DNA of 63,988 nucleotides, the filler included, from Octopus bimaculoides (taxonomy: Eukaryota), in the NCBI RefSeq assembly GCF_001194135.2. It is 3 parts of 2 records of this genome, joined end to end, with 100 filler letters (N's around TTAATTAATTAA, not from the genome) between each part and the next. Parts side by side here need not be neighbours in the genome. Positions count along the whole stretch, not along the records: positions 1 to 31,635 come from NC_068990.1; positions 31,736 to 62,639 come from NC_068990.1; 1 more part is not named here. One strand, given 5' to 3'. The notes under the pieces were generated by a model, which worked only from the letters and a program-made list of their open reading frames with translations, was not told where the DNA came from and searched no databases. The stretch's first letter is position 1. Each line of letters begins with the position of its first letter. Positions 1 through 63,988 of the stretch are shown in pieces. Both the position numbers and the translations under genes were made by a program.

Positions 1-111
1 TATATATATACATACATATACATATATTTAACTAAATATATGTATATATACATATATACATATATAGAGAGAGAGAAAGAGGGAGACACATATCTATATA
101 TATGTATATAC

Positions 112-165
<54 letters not shown>

Positions 166-1768
166 ATGCATACACGCACACACATGCATGTGAACCTTTG
201 TATATGTGCGTAGTTTCGTGATCTTTGTTATGAAATCGGTTGCATTATTCTTGTGTTATATTATTGTTGCAAACATGGAATCGAATTTTTCTGCTGATCA
301 TTGAATTACACGTAATTATCAGGACCTGAAATCACGCGCAGTTTTCCAGATTTCTACCATATTTCATCATCATTTTCGATGACAATATTTCAGATGAACC
401 TATTTGCAGGTTTTGTATATAAATATATATATAATACATTCGTATACATACATACACACATCTATATACATGCTGACATGTACATACATATTCATATATA
501 TATATATATATATACATATATATAGATTTATAGATATGTGAGTGTATATATATATATATATATAATCGTAAACGTATTTATACATCTATGTGTATATTCA
601 TATTAATATATATGTATATATGTATATATGTATATATGTGCGTATGTATATATTTATGTGTCGTAGTGGGAATGAGCACAAACTTACATATGTATGTATA
701 TGTACATATATATGTATTTGTGTATGTATATATTCATGCATGTGTGTATGTATGAATATATATATACATACCATAATGTTAATGCTGTTAGTTACACGTA
801 GTTGCTCGAAAAGGTGTCACATCTAGAAGGGATTAAATCTATTTCCCGATAACACACCTGGAATTTCTTAGTATTTTCGACGGTTCGGTTCGATAATCTG
901 TTAATCGGATTTAAAATCTGGGATTGTGCTGGGCACAGCAAAACCCAAATCGTATTGCTTCTGATGAATTCTTTGCTTATTCTTGCAGCATTTTTCAGGT
1001 CCTCTTTTGCCATAAAGAAGTATTATCGCTCCCGAAATCTGATAAGAATTTTTATTCCTATGCTCAACAGCGCCGTGAGCGTTGTATCATTTTTATGACT
1101 TAGAAAGTATTCCATCAACGTTGCCCAAATGATGTTAGCAGCAAATTTCAAATACACCCATGGTTTGGTCCGTCTTTTACAAAAATGGAGTTTACTAAGA
1201 CATAACTATTTCACTTCAAACTGACCCTGCTCTCTTTAACATCATGCAAACCACATCAAGAAAGGAAAAGTCTCTAGAACATTCACACTGAGCCAAACTA
1301 TATTTGCCAAAATAGTCCTCATATGCCACCTACATTCGGTTATATTTCTGAAATATTAACTGTCACAAGAATTTCTGAAATATGAAACATAATTAAATAA
1401 CTTCTCTGGGTGGTACAAAGCGACTCATGCTCTGGTTCAATTCTGGCTGAAATATATCTAAATATTATGCGGCAAAATATGTAATGACAAGGTCAAAACT
1501 CTGTCATTCTCATGACATTCGTTAAATTTCCGATAATTTTTAAAATCGAGACATCTACATTGCTTTTACGTTCAAACCTATTGAAATGTAATCACATCTC
1601 AAAGAAATGAATATTTTCAGTTGCAAATATTTTCAGTTGTAACTAACGTTAATTATTATACAACGTTACTTATTAAAAGACACGCGTTCGCTGGACCTTA
1701 ATTTCTACCCTAGCTACTCGGATAAAGTTATACACATTATGAAATACAAATTCTTTACATACAAGAAT

Positions 1769-1854
1769 GTGAGATTTCTTTATTAGAAAGTGAGATTTCC
1801 TTATTAGAAAGTAAGATTTCCTTATTAGAAAGTGAGATTTCATCATTAGCAAAG
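1769..1854. repeat. 21-22 bp tandem repeat, 4 copies (GTGAGATTTC[C]TTATTAGAAA)
   Basis: Units start at 1769, 1790, 1811 and 1833. Confidence 0.9.
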
Positions 1855-1867
1855 TCTACGGATTTCA

Positions 1868-2080
1868 GTGTTGTATTGACCGTCACAAGATCGTGGTTTC
1901 GATTCTCAATGCGTGTTATGCATTATGCTCTCGAGCAAAACACTTTATTTCACGTTGCTTCAGTTAACGCAGATTTAAATGAGTGATTCATCGATGAGCT
2001 AGCGTCCTGTCCAGGGAAAGTGTTCTGGTCTTTGTCACTTATACATCATGAGAAACAAGTAACCGAACCTATCACCTTTA
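1868..2080 (+). mobile_element. Degenerate tRNA-derived SINE (family B)
   Basis: B-box-like GGTTTCGATTC followed by the GAGCAAAACACTTTATTTCACGTTGC core shared with 7896-8405 and 24380-24685. Confidence 0.7.
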
Positions 2081-2098
2081 TGTTGCGAAACTACTTAC

Positions 2099-2244
2099 TT
2101 CGCCATTGAAATTATGACAATCGGTTTAACAACAGCAGCATCCATAGCGATTTGTGGACAAATAAGATTAGAAAGAACGAAATGGTCGTGAGAACAACAG
2201 AGGTGGGGGTGAGACAAGAAGGCGGATAAACGCAAGAAGAGCAA
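2099..2244 (-). other. Candidate 146-nt exon of an unidentified transcript
   Basis: Long polypyrimidine tract ending CTCTCCAG acceptor, GAA|GTAAGT donor, relatively CpG-rich. One frame is open and ATGs lie near the 3' end. No homology recognised. Confidence 0.35.
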
Positions 2245-2503
2245 CTGGAGAGGCAAAGAATAAGAAAAAGCAGAGAAAATTACAAAAAAACTTAACAATG
2301 ATACCATTCTATGAAACTTTCAATCCATGAAGATATATGTATGTTAATATTTGTTTATAATTTAGTATGGTGGCTAAACTACATAGATATATTCTGCACT
2401 GTGGTATCGAAAATCAGAAACAGAATCAACAACAAAGGAAAGAAAGATTAATGCGCACACTGAAGGGCGAGATCCAAATGTTAGAAATAACGGCTAAATC
2501 GAA

Positions 2504-2592
<89 letters not shown>

Positions 2593-3378
2593 TTCAATAT
2601 CTTTAGAGAGATCATACTCATATTGGTTGACACATATGATATAACCTCTGCCTAAAAGTATGGGATGGCTAAACACTTTTGCAGTCAGGCATTGGACTAA
2701 ACAAGACAAACTATAATAGATTACTCCAAGAAAGCAATACAACTTAACGATGTCGGATTCTCCTTTTGTAAATTACTAATGAGGATCCGGAAATTGCTAA
2801 GCAGCTAGTGGAGACGATTTTTATATATTGATCAACTGTTTATACTGAACATCAGCTCACCCCGTCAATTATATCGATATTGCCTGTTCAGGTTCAAGAT
2901 GTGCTATGCGTCAGATGTCAGAGTGATCCAAAGAAACGTAAAACAAAATGTTTCGCTCAAGAATACAATGCATCGCCCGTTAGTGAACCGAAACCACAGG
3001 CCTCTAATAGTGAATGGAGCACCATAATAATCAAGCCACGTGCATTTGCAACTGAATGATACTCCAAAATAATCAATAAAACTCATCAACAACAAACGAA
3101 CATAAAATTTTGTGTTCTTTTTTTCAGGTCTTTCTTATGAGCTTCATGATCAAGACAATAAGTGAAAATATCAACCGCCTCTCATTCATTGTCTTACTCA
3201 CTCTCTCCCTCCGTCTAACAGCCCTCTATTATATGTTCCATGCATACAATATCTATCTATCTATCTAACTATCTATCTATCTATCAATCTATCTATCTAT
3301 CTATCTATCTAACTATATATCTATCTATCTGTCTGTCTGTCTATCTATTTATATGTTTGTCTGTCTATCTATCTGAAA

Positions 3379-3508
3379 GTTAATAAGGTTTGACCAACCA
3401 CCACCGCCACCACCACAATTTTTGAATGTTAAGACCAACCTAGTTTAAACATTCAAAAATGGTGGTGGTAGTGGTGGTGGCAGTGGTGGTTGGTCAAACC
3501 ATATTAAC
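3379..3508. mobile_element. Foldback/MITE-like palindrome with ~55-bp arms
   Basis: GTTAATAAGGTTTGACCAACCACCACC...TTTTTGAATGTT is inverted at AACATTCAAAAAT...GGTGGTTGGTCAAACCATATTAAC. Confidence 0.8.
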
Positions 3509-4426
3509 AGGAAAACTTCTTTCTAATGATCATAAGTACAGAACAGTTTCAATAAGCATTTTGTGAAGATAAGCTACAATTAAGGTTCCAACATGAAAAC
3601 AATCCTCTCAAGTAAATCCTCCAAGCAGATCCTCCCAAATTGCTGAGGCAGAGATACAGAAATTTCTTGGTTAGGTTAAGTATACAACATAAAGATAGCA
3701 GTGTACGAAGCTGAAGTCACTTCAACATGCCAAATCATATGATTAATCATAGAAAAATTACATAGGCATTAAATTTAATGCTTTGCTTAATTAGTTAATT
3801 GGTCAGTTTTGACACACCCAAGGATCTATAATAAAATATTTTGAAGCTCTCAATACACTCATGGGGCAACCCAACTCTCTGGGGCTGCCCCGTTTGCATC
3901 AATCTTTAATCAGCTTTGTGTAATCCTTATTCATTCATTTGAGTCTACAGGTCATGAATGTTCCCTTACATTATCTCCAATCAGCTGGTTTGACAGTTAG
4001 TGTGCAGATCTTCCAGTCAGTGTCATAAACTTAGTCATATTGCTTCATCAGTCAATAAAAGAATGATCTTCAAACACTAACTGGGCTTCCTGTCACCAAC
4101 TCGTGTTGTCCCACAATGCACACATATACAGTGGGAGATATTCTCTGTCTCTCCCTCCCTCTCACTCACCACCAGCATTACCATTTCTCTTCTGTTTCCT
4201 TCATCTGTTTTTTTTTTCTCCTCTGCTACATTCTTCTTAATTCTCAATATTTCCTCCATTGTACTGCTTGAATTATTTGATTTCTTCATTGAATGCATAC
4301 ATCTTACACTCAAAGAACACTACCCCCCTCTCTCCTCTCCCCCCCCCTCTACTTATTCAGCTATCAATCAGTTGTCATGCATGCATTCTATTAGCTGCAT
4401 GTTATGACTTCTGAAGACGCACACGC

Positions 4427-4459
<33 letters not shown>

Positions 4460-4571
4460 TGCACAAAGCAATACTGGTTTATTTGATGAAGTCTTCTAGG
4501 CAAGCCCAGCATTTGACGCTGATCAAAAACGCTACATAGTCATGAATCCAATCTTTTCCAGTTAGAATTTT

Positions 4572-5075
4572 ATGGTTCCGTTGTCATCTCAGTGCAATGC
4601 AAAAGCAGAAGTCTGGAGTGCAAAAAGTGAAGTGACAGGAAAACGAAAGATGAACAAGAATTCAAAAGAAAAAAACGTCATTACGAGAAAGTTAAGCGAT
4701 GAATATCCATCACCAGATGCAGAACCTATCTCAAGAACAAATCATAAACAAAACGACTTCATCAAAATCTCTGAGTGAAACCATTAATCGTAAACCACCT
4801 ACAGTGCTCAAAGGATTACTTCTGAAGATGAAGAGAACATCAGACACTTAAAACCGAGACATGCCTGGTAGATTCCATATTGGCATATGAATTCAAAGAA
4901 GTGTAGAAATCATTGAAAAACGTATTTATGAAGGATATATTCTCTTCCCCAAAAGATTTCCAAGCAATTGTGAACGGCAATCTTTTCTAGTTTGAATTTT
5001 TAAATACAGGTATCACAGCAATCGAGTGTCTTTGAGAAATCAGCTTGTTTAGAATGTCAACAAAAGTACCTTATT

Positions 5076-5110
<35 letters not shown>

Positions 5111-6140
5111 ATGCAGACTCTTTAGAAAAGTTGGAGTTAATTGCATTGGCTTTGATGACAGAAAATGGATGAACTCTCACAGAAAAATGGATAAGTCTAT
5201 GTAAAAACCAGCATAAATTGAATTATGCAACAATCGATTCAAACGAAGGAATCATTTAATAATTGCATCAAACATTTTCTGCATAAGCAAATTATAACAG
5301 AGGAAGTCGACTGGACTAATATTTTCCACTGTCTAACTGACATCCTCTTATTTTTGGGTGGAAGGGAACTAGCATTCTATGATAGCACTCTTCTGATTGG
5401 CTGTGTTCACAATGGTAAATTCCTTTGGGCTCCCTTATTTGAAAGCCATGTCAGGAAGGTCAGAGAAAGTCGAGAGAAAGGTGAAAGTCGCCAGTATGTT
5501 ATTTGTCAGTTGAATCACAAAATGAATTTATTTCTGTTTGCTCTGATCTTGTTTTCAAAGACTTACTCTCCGGAAGATCAAAGACAAAATACTATTCAAC
5601 AACAGTTGATGCCACACCTGATTCTTCACATGTTAAACAGGCAACATTTATCATACGTTTCCTTTAAAGAATAAATTGGTGAGTTAAAGATTAAAGTGAC
5701 ATTTCTATCTTTTGAAGACTGTCGTAAGAATGCAGGTTCTGAGATTGCAAACCGGATCTAAAGAAACATTGAAGAAAAATAGCATTCTCTTGGAAGATTT
5801 CAGTGGTCAAGGATCCAACAATGGTACTAATATAGCAGGCAACTATTTACAAGGGAGTACAAAGGATATCACATACTGAAACATTTTATTCCTCTTTCCT
5901 CATCGTGTGGATGCCGTATGGTGAATTTGTGTGATCCCACATAGGGCAGTACTGTAGGGAAGCAGCTGCCATCTTTGGAACTGCTGGGAGTGTCTGATAT
6001 TTTTCCCTCTACTGCAAAAAAATTGTTGATTCTTCTGATACAGACAAACTGTCAATCATTACATCATGTGTCTACTACTTGTGGATCATTCAGAATCGAT
6101 ATTATGAAATCATTTGCCTCAAATATGTCTGTTTATCTTT
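4572..6140 (+). pseudogene. hAT-superfamily transposase remnant (DUF4371/ZMYM1-like), frameshifted
   Basis: Motifs in order: DILLFLGGRELAF...IGCVHNGKFL; YYSTTVDATPDSSHVKQATFIIRF (first catalytic D); FSGQGSNNGTNIAG (cf. CRGQGYDNGSNMSG); SSCGCRMVNLC; WSFRID. Confidence 0.85.
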
Positions 6141-6252
6141 GTAAACATTAGCAAGAAAACCAAAAATAAAAATACTGTACTTTTGTCACTTTTTGTCATT
6201 TTGCAGCTGAAAATATGGTGAACCAGTGGCTAGCTCTTCGGATACTTTATTA

Positions 6253-6423
6253 CACTAGCATAGCTAGAGGAGAGTGGAGGGGGGCAGTCCACCCCATGCA
6301 GCGCTTTTATGGGGGTTGCACCACTTTTGGGTTTGCTGTCAGCAATATGTGTTTTTTGTGGGGTCCTAAGGGCAGCAAACTGAAGGGCCACCATAGGCGG
6401 CACACACACTGGCTATGCTAGTG
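6253..6423. mobile_element. hAT-like MITE
   Basis: 15-bp TIRs CACTAGCATAGCTAG / CTGGCTATGCTAGTG (14/15). Flanking 8-mers CTTTATTA and TTTTGTCA match only 5/8. Confidence 0.7.
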
Positions 6424-7024
6424 TTTTGTCAACCAATTGTGACATAATTTTTTTAAAATTAAATAAACATATATTAAAGGTTTTGATGTATGTACACAAG
6501 TGAAAAGGAATATGTAATACTTAGCATTACTTTCTTCTTTCACTGAATCACTTGATTTTTCTAGGTATCCCACATGCCCCATACAGTTTATGGTTAGAGG
6601 CTTGTTTCATCACTTGTATTTTCACACTGCTTTAATTCATCCTCATCATCATCATCATCATCATCATCATCTTTCAACAAGCTCTGCCTCTCAGTGTATC
6701 AAATTTCAACTTTGCATATTCCAATAATTTAGGGATTAATCCATGTTAATCACATCGCATCATTGCATCCAAATGGTTTAATGACTAAACTTAAACTAAA
6801 GCAATGTCAAGTTTGATAAAATTACGAGTGTTTCCACAGCGAAATAAAACATGCATTGAGTGATGGTTAATAAGAATATTAGTAAGGGCATGAGAAAAAT
6901 TTCAACAAGATCAATCATGCTAAAAGCCTACAACTGAATACCCACCATTACGAACCGGGTTTTGAATTTGAAGTTTAAATTTAAGATTCAGATTTAAAAT
7001 TTTGATCTTATATATTGTAATATA

Positions 7025-7123
7025 GTGAAGGCGCATGGCTCAATGTTTAGGGTATCAGGCTTACAGTTGTGGGGTTGTGAGTTCATTTCCAGGATATATG
7101 TATGTATGTATGTGTGTGTATGT

Positions 7124-7175
<52 letters not shown>

Positions 7176-7400
7176 GTTTGTGTCTCCTTGTCGACATCAG
7201 GTAATAGTTGTAAAGGAATATCATTCTTTTCTAATATTCGGTGACAAAATGTCTAGCCACGGGGAAATATTACCTTGTTTGGAAACAAATTTAGGCAACA
7301 AAGAGGGTAGAGACATCTGGTTGTAGGAGATTTGCCTCAGTAAAACTCCATCTTACACACACAAGCATGGAAAAGTAAAAAAAACAATAGTGATGATGGT
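7025..7400 (+). mobile_element. tRNA-headed SINE with RTE-type 3' tail
   Basis: GGCGCATGGCTCAATGTTTAG head and GAGTTCATTTCC B-box, internal (TG)n, tail ...GCATGGAAAAG followed by (GAT)n. Confidence 0.65.
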
Positions 7401-7497
7401 GATGATGATGATGATGAACGTGATTATGGTGGTGGTGGTGGTGATAGTGGTGGTGGTGGTGGTGTTGGTGATGGTGGTGGTGGTGATGATGATGGTC

Positions 7498-7531
<34 letters not shown>

Positions 7532-7895
7532 CGGCGATGATGATGATAACAATGATGATGATGAGGATTATGATAATGGAACATGATATGTAGAGAGATC
7601 GGTGTGTCTGTAATTAATCATAATCTGTTTCCATAAAAATCCAAACAGAAATCAACATTCTGAGATGATGATATATCCTCACTCAATCATAATCCAGTTC
7701 AATAAATCTACATCTAAAATACATTTTGGTGATGACTACTTGCCACGCCATAAGAAGGATTATTTCAATGAATAAAAAAAACAAAAAAAAAAAAAAANNN
7801 NNNNNNNAAAAAAAAAAAAAAAAAAAAAAAACATGATTAAAATACAGGTTGGCTCAAAAGTCACTTGACCATTTTTTTAAAAATGTCTTTTGAAG

Positions 7896-8405
7896 GTAAA
7901 AGTAAAGTTACCTTCTCGCATCATGCTGACTCATAAGGGCCAGTTTTCTGGTTTCCATGGTGAATAGATTATCCACCTGGAGGGGACACCAGTCCATCGT
8001 AGGGTTACTCACTTTTGTCAGCTGAGTGGACTGGAGCGACGTGAAATGAAGTGTTTTGCTCAAGAACACAATGTGTTGCCCAGTCCAGGAATTGAAATCA
8101 CAATCTTATGATTATGAATCCAACACCCTAACTGCTAAGCCACAGGCCTTCAAAACAGGTAAAGTTATCTTCTCGAGTTGTACTGGCTCAGAAGGGCTGG
8201 TTTCCCAGTTTCATGGCGCATAAATTACTCACCTGGACGGGATGCCGGTCTGTCACAGGGTGACTCATTTTTGCCAGCTGAGTGGACAGGAGCAATACAA
8301 AATGAAGTGCTTTGCTCAAAAACACAATGAATCGTCCAGTCCAGAAACTGAAACCGCAATCATACAATAATGAGTCTGTCACTCTAACCCCTAAGCCACG
8401 CACCC
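7896..8405 (-). mobile_element. Two tandem copies of SINE family B (7896-8150 and 8158-8405)
   Basis: Both show AAAGTTA(C/T)CTTCTCG...CAGCTGAGTGGAC(T/A)GGAGC...AAGTG(T/C)TTTGCTCAA..ACACAATG and a tRNA-like head on the minus strand. Confidence 0.8.
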
Positions 8406-8424
8406 CCACTAAAATATTTTTCAC

Positions 8425-8641
8425 TTCTTACCTGTTTCATTCATTAGACTACAGCCAAACCGCTAAGTTACAGGGAAGTAAACACACCAACATTGGTTGT
8501 CAAGCGATGGTGGGAGGACAAACACAGACACACAAATACATACATATATATATATTTATTTATTTATTTATATACGATGGGCTTCTTTCAGTTTCCATCA
8601 ATGAAATCCAATCACATGGCTTTGGTCAGCCTCAAGCTATA
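8425..8641 (-). mobile_element. CORE-like SINE (family A), partial
   Basis: Reverse complement of the body at 13648-14031. Confidence 0.8.
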
Positions 8642-8719
8642 TATATATAGTTGAAATTTACAGAAAAACAAAGGACGAAGACAGGTGTATTAGTTTAACA
8701 CTCGGGAAGGTGAGAAAGT

Positions 8720-8756
8720 CTTTTACGTTTCGAGCCTAAGCTCTTCAACAGAAAGG
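8720..8756 (-). ncRNA. Minimal type I hammerhead ribozyme variant within a PLE-type repeat (~8650-8830)
   Basis: CCTTT-CTGTTGA-A-GAGC(TTAG)GCTC-GAAAC-GTA-AAAG: stem I CTTT/AAAG, stem II GAGC/GCTC, palindromic ACGT stem III, GUA site. The core has A6U. Confidence 0.6.
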
Positions 8757-8907
8757 AACACAACGAAATAAATGGAGAGAGAATAAAAAAATAGCTTCTG
8801 GAGCTAGCGGTCAATCATGGCCCCATAATTGTAGACATATAAGGCGAGAGTGAGGGGGGAGGGAGAGAGGAAGAAACTGAGACAGACAGACAGACAGACA
8901 GACAGGC

Positions 8908-8943
<36 letters not shown>

Positions 8944-9102
8944 GGCCATATATATAGATAGATGGCCATATATATATATACATATAAACATGTTATCCAT
9001 CTAAATATATGTATGTATGTATGTATGCATATATACATAGATACATACATACATACATACATACACATATAGATATATATATATATATAAATACATGCAT
9101 AC

Positions 9103-9152
<50 letters not shown>

Positions 9153-9172
9153 ATATATATATNNNNNNNNNN

Positions 9173-9241
<69 letters not shown>

Positions 9242-9552
9242 ATATTTACATATATATTATATTCAAATATATACTCAAGCAATCTTCAGACACCTCCACA
9301 CTCACTCGCTCACTCACACACACACACACACACACACATACACTCACATACACGCTCACTGACACACTCGCACCTTCCCACACTCACACACACATCACGG
9401 CAGACATCTTCTAAAGTGTGTGTATATGAAAGTACTTAAATGATTTAATTAAATAGCTGCAAGATTAAATTAATATTAAGGAAATTAGACCTGCTGACAT
9501 TCCCGTTCTGACTCTTGTGTTTCTGAAGCTGCTACACTTACTGTCACTTTAT

Positions 9553-9663
9553 TAGATTTGACATCAGATGGCATCCGACGACACCGTTCTGTTGCTTTAA
9601 TTCCATCACACTCGTATCACAAAATAGATTTGACATCAGATGGCATCCGACGACACCGTTCTG
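9553..9663. repeat. 72-bp minisatellite running into a gap
   Basis: TAGATTTGACATCAGATGGCATCCGACGACACCGTTCTG occurs identically at 9553 and 9625. Confidence 0.85.
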
Positions 9664-10179
9664 NNNNNNNNNNNNNNNNNNNNNNNNNNNNNNNNNNNNN
9701 NNNNNNNNNNNNNNNNNNNNNNNNNNNNNNNNNNNNNNNNNNNNNNNNNNNNNNNNNNNNNNNNNNNNNNNNNNNNNNNNNNNNNNNNNNNNNNNNNNNN
9801 NNNNNNNNNNNNNNNNNNNNNNNNNNNNNNNNNNNNNNNNNNNNNNNNNNNNNNNNNNNNNNNNNNNNNNNNNNNNNNNNNNNNNNNNNNNNNNNNNNNN
9901 NNNNNNNNNNNNNNNNNNNNNNNNNNNNNNNNNNNNNNNNNNNNNNNNNNNNNNNNNNNNNNNNNNNNNNNNNNNNNNNNNNNNNNNNNNNNNNNNNNNN
10001 NNNNNNNNNNNNNNNNNNNNNNNNNNNNNNNNNNNNNNNNNNNNNNNNNNNNNNNAGAGAGAGAGAGAGAAAGACGGAGAGAGAGAGAGAGAAAGACGGA
10101 GAGAGAGAGAGAGAAAGAGGGAGAGAGTGCAAAAAGCAAAATGGTGTAGTAAAAGAGTCTGTGTGTGAGTGTTTGTGTG

Positions 10180-10223
<44 letters not shown>

Positions 10224-10712
10224 TATGTGCAAGTATCAAACGAAAGCATGTGTGTGTGTATGTGCATGTATAGGCATGTATGTGCATGCATGTGTATGTG
10301 TATATGTGTGTTGTGGGTGCAAGAAGAATAGCAAGAGAGAGAGAGAGAGAGAGAAAGAAAGGGAGACAGGGGGGGAAAAATAGAGGTTATGTAAGAAACA
10401 GAAAGACTCATGAAATAAGACAGAGAGAGAGAAAGAGAGAGAAAGAGAGACATTAGGCAAGAATTGGAAAGGGGAGAAAGAATAAAAGTAAAGGAAAGAG
10501 AGAGGAAAAGAGAGAGAGAATGACTGGGGGGGGGGCAGAGGGAGGCAGAAGAGATGTTGTACCTACACTTTTTTATTTTTTTATTTTTTCCCCAGTAACA
10601 GACAATTCTGAAGGAAAGTAATTCAATTGTGTTCCTCTCTAACTTGGTAAGAACAAATTTCAGATATGAACTTCCATATTGAGCTACATATATATACATA
10701 CATATATATGTT

Positions 10713-10744
<32 letters not shown>

Positions 10745-10765
10745 TGTATGTATGTATATACATGC

Positions 10766-10806
<41 letters not shown>

Positions 10807-11867
10807 NNNNNNNNNNNNNNNNNNNNNNNNNNNNNNNNNNNNNNNNNNNNNNNNNNNNNNNNNNNNNNNNNNNNNNNNNNNNNNNNNNNNNNNNNNNNNN
10901 NNNNNNNNNNNNNNNNNNNNNNNNNNNNNNNNNNNNNNNNNNNNNNNNNNNNNNNNNNNNNNNNNNNNNNNNNNNNNNNNNNNNNNNNNNNNNNNNNNNN
11001 NNNNNNNNNNNNNNNNNNNNNNNNNNNNNNNNNNNNNNNNNNNNNNNNNNNNNNNNNNNNNNNNNNNNNNNNNNNNNNNNNNNNNNNNNNNNNNNNNNNN
11101 NNNNNNNNNNNNNNNNNNNNNNNNNNNNNNNNNNNNNNNNNNNNNNNNNNNNNNNNNNNNNNNNNNNNNNNNNNNNNNNNNNNNNNNNNNNNNNNNNNNN
11201 NNNNNNNNNNNNNNNNNNNNNNNNNNNNNNNNNNNNNNNNNNNNNNNNNNNNNNNNNNNNNNNNNNNNNNNNNNNNNNNNNNNNNNNNNNNNNNNNNNNN
11301 NNNNNNNNNNNNNNNNNNNNNNNNNNNNNNNNNNNNNNNNNNNNNNNNNNNNNNNNNNNNNNNNNNNNNNTATATATAGTTCTGTATAACACAATATCTG
11401 ACTCATACGTAAGAATACAACATCAACAACAACAAAGACAACCTCAGCCATGATCGTGGCAGGAGAATGAATTGATGAAGCAGAAGTCGAATCCAAGAAT
11501 TCAATGATGTTTGCAATGGAAGAACTCGTAGCACATTGAAAAGCCATGGAACCTTCGAGCTATGGCTTAATACTATAGGCATTGTCTGACATGCAGTTGG
11601 TCGACTGGCTGGTTAGCATGTAAAGATGTTAAAAACAAACCGAACCCTGAAACCTGGATATTAAGTGCAAAAACCTACCACAATCCAATGTGGTTGAGCA
11701 CTTAATTCTAATTATTCTAATGCCTTCACCTTTCAATCATATTTTCTCCTATTGATGAAAATGCAATTTCTAAGAGATTTATAAACATTGTACATCACTA
11801 GTATAAGGTCCTTCTCAAGATTTCTATGTACCACTGGTGCTTGGTTCAGCTTAGTACATATATAGAT

Positions 11868-12063
11868 GCCAGCATGGCTGTGTGGTAAAAGGCTTGCTTC
11901 CCAGCTGCATGGTTCCAGGTTCAGTCCCACTGCATGGCACTTTGGGCAAGTGTCTTCTACTATAGTCTCAAGTTGACCAAAGTCTTGTGAGGGGATTTGG
12001 TAGATGGAAACTGAAAGAAGCCTGTCATATATACATATATATTTGTATGTATGTATGTATGTA

Positions 12064-12094
<31 letters not shown>

Positions 12095-12100
12095 CTTTGT
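11868..12100 (+). mobile_element. CORE-like SINE (family A), 5' half
   Basis: GGCTGTGTGGTAAAAGGCTTG A-box region, GGTTCAGTCCC B-box, GGCACTTTGGGCAAGTGTCTT core. Confidence 0.85.
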
Positions 12101-12902
12101 GTCAAAATTTGATACCTACATGTATGACATGTATTAATATGTATAACATGTAGTAAAATGTTTATAACATGTATCATCACATATATAATATGTATTAACA
12201 GCTTAGAGGTATTACTATGTATAACAACATGTATTCATGTGTGTTACATATTGCCATGTATAAGAGGTATAATTACATACATTTTAATATGTACAACATG
12301 TGGCTATAACCAAAAGCAACATGAATATTATCCCAATTTTTCCAGTTCATATCGATTTACAAATGATCATGAATATTTCTACATGAAACCAAAATAAACT
12401 CAAAAAAATAACCAAAAGACATTATTTATATATTGCAAGAAAAGGCATTAGATTTGATTATTTCCAATGCTTTTGAAAATTCTATATAGTATATAGCATT
12501 GATTATATAGAACTAAAAGCTTCATATCAGAAAGTAGCAATTGAAGCAAGGTAGAGAATATGTATATAGATTATAGTACCCCCAGTACCCTTGCTTTATT
12601 GCTTAACTTAAATGAATGCGATTGACATTGGAAGTATAGCTGATACGCAATAGCAAAGTCATAAATGTAAAATATGGAAGCTGTTTCATAAAGAAGCTCA
12701 CTTTACGATAGTAAAGTGGTTTGGGATTCAATCCTACCACATGGCACCTTGGGAAAGAATGTGTTTTACTATAGCTCCAGATGACTAATGTTTTGCAAGT
12801 GAATTTGGTAGAGGGAAACTGTACTATGTCTGCAAGTTGATGAATACCACATATTCCACCCCCCCCATTTTCTTATTGCTATATATATATTAATATATAT
12901 TA

Positions 12903-12960
<58 letters not shown>

Positions 12961-13408
12961 TAATATGTATATATTTATTATGAGGATGTTTAAACTTCTT
13001 TTAGGGATCGCTTTATCCAAAATACTCTGGTTTGATATATTATATTTTGAAGAAATATTTCTGCAATGAATACATTATAAAACATCAAATGTTATTAATA
13101 AGTTTGGAGATGGAGAGATTCAAATCATTATAAATTAATTTATTAATTATTTAACATTGCCTACAATTGTTTCACTTCTCACTCAATTTGAATTACAAAA
13201 CATATATAATAATATAAGCTTGCATTTTGAGTAACATGGGTGGAAGATCTTCAGGGCATACAGGACTTTACAGAATTTACATTTTGATCAGTTAAAATAT
13301 TCCAACAAACTAAGCAGACAAAAGCGTTTACTCTGTGTGTGTGAGTGTGTGTGTGTGTGTATTAATACCAGGAGATGAATTGAACAGGCTTTATTATATA
13401 TTACTACA

Positions 13409-13527
13409 TCACTACAATTGTTTCAATGCGTCATTACCAGTTATTCATTGCTGAATATTATGTATGTTATAAACAACATTGAATTAACATCACTCAGCAT
13501 GAGTAGTGTATACGCCTTCTCAGGTGA
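13409..13527 (-). ncRNA. Possible hammerhead-like motif with a long stem II insert
   Basis: TCAC-CTGAGAA...GAAAC-AATT-GTA-GTGA: stem I TCAC/GTGA and palindromic ACAATTGT. The core deviates from CUGANGA and stem II pairs poorly. Confidence 0.35.
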
Positions 13528-13647
13528 ATAGAATCAAAAGCTCTGTTAGATCATATTTTGATTCACTTTATTTTATGCCGAAACCAAATTTGTATTTTTT
13601 TTAGTATTCTACAAACAATGAAATACAAATGGCAAAAAATAAAAAAA

Positions 13648-14031
13648 AGTAGCTTGCTTACCAACCACATGGTTCCAGGTTCAGTCCCACTGCGTGGCAC
13701 CTTCGGCGAGTGTCTTCTGCTATGGCCTCGGGCCGACCAAAGCCTTGTGAGTGGATTTGGTAGACGGAAACTGAAAGAAGCCCATCGTATATATGTATAC
13801 ATATATATATGTATACGTGTGTATATGTTGTGTATCTATGTTTGTTGCCCAACATCGCTTGACAACCGATGGTGGTCTGTTTATGTCCCTGTAACTTAGC
13901 GGTTCGGCAAAAGGGTCCGATCTAATAAGTACTAGGCTTACAAAGAATTAGTCCTGGGGTCGATTTGATTCGATTAAAGGTGGTGCTCCAGCATGGCCGC
14001 AGTCAAATGACTGAAACAAGTAAAAGAATAA
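13648..14031 (+). mobile_element. Nearly complete CORE-like SINE (family A)
   Basis: B-box, core, central TA/TG tract and tail GGTGCTCCAGCATGGCCGCAGTCAAATGACTGAAACAAGTAAAAGAAT. Confidence 0.9.
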
Positions 14032-14734
14032 AGGAAAGGAAACAGAAAGAATAAGAAAAAGCATACTTGTTGAAATTTTTAACCACAGAATCATCTTCAC
14101 CAGCTGAAATTTTAGGAAATATAACACACAACACTGCCGTGAGTCTCAAGGTGGACCTTGAAGAGAGAGCACATGTTATTGAAGAAGTTACAAATAGCAA
14201 TGAAAGGACTTTGATGAACAAACAACTGATTGATTGTTTAACGAGCTCATTAAACAAATGATTGATTAGTTAGTTGGCTTGATATTTAACCGATTGACTA
14301 ACAAAGAAGAAGTGATATTGAACCAGTGTGTGTGTGTGTTACTATTACTATTGGTGTTATGACCCTCCCAAGACACAACAGCATTTGTTTCAACACACAA
14401 ATTCACTTCAAGAATTTTTGCAAACCAAATACTAAATCAAAATGTCATGAGAAGACATACTTTATTGATTAACCATCTCTTGTGCATTGTCACAGTTCCA
14501 CTTCAAAGAAAACCAATAACATAGCCTCACTTCCTCAACACAGCAGCATACTAAAATCTGTCACTTTGAGGGAAAAAGAAAGGATATATTGGTTAATGCA
14601 GTTCAAAATGCGGCTTTTTGATTAAAAGATAAGATGGCAAAGCTGGAATGCCTTTTGATCACAGGTCTGTTTGATGGGGATTAACCCTGGGCTAACAATA
14701 ACTGCTACTTGTTAATTTACATTGTTGCCTTAAG

Positions 14735-14870
14735 GCAGAAAGCTAGCAGAATCGTTAGCATGTCAGGTATTTCGTCAAGCTTTACATTCTGAGTTCAAAT
14801 TACACCAAGGTCAAATTTGCCTGTCATCCTTTTGGGGCTGATAAAAAGTAAGACAAATAAGTACCAGTTG
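14735..14870 (+). mobile_element. SINE family C (Nin/Deu-domain-like)
   Basis: CTGAGTTCAAAT B-box then TTTGCCTGTCATCCTTTGGGGCTGATAAA...AAGTACCAG. Confidence 0.6.
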
Positions 14871-16016
14871 TTCCAAGCCCTCTCACCACTCCCCCATTTG
14901 TTGGCGCAAATTCTTTTTTTTTTAATATTCGTTTACTACAAATTGTTTTACACATATTTACACTATTTTCCTTCAATTTCTTTGCCTGGGTCTGAAACTG
15001 GTGTTTAACCATTAATTCTAACAAAGTTACAAGACTTGAAATTTAGAGGGAAGGACTTGTCAATTTACTTAACTGAAGCTTCATTGACCCTGGAGGGAGA
15101 TAACAGTAAAGATGACTTCAATAGGATTTGAATTCAAAATGTAAAGAACTGGAAGTTCAGTGCACCCCTTATAAAATTTTGGCAGTGGACACTGTTGATG
15201 ATTGCATAAGGTTTCTTCAGAAACTCAGTTTAGATTGGGATTTCAAAAATCATAACAGTTGAGCCTGAGTTTGAAACAGGTTCAAGAGACATATTCCAAT
15301 CCTTTAGCATTTAAACTGACCATTTGACCATTCATGACAATATTCACAATATTTATTCAAAACTAAAAACTCTTCTGTTCTATGTCTCGAATAAACTAAT
15401 GGAAAACGAAACTCCAGCCTTGACTTCAACCCCATTTAAGGCCCCTTACTTTAGATTAGCCATGATAGATTTTCATGTCTTTCACTCAGCTCGTTAAGTG
15501 CTAAACCGTATTGTGGCCTCTGCTGAAATGACCAGGGAATAATTTTTCAAAAGTGACACAAATCACTCTGTGCAGCTGAGCCTCATCAAAAGTGACCCTT
15601 TTTTTTTTTTTTTTCTTTTGTGGGAATTCTCATTATTTTCTTCCCGCTTGCTATACTACTTTTCTGTCAAATATAAATAAAAGGGACACTTTTCAAAGAC
15701 CTAATGATCTTCAAAAGAACCAATAAATACCTCTTTTCTCCCTACAATAATTGCCAGTTTATCTTTTGCATTTTAAAATCTCTGTCCATGGCTTTACCAT
15801 TCGCAGAACATCTCTCTTAAAAAGCTCTTTGATGTAGGTAGTTCTGAAAATGTTATCTCCAATTTCTAATTTAAGGTTGCCAACTAAAAATAATAACAAT
15901 GGCTTTAACAACTGACCACGCCGATCAGAAAACACTGTACACTACACTTAAAGGTAGAAGCCCACCATATGTATATATATATAGCCATATGCATTCCCTC
16001 ATATAGAGCAGTGCAC

Positions 16017-16368
16017 CGCAACCATTTTTCATACTCTGTTTTGGTTTGGTTTCTATGACTGGATGCCTTTCTTAATGCTGACCACTTTAGAGAGTGTACT
16101 TGGTGCTTTTTACATAACACTAGCCCCAGCGCTTTTTATGTTGCGTCTCCAGCACCACCACTTAAAAAGCAACCATGACGGTGCTGCATTAACACATCAG
16201 TGCCAGTGACACGTAAAAAGCACCCAACACACTCTGTTAAGTGGTTGGCATTAGGAAGAGCATCCAGCTGTAGAAACAATGCCATAACAGACAGTGGGAG
16301 TCTGGACATCTCCCTGCAAGCCAAGCTCCATGTCAAACTGCCCGACCTATGCCAGCACTTATATTCTT
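16017..16368. mobile_element. Head-to-head pair of RTE 3' tails with a unique spacer (copy 1, truncated)
   Basis: Minus-strand and plus-strand RTE 3'UTR segments joined by CACTAGCCCCAGCGC...GACGGTGCTGCAT. The same junction is at 21118-21620. Confidence 0.8.
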
Positions 16369-17491
16369 TCCAAAATTTGGCAGCACATCTGAACTAAAAA
16401 TCTAACTAAAAGTATAGGGGAAATAATTATATTCACGTTACACTGTGGCACACCTTGCATTGTCCCATGGCACACCAGTGTGCCATGGTGTGCCATGGAA
16501 TACCAGTTGTGGACTTCTGATACTGAGTGCTGCTAAAGCATTTGTTCTCAATATCCCATTTCTTGTGGGAGAAAGCATTCGTCTGCTGAAGTTGAATTTG
16601 GACTTAGAAACTAGCTCTGTAAGCATCAGTACAACTGTCTCTATCTAAGGTCTTCCCTAATATATTGCCAGATATTAAACTGGTAATTATGAAATCTCAT
16701 AAGTTTAAAATCATCTGATGCTGATATAATTAGATCAGGAATGAACAGGGCGGTCAAAGCAGACATTATCAGGCCAAGCTAGTTATCCTAGTGAGCACAA
16801 ATACATGTTGTTAACAGTATCAGGAAAAGGACATTAATATTTGACTATTCTAAAGCTATTAATAAATTCACCTGTTTAGACACTTACCTACCACCTAACC
16901 TAACGTAATTAGTAAAATATAGGTAGTCACTGTGTTGTGTTGCATACTAATGATAAAGTATTCACCACCTTCATGGCAAACTGTCTATTTTTCAGTTCAA
17001 ATGTCTTAGTTTCGGTCTTACAAATTATGTTACATGTTTCCATTGAAGTATATCATCATCATCATCATCATTGTCATTTAGTGTTTGCTTTCCATGCTGG
17101 CATGGGTCAGACGGTTTGACTGGAACTGGTAAGCCAGAGAGCTGCACCAAATAAAAAGAAATTATTTCACATTCTCTCGAAGTTTCTAAATTATTAGAAC
17201 ATAAACAAGATAAAATGACTGAAACAAGTGAAAGAGTAAAAGAGTATATATTGAGATTCATGTCATAAGAACTTAGAAACAACGAGAGATGGACAGCCTT
17301 CGACTTCTCTCCAAAGGAGTATTAACCTAATATTCACACACTATTAGTTATGCCTTTATTTGCTTCGAATTCAACCATTAAAAAGAAATTATTTCACATT
17401 CGCTCAAAGTTTCTAAATTATTATAACATAAACGAGATACAATTCACTCTGATAAGAGCAGAGTTTTTACAATAGAGAGAGAAATTTGACG

Positions 17492-17564
17492 GGTTGCTCT
17501 GGTCCAATGGTAGAACATCTACCATGATTACCAAAGATATGAGGTTCAAGTCCCATTGGCAGCT
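17492..17564 (+). pseudogene. tRNA-like sequence (pseudogene or SINE head)
   Basis: A-box TGGTCCAATGG, B-box GGTTCAAGTCC, partial acceptor stem GTTGCT/GGCAGC, followed by an oligo-T tract. No credible anticodon arm. Confidence 0.5.
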
Positions 17565-18176
17565 TTTAATTTTTTTTTTTTTTTTTCCAGTTTAAAGGGT
17601 TTTTTTTTTAAATCTAAATATCTACATACTATCATTTATAGTATTATCTACTCTGAGTTCAAAACAAATTATATTTTGAGATATGGCTCTGATGATCTAA
17701 CTTCTTTATTCATATCGTTTGAATGATATTGTATGCATGTTGGGTTGTCTTGGGGGGGGGGGGAGAACCGAGAAAATTCTATGCTATTTTAATAACAACA
17801 GTCATGGACAAATCCCAAGATACTATTGCTGTTTCTATAAATATTTTGTAAACTGCAATCTCTGGCAGTTCTGTCAATAGAACTTTGAGTGAATTAAAGC
17901 CATTTTTAAATTGACTTATCTCCTGGGTTAGTCTTACTTCATGCAACCAAAATCTCTCTCCAATTACACCTTGCCATCACAAACATAGACACGTTGAACA
18001 ATTCACGTTGAACAATCATCTCCATCATCATCACCATCATCTCTGTCATCATTATCATCATTATCATAATCATCCTCTTCATCATCATCATCGTGTCACC
18101 ACCATTGTCATCATCTTCTGAGTTGTTGCAATCGTTACCGTCATCATCATTCTCCTCCTCCTCCTCCTCCTCCTCC

Positions 18177-18209
<33 letters not shown>

Positions 18210-18212
<3 letters not shown>

Positions 18213-18358
18213 CGTAACTTAGCAGTTCGGCAAAAGAGACTGAGAGAATAAGTGCTAGGCTTACAAAGAATAAGTCCTGGGGTCGATTTGTTTGACTAAA
18301 GGCAGTGCTCCAGCATGGCCGCAGTCAGATGACTGACATAAGTAAAATAATAAAAGAA
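18210..18358 (+). mobile_element. SINE family A, 3' half
   Basis: CCCGTAACTTAGCAGTTCGGC...GGCCGCAGTC...AAAAGAAT, matching 13890-14031. Confidence 0.85.
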
Positions 18359-20241
18359 TGATACATTAACGAATATACTGCCAGCGCCTCATGAGTTAAA
18401 AATTTTGCAGTGCATTTGCTCCATTCTGTTTATGAATTTCTGATCTGAACAATCTATTCTGCATAACATCTGCTCAGATCTCATGGAACTTTCTGGAACA
18501 ACTGCCAAAGAACAGAGAATGAGGAACGTTTTTAACATGGTTTTAGGTTTACTTTTTACAAATTTTACGACATAAAAGGAAAAAAAAAAAAGAACCCCTA
18601 GCTAAATACTTCCTCTTAAAAACCTGTTAAGAGGAACATGCAATATTTATACACTTTCAACATATATAATATATGCTAAAATATAACATGTTCATATAAT
18701 TTAAACATTTTCTTTTTCAAGTTGACCATATTTGTTTATGATCTCGACACTTAAAAATGATATGCTTGATTTATAATTATGTTGTCAACAAGCTCATTAC
18801 TGAGATACAACTATAAATCACTGGATTTTGAATAATGACTATTAATCATAGGACTTTCTTTTTCTTGTTTTTGGGGAGTGTTTTTTTGAGCTATAACCAA
18901 TAAAAAATAATTAGAGACCTCTATCTGCAGCCCACAATCGTTGTGTTTGTTTCGGTAATAAAGGCCGAGAAGTCCTACATTCATATGACTTGAAAGAAAA
19001 AAAAAAGTTAGTGGGGAGCAGGGAGAGAGAGAGAAGAGGGAAAGAGAGAAAAAAAGGAGGAAAGAAAGGAAAAAAAGAAAGAAAGGAAGGAAGAAGCAAC
19101 AAAGGTAAAAAAAAAAAAAAGGAGGCAAGCTTTGAGAAAATGAAAAAAAGCAAAGCAAAACTATAATCAAAGGTGCTCCAGCCATGAACATCCCCTCTTG
19201 TTTTTACCTGTAATGTATCAAGAACTACATCGTGTGTCCTTCGATTTCTTAACAAGGAAACGTGATTTAAAGAAGACTTAGCTGGTATTTCTAGCTGGTC
19301 GGTTGACCACGATGTGGATCTTGTGTTTCCATGTTTGGTAACACAGTGGTGGTGTATAGCTCTGACATAAGCCCTGGTGAAGAAATAGCTCTATGATCAA
19401 AGACAACCCATTCATGACCATCCCATCACATTTTTCTTTCTGTTAACAGAGTAGTGGTGTAAGAGATAATGAAAGTAAGAAGAGATAGTTTCTGAAATAG
19501 AGATAGCAACAGTTATAACATGGTGGTGGTGGGTCTCTGCGGATGATGGATAAATGACTGAACTGTAAAAATAAAAAAATAGAAGACTAAAATGTTGATG
19601 GAAACAATAATATTTTTGCACTTGAAGTTGTTCTTTGTAGTGGCCATGGGTGGAGATAACATGTCATACTGATGGTGATTGTGATCATAGGAAAAAAAAA
19701 GTAAGGATAGAAAGTATTTTTATAGTGAAAACAGTGATGATGATGATGATGATGATGATGATGAGAATTATGATGATAATGACAATGATGATGATCATGA
19801 TGATGATGATGACGACGACGGTGATACTGGTGATGATGACGGGGATGATGATGATGATGATGATGATGGTCACAATAAAAACAACGATGGCAGTGATGGT
19901 ATTGTTGTTGTTGGTGGTGGTGGCATTTAATGATGATGTGGGATGAGTGCAAAAAATGATGACATTGAAGCCAATGGTGGTGGTGGTGATGGTGGAGGTG
20001 GAGATGGAGGTGATGGTGGTGGTGCTGGTGTTTGTGTTGATGATGATGGTAGTGGTGGTGGTGGTGGTGGTGGTGCTGGTGATGGTGGTGGTGATGATGA
20101 TCATGACGGCGATGATGATGTTGCTGTTGATGGTGACAATGATATTGACGATGACAATGATGATGATGATTATGATGACGGCAGTGATGATGATGATGAT
20201 GACGTTGTAGCTGTTGCTGCTGATGGTGATGATGGCGATAT

Positions 20242-20272
<31 letters not shown>

Positions 20273-21117
20273 ATAGATGATGATGATGATGACAATGATG
20301 ATAATGATGATGGGGGGATAGCAAAAATAGCGAAAGCATAAAGCTGAGAGTATCTGTTGAGGTGGGGGTTGGGGTGACTTGGTCATTCTGGTTTTGGTTC
20401 AGGCTTTGCTTTCGGTGGTACACAGATGAACCNNNNNNNNNNNNNNNNNNNNNNNNNNNNNNNNNNNNNNNNNNNNNNNNNNNNNNNNNNNNNNNNNNNN
20501 NNNNNNNNNNNNNNNNNNNNNNNNNNNNNNNNNNNNNNNNNNNNNNNNNNNNNNNNNNNNNNNNNNNNNNNNNNNNNNNNNNNNNNNNNNNNNNNNNNNN
20601 NNNNNNNNNNNNNNNNNNNNNNNNNNNNNCATTGATGAGAAGAATAACGATGCCCAGACAACAGTTGCGGCAGTTCGTTACGATGTAATTTTAAATAATT
20701 AGTAATTCATTGTCAATGTATTTCATTGATAATCCTGAAATCTCTTCAAACTCCCATCGTAAATGTCAGCCGAAAATCAATCAATTCAAAGCCAATTTAT
20801 TAACAATAATGGATTGTTTGTTCCCCCCATAACTCTAATAAGGGTATAGATAGATGATCAGGGTGGCGATGATGATGGGGAAGAACTAAAGAAGTCAAAA
20901 GAAGATTTCAGCTTTGTTCTGTCAACTAAAAAGAAAAAAAGAAAATACGGAAAACATTTATCAAATAGACACAGTCATGGTTGTGTGGTAAGATGTTTGT
21001 TTCTCAGTCACATGGCTCTGGGTTCAGTCCCACTGCATGGCACCTTGGACTGGACAAGTGTCTGCTACTATAGCCTCAGGCTGACCAAATCCACTGTCAC
21101 ATCCACTGTCGCATATC

Positions 21118-21576
21118 ACCATCGTTATCATCACCGTTTGACGTCCATTTTCCATGCTGGCACTGGTTGGCAGGAACTGACAAAGCCAGGCACTGCACCA
21201 TATTCCACACTCTGTTTTGGTTTGGTTTCTATGGCTGGATGCCTTTCCTAATGCCGACCACTTTAGAGAGTGTTACTGGGTGCTTTTTACATGACACTAG
21301 CCCCAGCGCTTTTGATGTTGCATCTCCTGCACCACCACTTAAAAAAGCAGCCATGACGGTGCTGCATCAATTACTCGTGCCATTGCTGCATTAACACATC
21401 AGTGCCAGTGGCACGTAAAAAGCACGCAGCACACTCTTTTAAATGGTTGGCATTAGGAAGAGCATCCAGCTGTAGAAACAATGCCATAACAGGCAATTGG
21501 AGTCTGGACAGCTCCCTGCAAGCCAAGCTCTATGTCAAACCGCCCAACCCATGCCAGCATGGAAAGCAGACGTTAA

Positions 21577-21620
<44 letters not shown>
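21118..21620. mobile_element. Head-to-head pair of RTE 3' tails with a unique spacer (copy 2, both tails present)
   Basis: The left end reads as an RTE tail on the minus strand and the right end is GACGTTAAAGGATGATGAT. The spacer is shared with the 16 kb copy. Confidence 0.85.
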
Positions 21621-21660
<40 letters not shown>

Positions 21661-22788
21661 TTTGTGTTTGTGTTTGTCCCCAACCGTTGCTTGACAACCA
21701 GTGTTGGATTGTTTACATACCCCATAACTTAGCCGTTGGCCAAGTAAAAGACTGACAGAATAAGTACCAGGCTTGAAAAAGGAAATAAGCATGTAGTCCA
21801 CCTAACTATAAGTAGATACCACAGAGCAAGAAGAACTACCCATCACCATAAACAGCAGCAGCAGCAATAGCAGCAGCAGCAGTAGCAGCAGCACTGTAAA
21901 ATTACCATCTTTCATTAACAGCAGTGCTTTGTTCATTGTACTGCGTTAACTGGCAGTGCTGAAGTTCAAATCCTTTTGTAAGCTGAGCCAAGTCACACCG
22001 ATATTTAGGGGTCCATAATAATGGTCACTCCCTTACCAAATCTCGGACCACAGTAATCCACCCCGCCCCACCCAACCTCTACCTCCCACACACTCCACCC
22101 ACATTGCAATTGCTTCGCTCTGCTCGCTCACATGCAGCAATTTCCTCAATGTATCTTAAAACGCGTTGTGTAAGTGTCCCTGGCTAGGTGAATGACCTCG
22201 TTCACTCACTAGAAAGACAGCAGAATATTTTTCAAAATAACACATGTAAAATAGCTGGCAGAATAGGAAGAGGAAGAGGAGAGAAGGGGAGCTTGATGAT
22301 GATAAGAATGATGGCGGCGGCAGTGATGGTGGTGGTGGTGATCATGTTCGCGATGACAGTAATTATTAAATTAGTAAATTACTTTAGACAAGAAGCAGTA
22401 CAAGTGGACAGCAGACAGGTTTCTAGAAATTACAGAAATCACCACCTTGGATCAGTGTGTGTGTATGTGTGTGCACGCATGTATGTGCGTGTATGTGTGT
22501 CTCTCTCACTCAATATGTATATATATATACATATATATTTACACACACATATATATATATATATGCATGTATGTATATATATGTACATATATATATTTAT
22601 ATACATATGTATNNNNNNNNNNNNNNNNNNNNNNNNNNNNNNNNNNNNNNNNNNNNNNNNNNNNNNNNNNNNNNNNNNNNNNNNNNNNNNNNNNNNNNNN
22701 NNNNNNNNNNNNNNNNNNNNNNNNNNNNNNNNNNNNNNNNNNNNNNNNNNNNNNNNNNNNNNNNNNNNNNNNNNNNNNNNNNNTATAT

Positions 22789-22955
22789 AGGCACAGGAGT
22801 GGCTGTGTGGTGAGAAGCTTGCTTACTAACCACATGGTTCCAGGTTCAGTCCCACTGTGTGGCACCTTGGGCAAGTGCCTTCTACTATAGACTTGGTCCA
22901 ACCAAAGCCTTGTGAGTGGATTTGATAGATGGAAACTGAAAGATGCCTGTCATAT
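22789..22955 (+). mobile_element. SINE family A, 5' half
   Basis: GGCACAGGAGTGGCTGTGTGGTGAGAAGCTTGC...GGTTCAGTCCC...GGCACCTTGGGCAAGTG. Confidence 0.85.
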
Positions 22956-22958
22956 TAG

Positions 22959-22989
<31 letters not shown>

Positions 22990-23668
22990 AATACATTTAT
23001 ATATTATATATGTATATATGTACATAATATACTTTTCAGCTGCATGTTTGCTGTAATCACTTGCCAAGACACACCCAGCATCCTAGGGCGAAAAAGAGAT
23101 GTTACAGTATTACTGAAAGCTTGGGGAAGGGAAGTGGCAGGGGCAGTAGCGAAATATCTTCATGTAATACAACATAGACATTTAAATTGATAGGGTTTTC
23201 CTAAAGATGTGGGCAGTACTTGTCAGCACAATCTTTTGGATTTCTCTGAGAGATGGTTCTCCTGGGATGTTATCTAGTTGTTTCTGACATCCCATTTTTA
23301 TCATACCTAGGGCACCTGTAATAACAGGAACAGCTTTTTGTTATTGTTATTACTATTATTAACAACCAGTGGTGAGCAAGATGATTGCAATGAGCAAGGG
23401 TAGATATCATGGGGAGGTAGAATCTTTTGCTGAACATGGTAAGAAACCCAGCAGACAACAATGGGTGGGTGGGGGTGTTAATTTTTCTGTTCTGGTTTTT
23501 GTAAATATATTTTTAGTTTATTATGACTACTTCATCCCGCTCCATGAGCAAAATATATTAAAGAGAAAATGATATCTTTCAAGGCTTTAATTCTTTGAAA
23601 TCTAGGATAGGCTCCAGTAGACCAAGTCTACTGTATGGATCAAAACACACACACATACACACACACTC

Positions 23669-23755
<87 letters not shown>

Positions 23756-24379
23756 NNNNNNNNNNNNNNNNNNNNNNNNNNNNNNNNNNNNNNNNNNNNN
23801 NNNNNNNNNNNNNNNNNNNNNNNNNNNNNNNNNNNNNNNNNNNNNNNNNNNNNNNNNNNNNNNNNNNNNNNNNNNNNNNNNNNNNNNNNNNNNNNNNNNN
23901 NNNNNNNNNNNNNNNNNNNNNNNNNNNNNNNNNNNNNNNNNNNNNNNNNNNNNNNNNNNNNNNNNNNNNNNNNNNNNNNNNNNNNNNNNNNNNNNNNNNN
24001 NNNNNNNNNNNNNNNNNNNNNNNNNNNNNNNNNNNNNNNNNNNNNNNNNNNNNNNNNNNNNNNNNNNNNNNNNNNNNNNNNNNNNNNNNNNNNNNNNNNN
24101 NNNNNNNNNNNNNNNNNNNNNNNNNNNNNNNNNNNNNNNNNNNNNNNNNNNNNNNNNNNNNNNNNNNNNNNNNNNNNNNNNNNNNNNNNNNNNNNNNNNN
24201 NNNNNNNNNNNNNNNNNNNNNNNNNNNNNNNNNNNNNNNNNNNNNNNNNNNNNNNNNNNNNNNNNNNNNNNNNNNNNNNNNNNNNNNNNNNNNNNNNNNN
24301 NNNNNNNNNNNNNNNNNNNNNATTTCATCTTCTTTTCCATTATTTTTCATTGTTCTTATTGTTCTTGTTGTTATTGTGA

Positions 24380-24685
24380 AGGCACGTGGCTTAGTTGTTA
24401 GGTCATTCACCTCACAGTCGTAGGGTCATGAGTTCGATTCCCAGCAGCTTGTTGTGTCCTTGAGCAAGACACTTTATTTCACGTTGCTCTAGTACACTCA
24501 GCTGGCAAAAATGAGCTCTACCTGTATTTCAAAAAGCCATACTGAATCTCCCTGAGAACTATGTTAAAAGTACGCAAATCTGTGGAATACCCAGCCACTT
24601 GCAAGTTAGTTTCACAAGCAGGCTGTTCTGTCGATCAGATCAATTGGAACCCTCGTTGTCATAAGCGATGGAGCACCAGATAGTT
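24380..24685 (+). mobile_element. SINE family B with an alternative tail
   Basis: GGCACGTGGCTTAGTTGTTAG head, GAGTTCGATTCCC B-box, TTGAGCAAGACACTTTATTTCACGTTGCTC core. The tail is shared with 28660-28780. Confidence 0.75.
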
Positions 24686-24765
24686 ATTGTCATTGTTGTT
24701 GCTGTTGTAATTGTTCCCGAAAGGAACAAGGGTAAGGACAAACATAGGCATAAAGATACACACAT

Positions 24766-24804
<39 letters not shown>

Positions 24805-24821
24805 ATACTTATATATCTATA

Positions 24822-25005
24822 TATGACAGGCTTCTTTCAGTTTCTGTCTGCTAAACTACCAAATCCACTCACAAGGCTTTGGTCGACCCAAGGCTATATA
24901 TATATAATAAAAGACACTTGCCCAAGGTGCCATGCAGTGGGACTGAACATAGAACCATGTGGTTGAGAAGCAATCTTCTTTCCGAACAGCCCCACACCTA
25001 TGCCT
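24822..25005 (-). mobile_element. SINE family A, 5' half
   Basis: Reverse complement of the family A head and core. Confidence 0.85.
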
Positions 25006-27416
25006 ATGCAGAATTTCAACTTCTGGAATTATGGACATGTTGAAGATTGACTTAGTTCGGTTGGAACTTGCTTTGGTCGGCAATTCATCTTGTGTTGATC
25101 GCAAACGGACATCGTTTCTGATAGATAGAACGTCTTGGAATGTAAAATTTTTGCTTTAGAAATCTGTATATGATATGATCTTTTATTTATTATACAGGAT
25201 TTGAACTTCATTACTCACAAATCTCATTCATGAATAAATAAATAAACTGTGCGCCAAAGTATATTGATAAGCAACAGTGATTCCTGATTATAAAACTAAT
25301 TGTTATTCCGATGAAAATACAAAATAAAAAAGGAAAAGAAATGACAGACGGAAATGGAAATAACAGAAGTAAAATCTAAATTAGCTGCTAATTACTATTT
25401 TGACAAAACATTTCATTGGTATATATACATACTGTAATTATTCTAACTGGACATACATTGCCTTATGACTCGTTGTCATCGTCATCATGAAAAATCACAC
25501 ACACACACACGCATACACACGCATACATTTGCATACACACATACGTACGCATACACATACATACATACACACACATACACGCACATACATACATACATGC
25601 ACACATACAAACACACACACACATACACACATACACACACACAAAGAGACACATACACATACATACATACACACACACAAAGAGACACATACACATACAA
25701 ACACATACACACACACATACACACAGAGATACATACACATACATACACACACACATACAAAGAGACACATACACATACAAACACATGCACACACACATAC
25801 ACACAACGAGACACATACACATACATACACACACACACACATACAAGCACATGCACACATGCACACACACACACACACACACACATACATACACACAGGC
25901 ATACGCATACACACACGGCAACAAACAGCACCAAGCACCAATGATATTCATTCATTTTTCATCAGAGCTGCCATCGTCACCAATCATTATCATTATCGTT
26001 ATAGTCATTGCCACAAATCATCCTCGGAACATCTTAATATTCATCATCTCACCACCACCACCACCACCACCAGTGCCCCTTCTATCAGTTATCATCATCA
26101 TCATCATCAACACCGTTGCCATTGTCATCATAATCATCATTGTTGTCATCATCGTCATCATCATCACCATTGTTATCATAATAATCATCATCATCGTCAT
26201 CATCGTTGTCATCGTTGTCGTCATCATTGTCGTAGTCAGCACTACTAGTTATCATCGTTATTGCAGTCAGTGCCACTAACCATCATCCTCATCATCATCA
26301 TCATCATCATCATCTATACTGCCACCACTACCACCACCAGCAACCACTACCACCACCAGCAACCACTACCACCAGCACTGTTGTCTTCATTGTCATCATC
26401 GTCATCATCATCATCTCCATGGCCATTCTCATCACCACCACCACCACCGTCGTCATCGTCGTCATCATCATCATCATCGTCATCATCTCCATGACCATCT
26501 TCATAACCATCATCAACATCATCACCATCATCCCTATCACTGTTGTTGCCTTCGTCACCACATTCACCCTCCCCCATCCCCATGCCACCACCCCCGACCC
26601 CACCTCCTCATTGCAACTAATTNNNNNNNNNNNNNNNNNNNNNNNNNNNNNNNNNNNNNNNNNNNNNNNNNNNNNNNNNNNNNNNNNNNNNNNNNNNNNN
26701 NNNNNNNNNNNNNNNNNNNNNNNNNNNNNNNNNNNNNNNNNNNNNNNNNNNNNNNNNNNNNNNNNNNNNNNNNNNNNNNNNNNNNNNNNNNNNNNNNNNN
26801 NNNNNNNNNNNNNNNNNNNNNNNNNNNNNNNNNNNNNNNNNNNNNNNNNNNNNNNNNNNNNNNNNNNNNNNNNNNNNNNNNNNNNNNNNNNNNNNNNNNN
26901 NNNNNNNNNNNNNNNNNNNNNNNNNNNNNNNNNNNNNNNNNNNNNNNNNNNNNNNNNNNNNNNNNNNNNNNNNNNNNNNNNNNNNNNNNNNNNNNNNNNN
27001 NNNNNNNNNNNNNNNNNNNNNNNNNNNNNNNNNNNNNNNNNNNNNNNNNNNNNNNNNNNNNNNNNNNNNNNNNNNNNNNNNNNNNNNNNNNNNNNNNNNN
27101 NNNNNNNNNNNNNNNNNNNNNNNNNNNNNNGGTGGTGGTGGTGGTGGTGGTGGTGGTGAGGATGATGGTGGTGGTGGTCGTGATGATGACGATGATGATG
27201 ATGACGATGACGATGACGATGATGATGATGATATTGATGATAATGATGACAACGATGACAACGACGATGATGATGTTGATGATAATGATGATGATGATGA
27301 TGATGATGATGATAATGATGATGACCACGATAATGATGATGATAATGATGATTGTGGTGGTGGTGGTGGTGCTGTTGTTTTTTGATGATGGTCATGATGA
27401 CGATAATAACAACAAA

Positions 27417-27472
<56 letters not shown>

Positions 27473-27574
27473 TAATAATAATAATGATAATAATAATAAT
27501 AATTTCTATCATCGACACAGCAGTGTCACAAATGTAGGGGGAGGAGCTGATCAATTGAAATGCCTCCCCTGTCC

Positions 27575-28053
27575 TACGCACTTGACTGGTATTATGTTTT
27601 ATTTCATTGACCCCCACCACCACCATCACCACCACCACCACTGGAAAGATGAAAAGCAAAAGCTGACCTTGTTGGAGTTTGAACATAGAATGTAAATCTT
27701 GTAAAGCATTTTGTCCAAGCCTCTAATAACAGGGAGTAAGAGTGAGAAACAAAAGTAATGTTTCTCTTTTGAATTAGGGAGAAAGGAGTGGGGGTTTTTT
27801 TGGTTCTTTTTTTTTTGAGGGAAGGTTGCGGTTAGTCAATTACATCAATCCCCATACTTGATTGGTACTTTATTTTAACGACCGAGCAAAGATGAAAGGC
27901 AAAAAGTTGACCTCGTCTGGATTTGAATTCATGAAATGTGAAAAAAAACAAAAAAACACCAGAAACATTAAAGCCTAGGCATTTTTATCCAACGGTCTGT
28001 CAGTTCTACCAATCTACTACCATAAGTAGTAGTAGTAGTAATAAATAATGATG

Positions 28054-28129
<76 letters not shown>

Positions 28130-28133
28130 TAAG

Positions 28134-28210
<77 letters not shown>

Positions 28211-28317
28211 TAAGTATAATGATAATAATAATGATAAGTATAATAATAATAATAATAATGATAATAATAATAATAATAATAATAATGATAAGTATAATGA
28301 TAATGATAATGATAAGT

Positions 28318-28348
<31 letters not shown>

Positions 28349-28419
28349 TAATAATGATAATGATAATAATGATAATAATAATGATAATGATAATAATAAT
28401 AAATAATAATAATGATGAC

Positions 28420-28456
<37 letters not shown>

Positions 28457-28650
28457 CTTTCTACTATAGGCACAAACCTGAAATTTGAAGGGAAGGGGGA
28501 TAGTCATTTAGATTGACCCCAGTGTCTCACTAGCACTTAATTTATCAACCCTGGAAGGATGAAAAGCAAAGTCGAACTCAGAATATAAAGATGGACAAAA
28601 CGCCGCTAAGCATTTTGGTTAGAGTGCCAACGATTCTGCCAGCTGACTGC
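27575..28650 (-). mobile_element. Three degenerate SINE family C copies (~27575-27720, 27830-27990, 28500-28650) interleaved with microsatellites
   Basis: Recurrent TGG(T/C)ACT...TT(A/T)ATCGACC...AAGGATGAAA(A/G)GCAAAG.TGACC...TTTGAAC. Confidence 0.6.
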
Positions 28651-28845
28651 CTCTTCGTTAAGGGTACACGTGTCTGTGGAATGCTCAGCCACTTGCACAT
28701 TAATTTCATGAGCAGGCTGTTCCGTTGATCGGATCAACTGGAACCCTCGACGTCGTAAGCAACGGAGTGCCGACAAACAATATATGTATAGATGTATATA
28801 GAGAGGGTAATATATATAGAGGGTATATATATATATATATATATA

Positions 28846-28972
28846 CAGGGTGTCCACAAGGTCTGGGTACATGGAGTAAATAAAATCATGACATAAACAA
28901 TTAAATATAAGAGATAATAATTTCTTAAAGTATGTGTTAATCCCCATATACCCAGACTTTGTGGACACCCTG
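28846..28972. mobile_element. Tc1/mariner-type MITE in a (TA)n tract
   Basis: 29-bp TIRs CAGGGTGTCCACAA(G/A)GTCTGGGTA(C/T)ATGG, flanked by TA. Confidence 0.9.
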
Positions 28973-29458
28973 TATATATAAATATATATAAACATATATA
29001 TANNNNNNNNNNNNNNNNNNNNNNNNNNNNNNNNNNNNNNNNNNNNNNNNNNNNNNNNNNNNNNNNNNNNNNNNNNNNNNNNNNNNNNNNNNNNNNNNNN
29101 NNNNNNNNNNNNNNNNNNNNNNNNNNNNNNNNNNNNNNNNNNNNNNNNNNNNNNNNNNNNNNNNNNNNNNNNNNNNNNNNNNNNNNNNNNNNNNNNNNNN
29201 NNNNNNNNNNNNNNNNNNNNNCAAAAGATAAGTGATAAGATACGAGACAAGCTGGAAATACGAAGTGCAAAAGCAACCTGTTTTTTCCTCACCCCCCCAC
29301 CCCACTCCACGCTTATTACACACAACTAATTACTAAATGATCAAGCTCAAGCATGAACAGTACATTCAAGGGTAGTTAATGGTGGCGGCGGTGGCGGCGG
29401 TGGCGGTGGTGGCGGTGGCGGCGGTGGCAGTGATGTGGAGGGCTGGACATTCACTCAC

Positions 29459-29578
29459 ATCAATCGCATCCGTCCACTTAACCTAAGCTGTCTGGAGTGA
29501 TAACGCCGTTGACGCTAACAACAACAGTAAAGAACTTAGTTATAAAAACGAGTCATTTTTCAGGAATCTGAAGTCGTA
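29459..29578 (-). other. Candidate 120-nt non-coding exon
   Basis: TTTTTTTTGCCTTTCATCAG acceptor and GAT|GTGAGT donor, CpG-containing unique sequence, stops in all three frames. Confidence 0.35.
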
Positions 29579-29687
29579 CTGATGAAAGGCAAAAAAAAAT
29601 AGTAATAATAAATGAATGAATAAATGAATAAATGAATAGATAACTAAAAACAAAAAAAAATGCTTGAAAATTAAAAAAAAACATTAA

Positions 29688-30236
29688 TCCTTTCGATACC
29701 AACCTGGCTGAAACTGTCTCTGGCTCTGTACTACAAATTGTCTTGTTTTCAAAAGCTCTGAATTAAAATCTTCCACTAAACCTTAGTCACAATTTACATT
29801 CCTAATGCTAGCTTAATGACAACTAAGTTATTATTTACATTACATTATTTACATTTGACGGATATTTATCCTCATATGGCGTAGTAGTTTAGAATGCAGG
29901 CTACTAACCCCAAGATTCCGAGTTCAGTTCCAGGCAGTGACCTGAATAATAATATTAATAATAATAATAATGATTACATTGAAAAATACCTTAGGAATGA
30001 GAACCCAGGTTCGAAATTTCCCCAAGACACCTGATGAAGGCTGGAGGGTATATCAGCTGAAATGTGTTAACAACAAGATGAGGACAAATATCCGTCAAAT
30101 ATAAACAATGGACATAATTCCTCATCTCTTAAATATAGAACTGTATTAGCTAAGTTATTTACTAAATTCTTTGTTATGTTTAAAATTAATCGAAAGAAGC
30201 ACAGAGCATCTCAACAGAAATATGGTAACAAAAGGG
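29688..30236. mobile_element. piggyBac-like MITE interrupted by an HHR element
   Basis: TTAA|TCCTTTCGATACCA ... TGGTAACAAAAGGG|TTAG: degenerate CCCTTT TIRs and TTAA-type target. Confidence 0.65.
29833..30149 (+). mobile_element. tRNA-headed, hammerhead-bearing non-coding retroelement
   Basis: A-box-like TGGCGTAGTAG and B-box-like GAGTTCAGTTCC. HHR remnant GACAC-CTGATGA-A-GGCTG..CAGCT-GAAA-T-GTGTT at 30026-30068. Inverted 5' segment 29851-29875 vs 30079-30101. Flanking CTAAGTTATT direct repeat. Confidence 0.7.
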
Positions 30237-30987
30237 TTAGGGAAATAAGTTGAAAGAAAAAATAGATACATAAATATGTAAATAAATAGATTGGCTGAAT
30301 AAATAAATAGATATATTTGTTAAATAAATGAATACCCACATTAATAGCGAAATTATAAAGTTCAGAGAGAAATCATTTGGACGTCTTAATGAAAGAGGGA
30401 AAAAACAATAAACAAAAACAAGGACAGGAAATGGTAAATAAGAACATCTCTTTTGACTGAAGATGACGTAAAGGGACAAAATAAAAAGAAAAACAAAATA
30501 GCAAAAGAAAAACATGCACAAATAGAAATTTGCGACAAAAACTGCAAGATTTGAGGTCAGCATCAATTCCAATGGCTTTTTTTTTTGTGGGGGGGGGTAT
30601 GATAAATGACCTAAGAATTTTAATTAATTATCTTGCAGTTGTCATTGACAACATTTTTTTTTTTTTTTGCCAGCTGAGAGAGGGTTTTTTTTTTGTTTGA
30701 TGTTATATATTTATGCTTTCTTCGATGTTTGCACTTCAACACAAAATAGATGTTTATATAAAGTGTCCTGTTTCCTAATCCTTCTGCCTCTCACCTCTCT
30801 CGCATTTTTGACTTTTTAGTTATCCGCAGTTATACATTTATGTATATATAAACACTCAAAAATACATAAGTGTAGGCATGGTTGTGTGGTAAAGAGGCAT
30901 CTCAGCCATGTGGTCTCAGGTTCACTCCCACCACACGGTTGAGAACAAATCTTCCTCTCATACAGCCATGTCTGTACTTACAACCCA

Positions 30988-31320
30988 TATATCCCGTAAA
31001 TAATGTGGTTTTGCAAACTTCTTTTATTTTTCAAAATTAAGATAAAGTTTTTTTTTATCTAAAATATACTTACCTTCATTTTCTACAATACCCTTCCATC
31101 TATCAGGTACACTTGCAAGGCCCCTCTTTCAAAATTCACTTGTCCGTGACAAAAAATATTCCTCCAATATTGTTCTGACCTCGTCTACAGAATTCATACT
31201 TTTTCTGTCCAAATGATTTTGAAGACTGCAGAATAAATGATAATCAGATGGAGTAATGTCTAGTGAATATGGTGGGTGGGTCATCGTTTCCTATTCAAAC
31301 TGGGTATCTTATCCGAAATG
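30988..31320 (-). pseudogene. mariner (DD34D) transposase C-terminal remnant with one TIR
   Basis: Translates to HPPYSLDITPSDYHLFCSLQNHL...DRWKGIVENEGKYI, with in-frame stops. Confidence 0.9.
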
Positions 31321-31424
31321 TATAATATTAAATATATATCACGCGAAACTGATTGTTAAGACCAACTATATTGGATATTTGATACTATACATTTTTGATC
31401 ATATATATATATAATTTTGACAGG

Positions 31425-31597
31425 AAGGACAACAAAAGAAAGAAAGAAACCTCGATATTATACAAATAGAGGAATTTATCTGTAAAAATATGTGACACTT
31501 ATTCAGTAGCCATGATAAAACTCCGAGTTTCGGATGCCAGGGTGGGAGCCCACGCCAACATCTCTTCAGTTATCCGGCCAATTGAAAATTCTTATGA

Positions 31598-31600
<3 letters not shown>
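31425..31600 (-). mobile_element. Solo PLE pLTR-like repeat with an intact-core hammerhead (31507-31580)
   Basis: GATAA-CTGAAGA-GATGTTGG..CTGGCATC-C-GAAAC-TCGGA-GTT-TTATC. Same family as 49359-49432. Ends in (TA)n. Confidence 0.8.
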
Positions 31601-31635
<35 letters not shown>

Positions 31636-31735
31636 NNNNNNNNNNNNNNNNNNNNNNNNNNNNNNNNNNNNNNNNNNNNTTAATTAATTAANNNNNNNNN
31701 NNNNNNNNNNNNNNNNNNNNNNNNNNNNNNNNNNN
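31636..31735. other. Artificial assembly linker N44-TTAATTAATTAA-N44
   Basis: Exactly 100 bp and symmetric. An identical linker is at 62640-62739. Confidence 0.9.
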
Positions 31736-31846
31736 CATTATATTTGGAAAAATAGGAATAAATTTCAATGAGTATTACTTACTCGGGTATAGTCCAACCC
31801 TTTGTCAGCTATATTTGGGCTCCATGCGATGTCTTTATTTCCGATG

Positions 31847-31920
<74 letters not shown>

Positions 31921-31928
<8 letters not shown>

Positions 31929-32945
31929 TCCACCTTGGTGAAGGCGGAGGTATTGTTTTCAGTCATTCTTTGTTTGTCCATAGACAAGATATCTCAAGAA
32001 CTGCTGGATGGATTTGGATGAAACTTTCAAGGATGCTTGGCCTGTGACTGGCATGAACTGATTAGATTTTGATATCAATCCGGTACCGGACAAGTATTCT
32101 GGATTATTTGTTGTATTTACTTTACATGAAGTATTACGATCTTATGTTGACTTTCAAGTCTTTCTCTGATTATCTCCCTTGAAAGCACGCTCATAGTTTC
32201 TATGTAAGTTATGGTGGCGTTGCTGTTTCCAAAGTTTTATTTTCATTTCTCACTTATTAATTTTACTTGCGTCTCTATCTTAGTAGAAACTGATGGATAA
32301 AGAAATTAAACTACATAAACAAATGGCAGCAAAACCGTTCAGAAATTAAATAACACTAAAATATCCAGTAACAATAATAAATTTAATTTATCCTAGATAA
32401 TTTTTAGTTTTACCAATTTTGAATATATCACTCCTGTCTAAAACCTCTTACCTACTTCACAATTGCATTTCTAGCTCTGCCTTGAAGGAAACTTTACTTC
32501 TTGGACTCACATTTTTATGCACAATGATGTTGTTAAACCTCTGTTAACAGTACCATATGCAGATCCTTTCCATCTTCTTTCATGCACGAATAAATTTTTC
32601 ACTATAGACCTTAATGGTCGGAAAGACACTATATCAGTGGATAGACTAAAAAAAGCCTTCATAGAGGAACTTGTCCCCATTTCCACTGCAGACGATACAC
32701 ACACAACATTGCAAACATGGCCTGCACACCCACCTTCACATTCCATCACTACCATTGGGATCGATCAGGTACTGGACAAGGATTCTGGATTATTTTTCCA
32801 ATTTTTTTACTTAGCGGTTAGGTTCACTTTTAGTATTCGCGTTTGTGAGAGTTGTCAAATTTATTTCAGATATTCACATTTAATAATCATCTCTGGCTAA
32901 TCGTTGAGAGAATGTTGGTGTTGCCTTGGCAGAGGTTTGTGCTCT
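31921..32945 (+). mobile_element. Helentron-associated (HINE/DINE-1-like) non-autonomous element with an internal insertion
   Basis: 5' stem-loop ACCTCCACCTT-GGTG-AAGGCGGAGGT, internal GGATGGATTTGGATGAAACTTTC, 3' subterminal repeat TTGGCAGAGGT. Confidence 0.6.
32490..32690 (+). pseudogene. Gypsy/Ty3 integrase C-terminal (GPY/F) fragment
   Basis: THIFMHNDVVKPLLTVPYADPFHLLSCTNKFFTIDLNGRKDTISVDRLKKAF matches the typical PLQPPYDGPF...FTIDINGRKDTVSIDRLKPAF module. Confidence 0.8.
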
Positions 32946-32965
32946 TGTTGTTGTTGTTGTTGTTG

Positions 32966-32999
<34 letters not shown>

Positions 33000-33430
33000 A
33001 ACTATTACATGCCATATTAGTTAGGAGGGATGTTGTTTTTAGGTTTGGTGACAACAGGTCGCCTCAGTTCTCCAGAATCTTTCTTAAGATTCTTGCAGAT
33101 GCAAGATTGCACTTTTCTGCAGATTAACAATGCGAGTCTTAATTCCAATGTCTTTCTATCTCTTAGTTTGCAGTTTGGGTGTTGTGCCAGGTGCACTAAT
33201 TACAACAGAAGCAGTTGTCTTTGTCTTCCACAATATATTCACTTTGCTGGCTAGGTCCTGATATTTCTCAATTTTTTCAGTTTCTTTGGTATCCACCCTG
33301 TTATCATAGGGAATTGCAAAGACTTATCTTATACTGTTTATTTTGTCCTCTATAATCATATCTGGTCTTCTTGTATCAGTTGTATGGCCAGTTTTTATGG
33401 GGAAGTTCCATAAAATCTTGTAATTATTGT
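33000..33430 (-). pseudogene. R4/Dong-clade LINE 3' end (restriction-like endonuclease domain)
   Basis: KILWNFPIKT...RRPDMII...IPYDNRVDTKETEKIEKYQDLA...LWK...LQKSAIL, with stops. Ends in (TAA)n. Confidence 0.85.
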
Positions 33431-33459
33431 TATTATTGTTGCTATTGTTATTATCAAGA

Positions 33460-33665
33460 TGGCTAGCTGGCAGAATTGTTAGCACTGGATGAAGTGCTTA
33501 GTAGCATTACTTCTGGCTCTTTCTGTTTTGAGTTCAAATTCCACAGAAGTTGAATCTGTCTTTCATCTTTATAGACTTAATAAAATAAATACCCATCAAG
33601 TACTGGGGTTGATGTGATCAACTAACACCCTCTCACCAAAACTGCTGGCCTTGTGCTAAAATTTG
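33460..33665 (+). mobile_element. SINE family C
   Basis: GGCAGAATTGTTAGCAC...TTGAGTTCAAATTCC...CTTTCATCTTT...AAGTACTGGGGTTGATG. Confidence 0.7.
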
Positions 33666-34224
33666 AGCCTTTTTTTTTTTTTTTCATAAATTCATGTGGA
33701 TAGCGGAAGTATCACACAGCTCTCTACACAAAACAATTTCATATTCAGAGTTCAATTTTATTTGTAAAGGTAATAATAGGAGTATCAGCTAATTACTCGC
33801 TCTCTTTTAATCAATTTTTTCACCTGCCACACATTTGTCATCTTTTGTCAGTGCTAGAAATCATTGTTAATATTATAAATACTAACAATAGCAGAATCAG
33901 TAAAGCATTAGACAAAATATCATGTACTTATGTCTCCCTATGTTCACATTTCAAGCCCTGCCTAGGAGTAACTGTCATTAATTCTTCTGGGTTCAGATGA
34001 AAAAAGTACTTGGTCTGGACTGAGTCAATTGTATCACCTGTATCCCTCTCCTATAATGTGCCCTACAATATATGCAAAATCATTATCATGATTTTTATTT
34101 AGATGTGATGCAGTTAACTGGAACTGTAGAGCATTGGATTTTACAGTATTTCAGTGTGTGCCGCTCTATTCAATGTTGGAATAGATTTTCCAAGACCGAT
34201 TAGATTAATTCCAGTAACACAATA

Positions 34225-34287
34225 GTCTATTCAGTTAGCAATATCCCATGTCAAAAAGAGACATGGGGTATTGCTAACTAAATAGAC
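34225..34287. repeat. 63-nt hairpin with 28-bp arms and a 7-nt loop
   Basis: GTCTATTCAGTTAGCAATATCCCATGTC / GACATGGGGTATTGCTAACTAAATAGAC (26/28 complementary). Confidence 0.9.
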
Positions 34288-34294
34288 CTTATTC

Positions 34295-37200
34295 ATCATC
34301 ATCATCATCATTTAACGTCAATTCTCCATGCTGGCATGAGTTGAACAGTTTGACCAGTACTGGAAAGCTGCACCAGACTCCAGTTGGATGCCCTTCCTAA
34401 CATGAACCACTCCCAAGACTAATGCATGCTTTTATGCGCCATTTGCATGACACCAATATCTGCCACGACTGCAATTTTACTTGGCTTGATGGGTCTTCTT
34501 CTCAAGCATGACATAATGCCAAAGGTCTTGGACATTGTCTCCATGAGGCTCAACACTTGAAAAGAGCTCAACCACTTTGCTTCCATGAGGCCCAACACTC
34601 AAAAGATGCTTTTTATGTGCTACCAGCATGGGTGCCAGATACGTGACACCAGCATCAGCCATGACCACGATTTCACTTGGCATGACATGTCTTCTCAAGC
34701 ACAGCATATCACCAAAGGTCTCAGTCAATGGTCATTGCCTCTGTGAGGCCCAAAGTTAAAAAATCATGCTTCACCAACTTGTTCCATGTCTTCCTGGGTT
34801 TACCTCAATCACAGGTTCCCTCCACAGAAATCGGCACTTCTTTACACAGCTGTCCTCGTCCATATGCATCACATGACCATACCAGCACAGTTGTCTCTCT
34901 TGTATACCACCTCTGATGCCTCTTATGCCCAACTTTTCTCTCAAGATGCTTGCACTCTGTCAAACATGCACACTGACATTGCATATGTCCTCAGCTGTCA
35001 CAGCCCATGTTTCACTGCCATGTATCATAGCTGTTCTCACACAGGCATCATACAATCTGCCTTTCACTCTGAGAGAGAGAGGATCTTTGTTGCCAACAGA
35101 GGTAGGAGCTCTCTGAACTTTGCCCAGCCTAATCTTATTCTCAATGTTATGCTCCCAGAACAACCACCTCCATTACTGACCAGGTCAGCTAGATACCAGA
35201 TGCTATCTACCACCTCTAGCTTACCCACTTGGCAGTTGATGAAGTCTATTTTGTGTACATTTTCGGTGTTTATTGTACCTCTGCATCTTCCACACACAAA
35301 AGCTATTTTCCCTGTTAACCTTCCTCTGATATTGCTGCTTCTCTTATGTGTCCAAAGCTTATACCGGGTGCATCTTATGGAGTTTCTGCCTATACCTTTT
35401 CTACAGATAGAGCAGGGCCATCTACCTGAGGGGATTTGGCATTTGTCTGCCTTCCTACTTACTATGACTTTGGTTTTTGCTAGGTTAACTCTAAGGCCCT
35501 TTGATTCTAAACCTTGTTTCCATACCTGGAACTTCTGTAGTTCTGGTAGTGATTCAGCTATAAGAACAAGGTCATCAGCATAGAGGAGCTCCCAGGGGCA
35601 GCCTGTCTTAAATTCCTGTTATTGCCTGAAGGAATATGATGAAGAAGAGTGGGCTGAGTACTGATCCTTGGTGAACCCCTACTTGTACCCTGAATTTTTT
35701 GCTGTACTTGTTGCTCACTCTCGCCTTACTGGTAGCGTCCCTGTGCATGGCTTGTGCAGCTCTCACCAACCACTCATTTGTCCCTAGTTTCCGCATTGAC
35801 CACCAGATAAATGATTGGAGGACCCTCTCAAAGGCTTTCCCCAAGTCAACAAAAGCCAAGTACCAAAGTTTATCTTTGGCTAGGTATTTCTCCTGCAGTT
35901 GCCTTACCAGAAATATAGCATCAGTAGTGCTTCTTCTTGGCACAAAACCAAATTGCATCTCATTTAGACAAGCTCTCTCCCTAATTAATTGGGCTATGAC
36001 TTCTGTATCCAACAATTTCCTACTTTTGTAATTATTTCTTTCTAAGGCATCGCCTTTACCTTTGTAGCATTTGACTATAGTGCTGCTACACTAGTCATTG
36101 GGTATGAATCCTTCGTGAACCACCTGATTTACAATATGGGTGACTAGACCATAACCCACACCACCAGGTATTTTAAGCATCTCAGCAGTGATTCCTGATA
36201 GCTGGGGGATTTCCCCGTCTTCACATCCTTAATTGCATTATCTACCAGGGTGCTGTCAATTCAGATAACTGGTCCCTTAGTTGAGTCAACATTTGGCAGA
36301 CGCTCCTTCTCCCATTCATTCTCCATGTTTGCAGACTCATTGAAAGCCAGTGCACCATCATCCATGTGGACACATTTCTCTCCTATGGCATCCCAATTTT
36401 CTCTCACACTGTCTTGCAATCCGAAACACATCAATTCTTTGGTCCTCACATCACTGAACATAGTCAAACTTCTTTTCTACTTTTCTCTTGGTTAGATATA
36501 CCAGTCTCCTAGCTTCCTTTCTGGCTATCTGATACATGTCCCTGCCATCCCCTCTCTTCCAGGCCGGTTTCTTTGCTCTAAAGGCCTTATATACCGCATT
36601 GTTCAACCACCATGTCATCCTATGTCTGGATGAGACTTTGCACCAGCTGCAGATTTGGTCTGTGGCACTCAGCAAGCTGTCCCACAGGAATTCCCAGTTG
36701 GCCTCTATGTCACAAGTTTGTAGCTGTTCCTCCCTCTCATCAAATTTCCCAATTCAGATATCCCTAAATCTCTGACCATATGAAGCATCCTTAAGCTTTC
36801 AAATCCTTCTTTTCCAGATTGGTCTGCTTCTTGGCATTGTTCTAGCCTGGAATCTAAAATCATCAATGACTAGTCTATGCTGGGAGGTACATTCTTCACT
36901 AGGGCAGGTCTTTGTATTTAAGAGCAGCCATGCATCCTCCTGTTTGATGAAATGAATGTAATCGATTTGGCTAGCACAGTCACCTGATTTGTAGGTTATC
37001 AGTTATCAGATGGCTGGTTGGCTTCTTGAAGTTGATGTTACATCACAGAACTCCAGTAGCCTTGTTCCCTCTTTTGTTTCGGGAACCAATTCTGTGGCCC
37101 CCATGTACACCATGGAAGATACCAGGCTGCCGTCTGACATGACCATTGATATTCCTAGTCACAAAGATGAGATCATTGTCACTCATCTTGGAGGTAACCT

Positions 37201-37500
37201 GCAAAAGAATATCATAAAAGTGGTCCTACCATTTGGTAGGCCTGCTTGTGATGTATAGGCAGAGATAATTGTCACTATACTATTCTGCAAGACTAGCCTG
37301 AGCTTAAATACACTCTGACTACCTCTATGACCTTATTCACACATTTCTCTGCAAGAAGTATGCCCACACCACCAACCTCATTGCTGTTACCTTCCCAGAA
37401 GATGTGGTGTGGTGTCTTGGCTGTGAGGAACCTGGTTGAAGTTCATCTCCACTTGACCTCTTGGATGCAGCATACATCAACACACCTCCATTCAATCATT
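34295..37500 (-). mobile_element. Degenerate, near full-length RTE-clade LINE (APE, RT, PHD-like finger, 3'UTR, GAT tail)
   Basis: VDVCCIQEVKW (APE); QFGFVPRRSTTDAIFLVRQLQEKY, GVHQGSVLSPLFF and LLYADDL (RT). Many stops and frameshifts. Confidence 0.95.
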
Positions 37501-38433
37501 TCAAGAATGAGAAAGACAGAAATTATAAAACAAGGTGAGAATGTTTACGAATTTTAGAGAGAGAGGGATAGATTGCTGAGGAAATCATGGCAAAGTATGG
37601 GAACACATGGGTTATGAAGCAGGGAGAGAATATTGCAAGGATTTAAAGAATTGCAATTTTTGAAAGTTATTTGAAGAATTAAAGAATTAGAAGTTTCGAA
37701 AGTTATTTTAAATCAAAGTACAACATGTTAGTATTACGAGTTAGATGAATGAATGATGAGCGATTAAAAACTAGAGTATACACTACCATTCTTCTTCCTT
37801 CTAGGAGTTTACCATTTACAGTCAAGTTAGCGTTATTGAGGTAGGGTTTTATGATGTGAAGAGTTTTAATCTTTGATTTTCCTTTCAGTACCAACCCACC
37901 TGAGACTATTTCTGCTTCTGTGGTTCAAGATATTTCATTTTAAAGTCTTATTTAAATTCACGCCTTATATTTTAGGCAAGACATTCTTGTAAAGTTATTT
38001 TCCAAACACCATTTTGATACTGATAAAGTCATTTTTAGCTACTATCTTAAGATTCCTGATTATTTTCAAAATTTAGTGAAATACACCAGCATCAGAATTA
38101 GGGCCACAAAACAGTTGGCTTTCATTGTTTTTTAGTTCCAAGTTAGCCCTGGCAAGCAGAACTGTGACGAAATAGATTCTTGACATCATCATCATCATCA
38201 CCACCACCACCACCACCACTTAATGCCCACATTTCTATGCTTGCACGGGTCACATGGAATTTTGTTTAGGCAGATTGTCTACAGCCTGTTGTCCATGTTT
38301 TTCATTAAACCAAAAAGTGATATGTTTTAAAATCATTTAATACAATACATTTCAGGTTTGTGTAATATATGATAGGAAATGTATCCATTATGTAAACCTT
38401 TCTTAGTTAATGCTTTTCCAAAATATATTATAC

Positions 38434-38587
38434 ATGGATGTGTGGTAAGAAGCTTGCTTCTCAACCACATGGTTCTGGGTTCACTCCCACTGCATTGCAC
38501 TTTGGGCAAGTATCTTTTACTATAGCCTCAGGCCAACCAAAGCCTTGTGAGTGGAATTTGGTAGATGAAAACTGAAAGAAGCTCGTA

Positions 38588-38588
<1 letters not shown>
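38434..38588 (+). mobile_element. SINE family A 5' half (host of the PLE insertion)
   Basis: Head and core end at GAAAGAAGCTCGTAG, then (TA)n. The matching 3' half is at 46431-46643. Confidence 0.8.
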
Positions 38589-38649
<61 letters not shown>

Positions 38650-39884
38650 CTATAAATGTAATGTGTGACAATTAGTTGGTCGAGTTTCGGATACTAGGGC
38701 TGAAGTCTGCAGCATCTCATCAATTATTAAGACAAAATACTATGCAAAAAAAAACCCATTTAATAAAGGGAAATTACTCTGGTAGGCATGGTGAAAGTAA
38801 CACTTCAGTCATAGAATTCATCCACGTATGCACACATATACACACACAAATACATGTACGCACGCACACACATACACATGTATGTATATATATCTACATA
38901 CTCACACACGTGTGTACATATACATACAAATACACATATATATGTGTCTACACATACACGCATCACTACGCTCATATATACATCTCTACACACACATGCA
39001 TACACGGATATATATAACATATAGTTTATACACACATGCATATACATCCGCGGAAAACATATATACAAATAGAAACACATGCACAAAAACGCACGCATCA
39101 TTATGTTCATATACACATCTCTATACACACATACACATACACATACATACGCGGATATACAAAACGGTCTATACGCACATGCACATACATACGCGGATAG
39201 ACGTATATACAAATAAAAACACATACGCAAAGATCAAACCGTAAAACATTCACATTCGCCATAAAACTTGAATATACTAATGAGTTATATATGTACAGAC
39301 ACAAATACACCCTCCTGTCTGTCAAACACATCTACACCTGCAGATATATAAACGTATATACATATATGTATAAAGGAAGGAGACAAGTACACCAGGTAGA
39401 GTCTTGCACTTATATATATACAATCATTCGTACTCGTGTATATATGCACGCATATATACATTGAATATATATTACACATGTATAAGTTACACAATTATAA
39501 AGGGTGAAAAATAATATACAGAAAAAATATATAAAGTAATAAAATATACATAAATATATAAGAGATGTTAAGACATATATATATGTACGTGGACACAATA
39601 TAGAAAGCATGTTCTATCTGTGATCTTGGTGGGTGGGTGGGAGGTCCAAAAGCATAGCATATGTTTTGCCATATGTGGACATAACCCAAAAAATTTGGTT
39701 CTTGAATTTAGACATGTAGCGGGGTCTAAAGAATGAGATCTCGTTCATTCTTTTGTTGTCATATTATTATTATTAATAAATTACCTCCCGTATACCGCAG
39801 CTTTTTTGTCTAGAAGCTCATACAGCTTGTTTTGAAAAATTACCTTAAACCAGTTGATGACTTTGCCCCGAAGAAGAATTTAAT

Positions 39885-40461
39885 ATGGATGCCTACAGTA
39901 TCGATTATTTTATGAAAAACATACCTATACCATCCAGGGAACTATACTCTAAGAAACTTAGAGTATAGACCTTATTAAGCATATGAGATGGAAAGCCTTC
40001 TTTTACATGGAAGAGGCTACTATAGAGAACATATTTTATAGAATTAAATCAAAGAAATTCCCTCCTAAAATCTAGGACTTAGAAGATGTTGAAACGGACC
40101 TACTGTAGCTTATAAACAAAATAAAATTTCATAAGTCTTTTAACACTTGCCAACAGAAACTGGAAAATGACATCAAATACATAAAATGTTTCAAAAAACA
40201 ACACTTTTTTCTGATAAAACCAAGAACTCATACCTAGTAGAAAACAGCACAAACTCACGATTTCTACATAACAACATTATTAATAATTACACTAAAGCTA
40301 GACAACAAGTTTATAGCGACATTAATAAAGAAGCTAGCATCATCGCTGCTAGGCTTAAATTAGATTAAAAAAATAGAGGTCCTCCCCAAAAAGGAGGCTT
40401 TTATGACTATTAAAGACCATAAAAAGAACTTCCTATCTAATCCTAAATGTAGATTTATTAA
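39885..40461 (+). pseudogene. PLE ORF, N-terminal part
   Basis: MKNIPIPSRELY...MRWKAFFY...FSDKTKNSY...KEAFMTIKDHKKNF..NPKCRFI, with stops and frameshifts. Confidence 0.85.
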
Positions 40462-42438
40462 AAGGGTCATAGCCAACTAATTAGGGAGAGAGTCAGTTTA
40501 GATGAGATGCAGTTCGGGTTCGTGCCAGGGAAAAGCACCACTGATGCTATATTTCTGGTAAGACAGCTGCAGGAGAAATACCTAGCCAAAGATAAACCTC
40601 TGTATCTGGCTTTCGTTGACATGGAGAAAGCCTTTGACAGGGTCTTCCAATCCCTTATCTGGTGGTCAATGAGGAAACTCGGGATAGAAGAATGGTTAGT
40701 GAAAGCTGTGCAAGCTATGTACAGAGATGCTATCAGTAAGGTGAGGGTTGGCAACGAGTACAGTGAAGAATTCCAGGTAGAGGTAGGGGACCACCAAGGT
40801 TCAGTTCTCAGCCTCCTCCTATTTATCATAGTCCTCCAGGCGATAACAGAGGAATTCAAGACAGGATGCCCCTGGGAGCTCCTCTATGCTGATGACCTTG
40901 CCCTAATTGCTGAATCACTATCAGAACTAGAGGAGAAGTTTCAGGTGTGGAAGCAAGGACTAGAATCGAAGGGCCTTCGAATCAACCTAGCTAAAGCCAA
41001 AGTCCTAATAAGTAGGAAGGTAGATAAAACACAAACCCCTTCAGGTAGATGGCCCTGCTCGATCTGTAGAAAAGGCATAGGTAGAAACTCTATAAGATGT
41101 ACCCAGTGTAAGCTATGGCCACATAAGTGGTGCAGCAATATCAAAGGAAGGCTAACTAGGAAGTTAGTTTTTGTATGTGGCAGATGCAGGAGCAATAAAC
41201 ACTGAAAATGTGAAGAAGACAACTTCTGCCACATTCCAGGGAGAAAACTAGACGTAGTTGAAAGCTTCCGCTATCTAGATGACCAAGTTAGTAGCAGGGG
41301 AGGGTGCGCTGAAAGTGTAGCTGCTAGAATAAGAATAGCCTGGGCAAAGTTCAGAGAGCTCTTACCTCTGCTGGTGACAAAGGCCCTCTCACTCAGAGTA
41401 AAAGGCAGACTGTATGATGCATGTGTACGAACAGCCATGCTACATGGTAGTGAGACATGGGCCGTGAATGCTGAGGACACGTGTAAGCTTTCAAGGAGTG
41501 AAGCCAGTATGCTCCGATTGATGTGTAATGTCAGTGTGCATACTCAACAGAGTGTAAGTACCATGAGAGAAAAGTTGAACCTAAGAAGCATCAGTTGTGG
41601 TGTACAAGAGAGACGATTGCGCTGGTATGGTCATGTGGTGAGAATGGATGCGGATAGCTGTGTGAAAAAGTGCCACACCCTAGCAGTTGAAGGAACCTGT
41701 GGAAGGTGTAGACTCAGGAAGACCCTGGATGAGGTGGGGATGCACAACCTTTGAACATTAGGCCTCACCAAGGCAATGACTTGTGACCGAGACCTTTGGA
41801 AATATGCTGTGCAGGGATGTAGCCAGCCCACTTATGCGTACCTTTCCTCCGTTGGACACTAAACTCCACTTGCGAAGACTTGTTGAGGCAAGTGAAATCG
41901 AAATCGAACAAAATTTGACGACTGGCACCTATGCCAACCTCTCCTTCATTGGACACTAAACTCCGCTTGCGAACTCTTGATGTTACCTGTACCAGTGGAG
42001 CGCTAAGAGCACCGTCCGAGCGTGATTGTTGCCAGAGCAGCTGTCTGGCTTCTGTGCCAGTGGCACATAAATAGCACCATTTGAGCGTGATCGTTACTAG
42101 CATTGCCTTACTGGCACTTGTGCCTGCAGCACGTGAAAAGCCATTCGAGCGAGGTTGTTGCCAGTGCTGCTGGACTGGCTCCTGTGCACATAAAATACAC
42201 CATTTTGAGCGTAGCTGTTGCCAGTACCGCCTGACTGGCCTTTGTAATTGTGGCAAGTAAAAGCACCCACTACACTCTCGGAGTGGTTGGTGTTAGGAAG
42301 GGCATCCAGCTGTAGAAACTCTGCCAAATCAGATTGTAGCCTGGTGTAGCCATCTGGTTTACCAGTCCTCAGTCAAATCATCCAACCCATGCTAGCATGG
42401 AAAGCGGACGTTAAACGATGATGATGATGATGATGATG
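40462..42438 (+). mobile_element. 5'-truncated RTE LINE inserted in the PLE ORF, ATTAA target duplication
   Basis: RT ORF 40507-41205 (LLYADDL), PHD-like finger, 3'UTR and (GAT)n tail. ATTAA at 40457-40461 and 42439-42443. Removing the insert restores CRFI-NPAKSEI. Confidence 0.95.
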
Positions 42439-42443
42439 ATTAA

Positions 42444-43930
42444 CCCAGCAAAATCAGAAATTAGTATTATTAGTAAAGAAATTTTAGGAAAAATCAATGC
42501 TAAAGTCAGAATTGCTTCTAGGTTGGTACAATGGTCTAATAGTATAGAAGTCATTGGCTGGTTTAAAGCCATTAGGAATAAAAATAAAGCGAGGTTTACA
42601 CAATTTGATATTGTAGATTTCTATGCCTCTCTCTCTAAAGAACTGCTCGATAAAGCCTTCTCCTTCACAAGCGAATTTATAGAAATGTGTACACAAGATA
42701 AGGACATAATATTCCATGCTAGAAAGACTTTACTCTTTGGTGAGAACGCAGAGAGGGTTAAGACAACCAATACAGAGGGTGCCTTCGATGTGAGCATGGG
42801 ATCATATGATGGAGCAAGGCATATGCGATCTCATTGGACTACTCCTACTCGATACGTTGGGTAAAACTTTTCCTGGTATATATTTCACCATTTACCACAA
42901 ACACCAGTGGACCAGCACAAGATCGGTTTAGGAAGGACATTATCCAAATGATGAAAACATTCAATCTTAGCATAAGAGTAGATACCAACCTGACTGTTGT
43001 CAATTTCCTAGATGTATCTTTAGATTTGAATAAGAATGTTTACAAACCCTACAGAAAGCCCGACAATATACTTAGCTATATTAATGTAGGTTCCTGCCAT
43101 CCCTCCATAGTATTTAGGAATTTAGTTAAAAACATTAGCAAGAGAATTTCTAGCCTCTCTTCCAATATAAACATTTTTAATAGTGTTGCTCCAATACATA
43201 ATAGAGCTCTAAAAGATAGTGGTTTTAGTGAGGAAATAACCCATACACCTGTCATTAGTCCAGTCACAAAGAAAAGGAAAAATAGGAATAGGAAAATTAT
43301 CTGGTTCACACCACCTTACTCACCCAAAGTGACCTTTTATATAGGTAGATATTTCTTATCTCTTATAGATAGGCATTTTCAAATCAGAAAGCTCTTTAAT
43401 AGGCACAACTTAAAAATTAGTTTTAGTTCTACTATTAACTTTAAAAATATAATTGCACACAACAAACAAAAACAACAGTAGGAATCCGGCTGTTCCTTCA
43501 GAGTTAAAAATTTGTGCCCACTAAATGGAGCTTGTATGACCGAGGCCATCCTTTATGAAGTCACCGTAGACCCTAGAACCACTAAGGACATTGTTTTGTC
43601 AAAAAAATATGTGGATCTCATGGAGGGAAATTTTAAGGCCAGGTTCAACAATCACACCTTAAGCTTCAGACACTGGGATAAAAGGAAAACAACCAAATTA
43701 TCCAGTTATATTTGGTCCTTAAAAGAAAAAGGTGTTAACTATAATATTCACTGGAAGATCTTGGCCAAGTGTAAGCCTTGCACCAACAGCAGTGGAAAGT
43801 GCAGTCTTTGCGATATGGAAAGATGGCTTATCTGGAAAAGTTCTTTACACCCACTATATGTCTAAATTCAAGAACTGAACTTTTTGGGTCATGTCCACAT
43901 TGCAAAACATTTGCTACGTTTTCGGACCCT
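42444..43930 (+). pseudogene. PLE ORF, RT and GIY-YIG endonuclease part
   Basis: QFDIVDFY, MGSYDGA, NFLDV, KPYRKP, HP, RKIIWFTPPYS, CPLNGAC, ILY..YVDLMEGNFKARFNNH, CSLC. The YRDD catalytic motif appears deleted near 42890. Confidence 0.9.
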
Positions 43931-44030
43931 CAAGATCATAGATAAAACCTGCTTTTTATATTATGTCCACGTACAAGCCTTTCATATGTCTTAACATCTC
44001 TTATATATTTATATATATTTTATTACTTTA

Positions 44031-45488
44031 CTAGCAGTATAACCTGGCATTGTCCGGGTGTGACTTATTACGCCATATACGATAAGTCTTGCTAGCTGAA
44101 AATCAACGAAAAAACCCTTATGACGTAAATATGTTCATAATTCAAAAGACGATGAAATTAATAGGGAAAGTCTGATGGCTGTTTTGCGTAACATTATTAA
44201 GCGTACATAAATTTCATCCATCTAATTGACTATACAAATGCTTGTGCAAAACAACATTTTGCACTACCCTGATTATGCATAGCAGGATAATCCCTTTTCG
44301 CAGGAGCTAGGACGACAATTTCTGATGAAGCAATTGCTGGCGATCTGTTGCTACACAGTTTTGCCAGAATTCTATCAGATTGGGCAGTAGATGTTGATGC
44401 ACCATTTTACATTATGTTCAAAGTAGCTTCTGGAATGTGGTGAATTGGTGCAGTCTGTTGCTGTCATTTTAAACCTGCTGCATTCTTTCCCCAGCAAACT
44501 CTCTTCTTTGGAGGCATAATCTATGTATATATTAAACAGAACAACAAAAGTTAAAACAGATGGCAGGGTCGGTAGTTTTCACATTTCGGTAATTTTTCAG
44601 ATTAACACCCGCACGATTACCTAGCCCTAACCCTAAAACCCTAACCCTGACCTTAAAACCCCCGTAACTAACACTGACCCTAATCCTAAACCCTAACCCT
44701 AACCGTAACCCTAAAACCCTGACCCTGAAACCCTAACACCGTAGTGAAAATCGTGCGGGTGTTGATCTGAAAAATTACCACATTTCTAATGAAGTTTACT
44801 GATTTGCAATGAATATCTTTCTCCTTTCTATCATGTCCTAACTTAAGCAAAACAATTTATTATTAGTGCTTTGTATGAGTGGAACCATTTAAACTTGTAA
44901 AAAAAAGAGGGAGACAGGAAAAGAGAGAGAGGGGGAGAATGGAATATAGAATGGGAATAATGAAGAGAGAGAAAGAGAGGAAGGGAGAACGGAAGACAGT
45001 TATAAGATAACAATGCATGCGCGTGTTTATATAATAAACACACGAAGTAAATCTTATATCTATAATGTTGATGTGTGTATGTGATTATGTGTATGTTGTT
45101 GTCACAGATCGCGTATGTGTGGTTGTGTGTGCTTTTACGTTTCTATGTTATGAAAAATATGTTAGAGGTAGAGGAAAGGTATTAAATGAGAGAGAGGAAG
45201 AAGAAGTAAGAGTGAAAAGGTAAACCAATTTAATCTATGACTTTATATGTATCACTTTCTCTCTCTCTCTCCCTCTTTTACTCTTACTTTCTATAAGAAC
45301 GCCAGTACAGGTAGAGGGGAAGAAATATAAAAGTTGCTAGAAACAACAGCCAAACCTCCCTTAAATCACACAAAGTAAACGGAATTTAAAAAATCTAATT
45401 ACTGCACTGGAAAGTTCACATTGAGAAAATTCCATTGATGTAAAAATTTTTACGAAAAAGTGGAAAATGTGGATTTCTATAGATGCGA

Positions 45489-45537
<49 letters not shown>

Positions 45538-45565
45538 ATAAACTCAGCTATACTATAGTTATAGA
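44031..45565 (-). mobile_element. Non-autonomous Helitron
   Basis: Minus strand A|TC...CCCGGACAATGCCAGG..CTAG|T with no TSD. The empty site TATTACTTTA|TATATTTTT matches the uninterrupted inverted pLTR copy near 39520-39545. Confidence 0.9.
44588..44779. mobile_element. MITE with 31-bp TIRs, 7-bp TSD and degenerate (CCCTAA)n core
   Basis: GGTAATTTTTCAGAT(T/C)AACACCCGCACGATT TIRs (30/31). ACATTTC at 44581-44587 and 44780-44786. Confidence 0.9.
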
Positions 45566-46245
45566 TATATTTTTCTGTATATTATTTTTCACCCTTTATA
45601 ATTGTGTAACTTATACGCGTGTAGTATATACCTAATGTATATGTGCGTGCATATATACATGCGTATGAATGATTGTATATATACAAGTGCAAGACTCTAC
45701 CTATTGTACTTGTCTCCTTCCTTCATACATATATGTATATAGATTTATATATCTGCAGATGTAGATGCGTTTGACAGACAAGAGGGTGTATTTGTGTATA
45801 TACATATATAACTCATTAGTATATTCAAGTTTTGTGGCGAATGTGAATGTTTTACAGTTTATGTTTTTTGCGTATGTGTTTTTTTTTTGTATATACATCT
45901 ATCCATGTATGTACATGTGCGTATAGACTACGTTTTGTATATCCGCGTATGTATGTGCATATAGAGATGTGTATATGAACATAATGATGCGTGCGTTTTT
46001 GCGTATGTTTTTATTTGTATATACGTTTTCTGCGGATGTATATACACGTGCATATAAACTACATTTTGTATATCTGCGTATGCATGTGTGTGCGCATGTA
46101 TACATAGACACATGAATATATGTATGTGCATACATGTATGTGTGTACATATGTGCATATGCGGATTCTGTGAATGAAGTATTACTTTCATCATGCCTATT
46201 GGAGTAATTTCCCTTTATTCAACAGTTTTTCATAGCATTTTATCT

Positions 46246-46308
46246 TAATAACTGATGAGATGCCGGAGCAGACTTCAGCCCTGGTATCCAAAACTCTAAG
46301 TTTTATTA
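46246..46308 (+). ncRNA. Hammerhead in the PLE 3' pLTR (mutated, G12A)
   Basis: TAATAA-CTGATGA-GATGCCGG..CTGGTATC-C-AAAAC-TCTAA-GTT-TTATTA. The inverted copy at 38680-38730 keeps GAAAC but has TTGATGA. Confidence 0.7.
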
Positions 46309-46430
46309 TGACAACCAACTAATTGTCACATATTATATTCATAGATAAATTCCTGTATTTTACATCATATCAAGGTCTCATTCATTCTTTGTTGTCATAT
46401 TATTATTATTAATATATATACATATGTATA

Positions 46431-46643
46431 TTTTTGCGTGTCTGTGTTTGTCCTTCCACCATCACTTGACAACTGATGTTGGTGTGTTTACATCCCCATA
46501 ACTTAGCAGTTCAGCAAAAGCTCCCAATAGAATAAATACTAAGCTTACAAAGAATATGTCCTGGGGTCAATTTGTTTGACTAAAGGTGATGCCCCAGCAT
46601 GGCCACAGTCAAATGACTGAAACAAATACAAGAATAAAAGAAT
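46431..46643 (+). mobile_element. SINE family A 3' half
   Basis: GTGTTTGTCCTTCCACCATC...GGCCACAGTCAAATGACTGAAACAAATACAAGAATAAAAGAAT. Confidence 0.85.
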
Positions 46644-46911
46644 TATAGAAAACCTGAAATATATTAAATGATTTCAAAATATCACTTTTTCATTGACTTC
46701 ATTATTACAACTTATACAAATATTCTAATAACAGTTTGGAGTAGTTTGTTATTTTTGACTTGTGTTGAAAATTCTGTTACTGTGTACCACTCCTTAGTAT
46801 AACATGAAATGTGTGTGTGTGCCACGCAGTGAGACTGAATTCAAGATCACATGGTTAAGAAGCAAGCTTCTTAACTACATAGCTCTGCCTACACCTAAGG
46901 CCTCAACTGTG

Positions 46912-46959
<48 letters not shown>

Positions 46960-46961
<2 letters not shown>

Positions 46962-47410
46962 GGGTGCAGTGAATAAATTGTCGTCTAAATTACTCAAAAC
47001 TGAAAATAACACTGATATCTATCAAAATCACGTAAAAATATCTTGAAATACTAAAGAGTAAATTTATTCAATAAAATTGCCATTGGTTTCAACCACTATC
47101 TCTTGACGACTTCAGAATCTCCTGTAACTGTTCTGGGCGGTCTCCTTGTTTAAGTTGGTGAATGCTGCCATAATCCTTGCCCTCGGTTCATCTTTGGTAT
47201 TACAAGGAGTTTTGTTGGTTTCTCGCTCAACTGCACCCCACACATAATAATCAAGGAGGTTGCTGTCTGATGAGTTAGATGGCCAGACGTTAGGGGTGAT
47301 GTGGTCACAGAAATTGTCTGACAGCCATGACTGGGTTCTCCTGCTTGTGTGGCATGGTGTAGAGTCCTGTTGCCAGACATAGGGTTTTCTAGCAGCCACC
47401 CTCTTTTCCA
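46960..47410 (-). pseudogene. Tc1/mariner DD37D (maT) transposase C-terminal remnant with one TIR
   Basis: QQDSTPCH...WPSNSSDSNLLDYYVWG has 37 residues between the 2nd and 3rd catalytic D. TIR CAGGGTG at 46960. Confidence 0.85.
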
Positions 47411-47820
47411 ACAGGAAACGGTGTTTCCTAGGGCTAAATAGCAGTAACATTCTTCTCTTTCATGAGACTGTCACACTAAGTTGACAACATACCATCACTT
47501 TATCATGCTGCTCCTGTATAAATTTCTCTTGAGAGATTTAGAAATGTATTATTTCTATTTTCGAAATCAGTGAATGTATTTCACTTGAAATATATATGTT
47601 TTCAAAGGTGAATAGGCATTGGCCGCTACCAAACCATGCTACTCCAGACTGACGATGAGCAATGACTCTGAAGCTAGTCTCTGGATGCTGGCTTTGCTGG
47701 ATGGAGGTGCTTATCTCCCCTTTGGAAACATAAGGACACAGGAAACGGTGTTTCTTAGGGCTAAATAGCAGTAGCATTCTTCCCTTTCATGGGACTGTCA
47801 CATTAAGTTGACAACATGCC

Positions 47821-47826
<6 letters not shown>
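47411..47826 (+). mobile_element. Retrozyme-like element: 327-nt monomer with 89-bp terminal redundancy and one hammerhead (47643-47685)
   Basis: Direct repeats 47411-47499 and 47738-47826 (83/89). TCCAGA-CTGACGA-T-GAG(CAATGA)CTC-T-GAAGC-TA-GTC-TCTGGA. Ends in (TA)n. Confidence 0.75.
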
Positions 47827-47857
<31 letters not shown>

Positions 47858-48261
47858 CACATCAATAAAATAAAAGTAAAATAAAAAATAAATTTTTAAT
47901 TACAATTTTTACATATTTCAAACCTGATAACTATTTAAAATAATTATAGCTAATATAGAAGTATAATATAATGCAATGGAATTTAAATAAATGTTATTAT
48001 AAGATGAATTACTTGCAATATACTTTTAGATTAATAAACCTGTAATATTATATTCCTTAATAGAATATTGATATTAAATAAATGATTTAATCAATTTTCT
48101 AAATAATAATAGTATACATACACTTATGCATGTATATACATATATATATATATACACACACACATACATACATGCATACATCTATATATATACAAATACA
48201 CACACACATACACGCACACACATATATATATATAAGTGTAGTAAATTGATTAGTGCGGTCT

Positions 48262-49085
48262 TTGTAATATGGAAAGATGGCTCATCTTGAAAAGTTCCTT
48301 GGACCCTGCTACATGTCTAAATTCAAGAACTGAACTTTTTGCCCCCACCCCTCAAGATCATGGCTAGAATCCACATTTTTACTATGTTCCTCCACAAGCT
48401 TCTCATATGTCTTAACTTTAAAAAAATTTTTATATATATTTTGAAATTTTTTTCTTCTTTTTGTCCTTTTTAATTGTGTGAATGTGTAACGTGCATGAGT
48501 ATATGTATATGTATGTATATATTTTATAGGTATATGTGTGTGCATGTGTATATGTATATGAGTATAAGACTGTGTCCAGTGCATAAGTGCGACTTTCATG
48601 CACATGTTCCCTGCATTTAAATGGATATGCATATGTTTGAATGGTTGTGGGTAGGAAGATGTATATGCATATCGTTTTGACTGTACCTTCTAGCATGTAA
48701 GGCTGCCTGTTAAGGGTTGTGTCTTCTCTGTTTAAATGTACACTAATTTAATATGGAAAATATGTTGTCTATTGACTTTTTATACATGCTAGGCCACTAG
48801 TAGTGAAATTTCTAAAATTTCACTACCCTATATTTTATGAATATGATTTTAATAAATTTTGGAAGTTAATTCAGCATTTTTTCATTTGCTGCCAACTGAA
48901 ACCATGCTTGCGCAGTAAATATTAAAAATTATAATATGTAATGAATAACATGTGCATAAGCGCACCAATCCATACATGCGCCTATATGTATATACTCATC
49001 CACCCTCGCTTGAAACACGTATGCGGGTATATGTATATATATGTGTGTGTGTGTATGTATGTATGTGTGTGTGTGTATGTGTATA

Positions 49086-49127
<42 letters not shown>

Positions 49128-49515
49128 GCAAATGTGTGGATGAGCATGTGTGTGTTTCAAGCGAGGGTGAATGAGTATATACATATAGGCGCATGTACGG
49201 ATTGGTGTGCTTACGCGAATACTCTGGACTTTTTTACTCCCTTACCTTTGCTCTCTCCCCTTACTTAGCGGTCATTCTAATAGCTCTTTTGTCTTAATAA
49301 CGGTCAACCACACAGTAATTTCCCTTTGTTTAATGGTCATTTTCATAGGAATTTTCAGTGGCCAGATAACTGAAGAGATGGCGGCGTGGGTTTCTGCTCC
49401 AGCATCCGAAACTCGGAGTTTTATCAGGGCTACCGAATAATTGTCACATATTTTTACTGATAAATTCCTCTATTTACATAATATCGAGGTCTCTTTCTTT
49501 TGTTGTCCTTTCTAT

Positions 49516-49551
<36 letters not shown>

Positions 49552-50176
49552 GTGTGTGTGGGGGAGTGTGAATGTATGCCTGTATATATATATATATACA
49601 CGTATATTTATATGCGTAAATGTCTAAATATATAAGTATTATGTTACATGTATGCATGCAAACACCTATGTGTATATGAGGGTGAAGTTGCATACACACA
49701 CACGCAGACACATATATATATATATACACACACATACACACGTGTGTGTGTGGATATGTATGAGTATTTACATATACATATATGTTTGTGTGTGTATACA
49801 TATACATATATGTGTGTGTATACATATATGTTTGTGTGTCTATGTGCATGTATGTATACATGTTTGTGTGAGTGAGTACGCATATAGATGTTATGAATGC
49901 AGGAGGTTTATGTCTATGTATTGTGAGAATATGGTTGAGTGTATTTTTTTTATTTTTTTTATTTTTCTACCTATTAGAGTAACTTCCCTTCTATGCAACA
50001 GTTTTGTATAGCATCTGTTGCCATTAATAGCCAACGAGAATGCATCGCAGCCCTTCGCTCTGACATTTGAAACTCCGAGTACTATAATGACAACTTATTG
50101 TTTGTTCTAGATTATAACATATATAAATAATCCTCTATTTATCTAATATCAAGGTCTCGTTCTTTTGTTGTTAATT

Positions 50177-50190
<14 letters not shown>
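48262..50190 (+). mobile_element. Second, 5'-truncated PLE of the same lineage (ORF end plus pLTR), interrupted by a sibling pLTR
   Basis: 48268-48420 resembles 43806-44000 (LCNMERWLILKS..CLNSRTELF). 49975-50190 resembles 46200-46412, including a decayed HHR at 50023-50087. Confidence 0.7.
49359..49432 (+). ncRNA. Type I hammerhead with intact catalytic core in a solo pLTR (~49150-49507)
   Basis: GATAA-CTGAAGA-GATG..CATC-C-GAAAC-TCGGA-GTT-TTATC. Predicted cleavage after 49420. Confidence 0.8.
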
Positions 50191-50225
<35 letters not shown>

Positions 50226-50384
50226 ATGTATGTATATATATATGTATGTGTATGTATGTATGTATGTATATGTTTGTATGTTGCTCCCTGTAGTTCATCT
50301 GCTGGACTGTGGCAATCTCCTTTGTATAGTGACGCTGAATTGCTTCGAGTTCTGCTGTCCGCTTATATGTATAGATATATTGGT

Positions 50385-51294
50385 GCAAGAGAGACGATTG
50401 CGCTGGTGTAGACATGTGGCGAGTATGGATGAGGATAGCTGTGTGAAAAAGTGCCACACCCTAGCAGTTGAGGGAACCCGTGGAAGAGGCAGGCCCAGGA
50501 AGACTGGGGATGAGGTGGTGAAGCACGATCTTTGGAAATATGCTGTGCGTGAGAAGACCCGGCAAGCCAAGTGAGACCAAATTCCAAGGCCTCTGCCAGG
50601 GATAGACCAAAATCCAAGGCCTCTGCCAGGGATAGACCAAAATCCAAGACCTCTGCCACGGATGTAGCCAGCCCACTTATGCGTAACATTTCTTCTTTGG
50701 ACACTAAACTCTGCTTGCAAAGACCTGTTGAGGCAAGTGAAATCGAAATCGAACTAAATTTGTAGACTGGCACCCATACCAACATCTTCATTGAACCCTA
50801 AACTCGGCTTGCAAAGACCTGTTGGGGCAAGCAAAAGCGAAATCGTGATGGCACCAGTACCAGTAAATCACTAAGAGCACTATCCGAGCGTGATCGTTGC
50901 CAAAGCATCAGCTGTCTGGCTTTCATGCCGGTGGCACGTAAATAGCACCATTTGAGCGTGACCGTTACCAACATCGCCTTCCTGGCACGTAAAAGACATT
51001 CGAGCGAGTTCGTTGCCAGTCCCGCTGGACTGACTGTTGTGCAAGTGGCACGTAAAATGCAACATTTCGAGCATGGCCGTTGCCAGTACCCCATGACTGG
51101 CCTTTGTGTCGGTGGCACGTAAAAGCACCCACTACACTCTCTGAGTGGTTGGCGTTAGGAAGGGCATCCAGCTGTAGAAACTCTGCCAAATCAGATTGGA
51201 GGCTGGTGTAGCCATCTGTTTCACCAGTCCTCAGTCAAATTGTCCAATCCATGCTAGCATGGAAAACGGACGTTAAACGGTGATGATGATGATG

Positions 51295-51295
<1 letters not shown>
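50385..51295 (+). mobile_element. RTE LINE 3' fragment with a triplicated 30-bp unit (50575-50664)
   Basis: VQERRLRW..CVKKCHTLAVEGTRGRGRPRKT, then the 3'UTR and (GAT)n tail. Confidence 0.9.
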
Positions 51296-51326
<31 letters not shown>

Positions 51327-51374
51327 AGATATATATATATGTATAGATATATTGAATATATATATTTTTTTTTG

Positions 51375-51615
51375 TTTATAGTTTCAGCTTAGAGCTGTGG
51401 CCATGCTGATGCACCACCATGTTGCTACACTGTTATTATGGGGAGCCTCCTACAATATGTGGCATTTGGTTAAGAATGGAGTTTGATTTAGCAACCCTCA
51501 TTTACACCTCTTGCCGTCAAGTAGGCTCATCTGGCACTCTGGACAGGAAGAGGTCCAGCTTTGATTTAAAAACCCCTACATCTACTTTGTGCAGGTTCCT
51601 CAGGCGGAAAGTCAT
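51375..51615 (-). mobile_element. CR1-like LINE 3' end
   Basis: LRNLHKVDVGVFKSKLDLFLSRVPDEPT is a typical CR1 ORF2 C-terminus. The 3'UTR ends GGTGGTGCATCAGCATGGCCACAGCTCTAAGCTGAAAC plus an A-rich tail. Confidence 0.75.
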
Positions 51616-51681
51616 GGTGGTGCTCCAGCATGACCACGACCACTTGGCTGAAGCCCATAAATAAATAAACAAATAAATACA

Positions 51682-51858
51682 TATAAAAGCACCCACTATA
51701 CTCTCTGAGTGGTTGGCGTTAGGAAGGGCATCCAGCTGTAGAAACTCTGCCAAATCAGATTGGAGCCTGGTGTTGCCATCCGGTTTCACCAGTCCTCAGT
51801 CAAATCGTCCAACCCATGCTAGCATGGAAAGCGGACGTTAAACGATGATGATGATGAT
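51682..51858 (+). mobile_element. Short young RTE 3' tail
   Basis: Differs from 57921-58088 at one position outside the GAT tail. Confidence 0.9.
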
Positions 51859-52227
51859 ATATATTCTAAAGGTTATATGACAATATAACATTTAATTATC
51901 TAGAATAGTTTATACTTTAATACCCAATAATCCTCCAGATAATCAATTTAATTTAATTATATTTTCTAAGCACAAATTTTGAAGAGTGTTTACAAGATAA
52001 AACACTTTTTTGTCTGTCGTTAAGAAGTTTCTTAAAACCAGTTCTAACCATTTTATTATTTAATTATTTTATTATACTTATTTTCATTATCAAAATATTT
52101 AGAAATAGATCTGTAAAAAGATTTAACCAAATTATTGCCTTTATCAAAGTTATCATTACATGATTTATTAAAATTAACATGTGGGATATATTTTCTACTC
52201 TTAAATCTAAACTCATCATCATCATCA

Positions 52228-52261
<34 letters not shown>

Positions 52262-52426
52262 ACTTACTTAAGATATACGTATTATTGGTATCAATTTTAG
52301 AATATAGATTTACTCTACATTTTTCTGCACTCTTAATTTGTATATTATTAGATTCATTAGTGGTCAGTTTATTAATAACAGTATCGTCCTTATTTTTATA
52401 AGATTTACTAAGTTTAAGTTTATAAC

Positions 52427-53404
52427 ACCATCATATCACAATGCTAAGCTAAGGAATTCTCTTGTTTTTTAATCATTCATCAATTCTCTTCATTTATCTT
52501 GTATTACTAACATGCTAAATGATAGTTAAGTTAACTTTATAACCTTAACACAAAGCTAGCCTGTACTCACATTTCTTTTACGCGATTTCTAAGCTATGAA
52601 ACTCATCTAGTTTTTTTTCTTTAATCGTTCATTATTGTTTACATCAATCTTACTTGTATTATTAACATGCCCATTATTCGATTTTTTGTGGCGAAGCTAG
52701 CCATCTTCTTTTCTTCCATTTCACTATTGTCCTTTGCTGCTATTTCTATTCCCCTGATCAACTCTTTGACAACTCCTGGTTATAAGACTATAAAGCACAT
52801 GGCTTTTGTCCCCAACCTTCTTTCCTGCAATTTGATACCATCATATCACAACACAAGATATCCAGCCACTAAGCAAAGGAATTCTCTCGCTTTTTAATCA
52901 TTCATCATTTCTCTTCATTTATTTAACTTTGTAACCATAACATGAAACTAGCCTGTACTTACATTTCTTTTTGGCAATGTTGAAGCTAAGAAACTTATCT
53001 AGTTTTTATTTTAATCGTTCATCATTGTTTACATCCGTCTTACATGTACTATTAACATGCCCATCTTTCGATTCTCTTGTAGCAAAGCTAGCCATTTTCT
53101 TTTCTTCTATTTCACTATTGTTCTTTACTGCTGTTTCTATTCCATTAACCAACTCTTTGACAACTCCTGGTTATAAGACTATATAGCATGTGGTTTTTGT
53201 CCCCAACCTTCTTTCCTGCTATTTGATACCATCATATCACAACGCAAGATGTCCAGCCACTAAGCTAAGGAATTCTCTAACTTTTTAATCATTCATCATT
53301 TATCTTCATTTATTTAACTTCTATTACTAACATGCTAAACGATCCTTAAATTAACCTTTTAACCTTAATGTGAAGCTAGCCTGTACTTTCATTTCTTTTT
53401 CGCG
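52427..53404. repeat. ~400-bp tandem repeat, ~2.4 copies, each built from two diverged sub-units
   Basis: ACCATCATATCACAA at 52427, 52837 and 53228 (periods 410 and 391). Confidence 0.9.
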
Positions 53405-53430
53405 ATGCACCCAGCCTTTCCCACCCTCGC

Positions 53431-53558
53431 CACCAATACTGGAAATCTCGCCACCTCCAATACCAGAAATCCAGCAACCAGTACTGGAAATCCCGTCACC
53501 AGTACTGAAAATCCCACCACTGATACTGGAAATCCCACTACCAATCCTGGAAATCTCC
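53431..53558. repeat. 21-bp minisatellite, ~6 copies (CACCAGTACTGGAAATCCCGC-like)
   Basis: Seen directly. It is open in several frames, giving TxTGNP- or GISSxG-type 7-mers. Confidence 0.85.
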
Positions 53559-53788
53559 TCTCTCGCATGCCAGTAATCTCTTCTCTTTACCATGAAATCT
53601 CTTCCCCACTTCCCTTATACTGAAAACTTCCACAGGGTTCTGCCTTACTTCTGCACCAGCAGATCTATATATTTCTGTCCTTTCCCCCATTCCAAACCAT
53701 CTTCCTCTCACCCTTTCCCTCTCCCCCCTNNNNNNNNNNNNNNNNNNNNNNNNNNNNNNNNNNNNNNNNNNNNNNNNNNNNNNNNNNN

Positions 53789-53836
<48 letters not shown>

Positions 53837-54140
53837 GTATACACACATATATAATGGACTAACCCAACCAAATAGCAGCACAATTACTTACTTAATTTAA
53901 TATTGGTATATTTATATCTATACCTGCAGCTGCAGTAATGCTTATATTTACAATGTTTACCTTACTCTCACCCACATTAGAGGCAACAATTTTAACTTGT
54001 TTGAATGATGATAAGTTAAAAGTGAGAGCAACTGTTATGACATATCTGGTATCAAACAATCACGGAAACCTTCTTTTCAAGTGCTGAACAACATCTCTCC
54101 TTCCCATGTTCCCTCCCACATCCCTTTCCCAGTTTTCAGA

Positions 54141-56996
54141 GTCAGCACTGTAAATATAGGAACATTGAGATTGTAGAGATGCTTGAAAGGAGGCATGTTC
54201 ATGTATGTTGCATCCAAGCAATTAAGTGGAAAGGATCTTCAGCTAGGTTCTTCACAGGCAAGACACATAGATATAAAATCTTCTGGGAAGGTAAGTGATG
54301 GAGTAAGTGGTGTGAGCATACTGCTAGCTGAGAAATGGGTGGATAAGGTGATAGAAGTAGTTAGCGTGTGCGACAGAGTACTTAAGCTCAGGTTAGTCTT
54401 GCAGAATCGTATAGCTACAATTATATCTGCCTATGCCCCACAAGTGGGCCTACCAAATGAAGAGAAGTACCATTTTTATGATATTCTTCTGCAGGCTACC
54501 TCCAAGGTGAGTGACAATGATCATATCTTCATAGTTGGGGATTTTAATGGGCATGTCAGACGGCAGCCTGGTATCTACCATGGTGTTCATAGGGGCCATG
54601 GAATTGGTTCCCGAAATGAAGAGGGAACAAGGCTACTGGAGTTGTGTGATGCGAATAACCTTTTGATCTGCAACACCAACTTCAGGAAGCCAGCCAGCCA
54701 CCTGTTCACCTATCAGTCAGGTGACACTGCTAGCCAGATTGATTTTATTCTCACAGATGCATGATTGCTCTTAAATGCAAAGACTCTCCCTGGTGAAGTA
54801 TGTACCCCACCACTAGCATAAACTAGTTATTAGCAACTTTAGACTCCAGGCCAGAACGATGCCAAGAAGCAGACCAATTGGGAAAAGAAGGATCTGGAAG
54901 CTTAAGGACCTTTCATATGGTCAGAGACTTAGGGACATCTGAATCGGGAAATTTGATGAGAGTGGGGAGCAGCTACAAACTTGTAACATAGAGAGCAACT
55001 GGGAATTCCTGTGAAACAGCTTGCTGGGTGCCACAGACCAAATCTGTGGCTGGTGCAAAGTCCATTCCAGACCTAGGGTAACATGGTGGTGGAACAAGAA
55101 TACTGTAGACAGGGTCATTAGAGCAAAGAAACAGGCCTGGAAGAGTGGGGTCAGTAGGGAACTGTATCAGATAGCCAGAAAGGAAGCTAGGAGACAAGTA
55201 TATTTCGCCAAGGGAGAAGCAGAAAAGAAGTTTGCCTATGTTCAGCACCATGAGGACCAACAAACTGAAGTATTTCGGATTGCAAGACAGTGTGTGAGAG
55301 AAAATTGTGATGTCATAAGAAAGAAATGTGTCCAGATGGATGATGGTGCACTTGCTTTTAATGATTCTGCAAAGAAAGAGGCTTAGAGACGCTATTAAGA
55401 AAGACTGCTGAACATGGAGAATGAATGGGAGGAGGAGTGTCTACCAAACGTTGAATTAGCTAAGGGACCAGATATCCGAATTGACAGTACACTGGTAGAT
55501 AAAGCAATTTAGGATGTGAAGACAGGGAAAGCCCCCGGCCCATCAGGAATCACTGCTGAGATGCTTAGAATATCTGGCGGTGTGGGTTATGATCTAGTCA
55601 CCCATATTGTAAATCAGGTAGTTGATAAAGGAGTCATACCCAGTGATGTGTGTAGCAGCACCATAGTCAACTGCTACAAAGGTAAAGGTGATGCCTTAGA
55701 AAGAAATAATTACAGAGGTATCAAATTGTTGGATCAGGTGATGAAAGGTGCAGAGAGAGAGTCATAGCCCAACTAATTAGGAAGAGTGTTAGTCTAGATA
55801 AGATGCAGTTAGGCTTTGTACCAGGTAGAAGCACCACTGGTGCTATATTTTTGGTAAGGCAACTGCAGGAGAAATACCTAACCAAAAATAAACCTCTGTA
55901 CTTGGCTTTTGTTGACTTGGAGAAAGCTTTTGACAGAGTCCCCCTATCCATTATCTGGTAGTCAATGCGGAAACTAGGGTCAAATGAGCAGTTGGTGAGA
56001 GCTGTACAAGTGTGAAGGTGAGCAACAAGTACAGCAAAGAATTCAGGGTACAAGTAGGGGTTCACCAAGGATCAGTACTCAGCCCACTCTTCTTCATCAT
56101 ATTCCTTCAGGCAATAACAGAGGAATTCAAGACAGGCTGCCTCTGGGAGCTCCTCTATGCTGATGACCTTGCTCTTATAGCTGAATCATTACCTGAGCTA
56201 GAAAAGAAGTTCTAGGTATGGAAACAAGGTCTAGAATCAAAAAGCCTTAGAATTAACCTAGCAAAAACCAAAGTCATAGTAAGTAAGAAGGCAGACAAAC
56301 CATAAATCCCTTCAGGTAGATGGCCCTGTTTGATCTGTAGAAGAGGTGTAGGTAGAAACTCCATAAGATGCACTCAGTGTAAGCTTTGGACACACAAAAG
56401 GTGCAGCAACATCAAAGGAAGGTCAACAGAAAAACTAACTTTGTATATGGAAGGTGCACAGGCATAATAAATGCTGAACATGTATGGAAAATAGACTCCA
56501 TCAACTGCCAGGAGTGCAAGCTAGAGGTGGTAGATAGCATCTGGTATCTAGCTGACCTGGTCAGTAATGGTGGTGGTTGTTCCGGGAGTGTAACTGTGAG
56601 AATAAGATTAAGCTGGACAAAGTTCAGAGAGCTTCTACTCCTACTGGCAACAAAGATCCTCTCTCTCTCTCAAAGTGAAAGGCAGATTGTATGATGCCTG
56701 TGTGAGAACAGCTATGATACATGGCAGTGAAACATAGGCTGTGACAGTCAAGGACATGCGTAGGCTTGAAAGAAATGAAACCAGTATGCTTTGCTGGATG
56801 TGCAGTGTCAGTGTGCATATTCGTCAGCGTGTAGGCATCTTGAGAGAAAAGTTAGGCATAAGAGGAATCAGATGTGATGTGCAAGAGAGACAACTGTGCT
56901 GGTATGATCATGTAATGTGTATGGATGGGGACAGTTGTATAAGGGGGTGCCGATCTCTAACTATGGAGAGGACCTGTGGTAGAGGTAGACCCAGGA
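54141..56996 (+). mobile_element. Degenerate RTE LINE ORF2 (APE, RT, PHD-like finger)
   Basis: STVNIGTL, IISAYAPQVG, VGDFNGHV, QIDFIL, GKAPGPSGITAEML, LLYADDL. Many stops and frameshifts. Confidence 0.95.
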
Positions 56997-57026
56997 AGTA
57001 GATACACGGATATATATAGATACATG

Positions 57027-57067
<41 letters not shown>

Positions 57068-57920
57068 NNNNNNNNNNNNNNNNNNNNNNNNNNNNNNNNN
57101 NNNNNNNNNNNNNNNNNNNNNNNNNNNNNNNNNNNNNNNNNNNNNNNNNNNNNNNNNNNNNNNNNNNNNNNNNNNNNNNNNNNNNNNNNNNNNNNNNNNN
57201 NNNNNNNNNNNNNNNNNNNNNNNNNNNNNNNNNNNNNNNNNNNNNNNNNNNNNNNNNNNNNNNNNNNNNNNNNNNNNNNNNNNNNNNNNNNNNNNNNNNN
57301 NNNNNNNNNNNNNNNNNNNNNNNNNNNNNNNNNNNNNNNNNNNNNNNNNNNNNNNNNNNNNNNNNNNNNNNNNNNNNNNNNNNNNNNNNNNNNNNNNNNN
57401 NNNNNNNNNNNNNNNNNNNNNNNNNNNNNNNNNNNNNNNNNNNNNNNNNNNNNNNNNNNNNNNNNNNNNNNNNNNNNNNNNNNNNNNNNNNNNNNNNNNN
57501 NNNNNNNNNNNNNNNNNNNNNNNNNNNNNNNNNNNNNNNNNNNNNNNNNNNNNNNNNNNNNNNNNNNNNNNNNNNNNNNNNNNNNNNNNNNNNNNNNNNN
57601 NNNNNNNNNNNNNNNNNNNNNNNNNNNNNNNNNNNNNNNNNNNNNNNNNNNNNNNNNNNNNNNNNNNNNNNNNNNNNNNNNNNNNNNNNNNNNNNNNNNN
57701 NNNNNNNNNNNNNNNNNNNNNNNNNNNNNNNNNNNNNNNNNNNNNNNNNNNNNNNNNNNNNNNNNNNNNNNNNNNNNNNNNNNNNNNNNNNNNNNNNNNN
57801 NNNNNNNNNNNNNNNNNNNNNNNNNNNNNNNNNNNNNNNNNNNNNNNNNNNNNNNNNNNNNNNNNNNNNNNNNNNNNNNNNNNNNNNNNNNNNNNNNNNN
57901 NNNNNNNNNNNNNNNNNNNN

Positions 57921-58088
57921 NACTCTCTGAGTGGTTGGCGTTAGGAAGGGCATCCAGCTGTAGAAACTCTGCCAAATCAGACTGGAGCCTGGTGTTGCCA
58001 TCCGGTTTCACCAGTCCTCAGTCAAATCGTCCAACCCATGCTAGCATGGAAAGCGGACGTTAAACGATGATGATGATGATGATGATGA
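57921..58088 (+). mobile_element. Young RTE 3' tail emerging from a gap
   Basis: Near-identical to 51700-51858. Confidence 0.9.
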
Positions 58089-58111
58089 TATATATAGATA
58101 GATACATGTAT

Positions 58112-59821
58112 ATATATGTTCGTTCTGTTGTCTGTAGTTTATTGTTCTAACGTCCTGTACCCTGATATGCATGTATATACACATGTAGATGTAAGTATGT
58201 ACATATATGTGTGTATACATGTATATATATTCTTTGTATTATTACATTATTGAACGCACACGTCCTTTTTTGCAAGTAAGTCTACTATTATTCTGACGTG
58301 ACTATCTTTCTATCTATCTATCTATCTATCTGTCTATCTATCTATCTATCTTTCTATCTATTTATCTATCTGTCTTCCTCCATCTTTCTATCTATACCTC
58401 TGTCCTGGCCTCTACTTCACTGCTATACCCTTCTGTCCCTTCCTCCTTGTTCCNNNNNNNNNNNNNNNNNNNNNNNNNNNNNNNNNNNNNNNNNNNNNNN
58501 NNNNNNNNNNNNNNNNNNNNNNNNNNNNNNNNNNNNNNNNNNNNNNNNNNNNNNNNNNNNNNNNNNNNNNNNNNNNNNNNNNNNNNNNNNNNNNNNNNNN
58601 NNNNNNNNNNNNNNNNNNNNNNNNNNNNNNNNNNNNNNNNNNNNNNNNNNNNNNNNNNNNNNNNNNNNNNNNNNNNNNNNNNNNNNNNNNNNNNNNNNNN
58701 NNNNNNNNNNNNNNNNNNNNNNNNNNNNNNNNNNNNNNNNNNNNNNNNNNNNNNNNNNNNNNNNNNNNNNNNNNNNNNNNNNNNNNNNNNNNNNNNNNNN
58801 NNNNATATATGTTCGTTCTGTTGTCTGTAGTTTATTGTTCTAACGTCCTGTACCCTGATATGCATGTATATACACATGTAGATGTAAGTATGTACATATA
58901 TGTGTGTATACATGTATATATATTCTTTGTATTATATATATATATATATATATATAATACAAATAATATGTGAGTATGTGCATATATACGTACATGTAAG
59001 TACATACCTACATCTACATGTATATATAGATGCATATCTGAGTACAGGATGTCACAAGAAAACGTGGGCAAAATGAGAAACAGAACACAAACAGAGCACA
59101 GAAAAGACACAGGCCACATAGTGAACATTTCCTTCATCAGCTGCCACCATTCTAAAACTAAGCATTTCAAAGAGTTAGTGCAGGACGCATTGTTAGAATG
59201 GCTCTTCCCCCGGAAACAAATTAAATTTGGAACGTGGAGGAATATAGTAGCGAACAGAAAACACAACAAGAAAACGAAACAGTGAAAATAAACAAGAAGA
59301 GCTATAAGGCCAGGGGTGAAAAAAATATATATGTATACGTAACGTTGTGATGTGACGAACTTAAAGGAAGAGAGAAGAAGAAAGTTCGTGTGAGCTTGCC
59401 AGTAGCCAAGATAAGAAAGGACGTAGTAGCCGGACACATGTGACCAGCGAGGGGTAAGGAGAAAGAGTGATAGAGAGAGAAAAAAGGGGAGGAAGTAGAA
59501 TATATGTGAGCAACGAGAGACAGGGAGGAAGAGAGAGAGATATAGTAGTGAAGGGGAGAGGCAAAGAACAACAGAAGGAAGAACGAGAGGGGGAGAAAGA
59601 TACAGAGTCGCGTCAGAAATATAAAGTTAAAACTTACTTGCAAAGATGGCGCGTGCGTTCGATCATTTATAATACAAATAATATGTGAGTATATGCATAT
59701 ATACGTACATGTATGTACATACCTACATCTACATGTGTATATATAGATGCATATCTGAGTACAGGTCGTCACAAGAAAATGTGGGCAAAATGAGAAACAG
59801 AACATAAACAGAGCATAGAAA
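58112..59821. repeat. Complex of direct and inverted repeats resembling PLE pLTR architecture
   Basis: 58112-58242 equals 58805-58935. 58955-59104 is similar to 59669-59821. The two pairs are partly reverse complements of each other. Confidence 0.7.
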
Positions 59822-60624
59822 TATATACGCACATGGACACACACATACAGACACACATAAACACACTCGCGCATACACACACACGCACCCGTACCTAACA
59901 CTCACAACCCCACGCACATACACACACACACGCACACACACACGCACACACCCACATACACATGCACACACACTTCTCACCAACACAACACACTCACACA
60001 GACACGCATACAATCACAGACACATGGGCATAAACAACACACGCACATACAATAGCAAACGCACGCACACACACGTACACAGCAACGCACATATACACAA
60101 ACACACACGCACGCACAAAAACATACACATATACACACGCGCACGTACAAAATACACATGCACACGTACCCAACACCTGCAACCCCACACAAACACACAC
60201 ACGAACACACACATACTCNNNNNNNNNNNNNNNNNNNNNNNNNNNNNNNNNNNNNNNNNNNNNNNNNNNNNNNNNNNNNNNNNNNNNNNNNNNNNNNNNN
60301 NNNNNNNNNNNNNNNNNNNNNNNNNNNNNNNNNNNNNNNNNNNNNNNNNNNNNNNNNNNNNNNNNNNNNNNNNNNNNNNNNNNNNNNNNNNNNNNNNNNN
60401 NNNNNNNNNNNNNNNNNNNNNNNNNNNNNNNNNNNNNNNNNNNNNNNNNNNNNNNNNNNNNNNNNNNNNNNNNNNNNNNNNNNNNNNNNNNNNNNNNNNN
60501 NNNNNNNNNNNNNNNNNNNNNNNNNNNNNNNNNNNNNNNNNNNNNNNNNNNNNNNNNNNNNNNNNNNNNNNNNNNNNNNNNNNNNNNNNNNNNNNNNNNN
60601 NNNNNNNNNNNNNNNNNNNNNCTA

Positions 60625-62450
60625 CTAGCAGAGATACCCGGCGTTGCCTGTGTTACATGCAATTGAAGAATGAGACTTTTCTGTTATATTTTCTGTAAGG
60701 AACTGGAATACATATGGTTCAAATTTCATCAAAATTGCACATGAGGGTTCTTTCCCTCTTTACACACCCTAAAAAAATTCTAATCATGAGACATATATCC
60801 AATACTATTGATCTTTATGCACATATTCCAAGATTTCAGTCTTCTGGTACCTGTAAAAAGGATTTTGCTCCTGAAAAATGGAGCTCATGGAGCTCTAAAA
60901 TGTGGGAATGAAGGCCCCTATTGGGGGTGGATGTGTTAATGTCAACCAGAGAAGTTGAATTGTTGAGAATGTTTTTAACTTGAGTTTTATAGTATGCCTG
61001 TATATATGTGAAAGTATAATCTCACTTTAATAGTTTCAGTATTAAAGTGAAAGTATTTGAAATTACAGTAATGACATGTTATTGTTTCACTTTTGACAGG
61101 TAATACTGAAATAGTGGAGGAGATATGATATTGCTGTGGGCTCAAACTATGCAAGAAGTTAAAAACTTTTTTGGCCTAAGACACTACATGAACCCTAAGT
61201 AAGGCATGTGTTAACTTGGAATGAAATTGGTTGTGTAGTTCTTGAGTTTTAGGGATTCACAGAGACACACATTCCAAAATTCCAGTGTTATGGACCCTGT
61301 AAAAAGGATTTTGCTCCTGAAAAATGGAGCTCGTGGAGCTGAAAAATGTGCGAGTTAAGGCCCCTATTGGGGGTGGGTGTGTTAATGTCAACCAGAGAAG
61401 TTGAATTGTTGGGAATCTTTTTAACTTGTGTGTAATATGTATTGTTTGAATTTCTTTGAAATAGGAAATATATGTATGTTCACTGGGTTTGTAAAAGAGA
61501 GCAAAGCTACAGGAAACCAAAAGACGAATGATCATGATAATCAGTCAGCTACCGTAGCCTAGTCATTACTACTCCCCAATGTAGGATTCCTCACCATACA
61601 GGTGACAGGCACAGCTGTAAGATGCATTACGGATCTATNNNNNNNNNNNNNNNNNNNNNNNNNNNNNNNNNNNNNNNNNNNNNNNNNNNNNNNNNNNNNN
61701 NNNNNNNNNNNNNNNNNNNNNNNNNNNNNNNNNNNNNNNNNNNNNNNNNNNNNNNNNNNNNNNNNNNNNNNNNNNNNNNNNNNNNNNNNNNNNNNNNNNN
61801 NNNNNNNNNNNNNNNNNNNNNNNNNNNNNNNNNNNNNNNNNNNNNNNNNNNNNNNNNNNNNNNNNNNNNNNNNNNNNNNNNNNNNNNNNNNNNNNNNNNN
61901 NNNNNNNNNNNNNNNNNNNNNNNNNNNNNNNNNNNNNNNNNNNNNNNNNNNNNNNNNNNNNNNNNNNNNNNNNNNNNNNNNNNNNNNNNNNNNNNNNNNN
62001 NNNNNNNNNNNNNNNNNNNNNNNNNNNNNNNNNNNNNNNNNNNNNNNNNNNNNNNNNNNNNNNNNNNNNNNNNNNNNNNNNNNNNNNNNNNNNNNNNNNN
62101 NNNNNNNNNNNNNNNNNNNNNNNNNNNNNNNNNNNNNNNNNNNNNNNNNNNNNNNNNNNNNNNNNNNNNNNNNNNNNNNNNNNNNNNNNNNNNNNNNNNN
62201 NNNNNNNNNNNNNNNNNNCGAGTTAAGGCCCCTATTGGGGGTGGGTGTGTTAATGTCAACCAGAGAAGTTGAATTGTTGGGAATCTTTTTAACTTGTGTG
62301 TAATATGTATAGTTAAAATTTCATCAACATCAAAAATATATGAATTTTCATGGGGGCTATGCCCGTTATGCATAGAATATAATTTCCAAATTTCATAAAG
62401 ATCCATTCAGTACTTTTGACGTAGTTTTGGATAAAAAACCAAATGACTAA
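60625..62450 (-). mobile_element. Helitron-like non-autonomous element with internal ~130-bp repeats
   Basis: 3' end ..GGCAACGCCGGGTATCTCTG-CTAG|T at 60625 resembles 44031. Repeated blocks at ~60851-60984, 61298-61428 and 62220-62298. The 5' end was not located. Confidence 0.6.
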
Positions 62451-62592
62451 TGTGTGTGTTTGTGTGCATGTGTATGTGTGTGTGTATGGTTGTATATATG
62501 TATAGATATCTGTATGCATGTATATATGAGTATATATACATCTATGTGTATACATGTACATCTGTCTCTCTCTCTCTATATATATATACATC

Positions 62593-62639
<47 letters not shown>

Positions 62640-62739
62640 NNNNNNNNNNNNNNNNNNNNNNNNNNNNNNNNNNNNNNNNNNNNTTAATTAATTAANNNNN
62701 NNNNNNNNNNNNNNNNNNNNNNNNNNNNNNNNNNNNNNN
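62640..62739. other. Artificial assembly linker N44-TTAATTAATTAA-N44
   Basis: Identical to 31636-31735. Confidence 0.9.
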
Positions 62740-62778
<39 letters not shown>

Positions 62779-63149
62779 CCGTGTGTGAGTGTGTGTGTGT
62801 AAGAGTGTGTGCAAGCTTTACGAAAATGATAACAAGAGTAACCTAATGATTTAAGGAGAACGCCAGCATGAGGAAGTAAAAATCAGGTGGGTGTATGTGT
62901 ATGTGCTTGTGTATGTGTATGTGCGTGTGTATGTGTTGTGTGTGTATGCGTGTTTGTGTGCGTGTGTATGTGTATAAGCTTGTGTGTGTATGGGTGTTTA
63001 CAGAGACGATGTGCAGAGGGCGCGCGTGTGAAATGCGTCTGTCTGCGATAGTTATATGTGTGTGTGTGAGTGTAGAGAGGAAGAATTTAAAGAACAATCT
63101 ATCTATCTATCTGTCTGTCTGCCTGTCTGTCTGTTTGTCTGTTTGTATG

Positions 63150-63201
<52 letters not shown>

Positions 63202-63202
63202 C

Positions 63203-63246
<44 letters not shown>

Positions 63247-63308
63247 ATGTCTATCTATCAATCTGCCTGTCTATCTGTCTATCCATCTATCTATCCATCC
63301 ATCTATCC

Positions 63309-63373
<65 letters not shown>

Positions 63374-63951
63374 CCTATCTATCTACCTATCTATCTCTCC
63401 CCGTCTTTCTCACTCTCTATCTGTCTATCTACTTATTTCTCTGCCAATGCGATGTTTAATTCTCTTCACTATTCTTGCTCGCGCTCATACACGTATCTAT
63501 GCATGCATACATGTATGCATGTATGTATGTATATACGTACGTATGTATGTTTGTATGTACGTTAAAATGTGTATTTGTATATGTATGTTTTATGTATATA
63601 TCGATAGATGGATGAATTTGTGCACATATATACACATGTACCTCCGCATATAAGTATGCGTGCATATGTTTGAATGAAAAGTGAAAGTGAAAGTTAAGGC
63701 CTTCATAACGAAAATGATAGAAGAGGAGAAAAGGGAAAAGAACGACAAAGATAGACAAAAATAGGTAGATAGAATGAGAGAGAGAAAAAGGGAGAGAGAG
63801 AGAGATAGAAAGGAGGGAGACAGATCGGGAGAGTGATAGAGAGAGGAAGTGAGAGGGAATGCAGGAGAGAGAGAGAAGGGGAAAAGGAGAAAATCTTACG
63901 GCACGCGATCATTTCAAAGTTGCATTTTATCATAGGTGTATTTTATATACA

Positions 63952-63988
<37 letters not shown>

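What the first reader, a model, noticed from the sequence alone, without database searches (positions are those of the whole stretch)
8720..50087. About nine hammerhead motifs from about six families in ~41 kb
Seen: motifs at 8720, 13409 (weak), 30026, 31507, 38680, 46246, 47643, 49359 and 50023, with different stem III palindromes (ACGU, ACAAUUGU, ACUCGGAGU, ACUAGU-like). Inference: if typical of the genome, HHR-bearing PLE derivatives are a major, under-annotated repeat class here. Family-specific palindromes could restrict dimer cleavage to like partners. One window cannot establish genome-wide density.
Basis: partly seen in the sequence, partly recalled or inferred. Interest (0 to 1): 0.75.

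Follow-up and report, generated by a model that had tools for sequence, protein, structure and literature searches.

The report
Penelope hammerhead tails, one LINE-targeted retrozyme
The motifs are real, mostly decayed hammerhead-ribozyme sequences at the tail ends of several families of jumping genes, with an estimated tens of thousands of such copies in this genome, an arrangement already known from many animals; one family also carries a likely small-RNA promoter at whose predicted start another jumping gene sits and likely hitches a ride.

Summary
All nine motifs are type I hammerhead-like sequences, and a tenth (13254, minus strand) was missed. They are not in 41 contiguous kb: the window joins two stretches 23.6 Mb apart. 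The nine form five families, and five of the nine are one family. Families A, B and C lie directly downstream of Penelope-like (PLE) reading frames; stretch 2 holds a near-complete decayed PLE whose two arms likely supply two of the motifs. A 1.007-Mb systematic sample gave 16 intact-core motifs (shuffles at most 4) and 63 recognisable copies, about 1.2 x 10^5 genome-wide; the window is roughly 2.7-fold richer than average. This is the pattern Cervera and de la Pena (2014) described. Palindromes alone are not family-specific (B and C share ACGU; E and F share ACAAUUGU); stem I would separate them. Cleavage is untested. Family D is a retrozyme-like ~330-nt unit with a U2-type promoter motif; an L1/Tx1-like LINE ends at its predicted start in 20 of 25 loci and often seems to travel as cargo. 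The scan noted hammerhead PLE ends in this genome, and such LINE targeting in other genomes, before.

The parts
8638..8821 (-). Family B PLE 3' end; hammerhead at 8720-8755 with core CUGUUGA (U at position 6), 4-bp stem II, stem III ACGU
   Evidence: U6 in 14 of 17 readable sample copies; PLE-like EN or RT remnants upstream in 2 of 20 loci
13158..13258 (-).
   Evidence: dispersed family, 448 first-look candidates, 15 loci aligned
13409..13527 (-). Family E hammerhead: core at 13523 (damaged in this copy), 92-nt stem II region, stem III ACAAUUGU
29843..29875 (-). Short inverted arm of the family C copy
29874..30145 (+). Family C PLE 3' end: tRNA-like segment (about 29874-29947), (AAT)n, hammerhead at about 30028-30069 (stem III partly deleted in this subfamily; intact copies have ACGU), 35-nt tail
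   Evidence: follows a GIY-YIG-like frame end in 18 of 19 loci; ARAGORN calls no tRNA in 10 of 10 loci
31382..31600 (-). Family A 3' end; intact hammerhead at 31514-31574, stem III ACUCGGAGU
38649..39733 (-). Inverted 5'-truncated arm of a family A PLE; hammerhead remnant with core at 38723, stem III deleted
39780..44025 (+). Decayed PLE reading frame (RT motifs, thumb, C-terminal GIY-YIG-like domain), interrupted by a LINE at about 40463-42434
45565..46410 (+). 3' untranslated end of the same PLE; hammerhead at 46247-46307 (G12 changed to A)
47411..47830 (+). Family D, 1.3 units of a 327-nt repeat; U2-type promoter-like motif at 47566-47578; hammerhead at 47644-47684 (stem III ACUAGU in the family, first base changed here)
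48948..49551 (+). Young family A copy with a short inverted arm (48948-49021); intact hammerhead at 49365-49425; ends in (TA)n
49970..50243 (+). Old family A copy; degenerate hammerhead at 50026-50086

Best explanation
The motifs are type I hammerhead sequences with loop-less, palindromic stem III that sit in the 3' ends of several unrelated Penelope-like retroelement families and one short non-coding repeat, and most copies are decayed stumps likely left by 5'-truncated reverse transcription. Shown: the motifs, the families, fixed 3' ends with ragged 5' ends, inverted arms, and the physical link of A, B and C to PLE-type frames. Inferred: a PLE RT/GIY-YIG protein copies the RNA from its 3' end and usually falls off early, so the ribozyme-bearing tail is amplified far more than the gene. 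In the parent element two hammerheads on a tandem transcript would pair through stem III and stem I and cut the RNA. Lone copies would lack a partner and are predicted to be mostly uncut and inert. Like-with-like pairing would follow from stem I and stem III together, probably as a by-product of drift rather than a selected code. Family D is likely a non-autonomous, retrozyme-like client of the same machinery with its own snRNA-type promoter.
For: Descriptor hits exceed shuffles in the window and in 120 systematically spaced 10-kb stretches: 16, 9 and 29 hits against shuffle maxima of 4, 2 and 13 in 92 shuffles. With stem III loops up to 20 nt allowed, 10 of 10 strict hits have loops of 2 nt or less; 62 shuffles average 0.05 such hits. 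Family A hammerhead lies downstream of the endonuclease on the same strand in 14 of 20 loci found by the endonuclease, one being the query's own. L236 has a 545-aa open frame with RT and C-terminal GIY-YIG-like motifs, and 454 homologues were found, many about 700 aa. Family C follows a GIY-YIG-like frame end in 18 of 19 loci; B in 2 of 20. Fixed 3' ends and ragged 5' ends. Microsatellite right after the end in 27 of 30 A and 14 of 20 B loci; inverted arms in 16 of 20 C, 9 of 20 D, 6 of 30 A, 5 of 15 E and 2 of 20 B loci. These are the PLE features stated in Craig et al., and solo minimal hammerheads in many families per genome are reported in PMC4209133.
Against: Cleavage was not shown. RNA reads run across the predicted cut sites of B and D with no pile-up of ends, though fragmented, apparently unstranded libraries cannot show ends well. 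Covariation within family A is weak (score reached by 45 of 500 shuffles), and the isolated motifs fold no better than shuffles (z from -1.9 to +0.4). Pfam finds nothing on the genome's own PLE peptides and PDB nothing, so the PLE label rests on motif reading and insertion anatomy; clade names are recalled, with no tree. E and F each have only one PLE-like fragment upstream, and D has none in 20 loci. Family B carries U at position 6; changes at that position lower activity (PMC3088659, PMC7151607, both for A6C).
Confidence: 0.88

Rival explanations
1. Chance matches to a short motif in AT-rich repeat DNA.
For: The loosest one-mismatch descriptor is not above shuffles in the window (8 vs 4.9). 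Folding z-scores are unremarkable.
Against: Strict hits far exceed shuffles. Each motif belongs to a dispersed family whose majority keeps core and stems. Reversed-sequence controls give 0 profile hits.
Confidence: 0.01
2. All families are independent non-LTR retrozymes that spread through RNA circles, with no coding parent.
For: Family D is a 327-345-nt unit with copies longer than one unit and no linked frame. Mussel and axolotl retrozymes have similar sizes (PMC7229834).
Against: A, B and C continue upstream into PLE-type frames. No multi-unit array was seen in 20 D loci. D reads are few (351-409 per 11.5-12.9 million records).
Confidence: 0.05
3. Stem III palindromes are a selected identity code that keeps co-resident families from cutting each other.
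For: 20 family representatives show 17 different stem III sequences, and 0 of 190 pairs match in both stem III and stem I.
Against: The two commonest families (B, C) share ACGU; E and F share ACAAUUGU; two others share ACAGCUGU. Random divergence with compensatory change would give the same pattern. Long palindromic stems III are already noted in PMC3088659 (Fig. S8 legend). No test of selection was done.
Confidence: 0.1

Closest known systems
Minimal type I hammerheads of metazoan Penelope-like elements (Cervera and de la Pena 2014, PMC4209133; parts 1-2 of 4 read)
   Same: Type I topology, 4-6-bp helix I, extra base after A9, palindromic stem III, many families per genome, mostly lone copies from truncated PLEs, opposite-strand pairs a few hundred bases apart.
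   Different: Higher estimated numbers (about 2-3 x 10^4 intact-core motifs against 2,000-9,000 there), palindromes up to 8-10 nt, stem II regions up to 92 nt, a family-wide U at core position 6 in B, and a tRNA-like segment in the 3' end of C.
Canonical EN+ PLE clades Nematis, Neptune, Penelope/Poseidon (Craig et al. 2021, PMC8557442 and preprint; passages read)
   Same: RT with C-terminal GIY-YIG, inverted 5'-truncated arm, 30-40-bp tail, microsatellite targets. A and B have cysteine motifs before the endonuclease and C has none, as that paper describes for Nematis/Neptune against Penelope/Poseidon.
   Different: Clade labels (A Nematis-like, B Neptune-like, C Penelope/Poseidon-like) are recalled from motif patterns; no tree was built.
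Metazoan non-LTR retrozymes, including newt satellite 2 (PMC7229834, passages; snRNA-type promoter of satellite 2 as cited in PMC2220036, passage)
   Same: For family D: about 330-nt non-coding unit, type I hammerhead, U.U opposition at the base of stem II as in HHR_Amex2, internal snRNA-type promoter motif.
   Different: Dispersed copies of 1-1.3 units with PLE-type inverted arms rather than long tandem arrays; circles not shown.
Target-specific Tx1-clade LINEs (Tx1 in Tx1D, Keno in U2 genes, Tx1-Mar; Kojima 2015, PMC4494074, passages)
   Same: APE/RT LINE with zinc-knuckle ORF1 inserted at one fixed position of a repeat, with a target duplication.
   Different: The target is a hammerhead repeat, at its predicted transcription start, and many copies appear to have been moved as cargo with the repeat's tail.

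Membership tests
PLE-associated minimal type I hammerhead | Core CUGANGA ... GAAA ... UH in type I order | tested here: met
   Family majorities of A, C, D and F, and several E copies; 3 of 10 window copies intact
PLE-associated minimal type I hammerhead | A at core position 6 (family B) | tested here: not met
   U in 14, C in 2, A in 1 of 17 readable copies among 24 profile hits; B is a core variant
PLE-associated minimal type I hammerhead | Short helix I and palindromic stem III with little or no loop | tested here: met
   10 of 10 strict sample hits have loops of 2 nt or less although up to 20 were allowed; helix I 3-6 bp in 20 representatives
PLE-associated minimal type I hammerhead | Unpaired base after A9 and G10.1-C11.1 pair | tested here: inconclusive
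   Present in B and C; D has G-C flanked by U.U; A has the extra base before G12; F has C-G
PLE-associated minimal type I hammerhead | Compensatory changes in the stems | tested here: inconclusive
   Family A: 91.6% of cells paired, 4 of 23 pairs with double changes, not above shuffles; across families the stems differ wholly yet pair
PLE-associated minimal type I hammerhead | Self-cleavage as dimers | not testable with these tools
   No assay; RNA reads show no cut ends but cannot exclude them
EN+ Penelope-like element | Single frame with RT and C-terminal GIY-YIG upstream of the hammerhead | tested here: met
   A; C: endonuclease end; B: fragments. By motif reading; Pfam gave no hit
EN+ Penelope-like element | Frame link for families E and F | tested here: inconclusive
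   One PLE-like fragment upstream each (L102/L093; L300)
EN+ Penelope-like element | Fixed 3' end, 5' truncation, inverted arm, tail, microsatellite target | tested here: met
EN+ Penelope-like element | Phylogenetic placement in a named clade | not tested
   No named reference proteins in hand; labels recalled
Metazoan non-LTR retrozyme (family D) | 150-450-nt non-coding unit with a type I hammerhead | tested here: met
   Period 327 in the window; no PLE frame upstream in 20 loci with 1.5-kb flanks
Metazoan non-LTR retrozyme (family D) | Tandem copies with two or more ribozymes | tested here: inconclusive
   Copies exceed one unit, but no clean multi-unit array in 20 loci; the assembly has many gaps
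Metazoan non-LTR retrozyme (family D) | Abundant monomeric linear and circular RNA | not testable with these tools
   Few reads; backward joints also follow from the genomic permutation
Target-specific Tx1-clade LINE | APE, RT, zinc-binding end and zinc-knuckle ORF1 | tested here: met
   PF03372 (just under cut-off), PF00078, PF13966 in L296; PF00098 in L297; best PDB match human LINE-1 ORF2p
Target-specific Tx1-clade LINE | Same flanking sequence at a fixed position in more than 20% of copies, with target duplication | tested here: met
   20 of 25 3' ends, one being the query; 16-nt duplication in L296. Many of these are probably not independent insertions
Target-specific Tx1-clade LINE | Placement in Tx1 rather than L1 by RT phylogeny | not tested
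   No tree built

The most novel reading that the evidence does not exclude
Family D is the middle tier of a three-level parasitism. It carries a U2-type promoter just ahead of its hammerhead and is moved by a PLE enzyme. A Tx1-like LINE inserts exactly at D's transcription start and is transcribed from D's promoter. Because the lone hammerhead behind it often stays uncut, the LINE is then carried to new sites as cargo of D's tail by the PLE machinery, without its own target.
Probability: 0.5. Interest if true: 0.62.

Novelty: new member of a known kind. Interest (0 to 1): 0.4.

Why it matters
The main finding extends a known pattern to one more animal genome and puts a number on it: an estimated 2-3 x 10^4 intact-core and about 10^5 recognisable hammerhead motifs, in at least 20 families with distinct stems. 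That panel makes two open questions testable: whether PLE hammerheads cut as dimers in a partner-specific way (B/C and E/F are natural pairs with the same palindrome and different stem I), and whether U at core position 6 is tolerated. The family D / LINE arrangement, if true, would show a LINE using a ribozyme repeat both as promoter and as vehicle, and the cargo copies would be genomic evidence that lone hammerheads often go uncut in vivo.

Tried and rejected
Rfam scan: only microsatellite-driven miRNA matches among the 150 shown. Pfam on PLE peptides and PDB search: nothing useful. ARAGORN on family C: 0 genes in 10 loci. I first read C as a free tRNA-headed SINE; rejected as the primary description because the tRNA-like segment follows the stop of a PLE-like frame. 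A separate Pol III-driven derivative is not excluded: 5' ends in the sample do not settle it. Promoter-like motif scan: only D scores (16.1 in 14 of 18 copies); A, B, C, E and F do not (best 9.0). Run search: no RNA holder listed. Three raw RNA runs of the same species label were laid on D and B: reads on both strands, no pile-up at the cut sites; not decisive. Monomer folding and within-family covariation gave no signal. I first read the 20 LINE ends as 20 target-site insertions; weakened. Lunse et al. (RNA Biol, title seen in a reference list) could not be read; it may already cover the core variants and partner specificity. Literature searches: 'hammerhead ribozyme'+'octopus', 'Tx1'+'hammerhead' and 'retrozyme'+'promoter'+'snRNA'+'LINE' listed no paper on these families or on a LINE targeting a hammerhead repeat; the library lacks most subscription papers and Repbase. 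No supplements were opened; those of PMC4209133, PMC7229834, PMC8557442 and PMC13282606 may list octopus families.
Full report
Observation. The window is a pack of three stretches. The nine motifs lie on two of them, at G000 C10 about 28.76 Mb and 52.43 Mb, so the '41 kb' is not one interval. All nine positions hold type I hammerhead-like sequence. With one core mismatch, stems I and II of at least 4 bp and a short stem III loop, the window has 4 hits against a mean of 0.18 in 170 local dinucleotide shuffles; the loosest one-mismatch setting is not significant (8 vs 4.9, 20 of 170). Self-comparison and alignment put 31507, 38680, 46246, 49359 and 50023 in one family, A. The others are B (8720), C (30026), D (47643) and E (13409). 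E is not weak in kind: its core lies at 13523, 92 nt before the GAAA. A tenth motif with an intact core and a 74-nt stem II region, family F at 13158-13258 on the minus strand, was missed. Only 31507, 49359 and 13254 match the consensus core with all stems; 8720 has a family-wide change; the other six are damaged copies.

Families. Each is dispersed: first-look candidates in G000 were 3205 (A), 3287 (B), 2122 (C), 1609 (D), 72 (E) and 448 (F), of which 40 were scored each time; these are lower bounds, not copy numbers. Copies share a fixed 3' end and have ragged 5' ends. A microsatellite follows the end in 27 of 30 A and 14 of 20 B loci but in only 3 of 20 C, 3 of 20 D and 4 of 15 E loci. An inverted arm lies upstream in 16 of 20 C, 9 of 20 D, 6 of 30 A, 5 of 15 E and 2 of 20 B loci. 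C shows a 35-nt tail that most inverted arms lack. Craig et al. list these as PLE insertion features (passages).

Link to coding elements. Long A copies run upstream into a frame with a C-terminal GIY-YIG-like domain. Searching G000 with that domain, 14 of 20 fetched loci (one the query's own) have the A hammerhead downstream on the same strand. One has a 545-aa open frame with RT motifs and 454 homologues, many about 700 aa. The window itself holds a decayed element of this family: frame at about 39780-44025, split by a LINE at about 40463-42434, 3' end at 45565-46410, and an inverted arm at 38649-39733. So motifs 38680 and 46246 are likely one insertion. Family C follows the end of a different GIY-YIG-like frame in 18 of 19 loci; a tRNA-like segment (A and B boxes judged by eye from recalled consensus; ARAGORN negative) and an (AAT)n tract lie between the stop and the hammerhead. 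B has endonuclease or RT remnants upstream in 2 of 20 loci. E and F have one PLE-like fragment upstream each, and D none in 20 loci. Pfam and PDB did not name these proteins; the labels Nematis-like (A), Neptune-like (B) and Penelope/Poseidon-like (C) are recalled from motif patterns.

Genome-wide density. I took 120 stretches of 10 kb at fixed positions on contigs C1-C26 (1,006,528 non-N bases). Three descriptors gave 16, 9 and 29 hits against maxima of 4, 2 and 13 in 92 shuffles. A stricter one that allows stem III loops up to 20 nt gave 10 hits, all with loops of 2 nt or less, against 0.05 in 62 shuffles, so the palindromic stem III is a property of the data. Profiles and representatives together find 63 copies in 43 of 120 stretches: B 20, C 17, others 26; reversed controls for the six profiles give 0. 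Several of the 26 are single descriptor hits finding themselves, so a few may be false, while undiscovered decayed families are missed. Extrapolated to about 1.97 Gb of non-N sequence: 123,000 (Poisson 95% range 95,000-157,000) recognisable copies and 20,000-31,000 with intact cores. The window has 10 where 3.7 are expected (P = 0.005, but the window was chosen for this); A and F had no core-spanning copy in the sample and D only one distant relative. At a few hundred bases each, these ends would be about 1-3% of the genome (my estimate, not measured).

Partner specificity. In the dimer model (PMC4209133) each active site would take its stem I 5' arm and core from one molecule and the cut strand from the other (my inference from that model), so both stem III and stem I must match. 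Among 20 real representatives, 4 of 190 pairs have fully compatible stem III (B/C, E/F and two others), and none of the four has 3 or more stem I pairs. The palindrome alone is therefore not a family code; the two stems together would be. Nothing here shows selection. Family B has U at core position 6 in 14 of 17 readable copies; A6C lowers activity in Mg (PMC7151607, PMC3088659; passages), so B may be weak or dead. RNA reads from three runs cross the predicted cuts of B and D without a pile-up of ends, which these libraries cannot be expected to show.

Family D and a LINE. D is a 327-345-nt unit present as 1-1.3 units. Seven of 15 fetched U2 loci share a 13-nt motif 58-60 nt before the gene start. 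D has a match scoring 16.1 in 14 of 18 copies, 81-84 nt before the core; 7 of 2.0 million sample positions reach 16. That predicts a start 22-25 nt before the core. I tested this after reading earlier scan notes. An snRNA-type promoter is known for newt satellite 2 (cited in PMC2220036). In 3 of 20 D loci an L1/Tx1-like LINE begins at that point; L296 has D on both sides with a 16-nt duplication. Of 25 loci found with the LINE's 3' end, 20 (one the query) continue straight into D about 21 nt before the core, 17 of them with the hammerhead; 2 continue into a related repeat, 1 into a gap, and 2 matches stop short of the end. Against a simple targeting reading: among 13 of these loci whose 5' limit is in view, only 2 have D upstream (limits judged by BLAST to one reference copy, so approximate). 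Two extended loci show inverted arms that also end in the D tail (L354, L355), and L355 starts within a few bases of the LINE's 5' end with no D before it. This fits a transcript from D's start through LINE and uncut hammerhead to D's end, copied by the enzyme that moves D. 3' transduction by the LINE itself, or later rearrangement, is not excluded.

Comparison and verdict. Cervera and de la Pena 2014 report thousands of minimal hammerheads per metazoan genome, in many families, mostly lone and tied to truncated PLEs, with palindromic stem III. The 2020 paper gives more than 6000 motifs in 16 families in a coral and up to 120,000 retrozymes in axolotl (passages). A 2026 Octopus vulgaris annotation lists PLEs and L1-Tx1 and has no hit for ribozyme or hammerhead in its main text (passages). 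Earlier notes of this scan describe hammerhead PLE ends and retrozyme units elsewhere in this genome and LINEs at retrozyme start sites in other genomes. The finding is a new member of a known kind. The density estimate, the natural test pairs and the D/LINE cargo pattern are what it adds. Interest 0.4.

Noticed in passing
L296:899-9720; L314-L338; L354-L357: An L1/Tx1-like LINE ends at one fixed point of family D, about 21 nt before the hammerhead core and at the predicted transcription start; many 5'-truncated copies lack D upstream and look like cargo of D's tail.
   Followed up: partly
L338, L335, L126:2680-2811: A diverged subfamily of the same LINE ends at the equivalent point of a related hammerhead repeat; the relative in L126 also has a promoter-like motif (score 11.2).
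   Followed up: partly
window 29874-29947; L277-L295: A tRNA-like segment with apparent A and B boxes sits right after the stop codon of the family C PLE frame; many copies start near it, so a Pol III-driven derivative is possible.
   Followed up: partly
window 30060-30070; L051-L070: A subfamily of C that lacks part of stem III and the cut site was itself amplified (20 of 20 nearest copies share the deletion), so an intact ribozyme was not needed for spread.
   Followed up: no
L106-L225 and flanks: At least 14 further hammerhead types with other palindromes and stem II regions up to about 60 nt; most seen once or twice.
   Followed up: partly
window 34699-37508, 40463-42434, 50383-51296, 54170-56998: Several decayed copies of one LINE family (RTE-like by recall), one inserted into the PLE frame.
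   Followed up: no
window 44030-45560: A 1.5-kb insert between the PLE frame end and its 3' end, containing an inverted repeat (44588-44618 / 44749-44779) around degenerate CCCTAA-like repeats.
   Followed up: no
window 8454-8649, 11873-12101, 13645-14036, 22787-23015, 24738-25007, 38433-38660: Many copies of a very common SINE-like repeat.
   Followed up: no
window 21115-21602, 28828-28990, 3379-3508, 58835-59060: Fold-back repeats, probably MITEs or inverted PLE arms.
   Followed up: no
L339-L346: Seven U2 loci share a 13-nt upstream motif 58-60 nt before the start; the other 8 of 15 lack it and look like retrocopies.
   Followed up: partly
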